Of a stretch of 64,000 bases of DNA, positions 1-64,000 are shown one piece after another. Source of the DNA: a virus. Under the pieces are notes generated by a model. It was given only the letters and a program-made list of their open reading frames with translations, was not told where the DNA came from and ran no database searches. The stretch covers positions 96,799-160,798 of the IMG/VR virus record IMGVR_UViG_3300011115_000874; one strand, written 5' to 3'. The first letter of the stretch is position 1. The number at the start of each line of letters is the position of its first letter. The position numbers and the translations under genes were made by a program.

Positions 1-384
1 AAGAGTGTTTGAAAGTTTAAATAGTAAGTCGGTTGCATATCTATTTTTTTGGTAGGTATGCATATATTCTTTTGTTTTTTCTTTTATATAGGGTTGAGAA
101 GAATACTCTTTTATTTTGGGTAAAATATGTTCTTTATTATCAATATAATATTGTTTTATTCTACTTTTATTTTTCTTATAATATTCTTTCTCAGTCTTGT
201 TAATCTTATCTTTATTCTTTTGACGATATTCTTTAACAGCCTGTTTCTTTTGCTCTTTATTTTCTTGGTACGATTTTTTAGAATATGTTTTTGAACTTTC
301 AATATGACACTTTTTACACTTATTTTGTTTAGCATAAAACTCAACATCAGGTTTTGATTCACAACACGTTAAACATTTTCTCAT
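1..384 (-). CDS. Zn-finger/Lys-rich putative HNH or endonuclease VII-type protein, runs off the window start
   Basis: Not in the ORF track. Manual translation from ATG at 384 stays open to position 1: MRKCLTCCESK...KCKKCH, Lys/Tyr-rich helix, ...RYATDLLFKLSNTL. ATGA overlap with the upstream stop; late motif at 396-403. The catalytic domain would lie outside the window. Confidence 0.7.
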   Translation of the reverse strand, partial: MRKCLTCCESKPDVEFYAKQNKCKKCHIESSKTYSKKSYQENKEQKKQAVKEYRQKNKDKINKTEKEYYKKNKSRIKQYYIDNKEHILPKIKEYSSQPYIKEKTKEYMHTYQKNRYATDLLFKLSNTL

Positions 385-812
385 GATATTTTATTATAAA
401 TATTCACAAGGAGTTTTTTTTGTTCTTTCTCTTCAACACCTAAGCTAGTTAGGATACTTTTTACACCTGATTCTCTTAATATGTCAATATACTCCTCTGC
501 CTCACCAAATGAACATTCAAAATAGTTAGCAATATGTTTAAGCAATGATTCTTGCTTTTTCTTTTTAGAGGATTTGATGTATTTGAAGAACATATTATTT
601 TTAGGTATCATATATAAATATATATTATATGTTTTCTCCTTATCAGTATATGGAAAAGTCTGCACTAAATTCACGAATTCTATGTACTCAGGATTCATAC
701 TGAGGAAACGATGAATCATATAACAATTAAATGACTCTTTGTCTTCCTCAGTAAATGATTCCCATTTTGATTTATTATAGGTAATTTCCTTTAACCAATC
801 AAATATTGTCAT
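381..812 (-). CDS. clamp loader small subunit (T4 gp62-like)
   Basis: FDWLKEI...YMIHRFLSM...IPK..FFKYIK pattern; close to the clamp loader ATPase and the clamp. Confidence 0.7.
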   Translation of the reverse strand: MTIFDWLKEITYNKSKWESFTEEDKESFNCYMIHRFLSMNPEYIEFVNLVQTFPYTDKEKTYNIYLYMIPKNNMFFKYIKSSKKKKQESLLKHIANYFECSFGEAEEYIDILRESGVKSILTSLGVEEKEQKKLLVNIYNKIS

Positions 813-1041
813 ACTCTTCTCTAACTTCTTTAGGTAACAATTCTACTAATACTTTTCCTGTCACTACATCATAGAAGCATGGAATAGGCATAATAGAATC
901 TTCTGTTGTTCCAGTTAAAAACTTAGATACCTTACGTAAAATTACTCCCTCAGCAAATACATGATTTCCATCTGGTGAAATAATAGGTTGGGTTTGCTTA
1001 AAGTCTACATTGACATTAAGCGGTTGTTTTGGTTCACTCAT
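799..1041 (-). CDS. small phage hypothetical protein
   Basis: 80 aa ORF packed into the operon, AAAGTTATG start context. Confidence 0.6.
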   Translation of the reverse strand: MSEPKQPLNVNVDFKQTQPIISPDGNHVFAEGVILRKVSKFLTGTTEDSIMPIPCFYDVVTGKVLVELLPKEVREEYDNI

Positions 1042-1045
1042 AACT

Positions 1046-1705
1046 TTATTTATTATTAATTATTTTATATTCCCAAATATAATTAAAGGAGGTGTATTTT
1101 CCTAATTTATTTTTATCCCTTTGTCTAATTATATTTTTATCATTATTACGACAACAATTATTTATAGCAGTATAACTTAAATTTAAAACTTGAGATGCTA
1201 GTTTTCCAGTTTCCCACTCTTTTATAATATTACCATTTAAATCTTTTTGTAGTACTGGGCGGCCAAATGATTTAGATGATGACTTAGATAAGTTTTTTCT
1301 CCATTCATTATTTTTAGAATGGCCTTCCATTGCTTTACTTATAGATTGTTTATGGTCTTGGCTTAATGGTATTCCTTTATGAGCCATAGATATTTTATTT
1401 TTAGTAGTTTTTGATAATGGTTTATATTTTCTTCCTTCCCATGAACCATAAGCCTTATTTGTTCTATTATAGAATTCAGGGTTAGATTTTACATCAAAAA
1501 GATTTAACCAATATTCTTCTCTTTGCCATAATTCTTCTTTGCTATTACAGTGTTCTAAAATTTCTTTTTTAAAATTTTTTCTACCATATTTTTTTATAGC
1601 CTTTTTTAAATCTAAGCCACTTCCTAAGTATTTAGGATTATTATTTACATCTTTACCAATATATTTTTTATTGTTGGTAAGATTTATTGTTTGATATATT
1701 ACCAT
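1046..1705 (-). CDS. GIY-YIG homing endonuclease (Seg-like) with NUMOD-type DNA-binding repeats
   Basis: VIY-x10-YIG, YLGSG, REEYW, FYN; C-terminal ISMAHKG repeats and HTH (PVLQKDLNG...INNCC). Confidence 0.9.
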   Translation of the reverse strand: MVIYQTINLTNNKKYIGKDVNNNPKYLGSGLDLKKAIKKYGRKNFKKEILEHCNSKEELWQREEYWLNLFDVKSNPEFYNRTNKAYGSWEGRKYKPLSKTTKNKISMAHKGIPLSQDHKQSISKAMEGHSKNNEWRKNLSKSSSKSFGRPVLQKDLNGNIIKEWETGKLASQVLNLSYTAINNCCRNNDKNIIRQRDKNKLGKYTSFNYIWEYKIINNK

Positions 1706-1756
1706 AATTATTTAGTTATCAATTATAAATATATCAACATTGATAAAGAAATAATC

Positions 1757-2677
1757 TTAAGTAATGATTTTAAGTATAGAAGCAATCAAGGCACAAACAT
1801 TGATTTCTTTATCAATTCTAAAGTTAGCATGATACATATAACTTTCTATTTCAATAACAATCATTGCTTTTGCTAAATCATTATTACCATACTCATCTAA
1901 ATTATCATATAGGAATCTATAAATCTCTTCAAAATCATCCAAATTACTATCAGCAAGTATTTGTCTAATGTTTTTAAAACTAGATTTAGATGGTGATTTA
2001 AGTTCCTTTAATACTCCATCTTTATAACTGTTTGATGCTAATACTGTTTTATCTATTTTAAGAGTACCTTCAACATTATTTACTTGACAAGTATTTAATA
2101 TTTTTCTAATATCAGGATAATGTTTATTAACTACTAATGCTAAGTCTCCTAATTCATAGTTAATATTTTCTTGCTCTAAAATAGTAGATATATGTTGTGC
2201 TACTTCTTTTTTAGATGGAGGAGTAATCTTTAATACTTGGCAACGAGATTGAAGTGGATCAATTATTCGTTCAAGGTAATTACATGTTAAAATAAAACGG
2301 GTGGTGCGAGAATATGTTTCAATAATATTCCTAAGTGATGCTTGTGCTTGAATAGTTAAGAAATCTGCTTCATCTAAAATAATAATTTTAATAGGCTTAA
2401 ATGAAGCACTAGAAGCAAAACCTTGAACTTTATCTCTAATAGTATCAATACCTCTTTCATCTGAAGCATTAATATAAAGATAATCACAGTCAAAATTGTT
2501 TACAATTAATTTAGCTAATGTTGTTTTACCTGTACCAGGTGTTCCATACAATAGTAAATTTTGTAAATCGTTGTTTTTTAGATATTGATGAACAATTTGT
2601 TTTAACTGTTCATTACCAACATACTCGTCTAATGTTTTAGAACGATATTTTTCTACAAATAAACTATTTTCTTTCAT
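1757..2677 (-). CDS. clamp loader AAA+ ATPase subunit (RFC / T4 gp44-like)
   Basis: VEKYR, Walker A GTPGTGKT, NASDERG, Walker B ILDEAD, SRC motif. Start moved to ATG 2677 because the TTG extension runs through a promoter element. Confidence 0.95.
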   Translation of the reverse strand: MKENSLFVEKYRSKTLDEYVGNEQLKQIVHQYLKNNDLQNLLLYGTPGTGKTTLAKLIVNNFDCDYLYINASDERGIDTIRDKVQGFASSASFKPIKIIILDEADFLTIQAQASLRNIIETYSRTTRFILTCNYLERIIDPLQSRCQVLKITPPSKKEVAQHISTILEQENINYELGDLALVVNKHYPDIRKILNTCQVNNVEGTLKIDKTVLASNSYKDGVLKELKSPSKSSFKNIRQILADSNLDDFEEIYRFLYDNLDEYGNNDLAKAMIVIEIESYMYHANFRIDKEINVCALIASILKIIT

Positions 2678-2682
2678 ATAAC

Positions 2683-2714
2683 CAAATATAATAAAAAATG
2701 GCCCGAAGGCCAAA
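2683..2714 (-). promoter_or_regulatory. -33/-7 type promoter with embedded terminator-like hairpin
   Basis: TTTG-N20-TATATTTG; contains GGCC-TTCG-GGCC followed by ATTTTTT. Confidence 0.8.
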
Positions 2715-2739
2715 TTTTAATATAATATGTTTTTAAAGA

Positions 2740-2994
2740 TTATTTACCAATTCTAGGTTTAATATCAGATGGGAGAGGTCCTGTACTTTTAATACTAAAC
2801 TTAGAAAGAAATTTGTTTTTAAGAGTTGATTTTTGTTCTGGGGTTAATTTATTTTTCTTTGAAAAATAATCTATAACAGATTCAGTTGCATCTTCATCAC
2901 CTATGTATTCTTCAAAATCCTTAATAAACTTATTTTCAGATAATACTTTAGTAATTTCTTCTTTAATAATATGTTTTAACTCAGATACTTTCAT
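2740..2994 (-). CDS. putative capsid-internal protein, leader class MKxSxLKxIIKEE
   Basis: N-terminus MKVSELKHIIKEEI matches the ORFs at 16797 and 17316; function inferred. Confidence 0.55.
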   Translation of the reverse strand: MKVSELKHIIKEEITKVLSENKFIKDFEEYIGDEDATESVIDYFSKKNKLTPEQKSTLKNKFLSKFSIKSTGPLPSDIKPRIGK

Positions 2995-2996
2995 AA

Positions 2997-3509
2997 TTAA
3001 TATTTTTTACCTAATTCTAATATTTTAGACAAACCAATTAAAGCAGCACCAACACCAGCAGTAAGACCAAGACCAGAAAGAAATGCTACATTACCAGGCA
3101 TATCATTAAATATTGCTTTCATTAAAAACATATTCATAAAAGGAACAAGGTTTGAAGCATATAAAACTTTTCCTAAAGTACCAGAAACTTTAGCTATTTT
3201 ATCTTTTGGACTTAAAGCTTCATCAATCTCAGCTACAACACTTTGAATTTTAGGTTCAATCTTATCAACTGCAGTTTCAATAGATGTGCTAGATGTTATA
3301 CCTAAATCAGCTAATGCTGATTGAAGATTAACTTTTTCTTCATCTGAAAGTTTATCAACCATTGCTTCTATTGATGGATCTGATTCTACTTTATCTTCAA
3401 TTTTTTCAGCAGCGGCTATTGCTTTAGCATCTTCTTCAGTTAATTCTTTATATTGGCTTTCAGTGATCAAACCAGCTATTTTTTGCATTTTATAAAATTC
3501 TCTATTCAT
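2997..3509 (-). CDS. putative capsid-internal protein, leader class FxKMQKxAGLITE, hydrophobic C-terminus
   Basis: Leader shared with 58809..59651 and with the scaffold C-terminus; two hydrophobic segments at the C-terminus. Confidence 0.55.
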   Translation of the reverse strand: MNREFYKMQKIAGLITESQYKELTEEDAKAIAAAEKIEDKVESDPSIEAMVDKLSDEEKVNLQSALADLGITSSTSIETAVDKIEPKIQSVVAEIDEALSPKDKIAKVSGTLGKVLYASNLVPFMNMFLMKAIFNDMPGNVAFLSGLGLTAGVGAALIGLSKILELGKKY

Positions 3510-3531
3510 AGTATTAGTTTAATTATACATA

Positions 3532-3789
3532 TTAATAGTCTCCGTACATGTTAAATTTCTTTGGTGGAATTGGTTTTATTTCTGCTACAGTTGTTGAAAT
3601 AGCATACAATTCACCTTTTATAGGTGATAATCTAAAATCACATGGGTGTTGAGTTTCTTGAAAGTAACCTTCTAATGCCTCAGTTAATGAAGGATATACT
3701 GTATTAGGGTCGCTTAGCAGCGCCCAACTGTCTCCAGGTGGGCGTCGCTTAGCGATTAATACTAATTCTTCTTTGACTTCAGTAGCCAT
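3532..3789 (-). CDS. hypothetical protein
   Basis: 85 aa ORF whose start overlaps the groEL stop. Confidence 0.6.
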   Translation of the reverse strand: MATEVKEELVLIAKRRPPGDSWALLSDPNTVYPSLTEALEGYFQETQHPCDFRLSPIKGELYAISTTVAEIKPIPPKKFNMYGDY

Positions 3790-5405
3790 TAGAACATACC
3801 TCCCATTCCGCCCATCATATCATCCTGTTTTTTATCTTCAGGTTTATCTACGACAGTACATTCTGTTAATAGAATTGTTCCAGCTACTGATGCTGCGTTC
3901 TCGATTGCGGTACGAGTAACTTTAGTTGGATCAATAATACCTGCGTCTTTCATGTTAACGAATTTTTCAGTTAATAAATTATATCCTTTCCAGTTATCAC
4001 TACCACCTAATTTATTAATCAAATAATAAGCCTCTTGTTCTGTAGAACCAGCGTTAGTAAGAATTTTCATAAATGGTGCACCACATGCTGTGTAAACAAT
4101 TTGGCCACCTACTGATTTACGATTCTTGATTGCTTCACGAGCGTATAATAAAGCAGCGCCACCTCCAGGTACAATACCTTCTTCAATTGCGGCTTTAGTT
4201 GCTTGAAGCGCATCATCAACTCGGTCTTTCTTTTCTTTGACCTCAGTTTCAGTATTTCCACCTACGTGAACAATAGCTACTCCTCCGACAAATTTCGCGA
4301 GTCTTTCTTGTAGTTTTTCTTGTTCGAAAGGTGTTTTTGCTTTTTCGATTTGGAGCTGTAACTCTTCAATACGTGCTTGTATTCGTTCAGATTCTCCTCT
4401 TCCGTCAACGATTGTTGTTTCATCTTTTGTAATTGTAACTAATCGGGCTTCACCAAACCATTTTGAATCAAAACGATCTAATTTCATACCCTTATCAGTA
4501 CTAAATACCTCACCTCCTGTTAAAATTGCAATATCATCTAAAATAAGTTTTCTACGGTCACCAAAGTCAGGAGCTTTAACTGCTGCTACTTTAATAGTAC
4601 CTCTCATTTTATTAACGATAAGTGTTGCTAATGCTTCACCATCAATGTCTTCTGCAATGATAAGTAATGATTTACCTTGTGATGAAACGCTTTCTAACAA
4701 TGGTAACAATTCTTTGATTGAAGTAAATTTCTTATCAGCAATCAAAATCATAGCATTCTCAAGTGTACAACTCATTGTATTGTTATCTGTAACAAAGTAA
4801 TGAGATTTGTAACCACGATCAAACTGCATACCTTCTACTGTTTCAAGATATGTTTCACCTGATTTAGATTCTTCAATGTAAACAACTCCTTCACGACCTA
4901 CTTTATTCATTGCTGTAGCAATCAATTCTCCTACTTCAGGATCGTTATTACCTGAGATAGTAGCTACTTGTTTTAGTTGATCTTCAGAGCTAATGTCTTG
5001 TGAGATACTCTTGCGTAATTCTCCAATTACATCTTTAACTGCGGCATCAATATCACGCTTGATAGATACTGCATTTATTCCGTTGTTTAAGTGCACTAAA
5101 CCGGCTTTAACCATTTCTTGAGCCAACAATGTAGATGTAGTAGTACCATCACCTGCACCTTCAGCTGTCTTAATAGCTGCTTGTTTTACAAGTTGTACAC
5201 CCAATTCTTCAATTGGATCTTCAAGTGAAATGTTTTTAGCTACTGTTACACCATCTTTTGTTGATTGTGGGTAACCATTTTGATTTGCTATAACCACATT
5301 ACGACCATTTGGACCTAATGTAGACGTAACTGCGTTTGCTAGCTTGTCAATACCAGTTACGAGTTTTTTCCTTGCTTCAGGACCGAATTCGATAATTTTA
5401 CTCAT
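3789..5405 (-). CDS. groEL: chaperonin GroEL
   Basis: TLGPNGRNV, KDGVTVAK, GDGTTT, GMQFDRGY, APDFGDRRK, GIVPGGG, GGM tail. Confidence 0.99.
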   Translation of the reverse strand: MSKIIEFGPEARKKLVTGIDKLANAVTSTLGPNGRNVVIANQNGYPQSTKDGVTVAKNISLEDPIEELGVQLVKQAAIKTAEGAGDGTTTSTLLAQEMVKAGLVHLNNGINAVSIKRDIDAAVKDVIGELRKSISQDISSEDQLKQVATISGNNDPEVGELIATAMNKVGREGVVYIEESKSGETYLETVEGMQFDRGYKSHYFVTDNNTMSCTLENAMILIADKKFTSIKELLPLLESVSSQGKSLLIIAEDIDGEALATLIVNKMRGTIKVAAVKAPDFGDRRKLILDDIAILTGGEVFSTDKGMKLDRFDSKWFGEARLVTITKDETTIVDGRGESERIQARIEELQLQIEKAKTPFEQEKLQERLAKFVGGVAIVHVGGNTETEVKEKKDRVDDALQATKAAIEEGIVPGGGAALLYAREAIKNRKSVGGQIVYTACGAPFMKILTNAGSTEQEAYYLINKLGGSDNWKGYNLLTEKFVNMKDAGIIDPTKVTRTAIENAASVAGTILLTECTVVDKPEDKKQDDMMGGMGGMF

Positions 5406-5406
5406 A

Positions 5407-5718
5407 TTATTGTTCTGTTGTTTTTATAATTGCTAAAACTTGATTTTCAGGACATACCCAATACTCTTGACCTTCCAATTCAATTTTGTTAGGACCCATA
5501 CTTGGTAACATTACTTCCATTCCTACTTCTAATACTGTAGGAATAAATGCTCCTGAGTAAGATGATTGACCTGGGCCTACAGATACGATAGTACCAATAA
5601 GTGCTTTTTCTTTACCCATGTCGGGTACAATGATGGAACCATACATTCCTTCTTCTTCTTCACGGGGTTTAACTATAACCGCGTTAAACGTTGCTTGTAA
5701 CTGTTTCATATTATTCAC
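5407..5718 (-). CDS. groES: co-chaperonin GroES
   Basis: GSIIVPD, GTIVSVGPG, VLAII; directly upstream of groEL. Confidence 0.93.
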   Translation of the reverse strand: MNNMKQLQATFNAVIVKPREEEEGMYGSIIVPDMGKEKALIGTIVSVGPGQSSYSGAFIPTVLEVGMEVMLPSMGPNKIELEGQEYWVCPENQVLAIIKTTEQ

Positions 5719-6031
5719 TAAAATTAACTATTTGATTGATTTCTTCTTTTACTCGTTTCCATTCAGTAATATACTCATGAATAGTATTATACTCTTGACG
5801 TTTTTCTACTTTTAGTTTAGCGATTGAATTTAATGCTGAACCAAAATTAGTATGGAATGAAATAGATTTGACTGCTTCTTTAGTCCGCGTTTTGCGACCT
5901 CTTCCTTTTGTGTTTGTACCTGGGTAGACAGTTTCGTAGATTGTGTAACTGTTTGCATCACGACCGATGAAATACGGTTCGATAGACGGGTCTTTGATCA
6001 GTGTAACTGACGATAAATCGTTTTTTTCCAT
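5711..6031 (-). CDS. hypothetical protein
   Basis: ORF with likely start ATG 6031 (AAAAGTTATG), downstream of a promoter. Confidence 0.65.
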   Translation of the reverse strand: MEKNDLSSVTLIKDPSIEPYFIGRDANSYTIYETVYPGTNTKGRGRKTRTKEAVKSISFHTNFGSALNSIAKLKVEKRQEYNTIHEYITEWKRVKEEINQIVNFSE

Positions 6032-6046
6032 AACTTTTATTTTATT

Positions 6047-6078
6047 GTAATATAACATTTTTTGCTTGGGTAGCCAAG
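6047..6078 (-). promoter_or_regulatory. -33/-7 type promoter upstream of the groES/groEL operon
   Basis: CTTGGC...TATATTAC, 20-nt spacer. Confidence 0.7.
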
Positions 6079-6099
6079 CTTTATTATAAATATGTCAAC

Positions 6100-6825
6100 T
6101 TATTGTTCTTTTGCAACAATATAGTAAGTACTTTGTAACTCTTTGTTAGAGAATGTGAGTTTCATTAAACCATTTTGATTTATATATAAAGTACCAGATT
6201 CAGAACCTTTATTAGCAACTAATATTTCCTTCAACAAATCAGAACCATATACTAAATTAAATATTGAAGGTACATTAATAGTTGGATTTTGGATGGAATA
6301 AGTAACTTTATTAGCATATTCAACATCGCCTCCGAAAGTAAACTCTAAACCGTTTAAACCCAACCTAACAACAACGTTATCGCTATTTGTTAATGCGTTT
6401 TTAGATTTAACTAACGCTGTTATTGCTTCATCATCAATTGCTACTTGAACCTCATGGTCTTCAGAACCATTATATTTACCTGTTTTAGGAATGGTTAATA
6501 AGTCAGCTAAAGCATAATTTAGATTAAACTGGTTGTCTGCTATTAATAGTTTAGTTATTACTTTACCTTCTTTAGCATAACCAAGATCCAAATCACCTCC
6601 TGTGATAGATAATAGTTTATCTAGTTGAGTAGTGTTATTAATTCCTATCTCAGATTCAGGTAATGGAAAACCATTATAAGTTACTGTTCCTAACATTTCA
6701 CGAGTAGGAGCAGTAAAATTAATAGTTAGCTTTTTATTAGCGTCTATTTCCCATTTAACATTTTCTATTTGACCATTTAAATGGTACTTTTCAATAATTG
6801 CTTGTAGCTGTAGTTTCGATATCAT
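6100..6825 (-). CDS. DNA sliding clamp (gp45/PCNA-like)
   Basis: About 240 aa, C-terminal GLMKLTF...YYIVAKE, lies between PolB and the clamp loader; start moved to ATG 6825. Confidence 0.8.
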   Translation of the reverse strand: MISKLQLQAIIEKYHLNGQIENVKWEIDANKKLTINFTAPTREMLGTVTYNGFPLPESEIGINNTTQLDKLLSITGGDLDLGYAKEGKVITKLLIADNQFNLNYALADLLTIPKTGKYNGSEDHEVQVAIDDEAITALVKSKNALTNSDNVVVRLGLNGLEFTFGGDVEYANKVTYSIQNPTINVPSIFNLVYGSDLLKEILVANKGSESGTLYINQNGLMKLTFSNKELQSTYYIVAKEQ

Positions 6826-6830
6826 ATAAC

Positions 6831-6862
6831 CTAATATAATAAAAAATGACCCAAAGGCCAAA
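6831..6862 (-). promoter_or_regulatory. -33/-7 type promoter with embedded hairpin, upstream of the clamp
   Basis: TTTGGCCTTTGGGTCATTTTTTATTATATTAG. Confidence 0.78.
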
Positions 6863-6868
6863 CTAAGT

Positions 6869-7375
6869 TTAGATTACGTCTTTTACTGTGTCTGCAAATT
6901 CTTTAAAGTCCTCATCATCTGCTAGCATAAATTTATATTTGTCTGCTTCTTGTTTTGAGTATATAAAATTATTACCTTCTTCATCACGATATGAACTATA
7001 CAAATCATCAACATCCTCTTCTTTAAAACATTCTGTTCCTTCAGGAACATATAATTCTATACCATTTATTAAGCTTTGTAATCTTCTTCCAAAGAACATT
7101 CTATCAGCGTCTGTTTTAGAATCAGTATTAAAACCTATATCTTGCATTTTGTTAGTGAATTTGTCTCCTCCACTTTTAGTTGTTCTTTCAAAATCTTGCA
7201 TTTGTTGATATTCTCCCCACAATGCTATCATCACTTGTGGTTCAGTAAGTGTTCCACTATCTAATCCTATATCTCGAGTCCCACTACTACCTTCAGTATA
7301 ATATATATTAAAAGGTAAAACAAGCATTTCAAGGTTAGCTAATGCTTCTTTTAATAAGTTTGTTAATTTAATCAT
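6869..7375 (-). CDS. putative capsid-internal protein (leader MIKLTNLLKEA), acidic
   Basis: Own late motif at 7380-7387, LLKE leader, followed by the hairpin/promoter element. Confidence 0.5.
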   Translation of the reverse strand: MIKLTNLLKEALANLEMLVLPFNIYYTEGSSGTRDIGLDSGTLTEPQVMIALWGEYQQMQDFERTTKSGGDKFTNKMQDIGFNTDSKTDADRMFFGRRLQSLINGIELYVPEGTECFKEEDVDDLYSSYRDEEGNNFIYSKQEADKYKFMLADDEDFKEFADTVKDVI

Positions 7376-7379
7376 GAAT

Positions 7380-7387
7380 ATAAATAT
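7380..7387 (-). promoter_or_regulatory. putative late promoter motif ATATTTAT
   Basis: Same motif as upstream of the structural genes. Confidence 0.6.
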
Positions 7388-7389
7388 GA

Positions 7390-9972
7390 TTAAAAAGCGA
7401 AAAATTTAGCTACGTTAGCATTTAATGGTGGGAACTCCCACTTTAAATCTTTATAAAGTTCCTTTAATTTGTTTAGTAGTAATGATTCAAAAATTTCATC
7501 TACATCAATATATGTCTTAACAAATTTTTCAATCTCATCAGGTACCTTAGCATTTGGTAATCCAATTGTATCTAACTTATAAGGATTAGCTTTTAAGTTA
7601 ATTATGAATATCTTATCACCTTCTACTACTGATTCGTATTGTTTATCTAAACGTTTGAATTTTAATAAGTCATTGTAACGAACAGCTGCTTTAGTATTAC
7701 TAGGTGCTTTCAATCTGAATGTGCTAAACATTTCACCTGCTCTAGGAGCGTTCCTATATGATGCTATTTGTTTTACACCTGTTGGTTTGCCTAATTCTCG
7801 AGGATCTAATGTCTTAACTAATTTATAGAAATCAATAATGGTTTGATCTATTTCTGTTTTAGACTTACCAAACAAAATATCTTTAATTAGTTGTTCACCA
7901 AAGCCTTTAAATCGTTTATTCATGTTAGACTTCATCAACTCAAGTCCTTTCATGTCTAGCTCTTCAACAGCAACACCTTCCTTATTAGTAATATACATTG
8001 CATATCTTCTCTTACCTGTAACTAAGATACCTTTAGCAATTACCTCTTGTTTTAATTGGAAATAATGTTTTTTAGGATTAATATTAAATACTTTCTTACA
8101 TAACTCATTTAAATAGTAGTTAGACTCATCTTGAATTTCAGTAGCCATTTTTAATATTAATTCATCTTTTTGTTCAGGTGTTGAATTAGGATACCTATGT
8201 TTTAGTAAGTCACCTAACTCAATATACATGGAGTCAGTATCACTAATACAAATAAACTGTTTATCAGTATTTAACTCAGTATTAAGTTTATTATTAGCAA
8301 ACACAATTGATTCCTGTGTAAGTCTTTGTCCGCTGTTAGTAATAGCAGCACTACAAATTAAATGTCCGTCTGTATATCTCCATCCATTCTTAGCAAATGT
8401 GCCATACATAGCGTTTTGCAAGATCTTAAATGCATGTTGGAACAAATCATATAGTTTATAATTAGCCCAATCTTCAGATTTACCTGCTGTTTTCTTTAAA
8501 CCTCTATAATGTTCTCGTTTTTCAAACCAACCTTCTAAAATCTTAGCAACTACACTTTGTTCATCAGTCCTAAACATAGCACCTGAAGCTGATAATGTGA
8601 ATTCATTATCTTCAATTATCTTAATCAGCTTGCCAATTGATATTTGAGCTGCTTGTAATGTGTAATTTTTTTTATTTAGTTTTTCAATTGTTATTACTTC
8701 ACTAGGATCTCGTTCCTTAAGTTTTTCTAAACTATGATTTTGTTCATAGGTTGGATTTAAAGTAACAATTCTACCTACTAATGTTTCAATTCCTAAATTA
8801 AGTGACTTAATGATTGAGGGATATAGTGAAGTAAAGTCTAAGTCAATTACATCAAAGTATAGACCTGGTATTGGTTCTAATAAGTAACCACCTGCATATG
8901 TTGAGTTAGTTGCCTTACGAGATGGGTTATGAGTTGTTGGTTTATTAGGTGAAATAATACCTTCACGTCGTAAGTGCTTTAATATAGCACCTTCATTCAT
9001 TACAGTGTTATAATAAATTGACTCATAAGGTATATTACAAATATGAGAAATCATAACTGTCAATTCAATAAACTTTAATTTGTCTTCTAGTTTTTCTAGA
9101 ATCTCAACGTCTCGTAAGTTATAGTCAATAAAAGTATTTAAATCATTTTTAAACAATGTATTCAAATTACCTTCATATTCAATCTTACCTAACCCAACAT
9201 ATTTGGTTCCAATGTCACCTAATTTATATGATGGTTCTTCTTTCATAATGTACTTCTTATGAAGTAACATATAATCTAGATGATTCACACCTCCAATTTT
9301 AACTTGGTTTTCACCATTAAAATCACGTGCCTCAACTCTACCTATTGGTGATAACCGGCTTACCTCGTCTGTACCTACAACTTGCGACATTCGGTAGTAT
9401 AAGTACGGTAAGTCGAAGTAAGCCGAGTTATAGCCGACTAATATGGTGGGATCTAACTCTTCATACTTAGATAAAAACTTACCTATTAATTCTCGTTCTG
9501 AGCCACAAGGTATAATAATTTTATCGTCCTGGTTCGTTTCAGGTATTTGTTTTGACTTATCAACAATAAAACATATCTTTTGTTTAGTAGTCACATCTAT
9601 CAGAGCAATAGATGTTAAGGGCATAGGAGCAGACCTAATATATTCAGGTGTTAGTGCTCCACCCATTTCAATCTCGATATCTATATAGACTATATTATGC
9701 CAAGATGGAACTACATCATCAAATTTATAATATAGTTCTCGTAACACATATAATGACTTGTCGATATCTTTTTCTAGTAGGTCAGGATCGTTTTTATCTA
9801 ATTTCTTAGTAGGTATAGCCCATCCTCCAGTTAGTACTGGTTTAGCCCCTTCTTGTTGTTCATTTACTCTTTTCCAGTAAGTAGGCTGGAATTGGAAATC
9901 CATCCAGCCTTGCTTATCGTCTCGTAAATGGTAAGTATAAGTTTGAAAGTCATAATAAATACTTTGATACAT
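7390..9972 (-). CDS. family B DNA polymerase
   Basis: ExoI DIE, ExoII GYNSAYFD, ExoIII YNLRD; motifs DFTSLYPS, KILQNAMYG, DTDS, KRRY. Confidence 0.98.
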   Translation of the reverse strand: MYQSIYYDFQTYTYHLRDDKQGWMDFQFQPTYWKRVNEQQEGAKPVLTGGWAIPTKKLDKNDPDLLEKDIDKSLYVLRELYYKFDDVVPSWHNIVYIDIEIEMGGALTPEYIRSAPMPLTSIALIDVTTKQKICFIVDKSKQIPETNQDDKIIIPCGSERELIGKFLSKYEELDPTILVGYNSAYFDLPYLYYRMSQVVGTDEVSRLSPIGRVEARDFNGENQVKIGGVNHLDYMLLHKKYIMKEEPSYKLGDIGTKYVGLGKIEYEGNLNTLFKNDLNTFIDYNLRDVEILEKLEDKLKFIELTVMISHICNIPYESIYYNTVMNEGAILKHLRREGIISPNKPTTHNPSRKATNSTYAGGYLLEPIPGLYFDVIDLDFTSLYPSIIKSLNLGIETLVGRIVTLNPTYEQNHSLEKLKERDPSEVITIEKLNKKNYTLQAAQISIGKLIKIIEDNEFTLSASGAMFRTDEQSVVAKILEGWFEKREHYRGLKKTAGKSEDWANYKLYDLFQHAFKILQNAMYGTFAKNGWRYTDGHLICSAAITNSGQRLTQESIVFANNKLNTELNTDKQFICISDTDSMYIELGDLLKHRYPNSTPEQKDELILKMATEIQDESNYYLNELCKKVFNINPKKHYFQLKQEVIAKGILVTGKRRYAMYITNKEGVAVEELDMKGLELMKSNMNKRFKGFGEQLIKDILFGKSKTEIDQTIIDFYKLVKTLDPRELGKPTGVKQIASYRNAPRAGEMFSTFRLKAPSNTKAAVRYNDLLKFKRLDKQYESVVEGDKIFIINLKANPYKLDTIGLPNAKVPDEIEKFVKTYIDVDEIFESLLLNKLKELYKDLKWEFPPLNANVAKFFAF

Positions 9973-9990
9973 AACCTTTATTTAAAAATT

Positions 9991-10329
9991 TTAAGTTATT
10001 ACTAACGTGAATACTCCTGTTCCTTTTAATCTATAATTTGTCCCAGTAATAGCTACTGATGGGGTGAATGTAATAACTGTGGTTCCAGGTTGTATAACAG
10101 CTGAAGCAACATACGGGGTTTGTATAAATCCTGATAATGCGGGGGCAGACCATGATCCATTAGCACAAGCTTGAGGAATATTAATAAATGTTCCATTATT
10201 ATCTGGTATTGTTTCTAAAGTGAAATATGATGAACCACCAGTATTAGTAAAAGTAAATGTTTTTAATCCTAATAAGTTCTCTCCAACTGTTCCTATTCCG
10301 TATAATTGTGCTGATGTATAAGATGCCAT
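9991..10329 (-). CDS. small beta-rich Thr/Gly protein, possibly virion-associated
   Basis: Composition resembles the structural proteins; late motif at 10345-10352. Confidence 0.5.
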   Translation of the reverse strand: MASYTSAQLYGIGTVGENLLGLKTFTFTNTGGSSYFTLETIPDNNGTFINIPQACANGSWSAPALSGFIQTPYVASAVIQPGTTVITFTPSVAITGTNYRLKGTGVFTLVIT

Positions 10330-10354
10330 TATTTATTGTTTATCATAAATATGG

Positions 10355-10849
10355 TCACTTGTCTAGAAACTGTTTAAGATTAGGTCTAAAATAGTTTATT
10401 GATTTCATTACCTTACGATCTCGAGAGCGATATACTACATAGTAATCACCTTGTTTTTCATAATGGCAACGTTCACCTTGTTCTTGTTCTCTAAGACGAA
10501 CAGTGAAATTAGCTTCCTCTTCTGTCTTACAAGCTTTACTCATGTTTGAAGCTTGAACCTCAGCATACGCGGGTAAGATTTTATCTTTTAGACCATGAAG
10601 CATAGCTCCATTACCTAATGAAACATAAGTAATATCACAAAGTGCATCTAACACTTCTACAACATTTCCTGTTTCACAAGCGTGTTTATATTCCTCTAAT
10701 TCCTCTAGAATAAAATCATAAACAAACATCCATTCTTTTTTATCTGGGATAGTAGGTTCATAGTTATTTGGTTTACCCATTGTAGCGTTAAATTCCTCTA
10801 CCTCGCTAACAAATGGAACATAATTTTCTTTAGATTGAGACATGGCCAT
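10355..10849 (-). CDS. MazG-like / PRA-PH family NTP pyrophosphohydrolase
   Basis: ILEELEEY...EVLDALCDITYV, EVQASNMSK. Confidence 0.88.
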   Translation of the reverse strand: MAMSQSKENYVPFVSEVEEFNATMGKPNNYEPTIPDKKEWMFVYDFILEELEEYKHACETGNVVEVLDALCDITYVSLGNGAMLHGLKDKILPAYAEVQASNMSKACKTEEEANFTVRLREQEQGERCHYEKQGDYYVVYRSRDRKVMKSINYFRPNLKQFLDK

Positions 10850-11525
10850 TATTTATTTTAAGTGAATCAAAAAATTCTTTACGTGCTAAATTATCGTTTT
10901 CCATAAACACACCTGATGCTTTAGTAGTAACCATTGCAGCACCTTGATGTTTAATACCTCTACAACTAACACAATTGTGAGTTGCAACTACAGTAACAAT
11001 AACACCATGATTACCTTCACAAACTTTATTTACTGCTTGATGAATTGCTGCTGTTAATTGTTCTTGGATAGCACCTCTACGACCAAAGTGTTCTACAATA
11101 CGATTTAATTTAGATAAACCAATTACTCGACCTTCAGCACCTGCAATGTAACCAATATGTACTACACCTCTAATTGTTTGGTGATGGTGTGAACACATTG
11201 AAGTTAATTGAATATTACGTTCAATAATTACCCCATCATAACCATCCGATGGGAATGAAGTAATATCAGTAAATCCATTATAGCGACCAGCCCATAGATC
11301 ATTAACATATGCTTTAGCTACACGACGAGGTGTATCAGCAGAGTTAGGATCGTTTTTCCAATCACATTTTAATGCTGTTAAGAAGTTACCAAAATGTTCA
11401 GTTGCTTCTTCAATCATTTGTTGCTTTTCTTCATCCGTTAATGGGCGATCTAAAGCTGATCCATTTGCTAGACCTGTATTCACACACTCAATGTCGTTGT
11501 GAAATTTTCTTCTATTATTTTCCAT
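10830..11525 (-). CDS. folE: GTP cyclohydrolase I
   Basis: DTPRRVAK, SMCSHH, GLSKLNR, IQEQLT, HNCVSCRG. Confidence 0.97.
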   Translation of the reverse strand: MENNRRKFHNDIECVNTGLANGSALDRPLTDEEKQQMIEEATEHFGNFLTALKCDWKNDPNSADTPRRVAKAYVNDLWAGRYNGFTDITSFPSDGYDGVIIERNIQLTSMCSHHHQTIRGVVHIGYIAGAEGRVIGLSKLNRIVEHFGRRGAIQEQLTAAIHQAVNKVCEGNHGVIVTVVATHNCVSCRGIKHQGAAMVTTKASGVFMENDNLARKEFFDSLKINNGHVSI

Positions 11526-11530
11526 ATAAC

Positions 11531-11562
11531 CTAATATATTAATTTATTTCTAGACTGCCAAA
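11531..11562 (-). promoter_or_regulatory. -33/-7 type promoter upstream of folE
   Basis: TTTGGC...TATATTAG, 20-nt spacer. Confidence 0.72.
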
Positions 11563-12059
11563 ATATATGGCAAACTCCTTTTCTTACCTAAATCATCATC
11601 CATTCCAAACCCAACTACCCATTCATCCTCAAGAACAAAACCGTAAAGTGAACCTGTAGGCATATCTACTTCATTAATATAACGTTTAATTAAAGTGACC
11701 ATTTGAACACTTGCTGGGTCAAATTGGTAGAAATGATTTGCTAATGCATTCATTGTTATTCCTGAGTCGTAAATGTCATCTATAAGATAAACATGCTTAC
11801 CAGTTACATCTACTGATTTGTCTAGTATCATATTTAGGTCACCTCGTTCTTTACCTTCATATGATCTTACTTTTACAAAATCACATTCTGGATCTAGTGA
11901 GGATAATTTTTCAACTAGTTTAGAATAAAAAACAAACCCACCATTTAGTACACATACTAAAACAATAGGAATTTTTTCTGATTTATGGCGATTTAAAATT
12001 TGTGTAGCGATAGAATCAATTCTTGATTCAATAATTCTATTTTCAAATAATACTTTCAT
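11550..12059 (-). CDS. hpt: hypoxanthine/guanine phosphoribosyltransferase
   Basis: VLNGG, RSY loop, PRPP motif LIDDIYDSGIT, VVGFGMD, RSLPYI. Confidence 0.92.
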   Translation of the reverse strand: MKVLFENRIIESRIDSIATQILNRHKSEKIPIVLVCVLNGGFVFYSKLVEKLSSLDPECDFVKVRSYEGKERGDLNMILDKSVDVTGKHVYLIDDIYDSGITMNALANHFYQFDPASVQMVTLIKRYINEVDMPTGSLYGFVLEDEWVVGFGMDDDLGKKRSLPYILAV

Positions 12060-12318
12060 GTAATTCTTTTATTGAGTGTAATCCTGGGTAATGTTTAATT
12101 TTTCCTTTATTAGATAATATTACGTGTGGGTAATAATCTACTGAAAATGCTGTTTCTAAATCTGTGTCTTCATTAATAAAAATCATTTCGAATCCAAGTT
12201 TATCAGCAATTTCCTGGATCATAGGGCGAGCTACTTTACATCCTCCACACCATTCAGCATAGAAGAATGTGACAGTATTTTTTGTTTTAAGCGCCTCAGT
12301 TAATAATTTTTTATCCAT
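12043..12318 (-). CDS. thioredoxin-like protein
   Basis: FYAEWCGGCK, cis-Pro motif YYP. Confidence 0.88.
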   Translation of the reverse strand: MDKKLLTEALKTKNTVTFFYAEWCGGCKVARPMIQEIADKLGFEMIFINEDTDLETAFSVDYYPHVILSNKGKIKHYPGLHSIKELHESII

Positions 12319-13100
12319 TATACTTCTCGTTTAGTGTCAAATGCAATAATATGTTCTCTACCTGTAAAATTATAACCATTGTCTCTACAGAAATCCATCA
12401 CCATAGGATATACTCGAATTAATTCATCTCTTGTATCACCAGGAGGCATTAACCAAGTTTTACGTTTTGGAATATCCATCTCAACTCTAAATGCTTCAAT
12501 CTCAGTCCATGCTTCAGGCATTTCGATAGGATTGCAAACTGGTTTAAAATGATAGTCATAATGGTATTCTAATGTTTTTCTTATCGTTTCTTTATCCAAA
12601 CGGTGTTTATTATGTTGGTCCACCATTTTTTGGTCTGCGACTTTACCTTGCGGTGTAAGAGTCCCAATTGCAGGAACACTGTTACTGAACTTAGGACTAA
12701 GAGATATAAGGCCAATAGGGAAGTCAGTTTCAACGAAATGACTACCTTCTGTTTCAATTGTAATAAATAAGCCACGTTTTTCTGCTAAATGAGTTAATTC
12801 GTTTACTAGATCAGGATGCATTGTAGGTGAACCACCTGTTAACATCATTTCTCTAATATGAGGGTTATTGTCATAAATAGCTATAATATCATTAAATGTA
12901 TATTTTCCTTTCTCAGGATGAATACTTGTATACCAACTATCACACCACCCACCATCACCAAACCAACATCTATGAGTACATCCTGTAGTTCTAATAACTA
13001 CTGTAGGCATCCCAGCTCTACTACCTTCTGATTGTACAGCTGTATACAGCTCTACAATAGGTAATTTTTTATTATAGTCTTCTATTCTTCCTGGTTTCAT
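12318..13100 (-). CDS. queE: 7-carboxy-7-deazaguanine synthase (radical SAM)
   Basis: QSEG, RTTGC, LTGGSP, IETEG, LSPK; CX3CX7C cluster motif; cluster context. Confidence 0.92.
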   Translation of the reverse strand: MKPGRIEDYNKKLPIVELYTAVQSEGSRAGMPTVVIRTTGCTHRCWFGDGGWCDSWYTSIHPEKGKYTFNDIIAIYDNNPHIREMMLTGGSPTMHPDLVNELTHLAEKRGLFITIETEGSHFVETDFPIGLISLSPKFSNSVPAIGTLTPQGKVADQKMVDQHNKHRLDKETIRKTLEYHYDYHFKPVCNPIEMPEAWTEIEAFRVEMDIPKRKTWLMPPGDTRDELIRVYPMVMDFCRDNGYNFTGREHIIAFDTKREV

Positions 13101-13579
13101 ATTTCTTCGTAAATTGAGCTGTTATTATCATTTTCAAAACACTCTACTTTAATACATTTACAACGACCAGCATCTGTTTTAGCTAATACTTCATTAAAGT
13201 GTTCATACACTAAACGAGCATTACTTTCAGCACCCATCTTTTCTAAGAAATGTACTTTACATAGTCCTTCCATTTGCATTTGCTCAAACAAATCACGATA
13301 TGGATCATCTGCTTGAATTAATGTTGTATGATCCCACATATGGTCCATCCAATCCTTTAAGCCATTACCTTTAGGTGGTGTTTTAAATCCACCATAATCA
13401 ACAATCCAATTCATATCATCTAATTGTTCATCAATATTAGGTTCATTAGATGCAAACCATACTTTAAATTTTAAAGCATAACCATGTAATAGCTGGCAGT
13501 GTGAATGTGCTGCTTTATATTGTCTGATTGCTACTGAGTAGTTTTCAAATAATTTAGTTGATATATATCTTGTTGCCAT
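13097..13579 (-). CDS. queD: 6-carboxytetrahydropterin synthase
   Basis: HCQLLHGY, WIVDYG, DHTTL, AES, FEN. Confidence 0.92.
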   Translation of the reverse strand: MATRYISTKLFENYSVAIRQYKAAHSHCQLLHGYALKFKVWFASNEPNIDEQLDDMNWIVDYGGFKTPPKGNGLKDWMDHMWDHTTLIQADDPYRDLFEQMQMEGLCKVHFLEKMGAESNARLVYEHFNEVLAKTDAGRCKCIKVECFENDNNSSIYEEI

Positions 13580-13580
13580 A

Positions 13581-13835
13581 TTATTCTCCGTTTAACCAAT
13601 TAACAATTTGTGAGTGTGATTTTACTCCTGTAAAACGTCTTAATTCTTGTCCGTTTTCAGCTAGTACTACTGTAGGTACATTTCGTATATTAGCAACCTC
13701 TAGTATTGCTGGGTCAACATAATCAATATTTTGTTTATGGACTGGGATCTGTCTTGCAATTTCATCCATAATTGGGCCCAATGTCTGACATGGAGTGCAC
13801 CAATTTGCTGTGTAGTAGTATAATTCTTTAGGCAT
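13581..13835 (-). CDS. thioredoxin-like protein
   Basis: ANWCTPCQ, RNVPT, RFTG. Confidence 0.9.
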   Translation of the reverse strand: MPKELYYYTANWCTPCQTLGPIMDEIARQIPVHKQNIDYVDPAILEVANIRNVPTVVLAENGQELRRFTGVKSHSQIVNWLNGE

Positions 13836-13992
13836 TGTCTTCAGTTTCTGGATTTTGTCGTTGTAATTGTTCTTTTAGCATAGCCATAAATTTACGTTCC
13901 ATGACTAATTTATTTTTAGCAACAGTTTCATTACGCTTTGCAATACGTTTGTTGTGGGCTTTCTTACCACCTCGTTTTTTAGATGTTGGCAT
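13828..13992 (-). CDS. 54 aa basic hypothetical protein
   Basis: Not in the ORF track: MPTSKKRGGKKAHNKRIAKRNE...EDNA*, fills the gap and overlaps both neighbours. Confidence 0.7.
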   Translation of the reverse strand: MPTSKKRGGKKAHNKRIAKRNETVAKNKLVMERKFMAMLKEQLQRQNPETEDNA

Positions 13993-14791
13993 TATTATGA
14001 TTATTTAAAATTGTTTTTACATGTTCTACTACTGTTTCCCAACTTACTGGGCCTGTCTCATCAGCATATTCAACTGGATCTGGTTTGCCTAGTTTCATAA
14101 ATGCTTCAACTCGTTCTACAGATGATGCTGATTTATAATCGCTGTACCAGTTAAGAAAGTAATAAATTGGTTTATATGATGTATTAGTGCGCTTATACAC
14201 TTCATTAAAGTTTAAACCAAGTTTATTTACACATTTATCTCCATCTTCTAAAATACCAAACTTATCAGTATTAAGATAAGGAGTATAATGATATACTTTT
14301 TCAGCACCCCAGTTACCTGCTTTAAATGCTTCAAAATCAGCATCTCTAAATTCTTGACGACAGTCAGGATAAATAGCATGATCACCAGCATGAATACCCA
14401 TTGCGATAGCACATTCAGTATCTTTTTGTTCAGCAATTGATAATGCGACTGCTTGAATAATAGAACTAAATATTTTATTACGATTTGGAACTACTGTTGC
14501 TTTCATATTTTCTTCAGCATAATGTCCTTCAGGTACTTCTTCACCTCCAGTTACTAAAGCTGAGTTTAGTAGTTGTGATAATCCATCTAATTTAATTACT
14601 TGATGTTTTACATTTTGTCCTTTTTGATTTATGTATGATACTAAATCTTTAGCACGCTCTAATTCTACATTATGTTTTTGTTCATAATCGAATGATAGTG
14701 CTGTAACTTCATAGCCATTGGCAAGTAGATGAAGCAATAGTGTGGAGCTATCCATTCCTCCACTTAGTGATAACACTGCTTGTTTCTTCAT
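13979..14791 (-). CDS. queC: 7-cyano-7-deazaguanine (preQ0) synthase
   Basis: SGGMDS PP-loop, VPNRN, YPDCR..F; start moved to ATG 14791; lacks the C-terminal Zn-binding cysteines. Confidence 0.94.
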   Translation of the reverse strand: MKKQAVLSLSGGMDSSTLLLHLLANGYEVTALSFDYEQKHNVELERAKDLVSYINQKGQNVKHQVIKLDGLSQLLNSALVTGGEEVPEGHYAEENMKATVVPNRNKIFSSIIQAVALSIAEQKDTECAIAMGIHAGDHAIYPDCRQEFRDADFEAFKAGNWGAEKVYHYTPYLNTDKFGILEDGDKCVNKLGLNFNEVYKRTNTSYKPIYYFLNWYSDYKSASSVERVEAFMKLGKPDPVEYADETGPVSWETVVEHVKTILNNHNNANI

Positions 14792-14792
14792 T

Positions 14793-15056
14793 TTAACAAT
14801 ATTTTTTATATAAATTTTCAATAATTTCTATTTCTTCATTACTCATTGAGTAAAACTTTGAAGATAATCCAATTAATTTATCATGGAATTGAGATTCCAA
14901 TAATGATGTAGTTGGTGGGATATCATAACCTTCTAATTTGGTTGTTATGGTTGTATATCCATCATCTTCTAGCCATTCGGCCATTTTTTGTTTTTCATAA
15001 GAACCCATGTTATCATAAACATCATCTAAATCTACGTCAATACTAATCCAACTCAT
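14793..15056 (-). CDS. acidic hypothetical protein
   Basis: 87 aa ORF between the TGT-like gene and queC. Confidence 0.6.
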   Translation of the reverse strand: MSWISIDVDLDDVYDNMGSYEKQKMAEWLEDDGYTTITTKLEGYDIPPTTSLLESQFHDKLIGLSSKFYSMSNEEIEIIENLYKKYC

Positions 15057-15061
15057 AACTT

Positions 15062-15868
15062 TTATTTTACTATTTTATCTAAACGATTAATTTTTCTAAA
15101 TTTATTTACATTGTAATGTAAAGCATACCAGTTAATATCTTCAGGAGCGCGATTCATAACATGGTCAATTTTAGTAATTGGTTTTTCATCTAAACCATGT
15201 TCCTTATACATTTTATCTTCCATTGCAGCCATAATTGGATTTGAAGTATCTATACTTTCAATGAATGGGTAATTCTGGTGGAATAAAAACTCTTGAGGAG
15301 CAGCACATCCAAGTAAGTGAACTCTATCACTAGATTGAATAACATCGTTATTATACAACTTACCTATAACGTTTACTCGACCCATTGCAGTAGAAATTGC
15401 TGGTAGTGGGTGTATGAAATGGTTTTTATAATAACCCGCACCATATGAAAATGCTATTTTCTTATAACCTAATGCTTTGTATTTTAAATAACATTCAGCT
15501 GCTTCATCAATGTTAGTTGCTTGAACTACTGCTACTTTAGTAGTATAGTGAGGTAATTTAATTTTAGCCCATTCAACAGCATTATCAATAGATGCTTGCA
15601 TATCTTGCCATACATCAGGTACTATAAATTCATTTGGTTCAAAATAATTAACCCAATGTAATAGACGTTCTGTTTCATAGGCATGACCTAATTCATGTAA
15701 ACTATTATCCATGATAATATAACGACCATCTTTCTTTGCTTGATCAAAATACTTAAAGTATTCATACTCACTATCTAGTAAGTGAGGCAAACAATAATCA
15801 TAATCATTGAATGTTTGGGAAATGTTTAGTACTGCTAATGGTACTTCATGTGAGACTTTTACTTTCAT
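15062..15868 (-). CDS. TGT-fold guanine transglycosylase, DpdA-like
   Basis: Ordered motifs IIMDNS, VPD, VAVVQ, VHLLG, SIDTS parallel the TGT/DpdA barrel motifs; first gene of the que/folE operon. Confidence 0.75.
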   Translation of the reverse strand: MKVKVSHEVPLAVLNISQTFNDYDYCLPHLLDSEYEYFKYFDQAKKDGRYIIMDNSLHELGHAYETERLLHWVNYFEPNEFIVPDVWQDMQASIDNAVEWAKIKLPHYTTKVAVVQATNIDEAAECYLKYKALGYKKIAFSYGAGYYKNHFIHPLPAISTAMGRVNVIGKLYNNDVIQSSDRVHLLGCAAPQEFLFHQNYPFIESIDTSNPIMAAMEDKMYKEHGLDEKPITKIDHVMNRAPEDINWYALHYNVNKFRKINRLDKIVK

Positions 15869-15878
15869 AACTTATTAT

Positions 15879-15910
15879 TTAATATAAATATATCTTATTA
15901 TATAGCCAAA
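15879..15910 (-). promoter_or_regulatory. -33/-7 type promoter upstream of the DpdA-like/que operon
   Basis: TTTGGC...TATATTAA, 20-nt spacer; overlaps an ATATTTAT motif. Confidence 0.72.
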
Positions 15911-15919
15911 CTACCTTTC

Positions 15920-16441
15920 TTAATAAGGTAGATCATTTTCTGGTGTATTCTTTAGAAATGTTTTGTACTGGTTGATCAACTCTTCAGTAGTACCTTCAGC
16001 ATGTTCATAAATGAATGTATGTACTTGTTCTTTAGTACCACCAATCCAATGTCTTAGACTGTATTTTAGACTCTCCATTCGTTCTCGTTCATCACGTTCA
16101 AAATCTTTTCTTAGATTCTCAATACGTCTATTATACATTTTAATAGCATTACGTTCGTGTTCTTGTTTTACTTCAAAACCTTTATCACTGTTACGTATTT
16201 CTGCTATTTCTTCAGCCATCCACCAATACTCATAATTGATATACTTGGCATATGGTGAGTATTCAAAGTCACCATTTTTCATTTTTTCATCAATACGAGC
16301 TTTAGCTCCTAATGGCTTATGAATTGGGTAACGTCTATGCCAATAAAATACATTAAACTTAGCTAGTTTAGCTGGTTTAGGTGGTGCTTCAATGCCAAAT
16401 ATAGGATTGAATTCTTTTAAAACTTGTTCTACTGTAACCAT
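15920..16441 (-). CDS. hypothetical protein
   Basis: 173 aa ORF, no recognised motif. Confidence 0.6.
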   Translation of the reverse strand: MVTVEQVLKEFNPIFGIEAPPKPAKLAKFNVFYWHRRYPIHKPLGAKARIDEKMKNGDFEYSPYAKYINYEYWWMAEEIAEIRNSDKGFEVKQEHERNAIKMYNRRIENLRKDFERDERERMESLKYSLRHWIGGTKEQVHTFIYEHAEGTTEELINQYKTFLKNTPENDLPY

Positions 16442-16734
16442 TATTTTTCTATTAATTCACCCGCAAATACTTCTTCTAATAATTCCTCAATGTCAGGTAA
16501 GTCAGTTAACTCTCTAAAACGTTCAGCATCAAAATTAGGCTCTAATAATTGACCTTGATATTGAACTGTTCTAGCATTGGTTATTTCTTCTAAAGTAACA
16601 CCAATACCGTGAGGGAATTTGTCTACAGTCCTAATTGTGTAATATTTTCCTTTGATAGGACGATTAGGTACAGTTTCTATTGTCTTTTGTTTCCATGTAT
16701 CATTGATACATTCTACTAGTGCTCCTACTTTCAT
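16441..16734 (-). CDS. hypothetical protein (SH3-like MKVGALVECI start)
   Basis: 97 aa ORF directly after a promoter element. Confidence 0.6.
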   Translation of the reverse strand: MKVGALVECINDTWKQKTIETVPNRPIKGKYYTIRTVDKFPHGIGVTLEEITNARTVQYQGQLLEPNFDAERFRELTDLPDIEELLEEVFAGELIEK

Positions 16735-16738
16735 ATCT

Positions 16739-16770
16739 TAAATATAACAAAGAATGGCCCGAAGGCCAAA
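16739..16770 (-). promoter_or_regulatory. -33/-7 type promoter with embedded hairpin
   Basis: TTTGGCCTTCGGGCCATTCTTTGTTATATTTA. Confidence 0.78.
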
Positions 16771-16796
16771 CTTTAAATGTGATATGTTTTTAAATC

Positions 16797-17312
16797 TTAA
16801 AGATTTAATCTATTAAATTTCTTTGCTTTGTCAGCTATACTTTGAAGCATTTTAGTTTCACGAGTATCTTCTCCACCTTCCCATTGGTCTGATAGTTTTA
16901 CTATTTTATCCATCATTTGTTTATTGGGAACTTCATAAAATGTATAATAATCGTTTATATCATCTTTAAATATATCTTTAAACTTTTGTGTGAAATCATT
17001 TTTATCTGAGGCTTCTATCCCATGGAAATTACCTAACTCATCAGATTGGCCTTTAAAATTAACAATTATAAAGTATTTGTTTTTACCTTCTGTTTCATTT
17101 ATTGGATTTTCGTCTTTTGGATTTTCATCTTCAGGATATATTATATCCATAACAGCTTGTACATCAATATTAACTCCTAGTTGTTGTATTGCTTTAAGAG
17201 TATCCATAATGCCGTTTTGGTAAGCAGATGGAGTTTGTTCTTTACCTGGGTAATCAAATCCAAGTTCATTTAACTCTTCTTTGATGATTTGTTTTAGTTG
17301 TGATAGTTTCAT
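16797..17312 (-). CDS. putative capsid-internal protein, leader MKLSQLKQIIKEELNE
   Basis: Shared leader; body unrelated to its neighbour. Confidence 0.55.
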   Translation of the reverse strand: MKLSQLKQIIKEELNELGFDYPGKEQTPSAYQNGIMDTLKAIQQLGVNIDVQAVMDIIYPEDENPKDENPINETEGKNKYFIIVNFKGQSDELGNFHGIEASDKNDFTQKFKDIFKDDINDYYTFYEVPNKQMMDKIVKLSDQWEGGEDTRETKMLQSIADKAKKFNRLNL

Positions 17313-17672
17313 AATTTATATTTCTTCAACGTGTGATATGTTAAAAAATGTTTTACCTTCATTAGTAATAAAGTTAACTCGAAATGGCTTATCCATTGGA
17401 GCCCTTCTCTCATCAGCTGCTTCAATTACTACTTGATCTACAACACCACTACCTTGTTTAAGTCTAGCATCTCCTTTCCATGTAGAAAATTCTAAATTTT
17501 TACCTTTATACTCATTAGTATATTGTTTAGAAAGTTTAGCGTAAACACTAGGCATTATTCTTTCTACATCTACAGATATGTTGTATGTTACATCATTCCA
17601 TTGAGCGTTACTTTCTTCAACAGTTTTGTTAAACTCTTCTTTAATGAGTTGTTTTAGTTGTGATAGTTTCAT
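17272..17672 (-). repeat. 41-nt direct repeat encoding the shared leader (17272-17312 and 17632-17672)
   Basis: aactcttcttt(g/a)atga(t/g)ttgttttagttgtgatagtttcat, 2 mismatches, 360 nt apart. Confidence 0.95.
17316..17672 (-). CDS. putative capsid-internal protein, leader MKLSQLKQLIKEEFN
   Basis: Shared leader; late motif at 17690-17697. Confidence 0.55.
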   Translation of the reverse strand: MKLSQLKQLIKEEFNKTVEESNAQWNDVTYNISVDVERIMPSVYAKLSKQYTNEYKGKNLEFSTWKGDARLKQGSGVVDQVVIEAADERRAPMDKPFRVNFITNEGKTFFNISHVEEI

Positions 17673-17689
17673 TTTAAAAATAGTTTATT

Positions 17690-17697
17690 ATAAATAT
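17690..17697 (-). promoter_or_regulatory. putative late promoter motif ATATTTAT
   Basis: ATATTTATAATAAA upstream of the leader-bearing ORF pair. Confidence 0.65.
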
Positions 17698-17698
17698 A

Positions 17699-19423
17699 TT
17701 ATCCCTCACAACTGATGCATTCTGATAAACGCTGTAGGTTATCTCCTCTTAATACTGACTCAGTGCGTAAGTAGTATAATGTTTTAATACCTAACTTATG
17801 AGCTTCTTTATGTACTTGGCTAATCCACTTAGGAGTATCATTTGGGTCAAAGCATAAATTTAATGAGATAGCTTGATCTACATATTCTTGTCTAACACCA
17901 TTTTGTCTTACAATTTCTAATTGGTTGATTTCTTTAAATGTTAAGAATACTTCCTTTTCCTCATCAGTTAAAATATAAGAAGGAACATTAATAACTGAGC
18001 CTTGGTCTTTTAGAATTTGTTCCCAAACACTATCAATGTTATATCCTTTAGTTTCAAGTAATTCCTCTAATATTTTATTACGCTTAATGAATACACCTTT
18101 TGCTGTTTTCAAATTATAAACATTAGCAGGAATAGGTTCGATTGAAGGTGATACACCTCCTGAAATATGAGCATTAGATACTGTAGGTGCGATTGCTAAG
18201 TGATGAGTATGTCTCATACCTGTACCTTTACACCATTCTGGTTCACCATATAATTCTGCTTGGTCGTGAGATGCTTTTAAAGCGCCTTTCTCAATAAAGT
18301 CAGATATCATTCTTGTATAAGCAGTTGCTTGAATACCTACAAATGGTAAGTTCTTTGATTGTAAAAATGTATGCCATCCTAAAACACCAATTCCAATTGC
18401 TCTACCTTTAGTAGCAGAACGAACTGTATTTTCCATAAACTTAACATTCTTAGCTCTATCAATGAATTCTTGTAATACACCTTCTAAGAACCAACAAGTC
18501 AATTCAGGTAATGTCATTCCATTTTCAAATGTGTATTCTTTCCATTCATCCCAACGAGCCAAGTTTAAAGATGATAAACAACAAATAAATGAGTGTAATT
18601 CGTCTGTGTATAATGAAATTTCAGAACAAATGTTAGTCATTGACACATGTAAGTTATTTTTCTTATATGCTTCAGGATTTGAATTATTAACATTATCTTC
18701 AAACATGATATAAGGTTCACCTGTTTCAAGACGTGTTTTTAATATTTCACCCCACAACTTCATCGCTCTAGGCTCTTTGTTGTCTAGGTCAGTCATAAAC
18801 TGATCATCAATAACAACACATTGGTGTAAATTTAAACATTGACGATTAACATCACCTTTTGGTCTACGAATTTGTAAAAATTCTTCAACATCAGGGTGAT
18901 TAATGTTTAAGTTAACTGATGCTGCTCCTCTACGAACTGAACCTTGGTTAGTAGCTAAAATAGTTGAATCATAGATTTTAGCCCATGGAACAATACCTTC
19001 AGACACACCATTGTCTTTAATTGCTTTACCTCGGCCTCTAATGCGAGATAAACCAATACCTACTCCTCCGCCTTGAGATGATAATCTCATTAATTCAGAG
19101 TTAGCATCTGCAATGCCTTCAATACTATCTCCAACATCGATACCAAAGCATGAAATTGGCATTCCACGTTCTGTACCTAAGTTTGATAATACTGGTGATG
19201 CTAAGCATAACCAATTCTTAACTATTGCCTCGTAAAAGAATGGTTGTAAATCTTTACGCTTTAATCTACGTGATGCAGATTTAGTTACTCTCTTGTATGC
19301 ATCAAACACATCTTCATCAGGTAGTAAATAACCTTTTGAAATCATACTAACTGCAATCTCATCCATCCAACTAGGATAGTTTTTTCCTTTAATCCACCCG
19401 TCTGTGTCTACTTGTATACTCAT
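17699..19423 (-). CDS. nrdA: class I ribonucleotide reductase alpha subunit (short, no ATP cone)
   Basis: ASPVLSN, ISCF, QGSVRRG, TNICSEI, IAPT, KTLYY, C-terminal CISCEG. Confidence 0.97.
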   Translation of the reverse strand: MSIQVDTDGWIKGKNYPSWMDEIAVSMISKGYLLPDEDVFDAYKRVTKSASRRLKRKDLQPFFYEAIVKNWLCLASPVLSNLGTERGMPISCFGIDVGDSIEGIADANSELMRLSSQGGGVGIGLSRIRGRGKAIKDNGVSEGIVPWAKIYDSTILATNQGSVRRGAASVNLNINHPDVEEFLQIRRPKGDVNRQCLNLHQCVVIDDQFMTDLDNKEPRAMKLWGEILKTRLETGEPYIMFEDNVNNSNPEAYKKNNLHVSMTNICSEISLYTDELHSFICCLSSLNLARWDEWKEYTFENGMTLPELTCWFLEGVLQEFIDRAKNVKFMENTVRSATKGRAIGIGVLGWHTFLQSKNLPFVGIQATAYTRMISDFIEKGALKASHDQAELYGEPEWCKGTGMRHTHHLAIAPTVSNAHISGGVSPSIEPIPANVYNLKTAKGVFIKRNKILEELLETKGYNIDSVWEQILKDQGSVINVPSYILTDEEKEVFLTFKEINQLEIVRQNGVRQEYVDQAISLNLCFDPNDTPKWISQVHKEAHKLGIKTLYYLRTESVLRGDNLQRLSECISCEG

Positions 19424-19433
19424 TTTTTGTTTT

Positions 19434-20384
19434 TTATAAATCGTCCCAATCTGCTGTTGACTTTGAGTAGCTAGTTACTCTTCCTGCAAAGAAATCTTGA
19501 TGTGTTTTACCACTTGTTAAATGACCAAACCACTCAATTTGTTTTAATAAATTTGGATCAATGTCATTATAAATTGCTTTATAACCTAATTCTATCATTT
19601 TCTCATTAGCGCGTGCTTTAATGAAGTTTTTTAGTTGATTAACATTTAATCCATCAACATCTCCCATTTCAAATGCTTTATCAATGAAATCAAATTCTAA
19701 TTGTACTGCTATTTGACATGCTTCTATTACAGCGTCTCTTAATCTATCATTATCTAATTCAGGTTGTTCATTAAGTAATGTTCTAAATAACCAACATCCT
19801 GCTTTAGAATGTAATGATTCATCTCTAACACTCCATTCAACAATCTGACCTGTTCCCTTCATTAAGTTTCTTAATTGGAAACTCATTAATATAGCAAACG
19901 AACTAAACAAATTTACTCCTTCAGTGAACGCTGAAAATATAGCTAATGATAATGCTCTTTCCTCTAATGTTTCACCTGGTGTTTCAATTAAACACTCAAT
20001 TTTTGCTTTTGATGTTTCGTCTTCTAAGAACGCTTGAAAATCATCTAAACCTAATTCTTCATTTAAGCGAGCGTATGCTTCAGCATGAATTGATTCAAAA
20101 TCAGCAAACACACGAGCCATTGCTTGTATTTCAGGTTTTGGAAACCATACTGATACTTTTGTCGACCAGTAATCGTTTACGTGAACCTCTGTTTGAGCGA
20201 ATGACTTTAATATGTTTCCAATTAAATTCTTCTCAGATTCTGTTAATTTGCCTTTCCAGTCACCTAAATCAGATGCTAGTGGAACTTCGTCTGCTAACCA
20301 ATGTGAGCGATGTTGATCTTTATAAAAATCAAACGCTTGTTGGTACTCAAACGGCTTGTAAAAATTTCTTATTTCAGTAATCAT
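19434..20384 (-). CDS. nrdB: class I ribonucleotide reductase beta subunit
   Basis: ESIHAEAY, TEG, RDESLH, DFFAGR..Y; start moved to ATG 20384. Confidence 0.96.
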   Translation of the reverse strand: MITEIRNFYKPFEYQQAFDFYKDQHRSHWLADEVPLASDLGDWKGKLTESEKNLIGNILKSFAQTEVHVNDYWSTKVSVWFPKPEIQAMARVFADFESIHAEAYARLNEELGLDDFQAFLEDETSKAKIECLIETPGETLEERALSLAIFSAFTEGVNLFSSFAILMSFQLRNLMKGTGQIVEWSVRDESLHSKAGCWLFRTLLNEQPELDNDRLRDAVIEACQIAVQLEFDFIDKAFEMGDVDGLNVNQLKNFIKARANEKMIELGYKAIYNDIDPNLLKQIEWFGHLTSGKTHQDFFAGRVTSYSKSTADWDDL

Positions 20385-20400
20385 ATATTTTAATATAACA

Positions 20401-21765
20401 TCAAGATTGTAGTTCAAAAAATTTCTTTTGAAGAATGTCTCGATCTAGGCTATTTATTTCACTAAAACTGTTCACAGGTTTAGATGGTGTATATGATTCT
20501 TCATTCTCATCATAGTCATTAAATATTTCAAAACGACCTGTTGATGTATCAATTTTGGCTCCAAATGTCATACCATCACCTCCATATCTGTTTTTCATAA
20601 TGTGAAATCTACCTGTTCCCGCTACTTTGTCTTCTTTCTTACGTGAGAGAGAAATAGCCACATCTGTAATCATGACTTTGTCATAGCTACCTGCGGCTTT
20701 ATCACCTTCAATAACGTCGTCTTTAGCTCCTGCTCTATTAACTTGAGATACACTCCAAATAGGTAACTTCAATTCACGAGCAAGACCTTTAGTACTAAGA
20801 TAAATATCATCAATTTCATCCTTACGTTCACGATTGTTTCTTTTTGATCGAAGTAAGTCTACATAATCAATAAGAATCAGATCTGGTTTGAAATCTAAGT
20901 CAATACACTTTTGAATATGTGATTCTATTGTAGAAATAGATGCCTTACCAGGTGAATATTCTTTAATAACTAAGTTACCTGGTAACTCAAGTATTTCTTT
21001 TTCAACTTGGTCTTTAAAATTCATAATATTATTTACAGGTATTCCTGTTAAACAAGCATCATATCGTCTTCCAACATAATTTTCACCTAACTCTAAAGTA
21101 TAGTGCACTACATTAAAACCTAATTGAACAGCATGTGCTCCTAAGGCAATCAATGTCCATGATTTACCTCCTCCAGGATTACCAAATATCAATCCAAAGT
21201 CACCTTCACCTAAGCCACCTTGTAATAGATCATTAAATAAAAACCAAGGTGTAGGAATTGGATTTCTGTCTTCTTCTCTATATCGAGACTCAACATCTTT
21301 ACTATATTCTAATCCTAAATTCTTATCACCACCAGCTTTTAAAGCGTTATCAACTAAGTTTCTAATTGAATCATAATCACCAGCATTTAATAAATCTACT
21401 GATGTTAATAATGCTTTTTTTAATTGTTGGTTTTTGCAGAAGTTAGAAAACTCTTCCTCTACATAAGCTAAATCATCGTCTGATGCTTTATATGCTTCTT
21501 TTAATTGTTCTTTAATTGATAATTGTAAAACTTCATTATCAATTTTCTTAACTTGTACTTTCAAGACTTCCATACTTGGTGTAGTATGGTATTTGTCATA
21601 GTACTTTAAGATTTCGCTTATAATCCATTTATGTGCTGTGTTACTAAAGTAATCATCACTAATTATATCATGGATATTAATTAGAAGTTCTTTATGTGTT
21701 AATAAACACGATATTATTTTAGTTTGAAAATGAGTACCGTATGCCTCTAGGGTTGATAATGTCAC
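20401..21765 (-). CDS. replicative DnaB/gp41-like helicase
   Basis: GNPGGGKS, TLEL, ILIDYVD, SQVNR, KNRYG; GTG start. Confidence 0.95.
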   Translation of the reverse strand: MTLSTLEAYGTHFQTKIISCLLTHKELLINIHDIISDDYFSNTAHKWIISEILKYYDKYHTTPSMEVLKVQVKKIDNEVLQLSIKEQLKEAYKASDDDLAYVEEEFSNFCKNQQLKKALLTSVDLLNAGDYDSIRNLVDNALKAGGDKNLGLEYSKDVESRYREEDRNPIPTPWFLFNDLLQGGLGEGDFGLIFGNPGGGKSWTLIALGAHAVQLGFNVVHYTLELGENYVGRRYDACLTGIPVNNIMNFKDQVEKEILELPGNLVIKEYSPGKASISTIESHIQKCIDLDFKPDLILIDYVDLLRSKRNNRERKDEIDDIYLSTKGLARELKLPIWSVSQVNRAGAKDDVIEGDKAAGSYDKVMITDVAISLSRKKEDKVAGTGRFHIMKNRYGGDGMTFGAKIDTSTGRFEIFNDYDENEESYTPSKPVNSFSEINSLDRDILQKKFFELQS

Positions 21766-21788
21766 AACTTTTATTTTTAAATTAATAA

Positions 21789-22406
21789 TTAATCTTTATA
21801 CCTCCAGATAAATTTACCTGCAGTTTTTGTTTTTTGTTGGCAGCATAAACTTATACTACCATAATGTATTCCTAATTGTCGATATGCTTCTCTTCCACTT
21901 ACCCATTCTTTAATTAAATTATTTTCTAAATCAAATTGAAGGATAGGTTTATTGTTAAAATTTTTAACTTTAGCTTTTCCTTTAGTTTTATCTCCAAAAC
22001 CTTTAGGTTTAGGTTTACCTTTTAAACTTTTACTAATCTTATCTCCCCATGTTATTTTCCTTCCCTTATTTGATGGTTTAGATTTACCTGTAATTTTGTT
22101 TATAAATGATAGTCTGATGGTTTCATATATGCGGCTACTAAGTTTAAATTCGTCTAAACTTTTTGGTTTCTGTTTTCCAATAGCCATTAACCATAAAGCA
22201 TATAATAATTTATCATTATTAGGATAGATTTCACAAAGTAATCTATGGCATATAAAATGTTCTCGCGCTGTTAACTCAACTAAATTAGTTTTATCATTTG
22301 AACCACCCATACATTTAGGTACAATATGATGTTTTTCTTTATAACCATCTAACTGTCTTGTTTTAGTTCGTTCTACAATTTGATTGTATATTTTTTGATA
22401 ATTCAT
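21789..22406 (-). CDS. HNH homing endonuclease (Mob-like)
   Basis: EKHHIVPKCMGGSNDKTNLVELTAREHFICH; NUMOD and HTH tail; start moved to ATG 22406. Confidence 0.92.
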   Translation of the reverse strand: MNYQKIYNQIVERTKTRQLDGYKEKHHIVPKCMGGSNDKTNLVELTAREHFICHRLLCEIYPNNDKLLYALWLMAIGKQKPKSLDEFKLSSRIYETIRLSFINKITGKSKPSNKGRKITWGDKISKSLKGKPKPKGFGDKTKGKAKVKNFNNKPILQFDLENNLIKEWVSGREAYRQLGIHYGSISLCCQQKTKTAGKFIWRYKD

Positions 22407-22445
22407 CTTATATTTTATTATAAATATAAGCAATATTATCAAAAA

Positions 22446-22586
22446 TTATTTTTCTAATTGACTAATAACATCTTGAATACTTTCCATCCATGCTCTTACT
22501 AAACTCCTATTACAGTTAAATATAGACATGTCAGCATCCCAAATTTCTTTTGGAACTTCTACTTTAATAATCCTTCTATTTTCCAT
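22446..22586 (-). CDS. 46 aa hypothetical protein
   Basis: Not in the ORF track: MENRRIIKVEVPKEIWD...QLEK*, AAAAGTTATG start context, fills the gap. Confidence 0.55.
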   Translation of the reverse strand: MENRRIIKVEVPKEIWDADMSIFNCNRSLVRAWMESIQDVISQLEK

Positions 22587-22595
22587 AACTTTTAT

Positions 22596-23642
22596 TTATT
22601 TAAAACTGTTTAAAACTTTGAATGTGTCTCTAATCCAATACTCTACATTTTTGATTGTGTGATGTAACCCATCTTCGTTATATAACTTAATAAACTCAGC
22701 TGATTTTGTTCTTTCAATTGGTTGTTCAATTATACTCTCGATATGCTTCTTCTCACCCTCATCTAATAACGGATTACCTAAATCCATAATCAAATAATTG
22801 TTCCTAATACTCTCGTTATTAAAAACCACCCTAGAATAAATAATATTGTCTTTGTATTTAGACTCACTTATTTCAAAAACCTCTTCTAAAGTCATTTCTC
22901 TTTCTGCTAATTCAGGAAATAATTTAAATAACTTTTTAGGTCCTAGTCCCTGTACTCCAGGTATTTTATCTGAATTATCACCCATTAATGTCTTATATAA
23001 GATAAAATTATGAGCTGGGAGGCCAAATTTTTCTTTTACTAGTTTTGGTGTGTAATACTCTTTAGCTATAGGACTGTAGACTGTTATGTTATCGTTTACT
23101 AATTGTAAGAAATCTTTATCCGCCGACACAATCGTACATTTACTATCGTATTTAGTTGCCATATAACGGGATAAATGCGCTATGATGTCATCTGCCTCGA
23201 CTTTATCGAGCATAATAAGATTAACGGGTAAACACCTTAAATAGTGAATGAGTCGAGAAATTTGATTTACTTTAGATTCATGTTCTTCATCTAAATCATC
23301 AAATGTATCATGGTTAGTCATTCGGGTTTGATTCCTACCTGATTTGTATTCCGGGAGCAAGTTCTTCCTGTTTATGGAAGAACCCACTCCGTCGAATACA
23401 ATATACACAGATGTAGGTTTATTTGTGTTAATTAGAAAACTTAATGATCTTAAAAAACCACCTAAACCACCAACATGGACTCCGCTCTGATTAACATAAT
23501 TCAATACTGCAAAGTTTCTTAAAAATAGATTTAAACCATCTATAATTAGTACTTTATCATGTTTTGAAAATGTACCTGTAACTTCATCATCGTCTCCTGA
23601 TTTAATGTCATCTAATAACCGGAATAAATCTTTTTTATCCAT
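22596..23642 (-). CDS. 5'-3' exonuclease / flap endonuclease (T4 RNase H-like)
   Basis: IIDG, VFDG, YKSGR, EADD, SADKD, GDNSDKIPG. Confidence 0.95.
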   Translation of the reverse strand: MDKKDLFRLLDDIKSGDDDEVTGTFSKHDKVLIIDGLNLFLRNFAVLNYVNQSGVHVGGLGGFLRSLSFLINTNKPTSVYIVFDGVGSSINRKNLLPEYKSGRNQTRMTNHDTFDDLDEEHESKVNQISRLIHYLRCLPVNLIMLDKVEADDIIAHLSRYMATKYDSKCTIVSADKDFLQLVNDNITVYSPIAKEYYTPKLVKEKFGLPAHNFILYKTLMGDNSDKIPGVQGLGPKKLFKLFPELAEREMTLEEVFEISESKYKDNIIYSRVVFNNESIRNNYLIMDLGNPLLDEGEKKHIESIIEQPIERTKSAEFIKLYNEDGLHHTIKNVEYWIRDTFKVLNSFK

Positions 23643-23643
23643 T

Positions 23644-24729
23644 TTAATCCTCGTCAATTATTGTAATATTCTCTTTACTTTCTTCCCATTCTGATTTATC
23701 TTCAGCAAGACCAATACCATCAATACTACCTAAAATATGTACCCATTCATGGGCATGTTGTTTTTTATAGTCAGTAATATCTTTGTTATCATCTTGAATA
23801 AAACCGTGAATTGTAGCTACAACTGTATTTTTAGTTTGTAATCCTGTAACGTGATTCTTATCTACTGCTACTTTAGTACGAACTGCAAATTCAACTTCTT
23901 TACCATCCTTAGTTGCTTTTAATTTACTTGTACCACTATTAGTAATATTACCAAATGTTAATACAATAGAAGCATCTAAAAACATTGTCTCACCATTTTT
24001 CATTTTCATTTTTGGTTGAGCAAACATATTTTCAGCTGGTGCTATCCATATTTTGTTAACTGCTACCATTGAGTTTGTGTATGGTGATGATTCTTTCCTT
24101 GATAATGGGAAGCGTTGGTTAATAAAATTACCAAACTGTTGTGATACTGCACCTGCATTCCACATCGGATTGTTTTTATTCTGCTCAACACTCATCTTAC
24201 AAGGTATAGAACCGATTGAGTCCCAAAAGAAACATAAGTCATAAGGTAAATTACCTTTCTTTTGTTCGTCTAACAAGTCAGCTATAAACTCTGCTACATC
24301 TTCAATAGTTCCTAATGAACTTCTATCAGTGTATAGGAAAAATCCTTTATAGTCTATAATTTCACCTGTTGCTTCATCAACAATATCATCAACTTGGAAA
24401 CCCATTTGTTTAGCATGTTCCCAAGACCATTTCATCTCTGTAATAATGAACACAGGCAAAATGCCCATTTTCTGGGCATTAATTGCTAGTTCTAATAACG
24501 CAGTTGTTTTACCTGTATTACTGTGTCCTCTTAAAAGATTAATATGTCCTATTGCTGCACCTGGAAGTGAAGTTGAATCTTGTAATGCTTCAGAAAATGG
24601 AATCCATCTCTGTTCTTTAAACTTAACAGTTGTGTTAAGTAGTTTTTTCTCTTTAAATTTATCTAGGTTAAAACTAGATTTCATTTCAGCAGAGACCGCT
24701 GTCATTAAAGATTCTTTCTTTTTGGCCAT
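23644..24729 (-). CDS. RecA/UvsX-like recombinase
   Basis: Walker A GHSNTGKT, FFWDSIG, VDKNHV; next to the SSB gene. Confidence 0.85.
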   Translation of the reverse strand: MAKKKESLMTAVSAEMKSSFNLDKFKEKKLLNTTVKFKEQRWIPFSEALQDSTSLPGAAIGHINLLRGHSNTGKTTALLELAINAQKMGILPVFIITEMKWSWEHAKQMGFQVDDIVDEATGEIIDYKGFFLYTDRSSLGTIEDVAEFIADLLDEQKKGNLPYDLCFFWDSIGSIPCKMSVEQNKNNPMWNAGAVSQQFGNFINQRFPLSRKESSPYTNSMVAVNKIWIAPAENMFAQPKMKMKNGETMFLDASIVLTFGNITNSGTSKLKATKDGKEVEFAVRTKVAVDKNHVTGLQTKNTVVATIHGFIQDDNKDITDYKKQHAHEWVHILGSIDGIGLAEDKSEWEESKENITIIDED

Positions 24730-24745
24730 ATAAGTTTTTATTTAT

Positions 24746-25606
24746 TTAGAATGGTGAACCTTCGCCTTCGCTTTCTCTTTCTTCTTCGTCATCAAACAAA
24801 GCATCAAACTTATCTGCTTTAGATACCTTAGCTACTGGTGCTGCTTTCAAACTATAGTTTGTTTTAGGCTCCTCTTGTGCTTTAGCTATGATCGGATCTT
24901 CATCTTCATCTATTACTACTGCTACTGTCTCTTCCTCTTCTGGGTTTAAGAAATTAGCTAAAATAGTTTTAAGATCATCAAACGCTGTTTTACGTTGTAG
25001 TTCAAGAACATTTGGTTGTTCAGTTAACCACATTTTGATAGTTTCTTTATCAGAACCTAATGGTGATGTTTTAGGTTTAACACGAATTGATGATTTCAAT
25101 CCTTGACGACCACCAATATCACCTGTTACTACGTCAACTGTAAAGTCACGTCCTTCGCTAATGTCAGTGAAATCTCCATAATCCTCATCCTCAGCAATAC
25201 CTAATAATTGCATATAGATTTCTTTTCCGAACTCCCAAAGACGAACACCTTTTTCTTCTTCACCACGAACAACTACAGGAGCAAAAACTCTCATTTTTGG
25301 ATCTAATTTCTTAGCCAACTGCCAGTTTTCTTTTTCTGATGTAGTACGGAGTGATTTTGCAAACTCAACTATTGGATCTTTTTCACCCCAGTTAGTTAGA
25401 GCATAAATTGGGAATTTTGAGAACCCGTAGTGTACGAACACTTCTTGGAATGGGTTACTCTTGTTTAATACTGAAGGTACCACTCGGATTTGATACTTAC
25501 CTTCTGCTTTAGGCTTCCAATAATACTTGGAATAGTCAACCTTTTCTTTCTTGGCGCCTGATGACTGTAGAGAGCTTAATCTCTGTTTAATCGCATTGAT
25601 GTCCAT
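24746..25606 (-). CDS. single-stranded DNA-binding protein (gp32-like)
   Basis: YWKP, IRVVP, LWEFGK, GDFTDISEGRD, acidic tail ending PF. Confidence 0.88.
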   Translation of the reverse strand: MDINAIKQRLSSLQSSGAKKEKVDYSKYYWKPKAEGKYQIRVVPSVLNKSNPFQEVFVHYGFSKFPIYALTNWGEKDPIVEFAKSLRTTSEKENWQLAKKLDPKMRVFAPVVVRGEEEKGVRLWEFGKEIYMQLLGIAEDEDYGDFTDISEGRDFTVDVVTGDIGGRQGLKSSIRVKPKTSPLGSDKETIKMWLTEQPNVLELQRKTAFDDLKTILANFLNPEEEETVAVVIDEDEDPIIAKAQEEPKTNYSLKAAPVAKVSKADKFDALFDDEEERESEGEGSPF

Positions 25607-25633
25607 TTTTATTTGGTTTTAAATTGTTACTAT

Positions 25634-25665
25634 TTAATATACTACATTTTTCTTAATAGGCCAAG
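25634..25665 (-). promoter_or_regulatory. -33/-7 type promoter upstream of the SSB gene
   Basis: CTTGGC...TATATTAA, 20-nt spacer. Confidence 0.72.
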
Positions 25666-25726
25666 TTAGCTAATACAAGCTCTTAAAATGCCTTTTCTCG
25701 TAGTGTTTTCTTTAACGTTACGTACC

Positions 25727-26185
25727 TTATAATTCAATGATCTTGAATACCTTTGTATTCAATTGTTTTAACTCGTTATGTTGGGTTAATAATATGCTAT
25801 TTCTATAATGGGGCCAATTTACTCTATAAGCCATATCAACTACTCCATCATTTAACTTTTTAATAAGTTCATTTAGAGCGTTTATAGTATAAAGTGTATT
25901 GGTTTCTTTTTTACGATGAACTAGAATTGTGTTCTCGGGGATTGTATTTACGTTACCTTGATCGACATTGTAAGTGACAACATATTCATTTGTGCTTTTA
26001 ACAAACAATACAAACATCTTGTTATACATGATAGTGTAGACTGTAGATAATTCACTTACCAACTCATCTAATTCCTCACCACTTGTGAATGTGCAAAATA
26101 ACTTATTATTCAAATCCTTAATATTAACGTTGTTCGCGTCATACATATCGTATCCTGGTTTAAAAGTCATAATCCGTCCCTCCAT
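25727..26185 (-). CDS. hypothetical protein
   Basis: 152 aa ORF overlapping the end of the PolA-like gene; LVHRKKETNTLYTINALN block. Confidence 0.65.
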   Translation of the reverse strand: MEGRIMTFKPGYDMYDANNVNIKDLNNKLFCTFTSGEELDELVSELSTVYTIMYNKMFVLFVKSTNEYVVTYNVDQGNVNTIPENTILVHRKKETNTLYTINALNELIKKLNDGVVDMAYRVNWPHYRNSILLTQHNELKQLNTKVFKIIEL

Positions 26186-27437
26186 TAATTTTTATTGATA
26201 ACTTCATTTCCTTAAATATATTTTTGATTTGTTCTAATTCTTGCTCTTCATCTTCATCCCAATCAAGTAGAAATGAGTCATATGTGTATAAAACTATTTT
26301 AGTATTTTTACCTGTTAATATCTTATGAATTTTAAGTAGTATACCTATATTTGTTGATGTTTCTAGGTTTTGCAAGATATAATTAAATAACTTTTGTGGA
26401 TTCATATTTTCCAACTTGCCCTTTTCAAACTTATAATTTGATATAGGAGCGTTAATAAAGCCTTGTTCATTAAACAACTTCCATTGTTCTTGAACATAAG
26501 TTTGTATTTTTTGAAAGAATGGGAGTGATTTGTATTCTTCAAATACTCCTCCATATAACTGTTTAAATGTTAATTCTTTTGCTTTAGCGTAATCTACGCC
26601 ATACATGCTAGCAAAATCAGCGTGAATATCAGGGTTATCAAATTCATGAGAAACCAGTTGTCCAGCCAAAGTCGGATGGTATGCAGAAATATCAATTTCA
26701 AGAAATTCATTGTTTTGTGGTATAAAGCTTGCTCTTGAGTGGTTGTCTTTCTTTAGAGCAGCGAAGTTAATGCTATTAAAGGCATTGGATGGGCGTCTTG
26801 TTGTAGTATTGAGGTTATATTGAGTAAACACCCTACTATCACGTATCGAGTATAAGCTATTATTTGGTTCATAGTATTTATAAAACTTGTCTTCATTAAT
26901 TTTAATTCCGTTCTTTTCAATTCCAAAAAATGCTAAAGCACCTTTATTATAGAATTTAACATATTCTGGTTTTGGCTCCAATATAATTTGTTGGAGTTGA
27001 GTATAAATATTCTCACAAACCTCATAATGCTTAACTATTGGAATTATTTTGTTAATATCTGTTTTATTAGGATGTTTCCTATAAAAGATATCAAATACAG
27101 GTTCAGATGGTGTTTCTATATGTTTAATAGAAGAAATATCTGTTACTTTGTTTAATTGAAAGTAGTATAGAAATGATTTTTTATCCCTAACATATATTGT
27201 ATCTATATGTTTTAATAATTTTTCAATGTATGTTTTTCCAAGTGACATTGTTTCACTGTGGTCAATACAGAACATATATCCTTTAGAATCATAAGTTGGT
27301 CTAATATAGACTAAACATACATCATTTAAAGCAGGATGAATTTGATTATGATAGGGAATAATCTCAACAAAGACTTCTTTATAGTCTTGATTAAAAAATT
27401 CTCTTAATTGATCTTTAGTTTCTACTAACCAATACAT
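26160..27437 (-). CDS. divergent family A polymerase-like protein
   Basis: TTTRRPSN (compare TGRLSS), motif A DISAYHP, motif B AKELTFKQLYG, motif C YTYDSF. Confidence 0.8.
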   Translation of the reverse strand: MYWLVETKDQLREFFNQDYKEVFVEIIPYHNQIHPALNDVCLVYIRPTYDSKGYMFCIDHSETMSLGKTYIEKLLKHIDTIYVRDKKSFLYYFQLNKVTDISSIKHIETPSEPVFDIFYRKHPNKTDINKIIPIVKHYEVCENIYTQLQQIILEPKPEYVKFYNKGALAFFGIEKNGIKINEDKFYKYYEPNNSLYSIRDSRVFTQYNLNTTTRRPSNAFNSINFAALKKDNHSRASFIPQNNEFLEIDISAYHPTLAGQLVSHEFDNPDIHADFASMYGVDYAKAKELTFKQLYGGVFEEYKSLPFFQKIQTYVQEQWKLFNEQGFINAPISNYKFEKGKLENMNPQKLFNYILQNLETSTNIGILLKIHKILTGKNTKIVLYTYDSFLLDWDEDEEQELEQIKNIFKEMKLSIKINGGTDYDF

Positions 27438-27452
27438 AACCTTTATTTTCTA

Positions 27453-27484
27453 ATAATATAGTAATAAAGATTTTTTAAGCCAAG
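27453..27484 (-). promoter_or_regulatory. -33/-7 type promoter at the start of the replication block
   Basis: CTTGGC...TATATTAT, 20-nt spacer. Confidence 0.72.
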
Positions 27485-27735
27485 TTATTATAAATAGAAA
27501 ATGCAGTTGTATGATCTTGAAGCATTAATGATATAAAGTAATCTAATTTAGAATCATCTAAATAAAAATCTCTAATCATTTGATCAAATTCATCAATTCT
27601 ATTTTCTATAGATACTATTTTTTGAGATAAATCAGATGGGTTATTAAATAAAGTAAAACGTACTTTAGCATCCATAGTATCAAGTAATTCTAAGATATAA
27701 TTTGTACTTAGTTGTGTAAATCTATTTTGTATCAT
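27475..27735 (-). CDS. hypothetical protein, possible fibre chaperone
   Basis: Small ORF directly after a fibre gene. Confidence 0.5.
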   Translation of the reverse strand: MIQNRFTQLSTNYILELLDTMDAKVRFTLFNNPSDLSQKIVSIENRIDEFDQMIRDFYLDDSKLDYFISLMLQDHTTAFSIYNNLA

Positions 27736-27744
27736 ATTTTATAC

Positions 27745-29598
27745 TTATGTGTTAAATATTCCAAAACTATATTGATTAACTGTAGGTCCATTAGCTATAC
27801 TAGTACTTATTTGAAGTGAAATTTCATCTCCTAATATAACTGATGCACTGTTAATTATATTAGAATATAAACCTGCTGCTTGCCCTCCAGAAATATTTAT
27901 TTTAACATTAGTAGCTACACCATTAACTCTAATAGTGAATGTAGTAAAACTAGTAGCAACAGCGGCACCATTAGTTCTTATATAAATATTTTTTAATGTA
28001 CCAGCCTGTGGTGTTACTATTTGACGTTGTGTTTCATTAGCAGATACTAATGTAGTTCCAAAAGGTAAATAAGTAACTATGGGATTGGTAAAACCAGAAC
28101 CCGCCGCATAGTTACCAAATATAATCAAAGCAGCATTTGGGGCTGTTGATGCAGTGGCTACAGACATAGAACTAGTTTGACTGTTTAAAACAAAACTTGA
28201 AGTTTGTGAGTTTGTCACAAATGAACTAGTTTGGGATGTTAAAACATATGGTTGTAACATAGAACCAGTTTGGCTATTTAAAACAAAACTAGATGTTTGA
28301 TCGTTAGTAACAAAAGATGAAGTTTGAGCGTTAGTAATAAAGCTACTTGTTTGACTATTTAGGACAAATGAAGAAGTTTGAGCGTTAGTGACAAAACTGC
28401 TTGTTTGAGCATTTGTTACAAATGAACTTGTAGCACTATTTAAAACATAATTTGGAGCTAAAGACGTAGTAGCAGCATAACTACTACTAACAGCATTTAA
28501 AGCATTTGTAGCCCAACTTGATGTTCCAAAAACAGAACCTGTTAATGGACCTAAAAATACTCCACCAGTTATAGCTGATTGTATGCTCAAGCTTCTTGCG
28601 GCAGGGTTTATAGTTATATTAGTAGCTGTAAATAAAGTTTCTACTGTTGGGGTTGCATTATTGGTGTCAACAAATGTTAAAAAATAATTAGCATTAGTAC
28701 TATCAGTTTGTGTGAGTATTCTAGATGCTGTTAAAGCATTTGTAGCCCAACTTGCAGTACCAAATAATGAACCTGTAAATGAACCACTAAATGAACCTGT
28801 GTTTGATAAAAATTGATCTACACGATTTGCTGTTACTATTAAAGAAGGAATACCTGGCACTACTCCAAATGCTGGTTCAGCGTGTAAACGTACATTTGCA
28901 TCTGGTGAGTACCACATTAGTTGGAAGTAATCACCTGCAGCCGCATTTACAAAGAAATTCCATGCTGCAACGTAATGTGCTCCATTTCCTTGGAGTTGTA
29001 CTGATGTTGCAGTATCTGTTAAATTTGTTCCATTTTTTCTAATCCATATCCATATCTCATCAGTTCCACTATCTGTTTTATCTACTTGAGCAGAAAACTG
29101 TATATCATACACACCAGCATTTGCTACTTTAATATATGTGTTAAAAGGATTTGTTGACCCAGAAATAGATACACCATTTGTAATGTCTGTTGTATTAAGA
29201 GACATTGAACGAGCAGTACTAGCAACATTAGTTTGAATTGTTGTGTCATAAAAAGATCCATAAGATCCTGTTGCTGTATTAAATCCTCCTCCACCTGCTG
29301 TTGAACTAATTGTAACTTGTCCAACTCCGGTAGTTGGCGATAGGGATATGTTTGGTCCTGCTAATAATTGAGTTACACCACCGTTAGCTGCGTATGAAGC
29401 TGTCCCTAATAATGAACCTGTAAACCCAAGAGTAGAAGTTGTTGAACCAGTTACTATTAATGATCCTGTTATTCTAGCAGAACCGGTATATGGAAATGCT
29501 GCTCCACCACCTCCATTCAAAGCAAAGGAAGCTGTAGTAGCATAAGATGCACTTTCTGCATTTATTAGATACCCATTTATTTCACTTATATTAGCCAT
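27745..29598 (-). CDS. tail fibre / virion fibre protein with 9-aa repeats
   Basis: TGSLxGTAS(Y/W)A repeats, C1q/BclA-like beta domain, TSSFVxNxQ array. Confidence 0.7.
   Translation of the reverse strand: MANISEINGYLINAESASYATTASFALNGGGGAAFPYTGSARITGSLIVTGSTTSTLGFTGSLLGTASYAANGGVTQLLAGPNISLSPTTGVGQVTISSTAGGGGFNTATGSYGSFYDTTIQTNVASTARSMSLNTTDITNGVSISGSTNPFNTYIKVANAGVYDIQFSAQVDKTDSGTDEIWIWIRKNGTNLTDTATSVQLQGNGAHYVAAWNFFVNAAAGDYFQLMWYSPDANVRLHAEPAFGVVPGIPSLIVTANRVDQFLSNTGSFSGSFTGSLFGTASWATNALTASRILTQTDSTNANYFLTFVDTNNATPTVETLFTATNITINPAARSLSIQSAITGGVFLGPLTGSVFGTSSWATNALNAVSSSYAATTSLAPNYVLNSATSSFVTNAQTSSFVTNAQTSSFVLNSQTSSFITNAQTSSFVTNDQTSSFVLNSQTGSMLQPYVLTSQTSSFVTNSQTSSFVLNSQTSSMSVATASTAPNAALIIFGNYAAGSGFTNPIVTYLPFGTTLVSANETQRQIVTPQAGTLKNIYIRTNGAAVATSFTTFTIRVNGVATNVKINISGGQAAGLYSNIINSASVILGDEISLQISTSIANGPTVNQYSFGIFNT
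28165..28431 (-). repeat. coding tandem repeat, 27-nt units (TSSFV[TL]N[ASD]Q), 8 units plus variants
   Basis: Visible in the translation; codons differ synonymously between units. Confidence 0.92.
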
Positions 29599-29601
29599 AT
29601 A

Positions 29602-30573
29602 TTATATTTTTATCCAAGTATTGTCAGGTCTAAATTTCATAATCCATTGGTGAGTATCTCCAGCATTATTATAATAAGCATGTCCTAAAAGTCTTACATA
29701 ATTAGTTGTAGGAGCAATAGTTGACATAGATGCTAGACTTCCACTTTCTATATAAATAGGTAAACCATGGTCTACACCAGGAACATATGGTCCTACTCCA
29801 GTATCAACATCATTTACAGTAACATGACCTTCTAATAATACAGATCCATTTCCTGGTTTACCCACAATGACACATATTCCTAACATTTTAGTACTAGTTG
29901 ATGTTGTTTGGTTTACTTGGTACCATTTACCATCAGTAGATTCTAAGTATACTAAATCTGATACTTTAACAGTAGTATATAAATTAGCCTCAATTATATC
30001 TCCAGCAAAACTAGAAGAGTCAGATGAAAATCCTTCTTGTACACCAGATTTTGGTTTTGCACTAGCATGATAAAAATCAGAATAAGTATATACTTCATTA
30101 TCAAATCCAAAAGCAAAATTACTACCGGGTGAATATAAATATCTACCTTCCCAATCTATAGAGCTATTACCAGAAGTATCAAGTAAATTTCTATTTTCCC
30201 AATCTATAGAAACATTAGTAGAAGAGTCAATCGCATATCTACTTAACCAATCTACACTAGTAATAGCAGTACTATCAATTAAAGTTCGATTAGTAGTATC
30301 AATTTTATTAGTTACTGATAAATCACCATTTATAGTTACAAGAGCTGAAGCTGAGGCGTATTTAAAATTAGAATCACCTCCAAAAGAACCTAATTGATTA
30401 AATTGAATATTAGTATTAGCACCACCTGGTGTTCCCCCACCACCTCCCCCAGGAGCATAAGAAGCAGATATAGCATAACTAGCAGTGCCAGTTAAGTCAC
30501 CATAAAAGTTACCATAAAAATTACCGTAATAATTTCCAGTACCACTAACATCTATAGGAAAATATTCTGCCAT
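29602..30573 (-). CDS. fibre / structural protein
   Basis: Poly-Gly linker, PGGANTNIQFN..G.FGG module, SIDWxxRxLxD repeats, capsid-fibre-like C-terminal domain. Confidence 0.65.
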   Translation of the reverse strand: MAEYFPIDVSGTGNYYGNFYGNFYGDLTGTASYAISASYAPGGGGGGTPGGANTNIQFNQLGSFGGDSNFKYASASALVTINGDLSVTNKIDTTNRTLIDSTAITSVDWLSRYAIDSSTNVSIDWENRNLLDTSGNSSIDWEGRYLYSPGSNFAFGFDNEVYTYSDFYHASAKPKSGVQEGFSSDSSSFAGDIIEANLYTTVKVSDLVYLESTDGKWYQVNQTTSTSTKMLGICVIVGKPGNGSVLLEGHVTVNDVDTGVGPYVPGVDHGLPIYIESGSLASMSTIAPTTNYVRLLGHAYYNNAGDTHQWIMKFRPDNTWIKI

Positions 30574-31092
30574 TTATTTATAGTATTTAAAATAGTCTTC
30601 TTTTAAGTAAGATTGAAGACCATAAACATTACTTTTTTGTTCTGCTACTAAAACCATATTTCTATTTGTAGTATAAGTAGCATCTTTATCACCTACAAGT
30701 TGCCATTGAATTTGGAATTTAATATATAATGTAGTATTAACATTATTATATTGATCTTTAGTTAGTTCATCAAATAAAAATTCATTTCGTTTTTTAATAA
30801 AATAACGAGTAAATACTCCTACTTCATAATCTTTAGGAGTAGGATATAATGGAGGAACGTTTGTAGTAATTGAAGGTTTAGTGGAAGGAGGTGGAGGAGA
30901 AAATATAGTAGGAATAATTTCAATATTGTCACCATCACTAGGAAATTTACCAGTATATGTTTTACCATTATATAATTTATAGTAATATCCTGAATAAGAA
31001 GGACCATTGTTGTTGTAATTTTCAATAGTCTTATATTCGTCTCCATTAGTTTGGAGATTTTGTTGGATTTTATTTTTAGGATAGTAAGCCAT
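30574..31092 (-). CDS. hypothetical baseplate-region protein
   Basis: 172 aa ORF in the baseplate operon. Confidence 0.55.
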   Translation of the reverse strand: MAYYPKNKIQQNLQTNGDEYKTIENYNNNGPSYSGYYYKLYNGKTYTGKFPSDGDNIEIIPTIFSPPPPSTKPSITTNVPPLYPTPKDYEVGVFTRYFIKKRNEFLFDELTKDQYNNVNTTLYIKFQIQWQLVGDKDATYTTNRNMVLVAEQKSNVYGLQSYLKEDYFKYYK

Positions 31093-31098
31093 TTGCTT

Positions 31099-34000
31099 TT
31101 AAAATGAATTATATCTTTTCATAGCTGTGTTATATATAGCTAATTTTTCATTAAATTTAGTTGTACCTTTAGTATAACTAGCTTTATCGGAAGGAGACCA
31201 CCATTTTTGTATATATGCTTCAGTCCATTTATCTCCATCTGTCCCATCAAATCCTTTAGCTTCAACTCTGCTTATCATGAATTTTAAGAATCCGTCATCA
31301 TCTGGGAAAACAGCGAATTCTCTATTATTACCTCCATTATCTATTTTTCTATATCGGGCAGTAATACCTCCTGCTCCCCATCTTCCACTATCAGTTTGTA
31401 CTCCAGCATAGTTGTATCCACCTGCTGAGCTAAAAGCGTCACCTGATTTTCTTGCTTCTGCTGTCATCACAGCAAATACTGCTCTAGCTATGCTATCATT
31501 AGTAAGTGCTTTTAATCTTTTTACTGTATCTGCGTATGATAAAAGAGTTGGTGGTGGTGGATCAACAATTGAAAGTTCAGGGTAACTTGTTTCTTGGTTA
31601 CTAGATCCAGGAGATTTAGGAACTGTTACAGATGTAATATTTTTAGCAGTTGGTGGGTTAAATATTTTAGCAGTATCATATTTTGGACCACATATGCTAT
31701 TTAAAGTAGTTGTCCATTCACCATCAGATACCTTATGTGAGACCCCAGAACATATAAATTGAATTTTGTCTTGGTATGCTTTAGGAAGTAATGTAGTGTC
31801 TATAGTGTATGTTTCGTATATTTTAACACCACTTAATCCCAACATTGTTAATTCTAAGTCAAATGGAATAAAACCAATACCTGGTATTTTACCTTGATTA
31901 GTAAACTCACCAATTTCCATTTTAAATAAATCAGTTATACCACCTCTTAAACTACTAACATCATTATCTGTTAATGTAAATGAATGTACTTTATTATTAA
32001 AGTTTTGAAGATTAGTGACATTCTGTAAGAATTTAGCTTCTACACTACTTCCTGAATCTATAGTAGCATTTGGGTTTACTCTATCAGTAATTATTCTATC
32101 TGTTAAACCAATATTCCATCTACTTAAAGCTGTAGCATTTTCACCAACAACATTACCATTAGATTGGGCTCCAATTGTGGTCATTGTAGCAAAATTATTA
32201 GATAATTTAGTTTTAAAGTTTACACTTTTAACAAAACTACCTTTAGTATTTTTTAATATATTAGCATTAAATTGGACTATACCTGATTCTTCTCCATTAT
32301 TTTCATATAAGCCAGGAATAAATGTGTCATCAATTATTTTAAATTTATTTTTGTCCTCATCATATATTGTAATAAAATTATTAACATTACCTAAAGCATT
32401 TTGCACTCCAGTCATTAAGTTATCTAAAAACTTATATAATGATATTTTAGATTCTTTTATATCAATATTCTTATCTAATGTTGAAGCTATATACTCCATA
32501 TTAATATAAGTATGCATTAAATTACCTACATATGGTTTATTTGGATCTTTAAACCCAGTATCTTTAATTTGAGTATAAAGTTCTGATCCTGGTTGTACAA
32601 GTGCAGATGGATTGTATGCTAGGGCAAAATTTGGATTTCTATATTCTCTAACTACTATAGATTTTTTATATATCTGTTGTTCAAAATATGATTCTGCTTT
32701 AGCTATTTCAGCTATTAACTCAGGATCATTATTTGCTAAAGTAACAAACTCAAATCCAAAACTACCACCTTTTCCTGAGTCAACAAATGAGGTTGAAGAT
32801 CCATTAGATGTTACAACAGTGAATGGTCCATATTTTCGATGATATCTTTGAACAGTAGCAACTGGTTGGGGGTTTAAATCTACACTTACAATATATTTAG
32901 TATTTAATTGAGGTGTTGTTGGGGCAGCTAATAACCCAAATGAAGATCTAGCACTTTTAATAGTATTATATCCTTCTTTTAGTTGAGCGTTATCGCTTTG
33001 TGCTTTTGTAAAAGCAGTTTCTAATTCAGTAACTAAGGTATTATTATTAAAAATAACAGGTAATGATTGAGGAATATCACCAATTTGTGGATTTAATGCT
33101 ACTGGTTCATCTCTCCAACCAAATTCATTGTTATATAATGCTTGTCCAACTAATTTTAAATATGAATCCTCTAAGTCACTACCTCTACTTCCTCGGTTAC
33201 TAGCATCATTAGATTGAGGTGGGTCTTGTGTTAGATAAGTGTAAGTAGTCTCTATATAATATGGCCCTGAAATAGTTCCATTATTTATCTCATTTAAATC
33301 TATAGGTATTAAACATACTTTAGGATCTATTGAACAATGTCTTGGAAATGTAAAGCAATAGTTATTATTATAGTTATAATCTATTTCAAATAAAGGTGGA
33401 TTACCTAATAATTCTTTTTCTTCACCTACAACATCTGTTTGAGTTGAATTTGATTTAGAAGTATCATAATATAATAAAAATGACTCTATTATTCTTAATA
33501 AAGTACCAAGTTTCATATAATACTGTCTACTACCCCAAGTTCCTCCTGAAAGTGTCCAAGGGAATTCAAACATTAATATTTCTCTCCACGTTAAGTGGTC
33601 TGTAGCGTTAGTAACAGCTGCTTGTGAATCTCTATTAACAACAGCTTTAAGATTAGCTATTGCTTCTATATTATAATTATGCATTGGATAATATGATCCA
33701 TCACCTACACCTACTGGGCCTACTCCATGAGCGTATTCTTTCCCGGGAGAAAATTGACCAGCAGGGTAAACTTGACTAGTTATTAGTGTTAAAATTCTAT
33801 TTATTGTAGATTTATAATAATTAGTTTGAATTGAAGATGGAGGTGGTTTTGCTTCTTCATTAAGTTTATTAGGATCAGGAGGAGCTACAGTTGGAGTACC
33901 TTGAGGTACTGGAAGAGTAGTATTAATTTTTAAGGATTCAATAACATCACCTGATGATCGGGCTGTTACTGTTATGTCATATCCTCCATCTGGTCTTAAA

Positions 34001-34665
34001 GTCCATGAAAAGTTGGTAACTAGACCAAAAAATGCATCGTAATTACCATCAGATTCTTTTTTAGTTTTTTGAACTGCTTTTAATATATCAGTTTGAGATG
34101 CACCTTTTAAAAATAACTCAGATAAATCATGTCTTGATTGAACTAATTCTCCATCATTATTAAAATACACACTATGACCCCATTCTAACAATACACTATA
34201 TTTTAGTCTCATATATAAGACTTCTAATATCTGGAATTGTTGAATATTATGACATTTAATTTCAATATTAGCTTCACGTAATGAACCTCGGTTCATTGCT
34301 TTAACATCCATAGATACAATACCTGGGGGTGGGACAAATCCATAATCTGTGTTTGAAGCAAATCCGTATGATGATTGATCATTATAACCAATTCCACTAG
34401 TAAATCCATTTGATGTTCTAGCTGAAAATAATTTGAATTGTTTTGCTAATTCACTTCCAGCATATTTATCTTGTCCTGCTAATCCAAGATTAGTCAATGC
34501 TTCTCCATTTACGTTAACACCAGATGTTAATCTAATGAAAGCAGTATTTGTATTCTTAAATTTTAGAGTATCTGTGTCTTGTAAACCAAGACTTAATTTT
34601 TCTTGTCTTTTGGCTATTTGTTTTTTAACATACGGCTCAAAACTTCTCCCTATAATATTTGCCAT
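31099..34665 (-). CDS. baseplate hub-like protein with C-terminal lysozyme-fold (glucosaminidase-like) domain
   Basis: Position after tape measure and wedge genes; C-terminal AVMTAE...YNYAGVQ...FAVF pattern. Confidence 0.6.
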   Translation of the reverse strand: MANIIGRSFEPYVKKQIAKRQEKLSLGLQDTDTLKFKNTNTAFIRLTSGVNVNGEALTNLGLAGQDKYAGSELAKQFKLFSARTSNGFTSGIGYNDQSSYGFASNTDYGFVPPPGIVSMDVKAMNRGSLREANIEIKCHNIQQFQILEVLYMRLKYSVLLEWGHSVYFNNDGELVQSRHDLSELFLKGASQTDILKAVQKTKKESDGNYDAFFGLVTNFSWTLRPDGGYDITVTARSSGDVIESLKINTTLPVPQGTPTVAPPDPNKLNEEAKPPPSSIQTNYYKSTINRILTLITSQVYPAGQFSPGKEYAHGVGPVGVGDGSYYPMHNYNIEAIANLKAVVNRDSQAAVTNATDHLTWREILMFEFPWTLSGGTWGSRQYYMKLGTLLRIIESFLLYYDTSKSNSTQTDVVGEEKELLGNPPLFEIDYNYNNNYCFTFPRHCSIDPKVCLIPIDLNEINNGTISGPYYIETTYTYLTQDPPQSNDASNRGSRGSDLEDSYLKLVGQALYNNEFGWRDEPVALNPQIGDIPQSLPVIFNNNTLVTELETAFTKAQSDNAQLKEGYNTIKSARSSFGLLAAPTTPQLNTKYIVSVDLNPQPVATVQRYHRKYGPFTVVTSNGSSTSFVDSGKGGSFGFEFVTLANNDPELIAEIAKAESYFEQQIYKKSIVVREYRNPNFALAYNPSALVQPGSELYTQIKDTGFKDPNKPYVGNLMHTYINMEYIASTLDKNIDIKESKISLYKFLDNLMTGVQNALGNVNNFITIYDEDKNKFKIIDDTFIPGLYENNGEESGIVQFNANILKNTKGSFVKSVNFKTKLSNNFATMTTIGAQSNGNVVGENATALSRWNIGLTDRIITDRVNPNATIDSGSSVEAKFLQNVTNLQNFNNKVHSFTLTDNDVSSLRGGITDLFKMEIGEFTNQGKIPGIGFIPFDLELTMLGLSGVKIYETYTIDTTLLPKAYQDKIQFICSGVSHKVSDGEWTTTLNSICGPKYDTAKIFNPPTAKNITSVTVPKSPGSSNQETSYPELSIVDPPPPTLLSYADTVKRLKALTNDSIARAVFAVMTAEARKSGDAFSSAGGYNYAGVQTDSGRWGAGGITARYRKIDNGGNNREFAVFPDDDGFLKFMISRVEAKGFDGTDGDKWTEAYIQKWWSPSDKASYTKGTTKFNEKLAIYNTAMKRYNSF

Positions 34666-34666
34666 A

Positions 34667-34969
34667 TCATGAGTTTAATTCGTTATAACTTGTTAATATT
34701 GGATTTACATCAATTGGTATTCTAAGTTGAGTACCTTCAGGTATAAATATTGAATTTTGTGGTAAAAGACTATTTGCTATTGAAATAATCCACCATAATG
34801 ACGAATCACCATAATATTGGTTAGCTAATAAATCATATCTATCACCTATAGTTGTTATAACATATATATCAGTATTAGACAAAGGAACAGTTGGGTATTT
34901 AGAATCTCTATAATACCTAACTTTCATTGTTGGATCTTTTTCTATTCTTATATATTGATAACGATTCAT
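34667..34969 (-). CDS. LysM-like baseplate protein (tail X / gp53-like)
   Basis: GDRYDLLANQYYGDSSLWWIISIAN...GTQLRIP. Confidence 0.85.
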   Translation of the reverse strand: MNRYQYIRIEKDPTMKVRYYRDSKYPTVPLSNTDIYVITTIGDRYDLLANQYYGDSSLWWIISIANSLLPQNSIFIPEGTQLRIPIDVNPILTSYNELNS

Positions 34970-34980
34970 AGTATTATATT

Positions 34981-37191
34981 TTATACTCTAGGTCCAGCTG
35001 TTGCGTTTGGATTTAATAAAAAATTACCTTCTATACCAGTTGGTATAGCATCTACTGGTAATTGAGGTCCTTCTTCTCCTGTATTTTCAGTCATATTTGA
35101 AAATTGGCTTGCAAAGTTAGGAAGAGTTGACCTTCCACTTTGTGCAGTTGAAGAGATGTCTAATTGTATTGGAGGTGCTGATGAGACTTCTAGAATTCCT
35201 TTTTCTTGTACTATAGTACTAGTGTTTTCAAAACTAGTGTAAGTTGGGGATTTATAAGGATTAGAAGCTATAAATGAGTTAGTATATTCACCTGCTTCTT
35301 TTGATTGGAAATCTTCAGGTTTTTGTCCTTCTTTATATTGACTAGCTATATCAGGTCTATCTACAATAGCATGTGTTCTGTTTCCAATAAATGCCTCTCC
35401 TCTTTGTGGTGTGTAGAATACTTGAGATGATACTTCATTTGTTAATGGTATTAAATTACATGTAACTTTAATACCTTTAGGAAGTTGACCTACATATAAT
35501 GAATCTTGTCCATTTAAAAATTTCCTTCCATCTATATCTCTATCAATATCAAATCCCATTTCCATAATAGGAGTATAAGCTAAAGATTTAACTACTACTA
35601 ATGATCTTCTTAGGTAATCACCCATTGTAAAATAACATAAATTACCTCTCATCAAACCAGCATCTGAGTAATCAGGCATTGTTGTCCATGATAATGCATT
35701 TAGTTTTTGGTAACTAGATATAACATCAGCTCTTGATAGATTAGGTACAACAAATGTTAATGAAAATTCTCGACTAAATCCTTTATACTTATAAAAATTT
35801 TCTGCTCTACCATTATATCTGTAAGCGTCCCATTCCCCAGTAAAAGAATCATTAAAGTCTTCAACATATGCTCTAAAATCAATTAATGTATTTGTACCTC
35901 CATTATTATTAACTAAAGTAAAATTAAAATCTATAATATCTTCTCCTTTAATACCTATTTCTCCTTGATCAGGAGATATTGCTAAGTTAGGGTTAAGAAT
36001 TCGAGTTGTACCATTTCTAGAATTACTTTTAAAATATGTTTTGCTAGTATTATAACCATGTCCATATAAACTATTTTCTCTATTAAACCCAGCATAATCT
36101 GTACTAGGAATATCAGGAATAGATTCTCTAAAATCTAAAACAGTTCCTTTAGAATTAACAGTTATTTTACTAATATTTTTAATTTGATTATATGTTAAAT
36201 AACCTGGAGTAGCTGATGTGAATGTGTTTGATGTATTAACATTTCTATTCATTATATCACTAGCAGCTTCAGCTTCCCCAAATAATTCTGTTGAGGATAC
36301 TGATCGGTCTACAAGTACTTTATATAATAATGATACTCCTGTTCCATTTTTAAATAATCCATTTAGGTTATACACATCACTAATAACTTCCTTTGGATTA
36401 TAATTCCATAATGTACTAACACTTAAAGGTGTTAACGGTACACGAGAAGAATAATCTGGAATTGATCGTTTTATAGGTATTTTTACATTGGGAGTTGAAT
36501 TCCAAAGTTTTATGTTTGTTTTGCCAATACCTAAAATTGATCCTGGGCCTCCACCATATGAAAATAATATTTGGGAATTAGGAGTAGTATTTAAACCATA
36601 CTCACTAATTGATAAAATATCATCAAACTTTCCTTGTTTATTAGTATTAAATAACCCAGTTAATCTATTTATATTAATTTCGTCATTTAGTTTAGTTACT
36701 CTAAAATAACCATCGTTTCCACCACTAAAATATCCTCTTTTAAATACATTAAAACCTTGTTTGTTTAAATGGTAACCAATTGATAATACTCCGGCTTGAG
36801 CTATTGTACCTAAAGGATTATATATTCTAGTAAAACCATTTACTACTTTAACGTTTTGTCTTTCTAATAACTCTTGTTTAGCAATAAATAAAACACCATT
36901 AACAGAAGCTCCTGGGCCAAATGGGTTAAAGAATTTAGTTAATCTTTTTACATCATTAATTGAACTAACAGGATTTAAGTACCCATTACGTAATAAAAAA
37001 TCTGGTGATGAAGGTGCTTCTCCATCAGGTATAGGAGTTGTAATATATGGTTGGTTACTTGAACCACCACCTTTCCTATCATGTCCATATCTTAAAGATT
37101 TAGCAGAAAAATTACCTAAACCCCCTTGTTGTCCTTTAGAGTTATAATAGTAAAAGTCAGGTAAATTTGTTACTAAATTGATTAACCCCAT
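34981..37191 (-). CDS. baseplate / tail tube initiator-like protein
   Basis: FRAYVEDFNDSF..W...Y.GRAENFYKY.GFSR tube-like domain; position after the tape measure. Confidence 0.6.
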   Translation of the reverse strand: MGLINLVTNLPDFYYYNSKGQQGGLGNFSAKSLRYGHDRKGGGSSNQPYITTPIPDGEAPSSPDFLLRNGYLNPVSSINDVKRLTKFFNPFGPGASVNGVLFIAKQELLERQNVKVVNGFTRIYNPLGTIAQAGVLSIGYHLNKQGFNVFKRGYFSGGNDGYFRVTKLNDEININRLTGLFNTNKQGKFDDILSISEYGLNTTPNSQILFSYGGGPGSILGIGKTNIKLWNSTPNVKIPIKRSIPDYSSRVPLTPLSVSTLWNYNPKEVISDVYNLNGLFKNGTGVSLLYKVLVDRSVSSTELFGEAEAASDIMNRNVNTSNTFTSATPGYLTYNQIKNISKITVNSKGTVLDFRESIPDIPSTDYAGFNRENSLYGHGYNTSKTYFKSNSRNGTTRILNPNLAISPDQGEIGIKGEDIIDFNFTLVNNNGGTNTLIDFRAYVEDFNDSFTGEWDAYRYNGRAENFYKYKGFSREFSLTFVVPNLSRADVISSYQKLNALSWTTMPDYSDAGLMRGNLCYFTMGDYLRRSLVVVKSLAYTPIMEMGFDIDRDIDGRKFLNGQDSLYVGQLPKGIKVTCNLIPLTNEVSSQVFYTPQRGEAFIGNRTHAIVDRPDIASQYKEGQKPEDFQSKEAGEYTNSFIASNPYKSPTYTSFENTSTIVQEKGILEVSSAPPIQLDISSTAQSGRSTLPNFASQFSNMTENTGEEGPQLPVDAIPTGIEGNFLLNPNATAGPRV

Positions 37192-37472
37192 TATCCAGGT
37201 AGATTATTCAAATAAGGTAATGGTTGTCCACTTGGTGATACTGATGGAGGTACTCCTCCTAAATCTAATAATGATGGTGTAGGTAAAAAGTTACCTGTTC
37301 CATCTAAGTATTGTTGATAATCTCCGTTAACAGTGTTAAGGTTATCACCAGTTATTGAATAACTGTCATGCATTTGAGAAGCATTTGTAGCTAAAGGGTT
37401 TATAGATGGTGTGTTACCATTATAAACGGTAAGGTTTGATCCTGGCCCTTGAAGTAAGTCTAATAGTCCCAT
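37191..37472 (-). CDS. hypothetical structural protein
   Basis: 93 aa ORF with late motif at 37497-37504. Confidence 0.6.
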   Translation of the reverse strand: MGLLDLLQGPGSNLTVYNGNTPSINPLATNASQMHDSYSITGDNLNTVNGDYQQYLDGTGNFLPTPSLLDLGGVPPSVSPSGQPLPYLNNLPG

Positions 37473-37510
37473 ATTGTTTGTTTTTTAATGTTTATTATAA
37501 ATATTTAATA

Positions 37511-39901
37511 CTATGGAAGTTGGCTAGAAATTTTATTATTTTCATTATTAATACCATTAGTTAATTCTCTTTCATTTAATTTAACAGAAGTATTAACTTG
37601 TAATGGAACTTTAACCATTGCTCCCGCAACAGCTGCTGCTATGATTGATGCCATTTGATTAGGATCTACATTCATTCCACCATTTCCACCTTTATTTCCA
37701 CCACCTGGGTTGATTCCTACTTCATTTTTACCTAATAAATCAGTTCCTACTTTAATGTTACCATCAGCTCCATACATTAATTTATCTTTAGGATCTAATT
37801 GAACAGATCCAAAGTCTCCTGATAAGATTGGGGTTTTTCCTGTTGTATCAATATCAGCATCTTTCACACTAGGGGCTTTTGTAGCAGAAGAAATCATATA
37901 ACCTACTGCCCCTGCTGCTGCTAAACCAGCTCCTAATAACCAAGGATTTACAGCAATTTTAGCGGCTGCAATACCACTTTCTAAAGTTAATATTGATACT
38001 AATTTAGTTATAATTGGAGCTAAACTTTTTCCAAATGCCATTGTGCTTGCAACTATTTGATTAGCCATAATAATTCCAATCGCTCCCATTATCCCGTATA
38101 AAATTGTACTATTACTTATCATATCTGCCAACATAGCTAATGGGGCAGCTAGTATTTCACCCATTTTAGCCATAGAATTGTTAATTGATTCTTGGATTGA
38201 TAGGCGTTTCATATCTGATAATTCTACATCAGCTAGTTTTGCTGCTTGTTCTTCAGACAAACCATTAGCTAACTGTTGATTATAGATCATTTTAGACATT
38301 TCTTCTCTACTTAAACCTAAAGTTTTAGCTATGGCATCTTGTTGGATACGATTGCCTGAAGAGAATGAAGCGATAATTTCCTGGTTATTGCCTATTTCTT
38401 TGGTTAAACCCGCCATATCGTTGTTTAATGCATACAATCTAGCTTGTTCTAAATTAATTGACTTACCAGTTAATAATTCCGCTTCTAATTCTGCTGATAT
38501 ACTATCTTCAAAATTAAGTAATGATTCTGCTACTTTATCTACATCACTTAAAGTTAATCCTAATTTTTTAGCTTCAGATGCGGTTTGAGCCATTGCTACA
38601 GCATCACCCTTAAATGATAAAGCCATATGATCAGATATGTTAGACAAATCTTTAAGTACAGCTTTACCTGATATTCCAGTTTTATTTAATTTATTAAAAT
38701 TAGATACTGTAGCTATAATTTTTTCATTATTATCTTTTAATTCATTACCATTTACTTTTGCTATACGAGCTAATTTACCCGCTTCTTCACTAGTCATTCC
38801 CATTAACTCAACCATCTCAGTAGCTTCCCCAATAGTTTCTGGGGTGAATATAGCCTCAGCAACCAAACCAAATTGTTGGGTCATAGCTGTTGCTTGTTTA
38901 ATATTTTGAGCCATAGTTGCTAAACCAGTACTAGAAGCATCTATATAACTATAACTAAGACCTGTTTCTCTAGTGTATTCAGTTTGAGCTTTATTTAAAG
39001 CAAAGAATTGTTCAACCATTTTGGCTAACATAAAATCCATCATGTTAGTCATAGTCAATTGTTCTTTTAAAGATATTGCTATATTTTTATACTTATTAGT
39101 TTGAGTACCTAATAATTTATTTTGTTCTTCTAAAGATTGTTTTAAATTATCATTAGCCGCTTTATCAGTACCATATCTTGTTTTTAACTGTGAGTATAGA
39201 TTCTTTTCTGCAAATGATAGTTTACTATATGGTTTACTTTGTAATTCTTGTAATTTATTTATATCACTAATTACGTCTTGATTAAGTTTTAATTGGAATC
39301 TAGCTTCTTTAGTTTTTTGGATAGCATCAGATATAGGTTTAGCTATACCTGAGAAACCCATTTTTTCTAAAGCTTTACCTACTCCTTCTAAACCACTTCC
39401 TAATAAACCTATTTCCTTATTAACTTCTTTTTGAATTTCTATAGTTCTATTTAAAGCTTTATTAAAATTTTCTTGTTCATCTAAAGCAGCTTTAGCATCT
39501 CTTAAATTATCTTTACTTAATTGACCACTTTTTATAGCTAATTTTAATTCTTCAAATTTTACTCTAGCTTGATTTTGGAGATTTTTTAGTTGTTTTTCAG
39601 TTAAAATAGTTTCTCCTCTTCTATAATCTACAACTTGTCTAGAAATATCAGATATGCCTCTTAAAGATTTTTTAGCACTATTTAGATATAAATTTTGTTT
39701 AGACATTTCATTGACACTGTCTTTAAAACTTTTAGATATATAATCTAAATCACTAGATGCTTCTCTAAGTTCGTATCTTAAAGCTTTAACAGCAAGTATG
39801 GCTTTATCTAAATCTTTAGGATCAAATGGGGTTAAAGGTTTTTCTCCTAATTGCCTTCTAAGATCTGCTATTTCTTTATTTAAAGCGGTTATATCAGCCA
39901 T
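37511..39901 (-). CDS. tape measure protein
   Basis: Long helical Ala/Lys/Glu-rich protein with a hydrophobic C-terminal stretch, downstream of the tube and chaperone genes. Confidence 0.85.
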   Translation of the reverse strand: MADITALNKEIADLRRQLGEKPLTPFDPKDLDKAILAVKALRYELREASSDLDYISKSFKDSVNEMSKQNLYLNSAKKSLRGISDISRQVVDYRRGETILTEKQLKNLQNQARVKFEELKLAIKSGQLSKDNLRDAKAALDEQENFNKALNRTIEIQKEVNKEIGLLGSGLEGVGKALEKMGFSGIAKPISDAIQKTKEARFQLKLNQDVISDINKLQELQSKPYSKLSFAEKNLYSQLKTRYGTDKAANDNLKQSLEEQNKLLGTQTNKYKNIAISLKEQLTMTNMMDFMLAKMVEQFFALNKAQTEYTRETGLSYSYIDASSTGLATMAQNIKQATAMTQQFGLVAEAIFTPETIGEATEMVELMGMTSEEAGKLARIAKVNGNELKDNNEKIIATVSNFNKLNKTGISGKAVLKDLSNISDHMALSFKGDAVAMAQTASEAKKLGLTLSDVDKVAESLLNFEDSISAELEAELLTGKSINLEQARLYALNNDMAGLTKEIGNNQEIIASFSSGNRIQQDAIAKTLGLSREEMSKMIYNQQLANGLSEEQAAKLADVELSDMKRLSIQESINNSMAKMGEILAAPLAMLADMISNSTILYGIMGAIGIIMANQIVASTMAFGKSLAPIITKLVSILTLESGIAAAKIAVNPWLLGAGLAAAGAVGYMISSATKAPSVKDADIDTTGKTPILSGDFGSVQLDPKDKLMYGADGNIKVGTDLLGKNEVGINPGGGNKGGNGGMNVDPNQMASIIAAAVAGAMVKVPLQVNTSVKLNERELTNGINNENNKISSQLP

Positions 39902-39933
39902 AATATATTATATAATATAAATATGTAAAAAGC

Positions 39934-39961
39934 AAAAAATACCCACTGTTTAGTGGGTATT
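39934..39961 (-). terminator. intrinsic terminator after the tail chaperone pair
   Basis: AATACCCACT-AAAC-AGTGGGTATT followed by a T-tract. Confidence 0.8.
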
Positions 39962-40265
39962 AATATTTAGCTACTTTTTTACTATTATCTAATTTGCCTT
40001 TAAAATGTGATGGTAAATTTACTTTACCTTCTTTAATCTTTTGAGATTGAGATGCTAAGTCTTCATTTTGGGATTTATTTTTTTCTTCATAAAATTCTTT
40101 TATTTTATGAAAAGTAAATTTCCGAAGCCAAATAGGCATATTATAAACTGTCTCCCAATTATATCCTCCTTGACCATGAAAAACTATCTCATGTATTTGA
40201 GTAAATAAACTAGATCTAACTTGAGGGACTATATCAGGCGTCAGGCCAAAAAAAGTTAAGTCCAA
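39960..40265 (-). CDS. tail assembly chaperone, frameshift extension (GT-like)
   Basis: Overlaps the upstream gene in the +1 frame across a U7 run; only a TTG start, first ATG about 40 codons in; YNMPIWLR..F motif. Confidence 0.7.
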   Translation of the reverse strand: MDLTFFGLTPDIVPQVRSSLFTQIHEIVFHGQGGYNWETVYNMPIWLRKFTFHKIKEFYEEKNKSQNEDLASQSQKIKEGKVNLPSHFKGKLDNSKKVAKY

Positions 40266-40965
40266 TTGGAATTGAGACTTTTTCGTTGCTTCCGTCGGGA
40301 AAAAAGGTCAGATCTACGTCTGGTTGCACCTCCTTTATATACTCCCTTAATGCTCTGGAGTCACGAGCTAAGAAAATATTGTCTACAAATTCTCTAATAG
40401 ATTTTGTATCACGATCACCATTTATTGATGTGATGATATATTTTAAACGAGTAGATAATTCTGCTGAAGAATTTTTATTAATTTTCTTTAAACCTTCTAA
40501 TTCAGCATTAATTTTCTTTTCTTCTTTACCTGTCAATAATCTAAAAGTAATATCAATATTTGTTGCTGGAAGTGTGAATGAGAATTCATTAACTCCTTTT
40601 TTAAATAAAGTAGTATTTAAAGGTTTATCTTTAATTGTAGTTAAGTCAATATTATACTCTTCTCCTCCCCAATTAAATTTATAGTCTTTACCGTATCCTA
40701 AAATACGAGCTGCTACTAAAATAGCGTTTTTATCACCAATAACTAAATCTTCATAGTCTATATCAGAAATAATAAGTGATTTAACTAATTCATCTAATAC
40801 TATACCTTTGCTGATGTAGTTTTGGTTGGTTAGAATGTCTTCTTCTCTAGCTGTCATATACTTCATTTCAATTTTACCACTTGATAAAGGAGATGATTCA
40901 GGATAGACTAAACCTTGTGAAGGCAATTCAATAATTTCTGTTGGAGTTGCAAATTTATTTTCCAT
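40234..40965 (-). CDS. tail assembly chaperone / baseplate hub assembly protein (gp26-like)
   Basis: ELPSQG..YP, MTAREEDIL, ends NFFWPDA; between tube and tape measure. Confidence 0.8.
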   Translation of the reverse strand: MENKFATPTEIIELPSQGLVYPESSPLSSGKIEMKYMTAREEDILTNQNYISKGIVLDELVKSLIISDIDYEDLVIGDKNAILVAARILGYGKDYKFNWGGEEYNIDLTTIKDKPLNTTLFKKGVNEFSFTLPATNIDITFRLLTGKEEKKINAELEGLKKINKNSSAELSTRLKYIITSINGDRDTKSIREFVDNIFLARDSRALREYIKEVQPDVDLTFFPDGSNEKVSIPIGLNFFWPDA

Positions 40966-41011
40966 ATCTTTTATTTGTTATAACTTTAATGTCGTATATA
41001 AATATATAAAG

Positions 41012-41039
41012 AAAAAAGAAGCTCGCAAAATTTGCGAGC
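41012..41039 (-). terminator. intrinsic terminator after the tail tube
   Basis: GCTCGC stem, GCGAGC, then TTCTTTTTT. Confidence 0.85.
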
Positions 41040-41062
41040 CCTTTTAAAATATGATTTTAAGA

Positions 41063-41551
41063 TTAGAAATTCAATACAGCGTAGTCAATAGCTAATGTCA
41101 TTGTAAGGTTTACAGCGGTATCTACAGTGTCCCAGTTATATTCGCCAAAATTAGCTTCTTTAATAAACGCACCTTTTAATATCCATTCACTTACTATATC
41201 ACCTACAGGTCCTAATACATTAATTGTTAAATCTTTTTTATAGAAATCAGAATATCCATCTCTACCTGTTACTGATTCGTGATGTAAACGTACCCATTCT
41301 ATTACCGATTGTGCTCCAGATGGAGTGATAGGATCAAATAATGTTAATGTAACATCATTCCATACACTCTTTCCTTTTACTTTACGTAAAATATTAATGT
41401 GGTTTAAAGGTACTTCACCTTGAGTTAAAGTAACAGCACTAACTCCTTTAATTATATAGCTAGGAATACCATCCATATAAAGGATAAATCGGTTAGCTTG
41501 TTTTGGTTCAAATGCTGTGAAAAATATTTCGTTTGAGTCTAGTATTGCCAT
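41063..41551 (-). CDS. tail tube protein (gp19-like)
   Basis: EPKQANRF, WNDVTLTLFD, YKKDLTI, W.LKGAF; follows the sheath gene. Confidence 0.92.
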   Translation of the reverse strand: MAILDSNEIFFTAFEPKQANRFILYMDGIPSYIIKGVSAVTLTQGEVPLNHINILRKVKGKSVWNDVTLTLFDPITPSGAQSVIEWVRLHHESVTGRDGYSDFYKKDLTINVLGPVGDIVSEWILKGAFIKEANFGEYNWDTVDTAVNLTMTLAIDYAVLNF

Positions 41552-41566
41552 GTCTTTTTATTTATT

Positions 41567-41574
41567 ATAAATAT
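41567..41574 (-). promoter_or_regulatory. putative late promoter motif ATATTTAT (tail tube)
   Basis: Recurrent intergenic motif upstream of virion genes. Confidence 0.7.
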
Positions 41575-41589
41575 CTATATAATTAATTC

Positions 41590-43311
41590 TTATGCTGGGA
41601 AAGTTGCTCCAGTTGGGGTAATATTGAAATCTAAGTAAATAAATTCAGCAGTTTTAGTAGGTTGTAAATAAATTTGTCCTACCATTTGATTTTGATCAAT
41701 CACTGTTGGTGTATTATTAGTATCATCCATTATTACTCGGAACGCATACAATCCTTGTCTTTGTTGAACACTTTCTAAGTATGGGTTAACTTGAGCTAAG
41801 AAATTATTTCTTGTAGCAGCTGTGTTTTGTTCAAACACTAAGTTTTGAGCAACTTGAGATATATATGATTTAAGAGAAATCAATAAACGACGAACATTTA
41901 CACGATCTAAAGCTGACGCTTGAGTTTGTAATGTTTTTTGTCCATAAACTACTACTCCAGTTCCTGGGAATGTAGCAATTGGATTTACTTTTCCGTTATA
42001 TAAAGTATCTCTATCACCTTGTGCTAAACGTCTTTCAGCTCTAATTACAGTACTTAATCCACCTCTGTTTATACCTGCTGGTGCAAACCATGGTTCAGAA
42101 ACACTATCATTATAAGCATATACTCCAGCTATTACAGTTGAAGCAGGTACCCATACGTTTTGTCCTGAGTCTGGGTCTTGTACTTGACACCATGGCCAGT
42201 AAGTAGCGGCATATGAAGTATTTCTAGAAGAAGCTTGCTGAGTTATGTCACTTACTAATTGTCCATAAGCAACCATATCTGCTACTAAAATATTATCACC
42301 ACGATTTTGAGTGTTAGTCAAAGCTGTAGTTATAGTGCTAGTATAATCTTTATTATATATACCTGGCATTAATAATATATTGTATTTGTAGTCGTCTTGG
42401 TTAGCTAATAAAATTAAACTAGATGTATAATTAGAACCTACTAATCCTTGAGTATTTGTGCTATTAATAGTTTGGTAGAAATTAGCTCCACCTGTAATTG
42501 CTCCAACTGCTCCACCAAATGATCCACTAGCAACTGATGGTAATGATGAGGTGTATAGAGGATTTGGTGTACCATCATTTTGGAAATAATATGGTGTAGT
42601 AATATTAATACTCTTTACACGCACATAATTTGAACGGTTAGGGAAACTACCTGTTAATTGTAGATAAGCAGTTCCTGTACTTGTATCTGTTTGGTAAGTA
42701 TATTTATAATCTCCAATTATTTTAGATACATAATTTGGTGAAAATGGATCTAATGATAAACCAGCGTATGTTTCTAAAACTGTTGGGTTTAAATTAGTAT
42801 CATTACCTTGACGAATTATTAAATCAAATGTTCCAGAAGAACTATTTGAAGCAACAACCTGCCATCTTACATTATCAGCTGAACCACTTGGTAATGAACC
42901 ACTAATTTCTGTACTTGTACTGTTTGCTATTGTTCCTTCAGCAATTGTTTCTAATACTAATACAGTAGAAGATCCGGTGTTTAAAATAGCACTACTAGTA
43001 GCAGAAGTATAAGTTCCATTTACAACACGAGTAACTAACAATGAAGTTCCCCCATTAGCAAAGTAATTATAAGCTGCTATAGATGTAAAATATGTGTAAG
43101 TGTTACTAGTACTAACAGTACTACCACTAGTAAAGGTAGTACCAAATTGTTGTTGATATTGAGAGTAAGAAGTAACTACTGTAGGTATTCCTACTCGTCC
43201 TTTTACAGTTGGGCCGATAATAGCTGCCCCAGCGGTTACAGGACCTTGAGATACAAATGAAGTGTCATTTTCTCTCGCTAATACGCCTGGTGATATTAAA
43301 GTTTCTGCCAT
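41590..43311 (-). CDS. tail sheath protein (gp18-like)
   Basis: SPGV..RE.D, WFAPAG.NRG, YGQKT, DRVNVRRL, FEQN, PTKTAEFI. Confidence 0.97.
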   Translation of the reverse strand: MAETLISPGVLARENDTSFVSQGPVTAGAAIIGPTVKGRVGIPTVVTSYSQYQQQFGTTFTSGSTVSTSNTYTYFTSIAAYNYFANGGTSLLVTRVVNGTYTSATSSAILNTGSSTVLVLETIAEGTIANSTSTEISGSLPSGSADNVRWQVVASNSSSGTFDLIIRQGNDTNLNPTVLETYAGLSLDPFSPNYVSKIIGDYKYTYQTDTSTGTAYLQLTGSFPNRSNYVRVKSINITTPYYFQNDGTPNPLYTSSLPSVASGSFGGAVGAITGGANFYQTINSTNTQGLVGSNYTSSLILLANQDDYKYNILLMPGIYNKDYTSTITTALTNTQNRGDNILVADMVAYGQLVSDITQQASSRNTSYAATYWPWCQVQDPDSGQNVWVPASTVIAGVYAYNDSVSEPWFAPAGINRGGLSTVIRAERRLAQGDRDTLYNGKVNPIATFPGTGVVVYGQKTLQTQASALDRVNVRRLLISLKSYISQVAQNLVFEQNTAATRNNFLAQVNPYLESVQQRQGLYAFRVIMDDTNNTPTVIDQNQMVGQIYLQPTKTAEFIYLDFNITPTGATFPA

Positions 43312-43335
43312 GGTTTATGTTATGTTTGTTTAATT

Positions 43336-43343
43336 ATAAATAT
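43336..43343 (-). promoter_or_regulatory. putative late promoter motif ATATTTAT (sheath)
   Basis: Recurrent intergenic motif upstream of virion genes. Confidence 0.7.
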
Positions 43344-43360
43344 CTTAAAAAAAGTCAAAA

Positions 43361-43612
43361 TTATGAAACCGGGATGAACTCTCCTTTTTCTAAGTCAATA
43401 TTTCCATCACCATATTTTTCTTGAAGTTCTTTAGCTATTTTTGTTTCTTCTTCAATTTGTTTTTGAAGTTGTGATTTAAGAGATTGTTTGTCTAAATCTA
43501 AAAGTTGAATACGATACTCTACTGTTCCTAACGCTTGAACTAAGTTTGATTGATTTGTTTGAATTGTCTTTAAAGATTGAATTTCTTCTTGTGTTAAAAC
43601 TTTGTTTTCCAT
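43361..43612 (-). CDS. small coiled-coil protein
   Basis: 83 aa with heptad pattern, ends KYGDGNIDLEKGEF; late motif upstream. Confidence 0.65.
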   Translation of the reverse strand: MENKVLTQEEIQSLKTIQTNQSNLVQALGTVEYRIQLLDLDKQSLKSQLQKQIEEETKIAKELQEKYGDGNIDLEKGEFIPVS

Positions 43613-43646
43613 AAAATTTATTTTTTGTTATTGTTTATTATAAATA

Positions 43647-44528
43647 TCACGAGGGAGTTGGTAAGTTATTAATATCTACTACTGTTTCTGATGTTACTAC
43701 TAGTTTATTTCTATTTGAAAATTTACTTACAAATGTTGTACCTTTTTGTATTGTATCAGGAATAATATACCCGTGCATTTTTAAACTAAATGTACTTTTA
43801 ACTACTCTTTCCTTATTATCAGATAATTCAACTGTAGAAGCAAATGAGTCAATATTTGTTTTAAATTTAAAACGCTCAGGATCACCCCAATAAGCGTCAG
43901 ACGCGTATTCTACTGCTTCAATAATTTTATTTAATTGTTCATTATAATAAGTAAATACAGCACAATCATATGTTACTGTTAAATAATCAGGTACAACTGT
44001 AGCGTATAATGTTTGTTCTGGTTTAATTCCATTAAGGATATTAAATTTACTATAAGCGTTTTGTTGGCTATATTTTTTATTAGTTATAGCTATATTATTA
44101 GGATGATTAGCATCTAGTTTATTAGCTAAACCTCTATTTTTTTCAATGTTATTTCTTTTAAACATTAAAAGTGGAGCCATTATTCTACTTTGTAAATCTC
44201 TTATATATCCAAATTTTTGGAATGAAGCCCATTTTTCAGGTGAACCATATATTACAGGAACTGGGAGTGATTCTCCATTCTGTAGTACAGTGGGTCTAAT
44301 TACATTTTCAAAATAATACATTACAGCCCAGTCTAAATCTTCTAAACCAATTGAAAATGGTTTTGTAGTATCATCTTTAAATGATGTTTGAGTTGCTCTA
44401 TTAACATTATTAGTATCATTAGGATTACCAGTAGGAGAGAATCCAACACCACCAGGGGTAAGTGGTTCTTGTAAAGATTCACTTATCTCTCTTTGTGTTT
44501 TAGGTGTTACTTTTCTTTGCTTAGCCAT
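43647..44528 (-). CDS. tail terminator / neck protein (gp15-like)
   Basis: VPVIYGSPEKW motif; gene order neck, neck, terminator, sheath. Confidence 0.7.
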   Translation of the reverse strand: MAKQRKVTPKTQREISESLQEPLTPGGVGFSPTGNPNDTNNVNRATQTSFKDDTTKPFSIGLEDLDWAVMYYFENVIRPTVLQNGESLPVPVIYGSPEKWASFQKFGYIRDLQSRIMAPLLMFKRNNIEKNRGLANKLDANHPNNIAITNKKYSQQNAYSKFNILNGIKPEQTLYATVVPDYLTVTYDCAVFTYYNEQLNKIIEAVEYASDAYWGDPERFKFKTNIDSFASTVELSDNKERVVKSTFSLKMHGYIIPDTIQKGTTFVSKFSNRNKLVVTSETVVDINNLPTPS

Positions 44529-45037
44529 TATAATCTTTGTTTAATCAAATTTATACGATCAGCAGGAATGTAATGAGTTTCACACACTACACTTACATTA
44601 TAACCAAATTGATCTAAACCTGGGTTTAATGGGTTAGTACTATATGGATAATCAGGATCTTTACCTGCAAAGTATTGTTTAGTATTTGTATTATCAACTT
44701 CAAAATATGATTCTTGATATAAGATTACATCTCCTACTTCAATATGAGTATTAGCATCTACTAAATCATCTCTTAAGAATGCTACTTTAATACTCCAGTC
44801 AAAGTCAACACCAAACTCACTTGTAGGACTTGTATTATCCCCTACTTCAATTAAAGAGTTTAATAATATTGGGCCATCAAAAAACTTACCACCAGATGAT
44901 TCACCATACATGTTTATTTTAGTTTGATCTAAAACATACTTGTAAATAGCAACTTGTTGGGTGATAATATCTCCTAACAACTCACGGTTGATTTTTCTGA
45001 ACATTGATATGTCTCTCGCTGAGCCAAATATTGCCAT
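44528..45037 (-). CDS. head completion / neck protein (gp14-like)
   Basis: NMYGES, EVGDVI..Q..YFEV; position. Confidence 0.7.
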   Translation of the reverse strand: MAIFGSARDISMFRKINRELLGDIITQQVAIYKYVLDQTKINMYGESSGGKFFDGPILLNSLIEVGDNTSPTSEFGVDFDWSIKVAFLRDDLVDANTHIEVGDVILYQESYFEVDNTNTKQYFAGKDPDYPYSTNPLNPGLDQFGYNVSVVCETHYIPADRINLIKQRL

Positions 45038-46215
45038 TATCCAATAAATATTGTCATTGGTACATTTAATATTTCTTGTCTTCTAAATTCACTCTCATCT
45101 TTTCTTCTTTCAAGTTGAGATTTTTTAGACATATCTGTTAAGTATAATCTTAATCTTTCTAATAATGCTGCTTTATCTGTTGTAGCTGAGGTTAGTAAAT
45201 CAGATTGATTTAGGGTTAAGTTTTGATCAGGAATAGGAACAGTAGAGTATTTACCTCTAACATATCCTAACATTTCTTTACATAAAGCTAAACAATATTC
45301 AAATATCCATTGACGCCCAATAGAGTTAATTAAACTATAAGTTGGGTTTGTATATGGAGCATTTGAAGGATTTGTTACTAAATAATTTGGATTATTAGGA
45401 TCTCCTCCAGGTTGAGCGATACTGTTATTTATTCTATCTTGTACTTTAATATATTCAAACCATAAAAATCCATCTCTAACATCATTATATGATGGTATAG
45501 GGAATACTTTTATTTTATTATTAATAATATTAAATGTGTAAGCAGATAAACGGATTGTGTTACTCATTTCTAAACCTTGAATTACCGCCGCATCATATGC
45601 TACAGGCATCATTAAGTATCCACCTCCATATCCTCCACCATATAAACCACCATACATTCCAACTGCTGGTACTCCTCCTAGCCCTGCAAATCCTCCAAAT
45701 GGAGCATACATTTGACTTACAGCTGGGAGTGATTGGTAGAATACAGATTTAATTTCTATTCCACCTGATATACTTTGGCTTATAGCCCAATCTGCTAAGT
45801 CATATTCTTGTTGTCCTGGGGTTAGGGCTAATGCTCCACTATAATAAGTTACATTTCCCCCTGCACCTGCTTCTTCAGCATATTGTTGAGACAAACGTAC
45901 TATAGTTGCCATATTAGGCGTAATAAGCGCGTTATTTACACTTGTATCCGCCGGTGCACCCTCTAACGTTAACATATTATCCATCGCTTGAAAAGCGTAG
46001 ATTTCGTTACCATATGTAGTAATTGCTTCTTCAAAAGCAGCATAGAAGTTTAAATCTTGCAATTCAACTTCCATAATAGGATATCCTAATCGACGAGCAC
46101 AAAATGTTACTACTTTGTCAGCATCTGTTTGAAATTGATAATCATAGTCATAGAATCCAAATGGTGTTTGACCAGGGAAAAATGAACTAGAACCCGGATA
46201 TATAGGAATATTCAT
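45037..46215 (-). CDS. neck / head-tail adaptor (gp13-like)
   Basis: RRLGYPIMEVEL, WIFEYCLALCKEMLG.VRGKY, PMTIFIG. Confidence 0.85.
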   Translation of the reverse strand: MNIPIYPGSSSFFPGQTPFGFYDYDYQFQTDADKVVTFCARRLGYPIMEVELQDLNFYAAFEEAITTYGNEIYAFQAMDNMLTLEGAPADTSVNNALITPNMATIVRLSQQYAEEAGAGGNVTYYSGALALTPGQQEYDLADWAISQSISGGIEIKSVFYQSLPAVSQMYAPFGGFAGLGGVPAVGMYGGLYGGGYGGGYLMMPVAYDAAVIQGLEMSNTIRLSAYTFNIINNKIKVFPIPSYNDVRDGFLWFEYIKVQDRINNSIAQPGGDPNNPNYLVTNPSNAPYTNPTYSLINSIGRQWIFEYCLALCKEMLGYVRGKYSTVPIPDQNLTLNQSDLLTSATTDKAALLERLRLYLTDMSKKSQLERRKDESEFRRQEILNVPMTIFIG

Positions 46216-46250
46216 GTGTTAGATTTTGTTATAAATATAACGCAGAGGAA

Positions 46251-46598
46251 TTATATAATTGGTTCTTCTGGGGTTGGCTCAGGAGTTGGTTCTGGAGCAG
46301 GTGGAGAATATTTTGTAAATGTAGATGCGCTATTAATAGCATTAGCATCTTTAAGATTATCAATCACATAAGTATCTAAAGCATCAATCAATTGAGTGTA
46401 TGCATCTGTGATTGCAGGATCATATGTTAAAGTAGCTTTATCAATACTTTGATATCCTACTGCACCATTGTTAGCAATGAATACATCCATTGCAATTTGA
46501 CCTGCATATTGAAGGTGTGGTACTAATGTTAATAGAGGAGATTCGTAAATCAATCCTGTTTGTGGGTTTTGGAAAAATCCGGTTACTTGTACTGCCAT
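46251..46598 (-). CDS. hypothetical fibre-associated protein
   Basis: 115 aa with PEPTPEPTPE tail; late motif upstream. Confidence 0.55.
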   Translation of the reverse strand: MAVQVTGFFQNPQTGLIYESPLLTLVPHLQYAGQIAMDVFIANNGAVGYQSIDKATLTYDPAITDAYTQLIDALDTYVIDNLKDANAINSASTFTKYSPPAPEPTPEPTPEEPII

Positions 46599-46626
46599 TG
46601 TTTTATTTTATTATAAATATATTAAT

Positions 46627-47319
46627 TTATGATAATCCAAATCTAGTTTTTGTAGCGTTGTAGTTTTGGGAGATTTCTTGTTGGAAGAGTGCTCTGTTGT
46701 AAATTTGAGTAGTATAAATATTACCTTGTAAATATGCTGTTGTCTTATTTCTAATAGTAGCATATCCTAATTCATATAAGCCTGATCCTAGTACTGTGGA
46801 ATTAGTAAATATTCTAGAGGTTTGTTCAATTCCATTTAAGTATGGGATGTTAGTTGATCCGTTTCTGGTTAAAGTAATATTATTAATAGATGCAGGTATA
46901 TTAGTTGTTGATGATATTACATATGATGTGATGCTACCGCTAGCATAATATGCTGTTAATTCTCTAGTGCTACCAAGGGTATTAGCTGTAATTAATAATG
47001 CAGGAGAAGTTGCATAGTTGTTTGAGAATATAAAGTGCTCTTTATCTCCAGAATTGTTTAATTTAAACCATATACTTATTGTAAAATCATTTTGTGTTAA
47101 GTTTTTTGTTCCTAAAGTACAATAATCATTAGTACCATCAAATACTATACTTCCGCCATTATTACTATCAAAAGTAGGCCCATTAATTAAACTTCCACTT
47201 AATGCGGGATTACCTAAACTAAACCAGTTAGTACTACCACTAGTATAACTCTTTGTATTACCAGCATCTAATGCTAATACTAATCCATTAGTAACTATAG
47301 GGGGTGATCCGTAATACAT
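46627..47319 (-). CDS. LamG / concanavalin-like virion protein
   Basis: IVTNGLVLALDAGNTKSY, FDGTNDY, FTISIWFK, IYNRAL..EI.QNYNA. Confidence 0.85.
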   Translation of the reverse strand: MYYGSPPIVTNGLVLALDAGNTKSYTSGSTNWFSLGNPALSGSLINGPTFDSNNGGSIVFDGTNDYCTLGTKNLTQNDFTISIWFKLNNSGDKEHFIFSNNYATSPALLITANTLGSTRELTAYYASGSITSYVISSTTNIPASINNITLTRNGSTNIPYLNGIEQTSRIFTNSTVLGSGLYELGYATIRNKTTAYLQGNIYTTQIYNRALFQQEISQNYNATKTRFGLS

Positions 47320-47320
47320 T

Positions 47321-48724
47321 TTATAATGTTGTTAAAAATATTGATGATTGATCGTCTAATTGATAGTCATAGGTAGCTGCGAATCTTACAATATGTGGAG
47401 CGTCCATAGCTGCCGTTAGATCTACTTTTGAAAATTGTATTTTATTAGTACCTGCACTAAATAAAGTTTGAAATGGTGTCAAGTTTGTTGGTGTGATTTG
47501 ATTGCCAGTTTTAGTTCCATTTATGAAGGTATTGATAGTTGATCCATTAAATGATAAAATACACTTAAAACGTTTTTGACTATTAGCAGGAGAGAATGTA
47601 AAGCTACCTAAATTTTGTTGAGCATTTTGATTCCAAAAATTTACTGAGGTTGAGTTAAGTCTTCTAAGATACCAAATTAAGGGTGATCCATTAACATCAC
47701 CTGTGCTAGCAGCATAGTCACCTTGATACTCTATATCAAAGAATATTGTCCATTGTGATGTGCTAGAGCTTATAAATGGTGATAAAACATCATCTACTGA
47801 TCTGCTTGCTGTTACGGCTGCAGTTGGGATGAGGGAAGTAGCAAATGAATAATTCTCAAGTTGTATCCCGTAAAAATACATTGTTTTACCGGTGAAATCA
47901 GTTGACCATACTGTCGATGATGTATTAGGAGCTACGTAAACACCTAAATTAAAACTAGCATTTGCGTTAGCATTTAGTGTAAATGGTGCCATAATACATC
48001 TATACCAACCATTACCCCAATCTTCAATTTTAGCTCCAGTTGTTGGGGTTGTGCCATTACTAAGATTAAAGTAGCTTGTACCAGTGCCTGTACCTGTTTG
48101 ATTCGCATAATTTACAGATAAAATACTATTACTTCCAGCTTTAGCAAATATTGAACCACATATGCTTGAGCCACTCAAAATTCCTTGTGGTATAATATAG
48201 TATATTCCCCAACTACCTACACTTCCAGATCCTCCAGTAACTTTTGCAGCATTATAAACTCCTTCTGGGCTTGTAGTATCAACAGCAACAGAGCGCGTAG
48301 GTTGTGTGGTACCAAATGTAATCATATTTGTACCCATTGTTTGTGAATACAAATGCCAATTTTTTGAAGCTGGTTCTATTAACAATCCTTTAAACTGGTT
48401 TGGTGTACCCGTAATATATGTTAATCTTGGTTCGTTAGCAACTGCAAATTTTATGGTTCCATTACTACTAAGATAACTTCCACTATTGCTAGATCGTGTA
48501 GCTGTAAAATTACTACTAGCAGTGTTGGGTGTAACAGCGTATGAAAATCCTGTCTTTTTAGTAGAAGGAAATAATAATAAAGAAGGATTATATGCTAAAA
48601 GTCTGTTGTATTGGTCTATAAATTGAACTGTGGGTATAGCTTCGTATGCGCCTCCATCTGCTATAGCCCTTCTTAAGTAAGACTGATAGTTATTGTCTAA
48701 GGGTATTTTTGTATTTACAGCCAT
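47321..48724 (-). CDS. head-spike / fibre protein with carbohydrate-binding and LamG-like domains
   Basis: FTATRSS...NEPR...GLLIEPASKN, GNGWYRC, ATSLIPT. Confidence 0.7.
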   Translation of the reverse strand: MAVNTKIPLDNNYQSYLRRAIADGGAYEAIPTVQFIDQYNRLLAYNPSLLLFPSTKKTGFSYAVTPNTASSNFTATRSSNSGSYLSSNGTIKFAVANEPRLTYITGTPNQFKGLLIEPASKNWHLYSQTMGTNMITFGTTQPTRSVAVDTTSPEGVYNAAKVTGGSGSVGSWGIYYIIPQGILSGSSICGSIFAKAGSNSILSVNYANQTGTGTGTSYFNLSNGTTPTTGAKIEDWGNGWYRCIMAPFTLNANANASFNLGVYVAPNTSSTVWSTDFTGKTMYFYGIQLENYSFATSLIPTAAVTASRSVDDVLSPFISSSTSQWTIFFDIEYQGDYAASTGDVNGSPLIWYLRRLNSTSVNFWNQNAQQNLGSFTFSPANSQKRFKCILSFNGSTINTFINGTKTGNQITPTNLTPFQTLFSAGTNKIQFSKVDLTAAMDAPHIVRFAATYDYQLDDQSSIFLTTL

Positions 48725-48725
48725 A

Positions 48726-49472
48726 TTATGTTATATTAAACCTCCCTTTTGTTGCGTTGTAGTTTTGGAGTACTTCTTGGGCTGAAAGTACTCTATCGTA
48801 AACTCTTACTGGGCCTATGCTTCCTGAAAAGAAGATATTATTGTTGTTGTTATCTCTTCCAAAATTCAATTGATTTGTAGGCCATGGAGATGTTCCCGTC
48901 CAAGCACTAGCTGCATTAGTTGATTGTCCTCTTAATATTCCATCTACGTATAAAGAGACTGTGCTACCATTAGTCTGTGTAATAACTTGATGCCACGTAT
49001 TATCAAAGTAGTTTGCACCAGCAGGAGTTGTTATTGAAATAGCTCCCGATGGGCTAGAGTTAAATACAGTACGCATTTGTCCTGCCGGGTTTATAGTGCA
49101 CATAATTCCGTATGTAAACCCAAATATACCAGATCCACCTGCCTGCCCTGATCCTGTGCCTGCTGTTTTAAACCATGCCTCAAGTGTAAGTTCAGGCTTT
49201 GGCCAAAAACCTGCAGTTTGAGGGTTGTTTGATACTAATACAGCGCTTCCAGTACCATTAAATACGAAACATCCACCTCCTTCAGGTGAATATTGGGGTA
49301 ATGTTACTGTACTGTTTTGGTTTTGTAATGTAGAAGATGTTATGTTAGTGTATCCGGGATTTAAGTTCCTAAGCGTAGTGCTACCTGATGTATATGATTT
49401 GGTGTTAGCCGCATCAAAGTACATTATTAATCCATTAGTAACTATTGGAGGTGTATTTTTGTATATAGCCAT
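48726..49472 (-). CDS. LamG / concanavalin-like virion protein (paralogue of 46627..47319)
   Basis: PPIVTNGL...NTKSYTSGST, TLEAWFK, LYVDG, VYDRVLS..EV.QNYNATK. Confidence 0.85.
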   Translation of the reverse strand: MAIYKNTPPIVTNGLIMYFDAANTKSYTSGSTTLRNLNPGYTNITSSTLQNQNSTVTLPQYSPEGGGCFVFNGTGSAVLVSNNPQTAGFWPKPELTLEAWFKTAGTGSGQAGGSGIFGFTYGIMCTINPAGQMRTVFNSSPSGAISITTPAGANYFDNTWHQVITQTNGSTVSLYVDGILRGQSTNAASAWTGTSPWPTNQLNFGRDNNNNNIFFSGSIGPVRVYDRVLSAQEVLQNYNATKGRFNIT

Positions 49473-49474
49473 AA

Positions 49475-52162
49475 TTAAGCAAAACTTGAACTTCTATATC
49501 TTGTTCCATCGTATATAAATAGCAATGATCCACTCCAATATGCACTTCCTGTTTGTGGAGCAACTGATTGAGATAATGGTAATATAAAGCTACCACTTAT
49601 CCTCATTGTTCCGTAGATGTTTACTTGTGAACCTGTCTTTTCAAATACTTTGTTTGGGAAGTCATATATGTTAACGTCCCAGTTACTTGTAGCCTCTATA
49701 ATTGGAATACCAGATACATCATTTACCATGTAAATGCTTCCTGATGTTACATCTGTTACTGTTAATTGGCTTCCTGCACTTGTTGATCCAAAATCAGCTA
49801 TTACATTATTTCCTCCAGTTGCTGTAGCTGCATTACTTGAAGTGAATGTTGCTGCTACTCGGAATGCTGTTTCTGTTTGTGATCCTGTTGTTTGGAAGAA
49901 TGTAGGTGTAATACTTACACCATAATATTGTCCTCCAACTATATTACTAGCGGATATAATAGGTGATATACTAAATGCAGATTGTGATACTGCAAGTGAC
50001 ATTGTAGGTGAAGTAAATGCTACTTGACCATTGTCTAGCATAGTCAATAAAGTTGTTGGTGTACTGTTTCGTACTAAAAATGTATTTGTAGCATTTGTTG
50101 CTCCTGATCCTATTACATCTAGGGCAGCGTTTGGAGATTGTTGATTAATACCAACTGTCTTAGCAAATTGACCTACAGTTATTCTACCAGCAGATGCTCC
50201 ATTACCCACCATCTCTAATCTTCCATTTCCTGCTGATATACTAAAATCAGCTGATGATCCGCCTACGTTTTGTATTCTAATTGCAGCGCTTGATGAATTG
50301 GCTATATGGATATTAGCACTTGGGTTATTTGTTCCTATACCAACATTACCACTTGAGCTAACAAGCATTAATGAAGCAGTGCCTTGATTAAAAATTACAC
50401 TACCACTTGTTGTTTCAATTGCTCTATAATCAGCAGCAGAAGTAAGTGTTGGAGAAATAAATAAACCTCTTGTAATACCATTTGCACCACCAGTTTGATT
50501 AATAGTAGGAAGAATAGAGTAAGCTGAGTATGTAGCAGTTCCACTTGTTGGACTAAAACCACCACTAAAACTTAATCCGGTTTGGGTCCCAGTTGTTGAA
50601 GTAAATGTTGCTCCAGTAAGTAATAAAGTAGTTTGTGAAAATGTAGCATACCCAAATGAACTGTGAATTGAAAAAGCTCCTATTGATAAGTTACCAGATC
50701 CATTAATTTGTGAATTTTGTGCAAATACCATTGGTCCATTAACTCTCGCAGTTCCATTTATATCTAAACTATAAGCAGAAGATCCAGTTGTATTAATACC
50801 AACATTTCCACTTCCACTTACAAATAGTATGCTTGAAGATGCTGGTGAGTCTATTCTTAATAAAGCAGAGCCTGATGAGCCTGATACGTGTAATTGTGCA
50901 GATGGCGCTATGGTTCCTATCCCCATTCTTCCAGATCCATCTACAACAAACTTAGGAGTTGTAGAATCGCCTATGTGTACTTGGAATTGTTTAAAGGCAT
51001 CTGAAGTGCCACCTTCAAATTTAAATCCAAATCTACCAAAGAAGTCAGCTGATGATGCTGCGTTTGTATAAAAATCCCATACACCTCTGTTTTGGTTAGC
51101 ATTAGCTGAGCTTATATCATATCTAGCTAATAGTCCTTGGTTTTGGTATTGATGGTAAGAACCGTATAAATCTAAATTATATTGTGCTGAGCTTGTTCCT
51201 ATACCAACAAATCCATTATCTAATACTACTAATGAGGCTGATGCGTTAGTGTTTTCAACTCGGAGTGCTGTTGTAGCTGATGTTGCGCCTGATCCTTTTA
51301 TTTTTGCATTTCCATTCACATCTAGCTTAAACCCTGCATCTGTTGTTGTGTTAATTAGGAAGTTTCCTGTTGTAGATGCAACACGTACTTTTTCACTTCC
51401 ACCTACTAAAAATTGTATTGTTGGGCCATTAATTAATGCTTGTGCTCCATTTGCTCTAAAATAGTTAACAGCTGTATAAGCTAATTCTGAGTAAGTGGAG
51501 TTATTTAAAGTAAGATATGAACCACCACTTAATAATCTTACAGTTCCACTTACATCCAATGTGTTTGTAGGTGTAATTGTCCCAATACCAACATTACCAC
51601 TACTACTAACAAATAATAAATTACTACCAACTAATAATTGAGTAGCATTTGAACTAGATACTGTTAATGAACCCGTTATTGTTAAACTACCTGTTGGTAC
51701 TACAACAGTACCATACAAAGTTTGAGTATCATTAGCACTATCTCCTAACTGGTTTGAACCAGTAGATAATACAGTTTGATTAACTACTAAAGTACCAATA
51801 GAAGCAGTTCCTAACACTGTTACATTTCCTGTTACTATTGCTGAAGACATTGTTGTTGCTCCAACTACATCTACACTTCCAGAAAAAATTGCAGGACCTA
51901 TATTTGTAAATGTAGATGATCCTGATACTAAAAACGAGCCTGTTACTTGTATGCTAGAGGTAGTAGCGTAAACGCCTCCTCCCATGTTAGCAAATGGTTC
52001 TGATGGTCCTGCTACACCTTGTGGTCCTACTGGTCCTTGAGGTCCAGGATTATTTACTTCTATAACACTAGTAATAGGTTGAGGAACAATAATTTGATTT
52101 TCCTCTGTTACTACTGTTACATTAGCTATATCGGTTTGACTATTTATACTATTATTCTGCAT
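49475..52162 (-). CDS. long fibre protein
   Basis: Short collagen-like GPQGPVGPQG stretch, repeated GNVGIGT..P modules. Confidence 0.8.
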   Translation of the reverse strand: MQNNSINSQTDIANVTVVTEENQIIVPQPITSVIEVNNPGPQGPVGPQGVAGPSEPFANMGGGVYATTSSIQVTGSFLVSGSSTFTNIGPAIFSGSVDVVGATTMSSAIVTGNVTVLGTASIGTLVVNQTVLSTGSNQLGDSANDTQTLYGTVVVPTGSLTITGSLTVSSSNATQLLVGSNLLFVSSSGNVGIGTITPTNTLDVSGTVRLLSGGSYLTLNNSTYSELAYTAVNYFRANGAQALINGPTIQFLVGGSEKVRVASTTGNFLINTTTDAGFKLDVNGNAKIKGSGATSATTALRVENTNASASLVVLDNGFVGIGTSSAQYNLDLYGSYHQYQNQGLLARYDISSANANQNRGVWDFYTNAASSADFFGRFGFKFEGGTSDAFKQFQVHIGDSTTPKFVVDGSGRMGIGTIAPSAQLHVSGSSGSALLRIDSPASSSILFVSGSGNVGINTTGSSAYSLDINGTARVNGPMVFAQNSQINGSGNLSIGAFSIHSSFGYATFSQTTLLLTGATFTSTTGTQTGLSFSGGFSPTSGTATYSAYSILPTINQTGGANGITRGLFISPTLTSAADYRAIETTSGSVIFNQGTASLMLVSSSGNVGIGTNNPSANIHIANSSSAAIRIQNVGGSSADFSISAGNGRLEMVGNGASAGRITVGQFAKTVGINQQSPNAALDVIGSGATNATNTFLVRNSTPTTLLTMLDNGQVAFTSPTMSLAVSQSAFSISPIISASNIVGGQYYGVSITPTFFQTTGSQTETAFRVAATFTSSNAATATGGNNVIADFGSTSAGSQLTVTDVTSGSIYMVNDVSGIPIIEATSNWDVNIYDFPNKVFEKTGSQVNIYGTMRISGSFILPLSQSVAPQTGSAYWSGSLLFIYDGTRYRSSSFA

Positions 52163-52201
52163 TAAGCTTCAGGTTTATTATAAATATGAAGGTAAATTAG
52201 G

Positions 52202-54640
52202 TTATGCTATAAATGTCCAACCTGTAGATTTGTTTATGTATAATCCTTCTGTTGCGTCTGTACAGTATACCATTAGTCCTACTGCTGGTGATGTGATTGC
52301 TAATCTTTGAGCGTTAGTCATGCGAGAAGGTAAGAAGCCTTTTGTAGTAGATTTTACTTCAAGTAATGCAGATGCTGAACTTAAGAAACTGTAATCTTGT
52401 GATATAACAACTCCTTTTGCAGCTGAAGGGATAATCAAACGAAGGTCATTACCACTTCCTACATCCATAGTACCAGTGTATATTGTAACACCAGATACAT
52501 TGCTTGTTGCACTTGGATTTATATTTCCACAAGTTAATACACCGGTTCTAACTGTTCCATTCACATCTAAATTATACTGTGCTGATCCTGTGTTTATACC
52601 TACAAATCCATTATCTAATACTACTAATGATGCAGATGCGTTGGTGTTTTCAACACGTAAAGCAGTTGTAGCACTTGTAGCGCCTGATCCTTGCACCTGA
52701 AGTTGTGCTGTTGGTACTGTAGACACTCCTCCCACATACATTGAATTTCTTACATTCACATATGGTGTAGCACTGTTACCAGTAAGTATGAGTTGTGTAC
52801 GGTACTGTGAGGTAGATGTATCATAAGCACTTAGTGCTGTAGAAGAAAATCCACTCAATACAGAATCATTTCCAACGAATACACTCTTGCCATCATTTCC
52901 GTTTGAGTATAAACCATATGGAGCTTGTACAGGACCATCATTTCTTACCGTTAGTAGACTTGTTCCAGCGCTGTTTTGTAATGATAACGCGTTACCACTT
53001 GCAAGTGTTATTCCACTACCTTGTATACTTAATGACCCAGTTATACTCTGCGACCCAGTATTAGTCAACATTCTATGCCACCCAACTTGAGAACCACTAT
53101 TATAATAGTATAATCCTTCGTTTGTTGATCCTGTTAAGTATGTTATTAAACCTTGAGCAGGAGATGTGATTGAGGCTGTTGTTGCTGTGCGTGGTGGGAG
53201 GAAGCCTTTTGTTGTGCTGTCTACTTGTAATAATGCTGATGCTACAGCAAGTACTGTTGGTTGGCCTTGGGTTACTCTAACATTTTGAGCTGTGTTATTT
53301 TGTGATGCTATTAGTTGTAGGCCGCTTCCATATGATCCTAGTATTTTGCCTTCATTACCAATAAATAAAGTATTACCAACTGATACACTTCCATTTACTT
53401 CTAATTTATTTCCTACGCCTGAATCTATAGATGTGCCTATACCTACAAAACCACTTGAACTAACAAATAATAATGAAGTAGATCCACTTTGTAATAAAAC
53501 ATTACCCGCAGTGGTTTCAATCGCTCTAAAATCTGCTGCTGCCGTTAGCGTTGGATTGATGTAAAGACCTCTTGTTATTCCATTAGCACCACCTGTTTGG
53601 TTTATGGTAGAAGATACTCTTAAAATATTGAAAACTCCTGTTCCTGAAGTTGGTGAAAAAGTTCGGTTAAATCCTAAACTACTTCCCAACATCATTACAC
53701 CACCTTCACCCGATGTATATTGTCTATCGGCTATACCAGGTGAAGTTACATAACTTTGATAACCACTAATAGTACTACCAACATTATCTCCTATTCTTAC
53801 TGATGTACCTGCTGTTGTAATATTTGTAAGTGCCGTTGTTGGATCTACTGATAAAACAGAAGGCAAACCTGCGCCAAAGAATATTGAATTAGCTCTTGCG
53901 CTACCGCTTACATCGAGCTTGTACCCTGCGTCTGTTGTTGTGCCGATGCCAAAATTACCACCGTTGAAATAACTAAAATTTGAAGTAGACCTTATTGCAA
54001 ATCGAATAACCCCACCAGCATACAAAAACATTTCAGCGGTGTTGTTACTTGCTCCATCTCTCGTTACTTGAAACAATGTTCCGCTTGTAGCACTTTGTAA
54101 CAAAATACCTTCGTCATTAGCGTTTGCTTTTACTGTCAAAGCTTTTGTTGGCGTAGCTGTACCAATACCCAACCTTGCGTTTGTATTATCCCAAAAGAAA
54201 CCAGCGCTTGAAGTTCCAAATGAGACACTTCCACTTACAGTCAAACTACCTGTTGGTATAACTACTGTGCCATACAACGTCTGGGTGTCATTAGCATTAT
54301 CTCCTAATGTATTAGAGCCTGTAGAATTAATTGTTGTATTAATTTGTAATACATTGATAGAAGCAGTACCTAATACTGTTACATCTCCTGATACAACAGC
54401 TGATGACATTGTAGTAGGACCTGTTATAATTGCACTACCTGAGAATATGGCTGGGCCTATGTTTGTAAAAGTAGAAGATCCAGATACTAAAAATGAGCCT
54501 GATACCTGTAGGCTACTTGTTGTAGCCCAAATGCTTCCACTTACATTATTGAATGGTTGTGTTGATCCAGAAGGACCAGTTGCACCTTGTGGTCCCGTAG
54601 AACCTTGTGGGCCGGGATTATTTATTACAATAGTACGCAT
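52202..54640 (-). CDS. long fibre protein (paralogue of 49475..52162)
   Basis: Shared N-terminal and internal modules; two SALL.V.STTKGFLP.R modules. Confidence 0.8.
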   Translation of the reverse strand: MRTIVINNPGPQGSTGPQGATGPSGSTQPFNNVSGSIWATTSSLQVSGSFLVSGSSTFTNIGPAIFSGSAIITGPTTMSSAVVSGDVTVLGTASINVLQINTTINSTGSNTLGDNANDTQTLYGTVVIPTGSLTVSGSVSFGTSSAGFFWDNTNARLGIGTATPTKALTVKANANDEGILLQSATSGTLFQVTRDGASNNTAEMFLYAGGVIRFAIRSTSNFSYFNGGNFGIGTTTDAGYKLDVSGSARANSIFFGAGLPSVLSVDPTTALTNITTAGTSVRIGDNVGSTISGYQSYVTSPGIADRQYTSGEGGVMMLGSSLGFNRTFSPTSGTGVFNILRVSSTINQTGGANGITRGLYINPTLTAAADFRAIETTAGNVLLQSGSTSLLFVSSSGFVGIGTSIDSGVGNKLEVNGSVSVGNTLFIGNEGKILGSYGSGLQLIASQNNTAQNVRVTQGQPTVLAVASALLQVDSTTKGFLPPRTATTASITSPAQGLITYLTGSTNEGLYYYNSGSQVGWHRMLTNTGSQSITGSLSIQGSGITLASGNALSLQNSAGTSLLTVRNDGPVQAPYGLYSNGNDGKSVFVGNDSVLSGFSSTALSAYDTSTSQYRTQLILTGNSATPYVNVRNSMYVGGVSTVPTAQLQVQGSGATSATTALRVENTNASASLVVLDNGFVGINTGSAQYNLDVNGTVRTGVLTCGNINPSATSNVSGVTIYTGTMDVGSGNDLRLIIPSAAKGVVISQDYSFLSSASALLEVKSTTKGFLPSRMTNAQRLAITSPAVGLMVYCTDATEGLYINKSTGWTFIA

Positions 54641-55041
54641 TATACTGTTACTTGGTTACTTAAGCTAATTTGTCCTTCTAATAATCGTACTGTTAGTGGG
54701 CAAGCTCCACTCCCTGAGTATATTTCTAAGTCGTATTTAGCTGTAGTAAATGTGAGTAAAGACGAGGTACAAGCAGCTATATATATTCCGATGGAACCAC
54801 TAGTAGGTGGTGTACTTCCATTGCTTCCGCTAAAATTTAGGCCAGTACCATCGGCGTTTAGAGAACTAGATAATGTAATATATACTGTTCGAGATGCATT
54901 AGAAGCATAATCAGATGCAATTTGCATCCGTCCTGAATATCCAGTTAAGTCAACTGGGTTATTGGATGAATCTTTGTATTGTATCTCAAAGTTTGTAGTT
55001 GTTCCTTGTTCTATTGTAAATGAATATCTTCCTGCTCCCAT
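54640..55041 (-). CDS. Ig-like fibre attachment / adaptor protein (BppU-N-like)
   Basis: FTIEQG, PVDLTGY..RMQI, YDLEI, RLLEG. Confidence 0.65.
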   Translation of the reverse strand: MGAGRYSFTIEQGTTTNFEIQYKDSSNNPVDLTGYSGRMQIASDYASNASRTVYITLSSSLNADGTGLNFSGSNGSTPPTSGSIGIYIAACTSSLLTFTTAKYDLEIYSGSGACPLTVRLLEGQISLSNQVTV

Positions 55042-55063
55042 GTGTATTGTTTAGCAATAAATA

Positions 55064-55759
55064 TTAGTCTCTATAATCTGAGTATAGTTTAAGTATAGGT
55101 TCTACAATTTCATGGCGATGGTTTGTTTTAAGGGTAACTACTTTTACTCCTTTAATATCTGCCTCTAATCGGGTGAAGAAACCAATACCACTATCTTTCT
55201 TTTGTTTTAAGTCTGTTTGAGTGATGTCTCCACAAAATATCATTTTTCCACCTTTACCTAAACGACCTAATATCATTTCGGTTTGACCATGAGTAATATT
55301 TTGACATTCGTCTACTATCACTACTGCGTCTGGGAATGTTCTACCTCTCATAAATGCAAATGGTACAATTTCAATTTGTCCATCTGCTACCATTTTTTCT
55401 ATCTTAGTCTTATCATATAACATATGTAAGTTAGCATAGATAGGAGCCAACCAAGGATCCATTTTTTCTTTTAAGTCACCAGGTAAGAAACCTATTTCTT
55501 CTTTTGCTACTGTGGGTCTAGTGATGATGATTCGTTCAATGTCTTTTCTAAACATTAAATCTAAAGCTACTTGACAAGCAACTAAGGTTTTACCTGATCC
55601 AGCCATACCTTTTAATAGTGTGACAGGATGATCTAAGATGACTTGCTTTGCTTCTTTCTGTTCCTCGTTTAAAGTTATTTTAAAATTAATCGGGTTTTTA
55701 GGCTTTCTTTTTTCTTTAAAAATGTTTTTAGCCTCCTCACTTCTGTTGAAATCTGTCAT
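55064..55759 (-). CDS. phoH: PhoH-family ATPase
   Basis: GMAGSGKT, IGFLPGDLKEK, FMRGRTF, DECQN, GD..QTD. Confidence 0.96.
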   Translation of the reverse strand: MTDFNRSEEAKNIFKEKRKPKNPINFKITLNEEQKEAKQVILDHPVTLLKGMAGSGKTLVACQVALDLMFRKDIERIIITRPTVAKEEIGFLPGDLKEKMDPWLAPIYANLHMLYDKTKIEKMVADGQIEIVPFAFMRGRTFPDAVVIVDECQNITHGQTEMILGRLGKGGKMIFCGDITQTDLKQKKDSGIGFFTRLEADIKGVKVVTLKTNHRHEIVEPILKLYSDYRD

Positions 55760-55787
55760 GACTTATTATTTGAGTATAAATATCAAC

Positions 55788-55812
55788 AAAAAAGCCCAGA
55801 TTACTCTGGGCT
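55788..55812 (-). terminator. intrinsic terminator after the major capsid gene
   Basis: AGCCCAGA-GTAA-TCTGGGCT followed by TTTTT. Confidence 0.88.
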
Positions 55813-55840
55813 CAATTGTTAGATATTATCTAGGTTATCC

Positions 55841-57514
55841 TTAAAGGGTGTTTAAACCATTTACATAGATCTTACCATAGAATTCAGGACGTAACATCTT
55901 CTTAGCGAAACGAGTCAACAATCCTTTACGTGGAGTGAAGGTGTTTGGATCGTAGATAAGAGGAGTCATGATCAACGGAATGTATGGAGCAAATACAGCA
56001 CCTGCTTCTAGGAACTGCTTACCACGGAAACCTAATAAGATAGTGTTTTCTGTCATGTAAGGGTTCTTATAAACAGTGTAACGGCTGTTAAATTGACCAG
56101 CTTTTTGTACACCGAATGCATATTCCATATCTTCAGCACCGTTGCTATTTGCAGCGAATCCTGGGATTGATTCCAAGATAGTTGAAATAGTTGGAGATAC
56201 TACCATGAAATTTGCACCACCACGAAGGGTTAATTGGTGAATACGGTTACTGATCTTGTTAACTTTAGTACCTAAAGTTTGGAACCAAGCACCTTGAGTG
56301 TTGTAGAAACCTAATGACTGTGTGTAATCAGTTCCAGCAGCGTTCAATGTGTTGTTATTAATAGCTGACCAGTATTCAGTATTACCTGCTGGGGCATCTT
56401 CAATCAACATATCAAGAATTTCAAGATCAATCTCTAAAGAGATGTACTCGCTCATGATGTTAGTTAATTCAGCTTCAGCATCTAAGTTTTGGTAAGCGTT
56501 CAAATCTTGAGCAAATTCTGGCGTCCATGCTGCTTTTAACTTTTTAGTCTTAGCAGTAATTGCTTGAGATTGCATAGAAATGTTAATTTCTGGGATAGAT
56601 GAACTAATACTAGTACCTAATGAGTTAGGGTTAGCGAAAGTTGAGTTATCTTCGAAATCACCACGATACTGATCAGTAGTAGCTTTGTTATAGAATACAG
56701 TATACACTTGAGTAGCAGCTACAGCTGTAGAAGCAGTAACGAAGAATGTGTAAGTAGTAGTAGCTGGGTTGTAGTTGTGGAATGCAGATATGTTACTTGC
56801 AGCTCCTAAAGCAGACCCACTAATAATAAATCCACGTGCAGCATCAGCATCAGCGTTTGGTAATCTAGAAGAAGAAATAGTAAATTTCTTTAAACGTACT
56901 CCATCTTGTGCGGATGCAGATAAAGAAGAATCAAATCCTACTTCAGCCCAAGAAGCTGAGGTGATCGAAAAATCAGCAACTGAAGTACCTATAGTGAAAG
57001 TACTTGGACCAGATGATGTTTGGTTAGTAGTGTAAGTAAAACGACCAGCACCATATAAACCACCTTCAGCAGCTGGGGTAGCGAATGGAGTTGTGCTAGA
57101 AGGGTTACGAGTACCATACAAAGATTGACCACTAGTAAATGGATTCTTAGTAGTACCATATTGGAAATCTAAGAAGAATACAAGACCAGAAGGTAAGTTC
57201 ATTGGTTGAACACTAACGAATTCTTTCGCTGAGATCTGACCAAATACTTTACGTACTAATGGTAATGCAATTCCAGCCCAGTTCTCACCAGAAGTACCTG
57301 ATGTGAAGAAAGATGCGTTACCTGTAGCAGTAGCTTCTACTACTAATTGCTTTGCTTGATTTTCCAACATCAAAGCCATGTTGTTTTTGTTTACGTCTTC
57401 GCCTAAACCTTCCAAAAGGCCGGTTTTGTTCCATTTGTTTGCTAATCTAGCAGCGTCACCTTGAAGTGACTTCCATGGATTTGCGGACTCGACTAATGAT
57501 TGAATTGTGTTCAT
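55841..57514 (-). CDS. major capsid protein (gp23-like)
   Basis: LPLVRKVF, VQPMNLPSGLVF, AKTKKLKA.WTPE.AQDL, APYIPL, DPNTFTPRKG..TRF. Confidence 0.97.
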   Translation of the reverse strand: MNTIQSLVESANPWKSLQGDAARLANKWNKTGLLEGLGEDVNKNNMALMLENQAKQLVVEATATGNASFFTSGTSGENWAGIALPLVRKVFGQISAKEFVSVQPMNLPSGLVFFLDFQYGTTKNPFTSGQSLYGTRNPSSTTPFATPAAEGGLYGAGRFTYTTNQTSSGPSTFTIGTSVADFSITSASWAEVGFDSSLSASAQDGVRLKKFTISSSRLPNADADAARGFIISGSALGAASNISAFHNYNPATTTYTFFVTASTAVAATQVYTVFYNKATTDQYRGDFEDNSTFANPNSLGTSISSSIPEINISMQSQAITAKTKKLKAAWTPEFAQDLNAYQNLDAEAELTNIMSEYISLEIDLEILDMLIEDAPAGNTEYWSAINNNTLNAAGTDYTQSLGFYNTQGAWFQTLGTKVNKISNRIHQLTLRGGANFMVVSPTISTILESIPGFAANSNGAEDMEYAFGVQKAGQFNSRYTVYKNPYMTENTILLGFRGKQFLEAGAVFAPYIPLIMTPLIYDPNTFTPRKGLLTRFAKKMLRPEFYGKIYVNGLNTL

Positions 57515-57545
57515 TTTTTTAAATCGGTTTTTGTTTTTATTAATT

Positions 57546-58607
57546 TTATTTTCTTAAACCAGCTAATCTTTGCATACGAGCAAATGCATCGTTTACTTCG
57601 ATAATTGGTTGTTTTGTTTGAGAAGGAGCGATACTTTTTGAAGCTGATCCTAGTGATTCTTTAATTGGTGCTTTCTTAGCTACTGCTTTGAAAGATTCAG
57701 CTAATGTTTCGAATACTAATTTAACTTCTTTTACAGTTTCAGCTCTGTCAAACGTGTTTAAAACCTTTACTTTTTCTGATTCGGTAAGATTCTTAGCTTT
57801 GAAGATTTTGTTCGTGTAAAGCAACTTAGCGTTTAATAGATTAACTTCATTAAGTTCGTTTCTTAACTCACTGATAGTTTCTTCCATTTCAGTAGTGTCA
57901 GCCATTTCATCCATTGGTTTCTCTGCTTTTCTTTCTTTAAAGAATTTCCATATTGCTTTAGCGGCAGCAGTTGTGATTCCAGCAGCAGCTAATATCATAG
58001 CAGCTTTTCCAGCATCTGGGGATTCCATTGCTCTAGTTATCATGTTAGATATTCCTTCAACAGATTCTCCTACTTGTTCTTCTTTTTCTTCACCCATAAG
58101 TTCGTTTAAAAGTTCATCTAATTCAACTTCTTCTTCATCTCCAACTTCAACTTCTTCTCCGTCTAAGTCTTCAACATCTTCTAAGTCTTCTTCAGATTCT
58201 TCTTCTTCACCTTCTCCAGGCATAAGCTTACCAGTTTCGATCATGTCATCAATAACTTTCATTACTAATTCTTCAATTTCTTCATCTGACATTTCTTCAA
58301 GCATTAGATCTTCATCTATCTTGTCTGTGTCATCTTCAGAAACCATATCATCAGCTTCGTCAGTCATTTCTAACTCTGCAAGAATTTCATCTAGATTAAA
58401 AGACTCTTCTAATCCTTTATCTTCCTTGTCAGTTGTTTCATACATACCCTCTTGTTCCATTTCATCTTCCTCGTTTAGTCTTTCAGCAAACATAGCTGTA
58501 AGTTGTGGAGTGAACGCTTCTTCAAGAGCAGCTTTTGCATTCGCGATAGCAGTTTCCTTAATGGTCTTAGCCTCAGCGATTGCTTCTTTGAGCATTTCTC
58601 TGTTCAT
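57546..58607 (-). CDS. prohead scaffold / core protein (gp22-like)
   Basis: Very acidic, coiled-coil, directly upstream of the capsid gene, many (L/I)-x-E sites. Confidence 0.85.
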   Translation of the reverse strand: MNREMLKEAIAEAKTIKETAIANAKAALEEAFTPQLTAMFAERLNEEDEMEQEGMYETTDKEDKGLEESFNLDEILAELEMTDEADDMVSEDDTDKIDEDLMLEEMSDEEIEELVMKVIDDMIETGKLMPGEGEEEESEEDLEDVEDLDGEEVEVGDEEEVELDELLNELMGEEKEEQVGESVEGISNMITRAMESPDAGKAAMILAAAGITTAAAKAIWKFFKERKAEKPMDEMADTTEMEETISELRNELNEVNLLNAKLLYTNKIFKAKNLTESEKVKVLNTFDRAETVKEVKLVFETLAESFKAVAKKAPIKESLGSASKSIAPSQTKQPIIEVNDAFARMQRLAGLRK

Positions 58608-58749
58608 TTTTTGTCCTCAATTAAATTGTTTTGGAAATACGTTTATTAAGAAACGTAATAGATTTTTTATTAATAGATGCTACATATAGATTCAGGGGTA
58701 GCATATTTGAGCATACATATATATGGATTTATGTAAAGTCGCCTTTTAT

Positions 58750-58780
58750 AAAAAAGAAATGCCTCTCTTTCGAGAGGCAT
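58750..58780 (-). terminator. intrinsic terminator after the protease operon
   Basis: ATGCCTCTC-GAAA-GAGAGGCAT followed by TTCTTTTTT. Confidence 0.9.
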
Positions 58781-58808
58781 CAGTCCTAAAATACTATTTT
58801 AGGAGGAG

Positions 58809-59651
58809 TTATACTAATATAAGTTTAAACTCATCACCTTGAGATTCTATTTTATATTCATTTCCACCAATATTATATGTTTCTCCTGGTTTGAAATCTT
58901 GTCCATCCATTGAACCTTGCCCTAATGCTTCTAAATCATCTGTTATATCACTATCATCATAGTTAATAATTTGATTCATTTCAGCTCCATTATGAAAATA
59001 TTGCATACCTTCATTTAATGACTCATTAGTTCCACCAGGGAGAATTACAGCAAATTTTCCACCCCATTCTGATGCTCTTGGAATATCTGGGTTACCTGGG
59101 AATGCTGTTAATAATGAGTAACATTTTCCTTCTTCAATTTTTTTAGTTATGTCAGCGTCTGTTTTAACATCGTCTGGTAGGAATTGAGGATTTGATTTTC
59201 TAATAATTAATGATATTCTATTAGAAGCAAAACTAGATAATGGTTGTGATGTTGTGATAGAAGGAACTTTTACTTTATTAGGACCTTCTTGTTTTTCAAC
59301 TTCACCTTCTTTAGCATCTTTTAATGCTTTAGCTTTATCTATAGGTAAAACTAAATCATATCCTATACCTGGTTTGTTTAATTCATACGCTCCACCATCA
59401 CCTGATACTTTAGGGGCTACTTCTTTAACCATATTAACTATTTCATCTTCAGTAACACCAGTTTTAAATACTGAGCCCATACCTGGTTTGTTATGTTCCA
59501 TAATATGTTTTTTAGCATAATCTGATACTAAAATAACAATACTATCTTTTCCAGGTATTTGATCAGTTGCTTCAGTTAATAGTGCTCTTTTATATTCGCT
59601 TTCTGTTATTAAACCAGCTAGCTTTTGCATTTTAAGGAATTGTAGATTCAT
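58809..59651 (-). CDS. putative capsid-internal protein with possible BECR/EndoU-like nuclease domain
   Basis: Leader FLKMQKLAGLITE; central KHIMEH...SVF...LLTAFP pattern. Confidence 0.5.
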   Translation of the reverse strand: MNLQFLKMQKLAGLITESEYKRALLTEATDQIPGKDSIVILVSDYAKKHIMEHNKPGMGSVFKTGVTEDEIVNMVKEVAPKVSGDGGAYELNKPGIGYDLVLPIDKAKALKDAKEGEVEKQEGPNKVKVPSITTSQPLSSFASNRISLIIRKSNPQFLPDDVKTDADITKKIEEGKCYSLLTAFPGNPDIPRASEWGGKFAVILPGGTNESLNEGMQYFHNGAEMNQIINYDDSDITDDLEALGQGSMDGQDFKPGETYNIGGNEYKIESQGDEFKLILV

Positions 59652-59654
59652 AGT

Positions 59655-60263
59655 TTAAAATATTGGGCATGAACCATTAGCACAAAGTATCTCAGTGATA
59701 ATAGAATTTACTTTAATGTATTTGTTATATTGATTATTTTTAGATTCGTTCATCATACCTTTTTCTTTCATGTATGATCCAGGGTTAGAAGGTGTAGAGA
59801 CGAAATCCCAACATAATAGTTCGAAATCATCTTGCACTTCCATTAAATCACCCATTTGTTTTAATGAGCCCATACCACGAGATGATACACCTACTGGTAT
59901 TTTGTTTTCAAATAATGCTCTTAAGATATTACCTGATGGTGTAGGTAGTAATTCAATAGCTCCCATTACATCATCTCCGTCCCACCAAATCTTTTTAATG
60001 TTATGAGATACATTTTTTAAGTTAATGATAGATGAGTCTGGGTGATCTAGTTCACCTAATGCTCTGTTAGCATTAACATTCTCCATATACTTATCCATTT
60101 CACGCTCCCACAATTCTCTTGAGTAGTAACGACCATTACCGTTTTTAACTTCACAAGTAGCTAAGATACCCTCAACAAGTGGATTACTTGTTGGTACAGT
60201 ACCTTCAACTAATTTTAAAGGTTTAGCAGTAAAAAATTGGGTTTCTATTAATACTTGTTTCAT
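59655..60263 (-). CDS. prohead maturation protease (gp21-like)
   Basis: NGNGRYY, ALGELDHP, NVSH, GVSSRGMGS, DFVSTPS. Confidence 0.96.
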   Translation of the reverse strand: MKQVLIETQFFTAKPLKLVEGTVPTSNPLVEGILATCEVKNGNGRYYSRELWEREMDKYMENVNANRALGELDHPDSSIINLKNVSHNIKKIWWDGDDVMGAIELLPTPSGNILRALFENKIPVGVSSRGMGSLKQMGDLMEVQDDFELLCWDFVSTPSNPGSYMKEKGMMNESKNNQYNKYIKVNSIITEILCANGSCPIF

Positions 60264-60275
60264 ATTGTTTTTGGT

Positions 60276-61190
60276 TTAGCCTATACCTTCAAATTTTTGG
60301 ATTAGATGTTGTTCTAATCCATCTTTATATCGAATAAAATGTTGTGGTAAGTTAGCTAAAACATCTTCTACATTACCTAACTTATCATACATGTTTTCAA
60401 CATAATCAAGAGCATCAAATGGGATTTCTCCCGCTAACATTTCCTTAATTAAAAATTGAATTTGAGAGCGTAACACTGACTCTTTTAAATCACCGTATCC
60501 TGATGATTTGTACTTACCTTTTGGTTCTTTAGGAGTACCTAATCCGGGTGCTTCAGTTTGATAACCTACTCCTTTAATTCCAAACTGTCCGTCTTTAACA
60601 TAGTAGCTAATATCTTTAGCTAAGTTTTTAGCGACAATTGCTCTTAATTCTTCAACATGCTTATCAGCATTTTTAGGATCTTTCATTTCAGTGTAGTATC
60701 CTTTTAAAAATTCTTGACCAAATACGTTATCATAATTCTTCTCATCTTTATAATCATACCCACGAGTGGCCATGTCTGTAATTTCTTTAGATGGTTCTTT
60801 TTCTTTAGATTCAAATAATCCTCCAGGAGTTTGTCCTAAAGCTTTCATTAAATCTGCTTCTTCAACTCCAAATTTTTCAGCTACAGCTTTAGTACCCATA
60901 CTTTGATTTTTATTATAAAAATCTACAGCTTGATTAATATCACCTTCTTGAAGTTTTTCTATATTTTCATTAAAGATAGAATGCCAATCTTGTTTTTTAC
61001 CAGATGTAACTAATCCACCTACCCCTTCACTAATGATACTTCTATTTTTAAGAATAGTAATTGTATCTTCAAATGTGTTAACAGGTGATAACATGTCTGG
61101 GAATAAACGATAGGCAGATTTTAAGAAATATGCTTTGTTACCTTTACCTTCTTTAATAAGGTTATATTGTGATTGAAGTGTTTGTTCCAT
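60276..61190 (-). CDS. head-module hypothetical protein (putative core / internal protein)
   Basis: Between portal and protease; many (L/I)-x-E sites (LIKE, IISE, LQE, LFE, LKE). Confidence 0.6.
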   Translation of the reverse strand: MEQTLQSQYNLIKEGKGNKAYFLKSAYRLFPDMLSPVNTFEDTITILKNRSIISEGVGGLVTSGKKQDWHSIFNENIEKLQEGDINQAVDFYNKNQSMGTKAVAEKFGVEEADLMKALGQTPGGLFESKEKEPSKEITDMATRGYDYKDEKNYDNVFGQEFLKGYYTEMKDPKNADKHVEELRAIVAKNLAKDISYYVKDGQFGIKGVGYQTEAPGLGTPKEPKGKYKSSGYGDLKESVLRSQIQFLIKEMLAGEIPFDALDYVENMYDKLGNVEDVLANLPQHFIRYKDGLEQHLIQKFEGIG

Positions 61191-61192
61191 GT

Positions 61193-61681
61193 TTATTTTT
61201 TAAATAATTTTATCAAATTGTCTACTAACGAAACTGCTAAATCAGTACCATATACTGCTCTATATTGCGGATTTTGTTTATATGATGCTATTGTTTCTTT
61301 TTTAGCGTCTCTAATTAATGTTATAAGTTCTTTTAGTTTTCCTGATAGTAAATTAAAATCACCTAAACGTCCTGCTATATATTCTTTTAATTTTTCGTCT
61401 TCAGTTGGTAATGAAGCTATAAATGATTCAACATCAAATTCAGGTGTTGTTTCTTCTTCATATAATTTTTTTACTTCAATACCTTTAGCTGCTTTATTTA
61501 ATGCTTTTTGATTAACAGGTTTAAATCCTAACTTATAATAATAATTTTTAGCTTTACCTGCTACTGGCATAGCGTAATTTTCTCCAGTAGGGCCTGAGGT
61601 AAAAGATGCACCTGTACCTGTAGCGCTTTCTTCTTTTAAGCGTTTGACAATTAGATCTTTTATTTTATCCCTTTTACTCAT
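61193..61681 (-). CDS. head-module hypothetical protein
   Basis: 162 aa, N-terminal KIKDLIVKRLKEE. Confidence 0.6.
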   Translation of the reverse strand: MSKRDKIKDLIVKRLKEESATGTGASFTSGPTGENYAMPVAGKAKNYYYKLGFKPVNQKALNKAAKGIEVKKLYEEETTPEFDVESFIASLPTEDEKLKEYIAGRLGDFNLLSGKLKELITLIRDAKKETIASYKQNPQYRAVYGTDLAVSLVDNLIKLFKK

Positions 61682-62532
61682 TTTGCTGATTCTAATTCTT
61701 CTACTAATGAATAGTATTGTAAAAGATTAATTAAATGGTCGTCATTAACTTTTTCATTCTTAGTTAAACTAGGTAGAATGTTTATAACTTCATTTATTTT
61801 AATTTGAATAGCTTTATCAGTAACTTTTTTATTTAAAGCACCTAATGTACTTTTAATTTCATTTATCTTAGTATTGTAAAATTCTTTTAATTTTGAAGTA
61901 CTATCAATACTATTAATAAACTCTTTTAAAGTATTTTTTTGATTTTCATTTAAGTTAGCATACTTATCATTAAACTTTTCAAGTAATACTCTATATGTTA
62001 ATATACGAATATCTTTATCTTGATGTTTAAATTCTTCTAAAATACTGTTCTTAACCTCTTTTTTATCAATAGTAGATTGAGTTAAGTATTCTAAAAGTGC
62101 TGTTTTGTTCTCAATAATTTGAGTTGGATTTGATAAGTTTTCACTATTGTATACTTCTAATAAAGTAAATAATGAAGCTTGTGCTTTATAATTAGGTAAT
62201 TTCATTTTAAAGAAATCTTCTAAGTTATAATGATTTTTAATCTCTTTAATAAGATTATACTTTTGTCTCTTAAGAGTTGTACGGTTTAAATACTTTGAAC
62301 TTTCAACAAGTGTATTTAAAACCATATTTGCTTTAGCTTCACTAATGTTAGTGTATTTAAAGAAGTTTTCATATAACTTGTATTCCTTACCTAACTCAGT
62401 TTTAGTAAAGTATTTCTTAAGAATTTGAGTTGCTGGTGAATCCTTACCAGATAAGGTATCGGCTGTGATTTGTCTTACTAACAATTCAAAAAGGATTCCA
62501 GTATTTTTGTACTTCGAGTGTTTTATATTCAC
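61678..62532 (-). CDS. head-module hypothetical protein
   Basis: 284 aa helical protein directly after the portal; late motif at 62551-62558. Confidence 0.65.
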   Translation of the reverse strand: MNIKHSKYKNTGILFELLVRQITADTLSGKDSPATQILKKYFTKTELGKEYKLYENFFKYTNISEAKANMVLNTLVESSKYLNRTTLKRQKYNLIKEIKNHYNLEDFFKMKLPNYKAQASLFTLLEVYNSENLSNPTQIIENKTALLEYLTQSTIDKKEVKNSILEEFKHQDKDIRILTYRVLLEKFNDKYANLNENQKNTLKEFINSIDSTSKLKEFYNTKINEIKSTLGALNKKVTDKAIQIKINEVINILPSLTKNEKVNDDHLINLLQYYSLVEELESAK

Positions 62533-62569
62533 TTTAGCAATAATTTATCTATAAATATATATGAAGTTG

Positions 62570-64000
62570 TTATTCTCGTATTTGAGATTCATCTAATAAC
62601 GAAGAATCGTCTTTTTTAAACACAAGTTTTTTATCCATTGATTCAAGTAATGTTCTATTTTGAAGAGTTTCTAATGCTAATGGTGAACCACCTTTAAAAT
62701 TATTTCTTAATGATTTATCTTCACCAGTATCATCACCTTTCTTCATACCTTTGCTACCTAATCTATCAACACCTAGGTAATTATCTTGAGTACCAATAGT
62801 AGATGCTTTTTCTTTAGGGCGACCTAAATCAAGATCATCACCATACCCATCAGGTATTCCACTACCATAACGACCTGAGCCATATAATGCTGCTAAATCA
62901 TGAGGTGTACCATATGATTTACCTGATTCTAATGGATCATTGCCTTCGTTTTCAATTTGTTTTAGTCTAAAGATACGTTTTTGATCTTCAGCAATTAAAT
63001 CACGATATTCATCAAATTGATCTTGGCTTAAGTGGAATACATTATCGTAAATCCAATCAGTAGGTAATATTTTTGTTTCCATAATACTACGAGCTAAATC
63101 CACTTTTTCTTTCATTAACGCTATTCTTTCTTGATCATAAATGATAGAAGGAGTAGTTAAGTCTAATTCAAAATTAGTTAAGCCTTCGTTTCTATATCCT
63201 TGAGTATATAAGTGAACTAATGCTATTTTGTTTAATTCAGACAATATAATACGTTGGATACGATCAATTGTACGAGCAAAACGAATATCTTCTGCTGCTA
63301 ATGTTGCTTTACCAGTTAAGTCTTTTTCATAACCCATAAATGCTTTAGGTACTTTTAAGGCAGCGAATAACTTATCTCTTAAGTATGCTACGTCTTCAAT
63401 ACCGTTATAATCCATACCTTTAGTAGGTTCAATCTTAGTAGATGAATCATTACCTCTTACTGGTATATAAAAATCTTCCAACATATTTTGTTGGTTATAT
63501 TTTAAATTATACTCACCAGTATTAGGATCAACTAATGGAGTTTTTTTCATTGTGTTGATAGTCTTCTGCATAAAGTTTTCTACTTCATTAGGAGGAATAG
63601 AACCAACATTAATATAGAAAATACGTTTTTCTGGAGCACGACAAATACGATGAATTAACATTGCATCTTCCATCAAAACGTATTGTTTAAATAACTTACG
63701 TGCTGGTTCTAGATAAGAACGACCATAAGGTAAGTAGTTTACATCAGTAATTAATCTGAAGTGAGCCATTTCATAATTATCAAAATAAACTTTATTATCT
63801 TGTTTATTATCTGAATAGTTACCTTGACCTGTTACTCCATAATATCCTGTTCCTCCTGAATATCCATCTGCAATAAATGCAAATCTTACTTCAGCTGGGT
63901 TTTTAGAGTCGTATCCTTCTTCACGGGCAATATGATAAGCAGTATAAGGTATAACATTATATACACCAAATTTTTCCGCTATTTCTAATTTTAAGAAAAA
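62570..64000 (-). CDS. portal protein (gp20-like), 5' end outside the window
   Basis: MEDAMLIHRI.RAPEKRIFYI.VG, EDFYIPVRG, LFAALKVP; the frame stays open from 63769 to 64000 (FFLKLEIAEKFG...). Confidence 0.95.
   Translation of the reverse strand, partial: FFLKLEIAEKFGVYNVIPYTAYHIAREEGYDSKNPAEVRFAFIADGYSGGTGYYGVTGQGNYSDNKQDNKVYFDNYEMAHFRLITDVNYLPYGRSYLEPARKLFKQYVLMEDAMLIHRICRAPEKRIFYINVGSIPPNEVENFMQKTINTMKKTPLVDPNTGEYNLKYNQQNMLEDFYIPVRGNDSSTKIEPTKGMDYNGIEDVAYLRDKLFAALKVPKAFMGYEKDLTGKATLAAEDIRFARTIDRIQRIILSELNKIALVHLYTQGYRNEGLTNFELDLTTPSIIYDQERIALMKEKVDLARSIMETKILPTDWIYDNVFHLSQDQFDEYRDLIAEDQKRIFRLKQIENEGNDPLESGKSYGTPHDLAALYGSGRYGSGIPDGYGDDLDLGRPKEKASTIGTQDNYLGVDRLGSKGMKKGDDTGEDKSLRNNFKGGSPLALETLQNRTLLESMDKKLVFKKDDSSLLDESQIRE

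Follow-up and report, generated by a model that had tools for sequence, protein, structure and literature searches.

Putative terminator-promoter junctions of the PeSL type beside variable genes in the replication module of an uncultured T4-like phage

Background

The combination of a terminator and a promoter in one arrangement is already known in T4-type phages, in the form of PeSL cassettes. PeSLs (promoter-early stem-loops) were described in the phages RB49/phi1, T4/PST and KVP40/nt-1 (Arbiol et al. 2010, PMC2839356; Comeau et al. 2014, PMC4122927). PeSL-like blocks also flank the internal-protein (IP) loci of T-even phages, as summarized in one of these works (Repoila et al. 1994, via PMC2839356), and the T4 capsid targeting sequence is reviewed in PMC3012670. 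A UUCG loop closed by C-G gives RNA exceptional stability and was first found in T4 mRNA (PMC4371310).

Here we considered a stretch of 64,000 nt (the window) from the 160.8-kb genome of an uncultured T4-like phage of lake/freshwater origin, whose DNA polymerase shares no more than 32% identity with that of any cultured phage. Three elements in its replication module, each closing a cassette of small variable genes, are probably composite junctions of the PeSL type, as judged from their sequence and from that of relatives.

Results

The three elements, roughly 32 nt each, align without gaps as far as the start codon of the next gene (Table 1). Their hairpin core, always on the minus (coding) strand, is present three times in the window against 0.15 copies expected from shuffles, none of 100 of which reached three, which bears out the near-identity that a sequence-only reading of the window had reported. 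The 13-mer that the same reading had assigned to the two larger cassettes was also found in both; its AACATATT core is retained at the cargo-bearing junctions of relatives and gone from the cargo-less ones.

Table 1. Positions of the features in the window
Feature	Position	Strand	Remarks
Clamp-loader large subunit (gp44-like)	1757-2677	-	conserved downstream flank of site 1
Element 1 (putative hairpin/U-tract and promoter composite)	2683-2714	-	before the clamp-loader gene; -35 2708-2713; hairpin 2699-2712 (core 2700-2711); -10 2685-2690; ATG 2675-2677
13-mer common to cassettes 1 and 3	2725-2737 and 16782-16794	-	just 5′ of the hairpin
Cassette 1	2740-3509	-	cargo ORFs of 170 aa (2997-3509) and 84 aa (2740-2994)
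Late-type motif, one-base variant TATGTATA	3524-3531	-	directly past the stop of the conserved 85-aa gene
6-bp hairpin	6064-6079		after the late-type motif at 6085-6092
Late-type motif	6085-6092	-	heads the longer unit ending in cassette 1
PCNA-fold sliding clamp (gp45-like)	6100-6825	-	conserved downstream flank of site 2
Element 2 (same putative composite)	6831-6862	-	before the sliding-clamp gene; -35 6856-6861; hairpin 6847-6860 (core 6848-6859); -10 6833-6838; ATG 6823-6825
Insertion of cassette 2	6844-7389		right junction within the T-tract/-10 region
Cassette 2	6869-7375	-	one 168-aa cargo ORF with a MIKL-type leader
Late-type motif TATTTATA	7379-7386	-	exact; 3 nt before the cassette 2 start codon
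Family B DNA polymerase	7390-9972	-	conserved upstream flank of site 2
Element 3 (same putative composite)	16739-16770	-	before the conserved 97-aa gene; -35 16764-16769; hairpin 16755-16768 (core 16756-16767); -10 16741-16746; ATG 16732-16734
Cassette 3	16797-17672	-	cargo ORFs of 118 aa (17316-17672) and 171 aa (16797-17312)
Late-type motif	17689-17696	-	exact; directly past the stop of the ribonucleotide reductase large subunit
Ribonucleotide reductase large subunit	17699-19423	-	conserved upstream flank of site 3
gp21-like head maturation protease	59655-60263

A consensus scan flagged all three elements as terminator-like (a stem of 5 pairs, a loop of 4 nt and a tail rich in T) and element 3 as a promoter with 17-nt spacing. 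The stem is made of four G-C pairs and one A-U pair, and the U-tract is interrupted. Compared with shuffles, elements 1 and 3 fold better (z of -4.2 and -3.1, respectively), whereas element 2, with one G-U pair and a UUUG loop, is weaker and no better than shuffles (z of -1.4). Because of this, of the interrupted U-tract and of the shortness of the stem, termination may be partial. An A-tract lies directly 5′ of the elements, the upstream stop codon falls 7-27 nt before the -35 box, and the start codon follows 6-8 nt past the -10 box without a Shine-Dalgarno sequence; such sequences were found in just 16 of the 218 genes of the genome.

Across the whole genome the hairpin has eight copies, all on the minus (coding) strand; they are a subset of a family of about 38 host-type promoters (TTGGCY, 17 nt, TATATT). 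The elements are hence not specific to the three cassettes, and the remark that five other promoters of the class lack the hairpin is right inside the window only. The strict form TTGGCN-N17-TATATT was found 37 times in the genome, and the spacer is exactly 17 nt in nearly all cases; these promoters are mostly hairpin-free and always just upstream of a start codon, and about 20 of the 37 precede small ORFs in the presumed early region. The 9 nt ahead of the -10 box contain six or more T in 7/9 of the promoters with a strong hairpin versus 3/28 of the others (Fisher p = 3.5e-4). As for the proposed -33/-7 promoter type, TTG-N20-TATATTnn fits it, but a sigma-70-like -35/17/-10 arrangement fits equally well. 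Precisely, with respect to the Bacteroidota boxes (TTTG near -33 and TAnnTTTG near -7), element 1 is an exact match and elements 2 and 3 are one base off at -7. Weak hints about the host come from the genes without Shine-Dalgarno sequences and from a GroEL match of 68%, found on a contig of 3.4 kb that belongs to the bin of a Flavobacteriaceae MAG.

Each cassette does open with the late-type motif, 3-16 nt upstream of its first ORF, twice as an exact copy and once as a one-base variant, and the variant of cassette 1 recurs in many relatives. The motif has 49 occurrences on the sense strand versus 18 on the antisense strand, and 34 of the 49 are at most 45 nt upstream of a start codon. It stands before structural genes, among them those of the sheath and the baseplate hub, and hardly any copies lie in the early region. 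The late sigma factor gp55 was not detectable, at a divergence too great for the search to be informative.

There is no terminator on the 5′ side of any of the cassettes, between the upstream gene and the late-type motif (gaps of 14-26 nt after the upstream gene), and therefore upstream read-through should enter the cassettes. Nor does cassette 1 stand alone, since it lies at the end of a longer late unit that starts with the motif at 6085-6092 and contains a 115-aa gene, GroES, GroEL, the 85-aa gene and the cassette itself; a 6-bp hairpin follows this motif. Moreover, the boundary between the structural and the replication module (about window position 27483) has a plain promoter from which the hairpin is absent, so late read-through is not blocked everywhere.

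The cargo ORFs of cassette 1 have no match in Pfam or PHROG. Both begin with a conserved N-terminal leader, and both cargo ORFs of cassette 3 have a MKLSQLKQ-type leader. Three leader classes account for all five cargo ORFs of the window and for most cargo ORFs of relatives. The cargo leaders end in (I/L)-x-E, a sequence of the type that the T4 prohead protease cleaves. Between paralogous leaders the match is 97-100% across 38-40 nt, and the breakpoints fall within the T-tract/-10 region and immediately 5′ of the hairpin. The sole relative of the cassette 2 body (53% identity) lies directly after the ribonucleotide reductase gene of another phage and is fused to a different leader class, hence one body domain is found with two leader classes.

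We then considered the relatives present in IMG/VR, in which gaps were measured and hairpins were counted by eye; the counts refer to relatives only. Variable or absent cargo between conserved flanks, as the sequence-only reading had predicted, was found at all three sites. At site 2 the distance from the polymerase stop to the clamp start is 26-53 nt in 17/24 relatives, which are cargo-less, and the other 7/24 have 0.2-1.7 kb of diverse cargo. At site 1, 8 relatives have a gap of 47-60 nt and 18 have one of 0.3-1.2 kb; at site 3, 4 relatives have a gap of 59-69 nt and the remaining ones a gap of 0.3-2.7 kb. The late-type motif of site 1 follows the upstream stop in nearly all cargo-bearing relatives (in one it is 16 nt further on and one is without it) and is missing from the cargo-less ones. 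By eye, the hairpin is present at about 30/41 cargo-bearing versus about 8/30 cargo-less junctions of relatives, and a plain promoter stands at 4/7 cargo-bearing site 2 junctions.

At sites 1 and 3 the hairpin-promoter persists in relatives without any cargo, and it is best described there as a resident unit boundary where cargo would dock; at site 2 alone did it arrive together with the cargo. The plug-in module first proposed is thus partly supported: the terminator and promoter features and the variable cargo are retained, and the element resident without cargo at sites 1 and 3 and the missing 5′ terminator amend it.

A covariance model collected 36 copies of the hairpin in IMG/VR relatives. 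In these copies 96% of the paired cells are complementary versus 48-68% with the partner columns slid, in an alignment fitted to its own model and made of mutually related sequences; both sides change at three stem pairs (AU/GC, UA/AU/GC and CG/UA). Some relatives carry unrelated, longer hairpins at the same junctions, several with a GAAA loop, and two versions of such a replacement differ by a swap of C-G to U-A. With every replacement hairpin TTG stays exactly 17 nt before the -10 box, being all that is retained of the upstream promoter box. Compensatory changes and replacement at a fixed spacing argue for selection both on an RNA hairpin with its U-tract and on the promoter, and the claim that the element has terminator and promoter features at once is thereby strengthened. 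Cargo-less site 2 junctions retain the -10 box, with the -35 placed in the last part of the polymerase gene, and the elements are kept at the same junctions though the flanking proteins of relatives have diverged to 65-75% identity.

Discussion

According to the reading that we prefer, RNA transcribed from upstream would form a very stable small hairpin, with a GGCC stem, a UUCG tetraloop and a helix extended by the A-tract and the U-tract, followed by a U-rich tract, and would act as an intrinsic terminator or attenuator. The same 32 nt, as DNA, would be a host-type promoter with TTG at -35 and TATATT at -10, whose 17-nt spacer would house the hairpin and the T-tract. The elements would in this way delimit transcription units of the replication module. 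The space from the upstream conserved gene's stop codon to the hairpin is where small genes come, go and are swapped. They bring their own late-type promoter motif and conserved N-terminal leader, and the exchange most likely proceeds by homologous recombination, in the shared leader at the 5′ end and, at the 3′ end, in the shared flank, the hairpin and the -10 region. The sequences show the features with their conservation and covariation, the variability of the cargo and the breakpoints; that transcription ends and starts here, that the cargo is expressed late and by which route it recombines is what we infer from them.

The short stem and the interrupted U-tract would also suit a hairpin that stabilises RNA 3′ ends or blocks their processing, so that read-through transcripts are trimmed back to it, the promoter part being unchanged; cUUCGg hairpins stand out for their stability, and conservation at the level of structure fits this function as well as termination. 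Nevertheless, strong hairpins go with a T-rich tract directly 3′ of them (p = 3.5e-4), and the A-tract upstream pairs and covaries with this tract, two traits that typify intrinsic terminators and that a stabiliser does not need. Moreover, in reporter assays PeSL stem-loops built in a similar way were efficient terminators (PMC2839356), and we consider the stabiliser unlikely. In another reading, the GGCC...GGCC inverted repeat could be a DNA operator in the spacer, by which a phage or host regulator switches the promoters off or on, like a middle-promoter activator box. The place between -35 and -10 is a frequent one for repressor binding, and the sequence is near-identical at eight promoters. 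However, orthologous junctions carry unrelated palindromes of different lengths with only pairing potential in common, the G-U and U-A/A-U/G-C variants preserve pairing of the sense-strand RNA, the loops belong to two classic stable RNA tetraloop types (UUCG and GAAA), and the T-tract coupling plays no part in an operator, which makes this reading very improbable.

The promoter half can be doubted as well. Sigma-70-like matches overall are 89 against 109 expected, i.e. not above chance in this AT-rich DNA, and the elements might be terminators only, with promoter-like boxes as by-products of AT-richness and of the T-tract, the downstream genes being reached by read-through or from other promoters. 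Against this stand the 37 recurrences of the TTGGCY-N17-TATATT family, mostly where there is no hairpin and always just before a start codon, the TTG that replacement hairpins hold at exactly 17 nt, and the boxes retained at cargo-less site 2 junctions; we give this possibility very little weight. That the similarity of the elements is only the functionless trace of a recent duplication of one junction, to which the flanking sequence shared by elements 1 and 3 might point, is hardly credible, given that relatives with flanking proteins at 65-75% identity conserve the junctions with compensatory changes and that their elements do not show the neutral decay expected of such a trace.

Tentatively, and with rather more doubt than confidence, we also suggest that the junctions are landing pads of a dispersed cargo system, in which late, leader-tagged proteins would be loaded into the capsid and injected like T4 internal proteins, and leader-body modules would be exchanged among phages and dock at several junctions of the replication module, leader and junction being the two recombination handles. 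If true, the PeSL/internal-protein principle would reach as far as a distant T4-like lineage that probably infects Flavobacteriaceae and whose genes are near-leaderless and have no Shine-Dalgarno sequences. In practice, junctions and leaders mark the home of the fast-evolving genes of this phage group, which may be injected or counter host defences.

More generally, the composite terminator/promoter junction of enterobacterial and Vibrio T4-type phages would organise gene exchange also in a very distant freshwater T4-like lineage, which differs in its translation signals. The relatives provide an unusually clean natural experiment: since a given junction can be compared in cargo-bearing and cargo-less form, and with differing hairpins all at the 17-nt promoter spacing, the dual constraint on one 32-nt sequence becomes visible.

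Among the known systems, intrinsic (Rho-independent) terminators of the cUUCGg type share with the elements the G+C-rich stem, the C-G-closed UUCG, the U-rich tract and the upstream A-tract that can extend the helix; here, however, the stem has only 5 pairs and the tract is interrupted and doubles as promoter spacer. The IP loci resemble the cassettes in having highly variable small genes with only a short N-terminal leader in common, placed between conserved regulatory blocks, and bodies shuffled among related phages; leaders ending in (I/L)-x-E and a gp21-like protease are found here too, capsid packaging being putative. The differences are that the cargo occupies at least three replication-module junctions instead of two dedicated loci, and that it has three leader classes and no sequence similarity to T4 internal proteins.

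The likeness to PeSLs regards the small intergenic composite in which a strong early promoter of host type is combined with a stem-loop terminator (here at the level of sequence), the position of the stem-loop, mostly between -35 and -10 or overlapping a box, the AT-rich stretch upstream, the many copies beside variable, functionally uncharacterised genes, also in the surroundings of the polymerase gene, and the indels between close relatives that end in the element. There is no sequence homology, the stem being of the GGCC type with a UUCG loop here and of the G-run/C-run type in PeSLs. The 3′ end of PeSLs has a Shine-Dalgarno sequence and a start codon, and the missing Shine-Dalgarno sequence here is a host-related, not an architectural, difference. 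The PeSL type is also characterised by promoter and terminator activity in reporters and by recombination mini-circles. Finally, unlike in PeSLs, the cargo upstream of the three window elements has its own late-type motif and leader peptide, and therefore the junction would separate late cargo from early-type genes.

Gene content of the window

The IMG/VR record is 160,798 bp long with direct terminal repeats, and the window is its last 64 kb. The minus strand carries 218 of the 224 ORFs of the genome. A T4-like replication module occupies the left part of the window; to the right of it come the genes for the portal, prohead protease, major head protein, sheath and baseplate.

Window coordinates of the replication module genes, and of the cassettes (cargo ORFs) and their elements (hairpin-promoter composites)
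Feature	Position (nt)	Strand	Remark
Ribonucleotide reductase small subunit	19434-20417		replication module, first in transcription order
Ribonucleotide reductase large subunit	17699-19423	-	replication module
7-deazaguanine cluster			replication module, between reductase and polymerase in transcription order
Family B polymerase	7390-9972	-	
241-aa protein, PCNA fold (clamp)	6100-6825	-	AlphaFold model and fold search
GroES	5407-5709		replication module
GroEL	3789-5405		replication module
Clamp loader gp44	1757-2677	-	
Homing endonuclease	1046-1705		
gp62	381-812		last listed in transcription order
Cassette 1	2740-3509	-	
Element 1	2683-2714	-	
Cassette 2	6869-7375	-	
Element 2	6831-6862	-	
Cassette 3	16797-17672	-	
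Element 3	16739-16770	-	

No close cultured relative was found by megablast of window positions 1-20000 against GenBank phages, and the top tblastn identity of the polymerase to cultured phages was 32%; judged by these comparisons, no cultured phage is close to this genome. The window polymerase gene is without interruption. In four relatives (loci L013, L014, L016 and L025) the polymerase match is interrupted near residue 566-570 by a 0.7-1.2-kb insert, which could be an intein, an intron or an endonuclease insertion. For the 241-aa protein, a profile search against the PDB returned only E = 0.35 to PCNA; the AlphaFold model built from ten homologues matches the PCNA fold (TM 0.76, E 8e-12), and this predicted structure settles the clamp identity.

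A Shine-Dalgarno core was present in only 16 of 218 genes. The top cellular-bin match of GroEL, and the sole informative one, was a 3.4-kb contig in a Flavobacteriaceae MAG, the remaining matches being about 50% identical and spread across several phyla. Taken together, the scarce Shine-Dalgarno cores and the GroEL match hint weakly at the host.

The three elements and their promoter family

Each element combines, in about 32 nt, a hairpin and U-tract with a putative promoter, and the same-numbered cassette lies 5' of it. The feature is real: as the sequence-only reading had claimed, there are three near-identical elements, with three copies of the hairpin core in the window, all on the coding strand (0.15 expected from shuffles), and a gap-free alignment of the 32-nt elements up to the following start codon. 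The preceding sequence said to be shared by cassettes 1 and 3 also exists, as a common 13-mer. All three elements are terminator-like in a consensus scan. Folding is clearly better than that of shuffles for elements 1 and 3, and not clearly better for element 2, which has a G-U pair and a UUUG loop. No Rfam family matched anywhere in the window. The -33/-7 promoter assigned to the elements fits, but the sequence fits a -35/17/-10 arrangement equally well.

The elements are neither limited to three nor confined to cassettes. The whole genome contains eight hairpin copies, all in one orientation and each leading into a T-rich tract, then a TATATT box and then a start codon. These copies are a subclass of a promoter family formed by TTGGCN, a spacer (17 nt in nearly all) and TATATT, with 37 strict members genome-wide; about twenty family promoters precede small ORFs at 57-65 kb of the genome, which looks like the early region. 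At least six T in the 9 nt before the -10 box were found in 7 of 9 strong-hairpin promoters versus 3 of 28 others (Fisher, p = 3.5e-4). This association argues that hairpin and U-tract were selected together, as expected of a terminator.

The genes for the clamp loader, the clamp and GTP cyclohydrolase I, together with a fourth that lies beyond the window, have an identical 16 nt from the -10 box to ATG (2675-2690, 6823-6838, 11525-11540 and genome 90901-90916). The ATG lies 7 nt past the -10 box, a spacing that suggests leaderless or near-leaderless messages.

Late motif and transcription units

Over the whole genome the late motif TATTTATA is strongly biased to the sense strand, with 49 copies there against 18 on the antisense strand, and in 34 of the 49 a start codon follows no more than 45 nt downstream. 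It stands in front of the genes for the sheath, the baseplate hub and other structural proteins, is nearly missing from the early region and is without a -35 partner; by analogy with T4, we infer that it is a late promoter. A search for the late sigma factor with phmmer and cyanophage gp55 found no homologue and is uninformative, since the same test missed the clamp too. The reverse complement of TATTTATA matches the T4 late promoter TATAAATA exactly, and the common extended form of TATTTATA contains TATAAT.

The motif proposed at the start of each cassette was recovered as an 8-mer at all three, with a one-base variant at cassette 1. Insulation of the cassettes did not hold on the 5' side, where there is no terminator, so that transcripts reading through from the conserved gene upstream should run into them. 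Nor is cassette 1 a separate late unit: it ends a longer late-motif unit to which GroES and GroEL also belong. The 115-aa gene heading that unit has, between its late motif and its start codon, a 6-bp hairpin (6064-6079) followed by an A-run and not a T-run; this hairpin may therefore be a 5'-end stabiliser.

At three places (55775-55813, 40997-41040 and 39916-39959) a strong hairpin with a T-tract and an 8-9-bp stem has the late motif 5-16 nt behind it, forming putative terminator/late-promoter hybrids of the structural module, the late-gene counterpart of elements 1-3. The late motif also precedes each of the three homing or HNH endonuclease genes of the replication module (the one at gp44, one at 21789-22406 and one at 1-384, whose ORF runs past the window end). 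The first of these is missing from the gp44 junction in 28 of 28 relatives, in which the gap from gp44 to the next gene is 2-230 nt.

Cargo sites in relatives

We collected relatives by IMG/VR scans, which yielded 28 loci for the clamp gene region and 80 for that of the reductase gene, with flanking protein identities from 99% down to about 45%. The sequence-only reading had predicted variable or absent cargo between conserved flanks, and this synteny was seen at all three sites. At site 1, 8 relatives have only 47-60 nt between the 85-aa gene and gp44, and 18 have 0.3-1.2 kb. At site 2, between polymerase and clamp, the gap is 26-53 nt in 17 relatives, and 0.2-1.7 kb of varied cargo is present in 7. 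At site 3, the reductase and the 97-aa gene are separated by 59-69 nt in 4 relatives, and by 0.3-2.7 kb in all others.

Relatives without cargo keep the hairpin-promoter at sites 1 and 3, where it is a resident boundary. The site 2 hairpin is present in none of the 17 cargo-less relatives, in 3 of the 7 cargo-bearing ones and in the window itself; the cargo-less relatives have a plain clamp promoter, its -35 inside the final polymerase codons. The insertion at site 2 of the window (6844-7389) takes in the late motif, ORF, hairpin and -35 box, its right junction falling in the T-tract/-10 region. Pooling relatives by eye, the hairpin was found at about 30 of 41 cargo-bearing versus about 8 of 30 cargo-less junctions, which are not phylogenetically independent. 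Of the relatives with cargo at site 1, nearly every one shows the late motif, or the G variant of it, immediately behind the stop codon of the upstream gene (it is 16 nt further on in one and missing in one), and the cargo-less relatives are without it.

Selection on RNA structure and promoter geometry

A covariance model built from the eight genomic hairpin copies found 36 copies in relatives. Paired cells made up 96% of the resulting alignment, versus 48-68% in slid controls, although the alignment is fitted to the model and so favours pairing; three hairpin pairs changed on both sides. Independently of this alignment, the hairpin at these junctions is replaced in several relatives by longer, unrelated ones, in some cases with a GAAA loop, and a C-G to U-A swap distinguishes two of the replacement versions. 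As an RNA tetraloop, UUCG with a closing C-G pair is exceptionally stable; it was first sighted in T4 mRNA (PMC4371310).

Every replacement hairpin has TTG exactly 17 nt before the -10 box; structure and promoter geometry are therefore retained while the sequence varies. We rejected a sequence-specific DNA operator for this reason, the sequence being free to change, and a chance reading of the elements was likewise rejected. A RegA-type translational operator at the starts of the clamp loader, clamp and GTP cyclohydrolase genes was dropped because the stretch they share is not conserved in relatives and no RegA was found by phmmer with cyanophage RegA; the ORF after gp62 is an HNH endonuclease.

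Cargo proteins and exchange

One of three conserved leaders, that is, N-terminal stretches, opens each of the five window cargo ORFs and most cargo ORFs of relatives. The five window ORFs had no Pfam or PHROGs match. Tandem cargo genes are 2-3 nt apart, with no signals between them. Paralogue leaders match at 97-100% over 38-40 nt, an identity that would be enough for homologous exchange. The cassette 2 body, the remainder after the leader, has a single detectable relative, 53% identical, which in another phage lies directly after the reductase gene and carries a different leader class; bodies therefore move between sites and leaders.

All three leader classes have (I/L)-x-E as their last residues, similar to the site at which the T4 prohead protease cuts, and a gp21-like head maturation protease is encoded at 59655-60263. 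The cargo may therefore be capsid-targeted and processed. The leader type does not cover all site 3 cargo, since five relatives (L056, L060, L066, L070 and L074) have there a gene for a protein of 320-336 aa whose N-terminus looks like a signal peptide. This gene follows either the reductase gene or leader-type cargo directly and is without its own late motif.

Comparison with known systems

The main inference of the sequence-only reading is supported by this comparative evidence, and we infer the mechanism of the elements. The principle behind the junctions is already published. In the promoter-early stem-loop cassettes (PeSLs) known from T4-type phages, a small composite unites a strong host-type promoter with a transcription-terminating stem-loop, which mostly lies between -35 and -10. 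PeSLs number about 50 per genome beside variable ORFs, including around gene 43, and are indel end points and mini-circle crossover sites (PMC2839356; PMC4122927). The hypervariable internal-protein loci of T-even phages are flanked by PeSL-like blocks (PMC2839356), and their proteins have only the capsid targeting sequence in common (PMC3012670). The present phage joins both features in a distant lineage, but unlike PeSLs its elements have a different hairpin, no Shine-Dalgarno sequences and a near-leaderless geometry.

Follow-up and report, generated by a model that had tools for sequence, protein, structure and literature searches.

Why should genes with unrelated bodies begin with the same short leaders, and why should one class of leader copy the C-terminal peptide of the scaffold? 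The window in which we met these genes, a stretch of 64,000 nucleotides, makes up the final 64 kb of a T4-like phage genome of 160.8 kb, a relative of Flavobacterium phage immuto. We consider it probable that the leaders are propeptides that target proteins to the prohead core in the manner of the T4 capsid targeting sequence (CTS), cut by a gp21-type protease that would free the bodies in the head. A sequence-only reading of this DNA had described the N-termini of six ORFs, all of which translate as it said; the list below adds a seventh candidate, at 15920..16441.

2740..2994 (-), class B tagged gene, 84 aa; N-terminus MKVSELKHIIKEE, tag at 2956-2994
2997..3509 (-), class A tagged gene, 170 aa; N-terminus MNREFYKMQKIAGLITE, tag at 3459-3509
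6869..7375 (-), class C tagged gene, 168 aa; tag MIKLTNLLKE at 7346-7375, late motif ATATTTATA at 7379-7387
15920..16441 (-), seventh candidate, a weak single-gene match; MVTVEQVLKE, hydrophobic at 4, 7 and 8, Glu at 10
16797..17312 (-), class B tagged gene, 171 aa; N-terminus MKLSQLKQIIKEE, tag at 17274-17312
17316..17672 (-), class B tagged gene, 118 aa; N-terminus MKLSQLKQLIKEE, tag at 17634-17672, late motif at 17689-17697
58809..59651 (-), putative class A cargo gene, 280 aa; N-terminus MNLQFLKMQKLAGLITE, tag at residues 1-17 (59601-59651)

The same reading had taken MIKLTNLLKE for a looser form of class B; it belongs instead to a separate class C, M-I-K-L-x-x-L-L-x-E, with seven copies in the genome, each right after the Met. 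The reading had also called the tagged genes dispersed, and they are spread over the window, but 2740/2997 and 16797/17316 are adjacent pairs, so the dispersal is only partial. The gene at 16797..17312 lies directly downstream of 17316-17672 and shows no separate late motif within 60 nt. The protein of 2997..3509 carries a hydrophobic, membrane-like C-terminal segment and has homologues in 21 related loci. MIKLTDLLKE and MNKEFLKMQKLAGLITES are further tag sequences.

Across the whole genome, ~20 of the 230 genes are tagged, or ~8% of the proteome. The class A motif (F-L-K-M-Q-K-L-A-G-L) occurs in five copies, three N-terminal and two C-terminal with the scaffold included, and two of them had not been seen before: one begins a 932-aa protein and the other ends a 171-aa protein (genome 12817-13332). 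Within-protein shuffles of the 230 predicted proteins put these counts far from expectation, at 5 observed against 0.01 expected for class A, 3 against 0 for class B and 7 against 0.12 for class C. Loose tag matches include false positives, because the large terminase has a loosely class-B-like start, MSQDIKQIIREE, and this protein cannot be cargo. The leaders and most bodies matched no family in Pfam or PHROGs.

What unites the classes is their ending, since all terminate in hydrophobic-x-x-hydrophobic-hydrophobic-x-Glu (h-x-x-h-h-x-E). Class C places this pattern at L4, L/I7 and L/I8, with E10 in 32 of 36 copies, and classes B and A carry it displaced to E12 and E17. When the Glu was allowed at positions 7-20, this genome yielded 32 occurrences against ~8 expected, with peaks at E10 and E12. 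Residues 4 and 7 of the T4 CTS serve targeting, and residues 8 and 10 processing (PMC9026906). T4 MKTYQEFIAE and gp24 (MAKINELLRE) resemble class C in being hydrophobic at 4, 7 and 8 with Glu at 10, and gp23 (FGSFLTE) also shows the class C pattern. The leaders had been said to end in a T4-type protease motif, and all classes do; the phage also has a gp21 homologue, with conserved T4-like sites in gp23 and gp21. Cleavage of the tags by this protease, after the Glu, is what we infer from these motifs. It counts against this that the [LI]-x-E motif is short and occurs in Glu-rich proteins.

The class A leader leads to the head module, which lies near the end of the window and includes the following features together with the gene at 58809..59651.

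62550..62558 (-), late-promoter motif ATATTTATA, ahead of the head genes
59655..60263 (-), gp21-type prohead protease (Pfam Peptidase_S77, 8.6e-29)
57546..58607 (-), acidic gp22-like scaffold between gp21 and gp23; last 16 residues VNDAFARMQRLAGLRK at 57549-57596
55841..57514 (-), gp23 major capsid protein (Pfam Gp23, 8e-72)

The late motif at 62550..62558 is followed by genes for 284-, 162- and 304-aa proteins, gp21, the putative class A cargo, the scaffold and gp23, and the next late motif (55775-55783) is found downstream of gp23. The protease begins with MKQVLIE|T, which matches the 'LIE-9' site described in T4 gp21 (PMC9026906). The predicted propeptide of gp23, residues 1-60 (57335-57514), terminates in a conserved AKQLVVE|A whose T4 counterpart is FGSFLTE|A, and this AKQLVxE site was conserved among the N-termini of 10 relatives compared. 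In the scaffold, the N-terminal EMLKEAIAEAK is similar to T4 gp22 (MLKEQLIAEAQK), and the last 16 residues are the class A motif, preceded by a conserved P-I-I-E site; the tail forms a 'helix plus hook' peptide, N-D-A-F-A-R-M-Q-R-L-A-G-L-R-K. The proposed identity of class A with the scaffold C-terminus was borne out across the lineage, in a count that covers every scaffold readable in it: the motif ends 57 of 57 scaffolds in loci picked by gp21 similarity, 13 of 13 in further loci, and that of immuto, with the consensus x-F-x-R-M-Q-x-L-A-G-[LI]-x-x. Scaffold-tail and leader variants showed no co-variation, and 'LAFG' scaffolds are found beside 'LAG' leaders.

The gene at 58809..59651 occupies a variable slot between the protease and scaffold genes. 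An initial association of class A genes with the position behind gp21 (16 of 16 loci) reflected ascertainment bias and was not upheld in the 57 gp21-chosen loci, where the slot was empty or held only ORFs of 30-51 aa in ~35 (it was empty in 22); in ~13 it held a tagged gene of class B type, and in ~10 a gene with no tag. In an AF2 model of the 58809..59651 protein, the class A motif forms a helix at residues 3-11 followed by a non-helical AGLIT; a second L-T-E site lies at residue 27.

Under the mechanism that we favor, the tag, a short amphipathic helix ending in h-x-x-h-h-x-Glu, would dock the protein that bears it into the prohead during assembly; a cut after the Glu by the gp21-type protease would then free the body inside the head. 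Because class A copies the C-terminal peptide of the scaffold, class A cargo would use the scaffold's docking site, whether this belongs to the core or to the inside of the gp23 shell. We infer each of these steps, from binding through packaging and cleavage to delivery into the host.

In T4, the CTS is carried by the internal proteins IPI-III and Alt, and gp21-cleaved propeptides are also present on gp24 and gp23 (Mullaney & Black 1996; PMC9026906, PMC3012670). The present phage has in common with T4 a shared, portable tag, 10-19 residues long, at the N-terminus of unrelated bodies, the pattern at residues 4/7/8/10, and a gp21-family protease with matching gp23 sites. It departs from T4 in the number of tagged genes per genome (~20 rather than ~4), in having at least three tag classes in one genome, more in relatives, and C-terminal tags too, and in its bodies, which, as read from sequence alone, are mostly acidic and in some cases enzyme- or toxin-like, unlike the basic internal proteins of T4. 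T4 gp22 also lacks the class A-like C-terminal peptide of the scaffold described here. For that peptide a parallel is phage 80alpha, whose scaffold and the SaPI1 protein CpmB have a common 16-residue C-terminal helix-and-hook (RIIK) and compete for one capsid-protein site (PMC5644958). Two elements of this system recur here, a conserved scaffold C-terminal helix-and-hook and a second protein with the motif at its own C-terminus: as in 80alpha/CpmB, the second protein copies the last ~16 residues of the scaffold, an amphipathic helix with a short hook, basic or hydrophobic, which here has the form ...RMQRLAG-LRK or -IIK. The CpmB copy, however, belongs to a parasite and alters capsid size, whereas the copies here are the phage's own, are mostly N-terminal with a protease motif behind them, and begin many unrelated proteins; by analogy with CpmB, they may bind the capsid protein.

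Two other known systems invite comparison. Many propeptide-bearing head and ejection proteins of the giant phages phiKZ, 201phi2-1 and SPN3US are cut after S/A-x-E by a gp21-like protease (PMC9026906, PMC5694885). Our phage resembles them in its T4-type protease and, presumably, in head-protein cutting after Glu and in cargo ejection into the host, yet their propeptides are long, with no shared short tag and no scaffold-tail copy described. The herpesvirus protease and scaffold (UL26/UL26.5) have a C-terminal tail in common, with which they bind the major capsid protein. There, as would be the case here, a non-scaffold protein gains entry to the procapsid through the capsid-binding tail of the scaffold, and the maturation protease takes this tail off later; UL26 and UL26.5 are nested genes at one locus, in contrast to a portable tag on many genes.

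Portability had been part of the original proposal, and we could confirm it: orthologous bodies bear different tag classes, as in the 6869..7375 body, which has a class C tag here and a class A tag in its 57%-identical L016 orthologue. One body family carries at least seven unrelated leader families, and 86 of its 90 members have [LIVMF]-x-E at a constant distance of 12 residues ahead of the body anchor, which gives indirect support to cleavage after the Glu. In 1,860 proteins from this genome and its relatives, class C matched 32 times and class B 7 times, always at the N-terminus. Leader profiles had been expected to return many tagged ORFs with unrelated bodies; a class A profile found 1,648 protein clusters, and in the best 150 of these, the motif was N-terminal only in 142, and [LIVMF]-x-E followed within 7 residues of 151 of 154 motif copies. 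A locus search with P0104 as query returned no related loci.

The bodies themselves bear on whether the proteins are delivered to the host or serve in the prohead. Several look effector-like from their sequences: one matches Zeta-toxin kinase at 3e-13, and weaker matches include RNase-toxin-like, acetyltransferase and hydrolase folds. For residues 28-196 of the 58809-59651 protein, a fold like that of the BECR (Barnase/EndoU/colicin/RelE) RNase toxins is weakly supported (VIA-align best Z 6.4 to 4, with matches to CdiA-CT toxins, RelE/ParE, BrnT and colicin D); H53 is invariant in 39 homologues, and Foldseek with the 280-aa protein found nothing in the PDB at E<=0.001. Another tagged protein is a HAD-type hydrolase by a weak Pfam match, and the orthologue in immuto bears a 5' nucleotidase annotation. 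Counting against packaged cargo are the acidity of the bodies (median pI 5.2), the one membrane-like segment, the one tagged protein of 932 residues, and the HAD-type hydrolase, which would be expected to act in the cytoplasm.

Tagged proteins could instead enter the prohead core to serve in assembly or as part of the core, and then be degraded or stay in the head, like T4 gp67, gp68 and gp22, with class A proteins acting as accessory scaffolds rather than as effectors for the host. We regard this as unlikely, although the identity of class A with the scaffold tail is in keeping with it, as are the many small, acidic tagged bodies and the class A proteins of merely 56-58 aa that adjoin gp21 in relatives. 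The 171-aa family argues in the same direction, being helical, acidic and scaffold-like, with a class-B-like N-terminus and a class A C-terminus, and in some relatives it is fused to the head-module 304-aa family; the C-termini of the fused 304-aa relatives are not class A. The 874-aa P0122 and 969-aa P0124 homologues also end in the class A motif, as does the 171-aa family. Enzyme- and toxin-like bodies do not fit such a role, however, and the distribution of 145 tagged proteins over 87 body clusters better suits a cargo repertoire than a conserved assembly machine.

There is a similarly small chance that the tags bind a partner outside the capsid, such as a hub protein of phage or host, the GroEL/GroES that the phage encodes or, as oligomerizing helices, one another, and that the likeness to the T4 CTS is convergent. 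Short amphipathic helices are generic interaction modules, some tagged genes lie among those for replication and metabolism (window 2740-17672), and the phage GroEL/GroES genes adjoin two tagged genes. A partner of this kind would nonetheless leave unexplained the class A scaffold tail in every relative, the fixed junction at which every class has its protease motif, and the preference of tagged genes for late promoters and their avoidance of early ones. In relatives, the late motif precedes 115 of 287 tagged genes (40%) and 128 of 1034 others (12%), a difference whose significance is inflated by redundancy among the loci. The leaders do not occur equally on early genes, for the early motif was ahead of none of the 287 tagged genes compared to 33 of the 1034 others. 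The prediction that tagged genes are late thus holds in the relatives but does not reach significance within this genome alone (8 of 31 against 33 of 199).

That the shared ends are DNA-level by-products, either recombination junctions or translation-start signals in a host without Shine-Dalgarno sites, is very improbable: the tags do lie at gene boundaries and the genes are shuffled among relatives, but residues are fixed while synonymous codons vary freely (all six Leu and all four Ala codons are used in MQKLAG), which largely refutes it, and class A is also C-terminal and internal, with upstream DNA unconserved beyond the promoter motif.

The reading of the leaders as CTS-type propeptides is directly testable, because immuto (vB_FspM_immuto_2-6A, host Flavobacterium sp. 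LMO8) is in culture and carries the same tags. Its capsid protein has a QIVSE site near residue 60, and its candidate tags are on immuto26A_188 and _41 (class A), _40 (MIKLIDLLTE), _191 and _157 (class B type), and further on _3, _194 and _195 (MENFDLKKFLVEN) and _184 (nucleotidase). A tblastn search of 50,697 cultured phage records with the class A leader matched immuto only, and the only cultured phages with a related capsid protein are immuto, Microcystis phage Mel-JY01 and Rhodothermus phage RM378. The literature, including papers that mention immuto, yielded no virion proteomics for these three.

We propose more tentatively, as a possibility a little short of even, that this large uncultured lineage of T4-like phages of Bacteroidota uses a multi-dialect, sequence-readable address code to load ~8% of its proteome into the head for injection, with one dialect copied from the scaffold tail and with cargo that includes a Zeta-toxin-type kinase and the weaker RNase-toxin, acetyltransferase and hydrolase matches. 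If so, a simple sequence rule would list the head-carried, DNA-co-injected proteins of uncultured T4-like phages, and injected effectors would become predictable from sequence, class A by itself accounting for 1,648 protein clusters or more; host-takeover and anti-defense factors of this kind can otherwise be found only via virion proteomics of cultured phages. The scaffold-tail copy suggests a route of cargo recruitment, by borrowing the scaffold's docking peptide, and foreign proteins could be loaded into phage heads by means of such a natural, portable tag.

Every gene in the window lies on the minus strand, at a GC content of about 31%, and the window forms the final 64 kb of one contig 160,798 bp long. 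Because the portal gene spans both contig ends, this contig appears to be circularly permuted and complete. Pfam searches identified four landmark genes:
window 62570-64000 plus genome 1-580, minus strand: T4-type portal gene, split by the contig ends
window 59655-60263, minus strand: gp21-type prohead protease (Peptidase_S77, 8.6e-29)
window 55841-57514, minus strand: gp23 major capsid protein (8e-72)
genome 607-2178 (locus L121): large terminase

Among cultured phages, the nearest relative is Flavobacterium phage vB_FspM_immuto (immuto), with 54% identity in the capsid protein and a shared head-gene order. The acidic 353-aa protein encoded between gp21 and gp23 is the scaffold; its N-terminus (EMLKEAIAEAK) is similar to that of T4 gp22 (MLKEQLIAEAQK).

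On re-reading, the six tagged ORFs and the scaffold tail have the sequences that a sequence-only reading had given them. The class A core ([MLIF]Q[KRQ][LIV]AG[LIV]) has five copies in the complete genome, all of them within real genes and close to an end:
window 2997-3509: N-terminal tag
window 58809-59651: N-terminal tag
genome 9992-12790 (L121): N-terminal tag of a 932-aa protein
genome 12817-13332 (L121): C-terminal tag of a 171-aa protein
scaffold: C-terminal tag

In L121, the 171-aa gene is followed immediately by the 932-aa gene. Minus-strand genes for GroEL (538 aa; window 3789-5405) and, beside it, a GroES-like protein (window 5407-5718) lie directly downstream of the pair of class A and class B genes at window 2740-3509; they were assigned by N-terminal sequence and by synteny with immuto genes annotated GroEL and GroES.

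When each protein was shuffled, class A matched 0.01 times on average against 5 copies seen, class B 0 times against 3 and class C 0.12 times against 7. MIKLTNLLKE, previously read as a looser member of class B, thus belongs to a separate class, class C (M-I-K-L-x-x-L-L-x-E), whose 7 genomic copies each stand directly after a Met. Looser members (such as MNTKLKSLIQQIIKEE, MKIDGLKKLIKE, MKLTEILKQLLEE and MEINRLRSIIRE) bring the tagged set to about 20 of the 230 predicted genes. The N-terminus of the large terminase (MSQDIKQIIREE) is a loose class B look-alike, and loose matches to the tag patterns therefore include non-cargo proteins.

All tag classes close on hydrophobic-x-x-hydrophobic-hydrophobic-x-Glu: L-T-D-L-L-K-E in class C, L-K-Q-I-I-K-E in class B and L-A-G-L-I-T-E in class A. 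Known gp21 substrates in the T4 record share this ending (gp24, MAKINELLRE/S; gp23, FGSFLTE/A; slashes mark the cut). In this genome the pattern is found at 0.25% of internal positions, and with its Glu at residues 7-20 it was seen 32 times where about 8 would be expected, the peaks falling at E10 and E12. The gp21 homologue itself starts with MKQVLIE/T, the counterpart of T4 "LIE-9", and the capsid propeptide site AKQLVxE/[ATSN] is kept near residue 60 in 10 of 10 relatives compared. The capsid targeting sequence (CTS) of the T4 internal protein IPIII is MKTYQEFIAE. Residues 4 and 7 of the T4 CTS serve targeting, and residues 8 and 10 processing (PMC9026906). Class C resembles it in having hydrophobic residues at 4, 7 and 8 and Glu at 10, with Leu at 4, Leu/Ile at 7 and 8 and Glu at 10 in 32 of 36 copies from the genome and its relatives. 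Tagged bodies are, however, mostly acidic (median pI 5.2), in contrast to the basic T4 internal proteins.

The proposal that the class A leader copies the scaffold C-terminus was borne out in relatives. Among 57 loci picked solely by gp21 similarity, every scaffold ends in ...[AV]-F-x-R-[MF]-[QRK]-x-[LI]-A-G-[LI]-x-x, with P-I-[IV]-E ahead of this tail in nearly all, and the tail recurs on 13 scaffolds of the first locus set and on the immuto scaffold (...SRWQKLAGIIK). N-terminal class A leaders match the scaffold upstream of the core as well (N-E-x-F-x-[KR]-M-Q-K-L-A-G). All 119 IMG/VR loci bearing MQKLAGxITE are relatives of this phage. Within a few residues, N-terminal tags are nearly always followed by [LIVMF]-x-E, which comes after the motif in 151 of 154 copies among the top profile matches; in the 16 copies not used for locus finding it follows directly in 9, and within six residues in more. 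The 16 C-terminal residues of the 80alpha scaffold and its mimic CpmB, a "helix and hook", bind capsid protein (PMC5644958). An AlphaFold model of the 280-aa head-module protein (58809-59651) predicts the same layout for its class A tag, with a helix at residues 3-11 and then a non-helical A-G-L-I-T. In the scaffold, the chain ends right after the hook.

In relatives, variable genes are concentrated in the gp21-scaffold gap (window 58608-58808; the same slot in loci L129-L207), including class A or class B tagged genes and, among the untagged, an 83-aa family and a 205-aa protein with a hydrophobic, signal-peptide-like start. The first head-module loci suggested that gp21 is always followed by a class A gene (16 of 16), a reading rejected because those loci were found through the motif. 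In the 57 gp21-selected loci, the slot holds no ORF or only short ORFs (30-51 aa) in about 35, a class-B-type tagged gene in about 13 and an untagged gene in about 10. Its frequent occupation by tagged genes of either class is robust.

On sequence grounds, the tags are portable peptides and not DNA features. MQKLAG is encoded with every one of the six Leu and four Ala codons, and this free codon use points to selection on the peptide. The bodies of the 145 tagged proteins from this genome and its relatives form 87 clusters, and orthologous bodies differ in tag class. For example, the class C protein 6869-7375 is 57% identical in its body to a protein with a class A leader at its start (locus L016:593-1168). 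The 58809-59651 body has 337 homologues, whose leaders belong to seven or more unrelated families (among them class A, MNHLSSFDKFLSESKINE, MRKKDKLKNIEQANL..., MDNFDLRKYLAENRLLKE, MKLNEQISRIKSMMGLLTE and class C), and [LIVMF]-x-E lies exactly 12 residues ahead of the conserved body anchor in 86 of 90 homologues. Some orthologues of tagged proteins lack a leader altogether. A class A leader profile searched against 1.84 billion representatives retrieved 1,648 clusters (E<=0.001), and 142 of the best 150 match at the N-terminus only. In two large proteins from this search (P0122 and P0124), the motif stands at both ends and the N-terminal region is similar to the corresponding part of the 932-aa protein (genome 9992-12790). 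A further dialect, M-E-N-F-D-L-K-K-F-L-V-E-N-K-L, occurs on three immuto genes, one annotated PduO adenosyltransferase:
L126:1803-2318
L001:29545-29844
L001:29844-30845

In loci L064, L069 and L108, orthologues of genome 16504-16944 carry this dialect in place of class C.

Genome-wide, the motif ATATTTATA(A) lies 3-26 nt ahead of the ATG of sheath, tube, baseplate and other structural genes and is, for this reason, probably a late promoter. GTTTGGC, a spacer and TT[AG]TATTTA precede small ORFans at genome 51-82 kb and, on that basis, probably form an early promoter. The late motif stands immediately ahead of the tagged genes 6869-7375 and 17316-17672, and 58809-59651 belongs to the run of head genes beginning at 62550. 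In relatives, the late motif was within 45 nt of 115 of 287 tagged genes versus 128 of 1,034 others (odds ratio 4.7) and the early motif accompanied 0 of 287 versus 33 of 1,034, although the p-values are inflated because the loci are redundant and clustered around class A genes. Within this genome alone, late-motif enrichment on tagged genes was not significant. The late motif also precedes two GIY-YIG-like homing endonuclease genes (window 1046-1705 and genome 7931-8539), assigned by their N-terminal motif only.

Among the tagged bodies is a Zeta-toxin-type kinase (Pfam 3e-13; genome 25237-26034, minus strand; locus L122:5237-6034) with the class C tag MIKLTDLLKE; class-C-like tags are retained on the orthologues of this kinase in relatives (MIKLLTLLRE, MIGLISLLKE, MIRLINLLLE). 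Others gave weak acetyltransferase, alpha/beta-hydrolase and HAD-hydrolase matches, and the best structural matches of the 58809-59651 body, all weak (Z 4 to 6.4), were RNase toxins of the Barnase/EndoU/colicin/RelE kind. A literature search found no virion proteome for any relative. The most economical explanation of the tags is a putative T4-like "load into the prohead, then trim" system. Such a loading system would have expanded to serve many cargo proteins and to use several tag dialects, of which class A may have been borrowed from the docking tail of the scaffold.

What the first reader, a model, noticed from the sequence alone, without database searches (positions are those of the whole stretch)
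41590..57514. [ST]-[GAS]-S tripeptide concentrated in surface-exposed parts of virion proteins: candidate modification (glycosylation) sequon
Seen, counted by eye: in the capsid protein about 7 copies (TSS, SAS, SAS, SSS, SGS, TAS, SSS) all fall in residues ~165-310 (about 56585-57022) and none in the conserved core. In the sheath about 10 copies fall in residues ~60-300 and none in the C-terminal core. The motif saturates the fibres, LamG proteins and the 133-aa adaptor (SSS, SGS, SGS, TSS, SGS). It is essentially absent from the tube, scaffold and protease. Established: the gp23 insertion region and the protruding sheath domains face outward, the tube is buried, and virion glycosylation is known in some mycobacteriophages. 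Inference: unrelated folds converged on one exposed motif, as expected for a recognition site of a modifying enzyme that coats the particle. No glycosyltransferase is visible in this window.
Basis: partly seen in the sequence, partly recalled or inferred. Interest (0 to 1): 0.8.

Follow-up and report, generated by a model that had tools for sequence, protein, structure and literature searches.

The report
Ser/Thr-Gly-Ser tag on phage surface
The outward-facing head, sheath and fibre proteins of this uncultured T4-like water phage carry the tripeptide Ser/Thr-Gly-Ser about four times too often, and the phage has its own late-expressed set of sugar-transferring enzymes, so the tripeptide may mark where the particle is sugar-coated, though no chemistry shows this yet.

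Summary
The excess survives local-composition shuffles: 123 hits against about 49 expected in ten virion proteins. The motif as written is too broad. The signal is [ST]-G-S followed by a hydrophobic residue (64 against 16). "None in the core, tube or scaffold" says nothing, because fewer than one hit is expected there.

The excess is specific to this lineage. T4 and cyanophage P-HM1 lack it. Flavobacterium phage immuto and Microcystis phage Mel-JY01 have it. Many sites keep their position in orthologues.

They form a 13-kb operon of soluble enzymes behind the promoter motif that precedes the virion genes. Its four-gene core is conserved in all relatives checked and is followed by a variable cassette. 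In 50,697 phage records the core enzyme occurs almost only in this capsid's relatives. The DNA of immuto carries no sugar (PMC10516641).

The sugar-attachment reading is plausible (about 0.4) but unproven. A purely structural turn motif is nearly as likely. Unchecked notes of this scan report similar motif-plus-transferase pairs in other phages.

The parts
56594..57124 (-). Insertion region (residues 131-307) of the gp23-type major capsid protein (gene 55841-57514). It holds all 7 motif hits: TSS166, SAS186, SAS199, SSS214, SGS232, TAS260 and SSS304.
   Evidence: Only residues 66-130 and 308-537 align to T4 gp23. Local-shuffle expectation inside the region is 2.7 (P 0.013). S199 and S201 are invariant and A200 nearly so in 74 orthologues.
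42412..43140 (-). Outer-domain region (residues 58-300) of the tail sheath (gene 41590-43311). It holds all 10 hits: SGS62, TSS105, TGS112, SGS137, SGS142, SSS157, TGS220, TSS254, SGS262 and TSS296.
   Evidence: Only residues 357-571 align to T4 gp18 domain III. The count is 10 against 3.3 expected, reached by none of 1000 shuffles. Sites 62, 142, 157, 220 and 262 are conserved in 55 orthologues; the motif's middle Gly is invariant at 142, 220 and 262. In the model 7 of 10 sites start in loops.
54640..55041 (-). 133-aa virion-module protein of unknown role (phrog_1084) with 5 hits (SSS58, SGS71, SGS81, TSS92, SGS109).
   Evidence: 5 hits against 1.9 expected.
52202..54640 (-). 812-aa fibre. 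It starts with a short collagen-like Gly-X-Y run (GPQGSTGPQGATGPSGST), followed by V-[ST]-G-S-[FL] repeats of period 6. It has 22 hits.
49475..52162 (-). 895-aa fibre, paralogous at its N-terminus to the 812-aa fibre. It has a Gly-X-Y run (GPQGPVGPQGVAGPS) and 30 hits.
   Evidence: It shows weak similarity to Bdellovibrio fibre adhesins (8ojn, E 3.5e-6).
48726..49472 (-). 248-aa LamG/ConA-like protein with 5 hits.
   Evidence: PF13385, E 3.8e-19; 5 against 1.3 expected.
47321..48724 (-). 467-aa tail or virion protein with 7 hits.
   Evidence: phrog_5939; 7 against 3.4 expected.
46627..47319 (-). 230-aa LamG/ConA-like protein with 3 hits.
27745..30573 (-). Two further fibre-like proteins outside the finding's coordinates, of 617 aa (29 hits) and 323 aa (5 hits). 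The 617-aa protein has a 9-residue repeat, Q-T-S-S-F-V-T-N-A, in ten copies.
   Evidence: z is 8.2 for the 617-aa protein.
31099..39901 (-). Contrast set: three large S/T-containing tail-module proteins without any family match, probably baseplate or tape-measure proteins (1188, 736 and 796 aa). They carry 2 hits against 8.3 expected.
   Evidence: z -2.4; no family assignment in PHROGs.
43335..43343 (-). Example of the ATATTTATA promoter-like motif, 32 nt before the sheath start. The same motif heads the glycosyltransferase operon at genome position 95322.
   Evidence: The genome has 42 copies on the gene strand and 3 on the other. The motif stands before the sheath, tube, hub, neck and fibre genes. 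It does not stand directly before the DNA polymerase, helicase, RNR or clamp-loader genes.

Best explanation
The tripeptide [Ser/Thr]-Gly-Ser, usually followed by a hydrophobic residue, is a lineage-specific mark on the outward-facing domains of the head, sheath, neck-region proteins and fibres.

The most likely reading is that its Ser residues are acceptor sites for O-glycosylation in the cytoplasm by the phage's own enzymes. These enzymes lie in a late-expressed operon 1.5 kb before the window (genome 82142-95288).
- A conserved core would start the glycan on folded or folding virion proteins. The core is a 61-aa protein, two GT-B transferases of 478 and 433 aa, a 152-aa protein and a 206-aa GT2.
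- A variable cassette would extend and decorate the glycan. In this phage it holds GDP-mannose 4,6-dehydratase, a GT10-like fucosyltransferase, three more GT2 enzymes, a methyltransferase and a HAD-nucleotidyltransferase fusion.

Shown here: the motif excess, its lineage specificity, its conservation, the gene content and layout of the operon, and the co-inheritance of the operon core with the capsid lineage.

Inferred, not shown: the timing of expression (from a promoter motif), the protein target, the acceptor residue and the nature of the glycan.
For: Motif:
- [ST]GS is 64 against 16.2 (z 12) in ten virion proteins. SGS is 6-fold up in non-fibre proteins. Position 3 is Ser, not Thr: SGS plus TGS total 64, SGT plus TGT total 17.
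- The rest of the proteome is depleted, 35 against 60, z -3.4.
- The capsid and sheath profiles are unrelated.
- Three of four independent extra sheath inserts in relatives are also enriched.

Lineage:
- No excess in T4 or in cyanophage P-HM1.
- Excess present in Mel-JY01, immuto and the IMG/VR relatives (capsids 501 against 228; sheaths 730 against 306).

Enzymes:
- GT2 x4, GT10-like, GT-B x2, GMD, methyltransferase and HAD-NTP transferase.
- None has a predicted membrane helix.
- The operon is headed by the ATATTTATA motif that precedes the virion genes.
- The core is conserved at 43-85% identity in all six relatives checked, followed by a variable cassette.
- All five near-complete relatives have GT2 genes.
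- Among 50,697 phage records the GT-B 478 protein occurs only in immuto, Mel-JY01, LR756508 and RM378, plus one actinophage. The first four are exactly this capsid's nearest relatives, and the three with named hosts span three host phyla. This argues for a phage-borne acceptor.
- The best solved relative is chlorovirus B736L (E 4.6e-8).

DNA as target is unlikely:
- No ThyA-type hydroxymethylase was found.
- Measured immuto DNA holds dA, dC and dT plus fdPreQ1 only (PMC10516641).
Against: - No measurement shows a glycan on any virion of this clade.
- Many sites are fixed in position, some with an invariant Gly and hydrophobic flanks. That is what a structural beta-turn or strand-end motif looks like.
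- In the fibres the motif recurs with period 6 or 9 as part of structural repeats.
- The association between the transferase core and the motif rests on one clade, so it is effectively a single evolutionary event. RM378 has the transferase but only a weak excess (15 against 10.1).
- The promoter class is inferred from sequence only.
- The transferases are too diverged to assign an acceptor.
- Soluble transferases can also act on lipid-linked host glycans.
- Exposure of the Ser side chains was not computed.
Confidence: 0.4

Rival explanations
1. The motif is purely structural. [ST]-G-S followed by a hydrophobic residue is a tight-turn or strand-end element favoured by the beta-rich domain types this clade uses for its outer surfaces: beta-helical fibres, LamG, the sheath outer domains and the capsid insertion domain. 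It is inherited with those domains. The glycosyltransferase operon serves another target.
For: - Sites are positionally conserved, some with an invariant Gly (sheath 142, 220, 262), and the capsid has invariant S199 and S201 with A200 nearly so.
- Hydrophobic residues are enriched at -4 to -1 and +3 to +5, and polar residues are depleted there.
- The fibres show periodicities of 6 and 9 residues.
- In the models the sites lie at strand ends, hairpin turns and loops.
- Capsid homologues down to 30% identity keep about 2.5-fold excess in the same insertion region, as expected for homologous structural positions.
Against: - Structural preferences should be universal, yet the beta-rich, S/T-rich virion proteins of T4 and P-HM1 show no excess.
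- The excess appears in sequence-unrelated proteins and in independently acquired sheath inserts.
- Thr is strongly disfavoured at position 3 although it suits beta structure.
- The rest of the proteome is depleted.
Confidence: 0.35
2. The virion is glycosylated by the operon, but the acceptors are not defined by this tripeptide. Examples would be general Ser/Thr-rich loops, or only the collagen-like Gly-X-Ser stalks of the fibres. On this reading the tripeptide excess is a by-product of fibre repeat structure.
For: - The operon evidence is as above.
- Relatives carry fibres of more than 1000 residues of Gly-[Ser/Thr]-Ser triplets.
- The 812- and 895-aa fibres start with Gly-X-Y runs.
- According to the review PMC8968730, the collagen-like spore proteins BclA of Bacillus and BclA1 of C. 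difficile are glycosylated.
- Known flagellin O-glycosylation has no strict sequon (own knowledge).
Against: - SGS is 6-fold enriched in the non-fibre proteins as well.
- The capsid and sheath excess is independent of fibre repeats.
Confidence: 0.15
3. The operon modifies something other than the virion, such as host envelope glycans (for superinfection exclusion or release) or phage DNA. On this reading the motif has no link to it.
For: Glycan gene clusters of unknown role occur in marine T4-like cyanophages (own knowledge). Viral glycosyltransferases are known to modify DNA and host serotype (PMC12619734).
Against: - DNA: immuto DNA has canonical dA, dC and dT, and only fdPreQ1 replaces dG. 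No ThyA-like gene was found. The TET/JBP search was uninformative because its control rang nowhere.
- Host envelope: there is no flippase, polymerase, priming transferase or any membrane helix in the operon. The core is conserved across phages of Bacteroidota, Cyanobacteria and Rhodothermus, whose envelopes differ. The operon has a late-type promoter.
Confidence: 0.1

Closest known systems
Virion O-glycosylation of mycobacteriophages (Che8, Corndog, Myrna) by phage-encoded glycosyltransferases (Freeman et al. 2023, cited in PMC12619734; the paper itself is not held)
   Same: Phage-encoded transferases would decorate capsid and tail proteins in the cytoplasm and coat the particle. A distant homologue of the GT-B 478 protein sits in a small sugar cluster of the actinophage TJE1.
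   Different: In mycobacteriophages the glycans sit on C-terminal extensions of the capsid and tail-tube subunits. Here the candidate sites are internal tripeptides in insertion and outer domains. The tube has none. The operon is far larger. The phages are T4-like myoviruses of Gram-negative and cyanobacterial hosts.
Chlorovirus (PBCV-1 and NY-2A) capsid glycosylation by virus-encoded soluble glycosyltransferases and GDP-sugar enzymes
   Same: The virus encodes a GDP-mannose 4,6-dehydratase and soluble transferases. The best solved relative of the core GT-B is chlorovirus B736L (3oy2, E 4.6e-8). In chloroviruses the major capsid protein is the target (own knowledge).
   Different: Chlorovirus glycans are N-linked at atypical sites on a double-jelly-roll capsid protein (own knowledge). 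Here Ser O-linkage is proposed on HK97-fold capsid, sheath and fibre proteins. The function of B736L itself is unknown.
Glycosylated collagen-like fibres (BclA of the Bacillus exosporium, BclA1 and BclA3 of C. difficile)
   Same: Gly-X-Y stalks with a hydroxy amino acid in the repeat, and glycosylation by dedicated soluble transferases (PMC8968730 and PMC7157674). The 812- and 895-aa fibres start with Gly-X-Y runs, and relatives have Gly-[ST]-Ser arrays of more than 1000 residues.
   Different: Most hits in this window are not in Gly-X-Y arrays. They lie in beta-strand and loop contexts of globular domains.
Serine-rich-repeat adhesin glycosylation by the GtfA/GtfB pair
   Same: Two adjacent GT-B-fold proteins of about 480 and 430 aa, and a Ser-small-Ser acceptor pattern modified in the cytoplasm (own knowledge).
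   Different: There is no significant sequence match. GtfA (4pqg) scores only E 0.046, over the generic nucleotide-sugar region. Pfam scans of both GT-B proteins matched only generic GT1-type families. The substrates here are folded domains, not disordered repeats.

Membership tests
Phage virion O-glycosylation (mycobacteriophage type) | Phage-encoded glycosyltransferase genes | tested here: met
   Four GT2, one GT10-like and two GT-B proteins at genome 82142-95092.
Phage virion O-glycosylation (mycobacteriophage type) | Glycan covalently bound to virion proteins (glycostain, mass shift) | not testable with these tools
   This needs purified virions. The cultured relative immuto would serve.
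Phage virion O-glycosylation (mycobacteriophage type) | Acceptor sites on C-terminal extensions of the capsid and tail-tube subunits | tested here: not met
   The capsid hits lie at residues 166-304 of 557. The tube has 0 hits.
Phage virion O-glycosylation (mycobacteriophage type) | Transferase genes expressed with the virion genes | tested here: inconclusive
   The operon is headed by the ATATTTATA motif shared with the sheath, tube, hub, neck and fibre genes. The promoter class is inferred from sequence, without transcript data.
Chlorovirus-type capsid glycosylation | Virus-encoded soluble transferases plus GDP-sugar enzymes | tested here: met
   GMD has E 1e-113. None of the 20 island proteins has a membrane helix. 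The match to B736L has E 4.6e-8.
Chlorovirus-type capsid glycosylation | N-linked glycans on the major capsid protein | not testable with these tools
   N-x-S/T is not enriched (98 against 90.3), but chlorovirus sites are atypical.
Bacteroidota general O-glycosylation | Acceptor motif D-(S/T)-(A/I/L/V/M/T) | tested here: not met
   12 against 15.2 expected in the ten virion proteins. That system also acts in the periplasm, which virions assembled in the cytoplasm do not pass through (own knowledge).
GtfA/GtfB serine-rich-repeat glycosylation | Sequence membership of the GT-B pair in the GtfA and GtfB families | tested here: not met
   GtfA (4pqg) scores E 0.046 with no significant stretch. The 433-aa protein has no match. 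Only generic GT1 Pfam hits were found.
Collagen-like (Gly-X-Y) fibre proteins | Uninterrupted Gly-X-Y repeats | tested here: met
   The 812- and 895-aa fibres have runs of 5-6 triplets. Relatives have runs of hundreds of triplets. Triple-helix formation was not tested.
T4-type virion proteins | gp23-type capsid and gp18-type sheath with conserved core and variable outward insertions | tested here: met
   PHROG 138 and PHROG 23. PDB matches to T4 gp23 (E 3e-27) and gp18 (E 2e-44) cover the cores only. The fold match is to the T4 head.

The most novel reading that the evidence does not exclude
A sequon-directed, cytoplasmic Ser O-glycosylation system coats the head, sheath and fibres of a very abundant clade of aquatic T4-like phages. 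The acceptor would be [Ser/Thr]-Gly-Ser followed by a hydrophobic residue. The initiating module of four conserved genes has been inherited with the capsid across phages of Bacteroidota, Cyanobacteria and Rhodothermus. A swappable sugar-tailoring cassette diversifies the coat between close relatives.
Probability: 0.35. Interest if true: 0.85.

Novelty: new variant of a known kind. Interest (0 to 1): 0.6.

Why it matters
As far as the literature I could search shows, virion glycosylation in phages has been demonstrated only for a few actinobacteriophages, where it shields particles from antibodies. No acceptor rule turned up there.

If this tripeptide is an acceptor signal, three things follow.
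- It would give a readable sequence mark for predicting sugar-coated phages from metagenomes.
- It would extend the phenomenon to T4-like phages of Gram-negative bacteria and cyanobacteria. More than 8000 sheath homologues were found in public data.
- It would explain why large soluble glycosyltransferase islands with variable cassettes persist in these genomes.

The question is directly testable, because a relative (Flavobacterium phage immuto) is in culture. If the motif turns out to be structural, it is still a useful caution against reading short Ser/Gly motifs as sequons.

Tried and rejected
- Composition artefact: rejected. The excess holds under 10-, 20- and 40-residue local shuffles.
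- DNA-level motif: rejected. All synonymous codons are used at the sites.
- One shared domain re-used in capsid and sheath: rejected. hhalign probability is 0.2%.
- T4 late promoter TATAAATA: not used here (18 copies on the gene strand, 49 on the other). The motif in use is ATATTTATA.
- Bacteroidota D-S/T-x motif and N-x-S/T: not enriched.
- Correlation of capsid excess with neighbour-gene excess across 54 relatives: no signal in the ratios (rho -0.03). The test was confounded by giant Gly-Ser-Ser fibres whose expected counts exceed 100.
- The search for homologous proteins on the sheath gave only relatives of 69% identity or more, so it served no outgroup purpose.
- NCBIfam, PDB and Atlas searches could not assign an acceptor or sugar to the transferases.
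The capsid model is poor overall (pLDDT 58), though the insertion domain scores 65-87.
- The Freeman et al. 2023 paper is not held.
- Pfam gave no function for the other genes that carry the promoter motif.
- The TET/JBP search was uninformative because its control rang nowhere.


Full report
**What the window is.** The window is bases 96799-160798 of a 160,798-bp IMG/VR virus record with direct terminal repeats. Its G+C content is about 31%, and nearly all genes lie on the minus strand. It is a T4-like myophage.
- PHROG and PDB searches identify a gp23-type major capsid protein (55841-57514), a gp18-type sheath (41590-43311), a tube, a hub, a neck protein, two LamG proteins and several fibres.
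- The nearest isolates by capsid are Flavobacterium phage vB_FspM_immuto (54% identity), Microcystis phage Mel-JY01 (47%), an uncultured 484-kb phage and Rhodothermus phage RM378 (35%).
- The clade is very abundant in metagenomes.

**Checking the observation.** Shuffles of whole proteins give 123 hits against 44 expected in ten virion proteins. The stricter test shuffles residues only within 10-, 20- or 40-residue windows, which keeps local S/T/G richness.
- All ten proteins: still 123 against 48-51.
- Six non-fibre proteins: 37 against 17-18.
- Capsid plus sheath: 17 against 7.5-8.5, reached by at most 1 of 500 shuffles.

Codons at the sites follow general usage, so this is a protein-level feature.

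The motif needs narrowing.
- In the non-fibre proteins only S-G-S stands out (16 against 2.6). SAS plus TAS (5 against 4.8) and SGT (2 against 2.7) do not.
- In the fibres SGS, TGS and, more weakly, TAS are enriched.
- Over all ten proteins [ST]-G-S is 64 against 16.2, and with a following hydrophobic residue or Ala 40 against 6.7.
- Position 3 is Ser and rarely Thr (64 against 17), although both are equally abundant.

The statement that the motif is absent from the conserved cores, tube, scaffold and protease carries no weight. The expected counts there are all below one.

More telling are two depletions. Three large tail-module proteins without any family match have 2 hits against 8.3 expected. 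The remaining 201 ORFs of the genome have 35 against 60, z -3.4. T4 proteins give 27 against about 34 on the same measure, so part of that deficit may be general.

A second block of fibre-like genes outside the window (genome 28259-38501) is also enriched, 76 against 23.

**Is it generic?** No.
- T4 virion proteins show nothing: gp23 has 0 hits, gp18 4 against 2.2, gp12 2 against 2.4, wac 1 against 2.1.
- The S/T-rich virion proteins of Prochlorococcus phage P-HM1 show nothing either (33 against 29.5).
- RM378 is weak (15 against 10.1).
- Mel-JY01 shows the excess in sheath (11 against 4.5) and capsid (5 against 2.2).
- Immuto shows it in sheath (10 against 4.5) and fibres (60 against 22; 17 against 3.1).
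- Across 74 IMG/VR capsid orthologues the total is 501 against 228, and across 71 sheath orthologues 730 against 306. These orthologues are not independent of each other.
- Representative capsid homologues down to about 30% identity keep about 2.5-fold excess in the insertion region and almost no hits in the core.

**Conservation and context.** Many sites keep their position.
- Capsid: S199 and S201 are invariant and A200 is present in 69 of 74. Sites 186, 232 and 260 are present in most orthologues.
- Sheath: sites 62, 142, 157, 220 and 262 are conserved, with the motif's middle Gly invariant at 142, 220 and 262 (G46/A9 at 62). They are usually followed by Phe, Tyr, Leu or Ile.
- Flanks are enriched in hydrophobic residues and depleted in charged ones.
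- In the AlphaFold models the sites lie at strand ends, hairpin turns and loops. The capsid model has pLDDT 58 overall, with the insertion domain at 65-87. The sheath model has pLDDT 71, with the outer domain at 80-94.
- In the fibres the motif recurs with period 6 (V-[ST]-G-S-[FL]-x) or 9 (Q-T-S-S-F-V-T-N-A).

These features fit a structural element as well as they fit a recognition site.

**Unrelated folds.** Profile-profile comparison of the capsid and sheath families finds no homology (probability 0.2%). Relatives have acquired at least four unrelated extra sheath insertion domains. Three of the four families are enriched as well. Taking one representative per family, the total is 23 against 10.8.

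**The transferases.** They lie 1.5 kb before it, at genome 82142-95288, as about 17 tightly packed genes:
- two GT-B proteins (478 and 433 aa);
- GDP-mannose 4,6-dehydratase (E 1e-113);
- four GT2 proteins;
- a GT10-like fucosyltransferase;
- a methyltransferase;
- a HAD phosphatase-nucleotidyltransferase fusion;
- several proteins of unknown function.

None has a predicted membrane helix, and there is no flippase, polymerase or priming transferase.

The operon is headed by ATATTTATA at genome position 95322. This motif is strongly strand-biased (42 copies on the gene strand, 3 on the other) and usually stands 12-35 nt before start codons. It precedes the sheath, tube, hub, neck, fibre and PhoH genes. 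It does not stand directly before the DNA polymerase, helicase, RNR or clamp-loader genes. I read it as the late promoter, but that is an inference from sequence.

Comparison with five near-complete IMG/VR relatives and immuto shows the layout of the island.
- A conserved core follows a PD-(D/E)XK nuclease gene: the 61-aa protein, GT-B 478, GT-B 433, the 152-aa protein and GT2 206, at 43-85% identity.
- A cassette then differs in every genome. In immuto it holds aminotransferases, an acetyltransferase-like protein and an epimerase. Here it holds deoxyhexose and fucosyl-type enzymes.
- Conserved genes resume after the cassette.

In 50,697 phage records the GT-B 478 protein has homologues only in immuto, Mel-JY01, LR756508 and RM378, plus the actinophage TJE1. 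The first four are exactly the capsid's nearest relatives. The transferase has therefore been inherited with this capsid lineage, and the three of those phages with named hosts span three host phyla. That argues for a phage-borne rather than a host-specific acceptor. Its best solved relative is chlorovirus B736L (E 4.6e-8). The 433-aa partner belongs to virus-only clusters.

**DNA as the target.**
- The genome has no ThyA-type hydroxymethylase.
- A TET/JBP search found nothing, but its control was uninformative.
- Published LC-MS of immuto DNA shows canonical dA, dC and dT, with dG fully replaced by fdPreQ1. No glycosylated nucleoside is reported (PMC10516641). Immuto carries the same transferase core.

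**Giant Gly-Ser fibres in relatives.** Several relatives encode, a few kb after the capsid gene, fibres of 960 to more than 1900 residues. They are made almost wholly of Gly-[Ser/Thr/Leu/Ile]-Ser triplets. The 812- and 895-aa fibres of this phage start with short Gly-X-Y runs. The collagen-like spore proteins BclA of Bacillus and BclA1 of C. difficile are glycosylated (PMC8968730). This is a parallel, not evidence.

**Weighing.**

For the sugar-attachment reading:
- a short linear motif enriched in unrelated outward-facing proteins of one lineage only;
- a strict Ser at position 3;
- depletion of the motif elsewhere in the proteome;
- a large, soluble transferase operon with a late-type promoter, whose core tracks the capsid lineage;
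- DNA largely excluded as the target.

Against it:
- no chemistry;
- fixed sites, some with an invariant Gly, and periodic fibre repeats, which point to structure;
- one clade, so effectively one evolutionary event;
- RM378 has the transferase but little motif;
- transferases whose acceptors cannot be assigned.

My estimates are as follows.

| Reading | Probability |
|---|---|
| Tripeptide marks glycosylation acceptor sites | about 0.4 |
| Purely structural motif | about 0.35 |
| Virion glycosylated, but not at this motif | about 0.15 |
| Operon serves another target | about 0.1 |

**Relation to earlier notes of this scan.** First-stage notes on the neighbouring window had already listed the 13-kb island. 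Follow-up notes on other phages describe similar [S/T]-G-[S/T] excesses together with conserved transferase pairs. These are unchecked AI notes. They show that the pattern recurs in this scan, not that it is right.

Noticed in passing
L023:16835-21655, L033:14866-19890, L036:16396-19287, L055:18249-21740, L031:15719-21676: Relatives encode giant fibres of 960 to more than 1900 aa made almost wholly of Gly-X-Ser triplets (GTSGSSGSS..., or GLSGLSGIS... in L031). They share a conserved N-terminus, MAKVR[YF]LDQVPVG. They look like collagen-type stalks with Ser in the Y position.
   Followed up: partly
whole genome; e.g. window 43335-43343, 41566-41574, 52179-52187: ATATTTATA is a strongly strand-biased promoter-like motif (42 copies on the gene strand, 3 on the other), usually 12-35 nt before start codons. 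It differs from the T4 late promoter TATAAATA and precedes the virion genes and the glycosyltransferase operon.
   Followed up: partly
genome 82142-95288 (L005:2142-15288), 1.5 kb before the window: The glycan island has a conserved four-gene transferase core and a cassette that differs in each of six relatives, bounded by conserved genes. This resembles the layout of O-antigen loci.
   Followed up: yes
genome 28259-38501 (L173:8259-18501), outside the window: A second block of six fibre-like genes (318-1192 aa) has the same motif excess (76 against 23). Late-type promoter motifs stand at 30988 and 38514.
   Followed up: no
L151:3001-5199, L152:318-2456, L155:2992-5133, L161:649-2937: Sheath orthologues of relatives carry at least four unrelated extra insertion domains of 93-160 aa. 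The sheath's outer surface is a hot spot for domain gain.
   Followed up: partly
window 3789-5405: The phage encodes a full-length GroEL-type chaperonin (phrog_5725, E 3e-154). The late-type promoter motif stands two genes upstream of it.
   Followed up: no
window 49475-52162, residues 384-448: The 895-aa fibre has a stretch similar to Bdellovibrio 'cell wall surface anchor' fibre adhesins (8ojn, E 3.5e-6).
   Followed up: no
L169:1-3432 and 6245-8164 (Mel-JY01): Microcystis phage Mel-JY01 has a methyltransferase FkbM multidomain protein of more than 1143 aa and a cytidylyltransferase-like gene just before its head genes. Its homologues of the GT-B pair lie about 58 kb after the capsid gene.
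   Followed up: no
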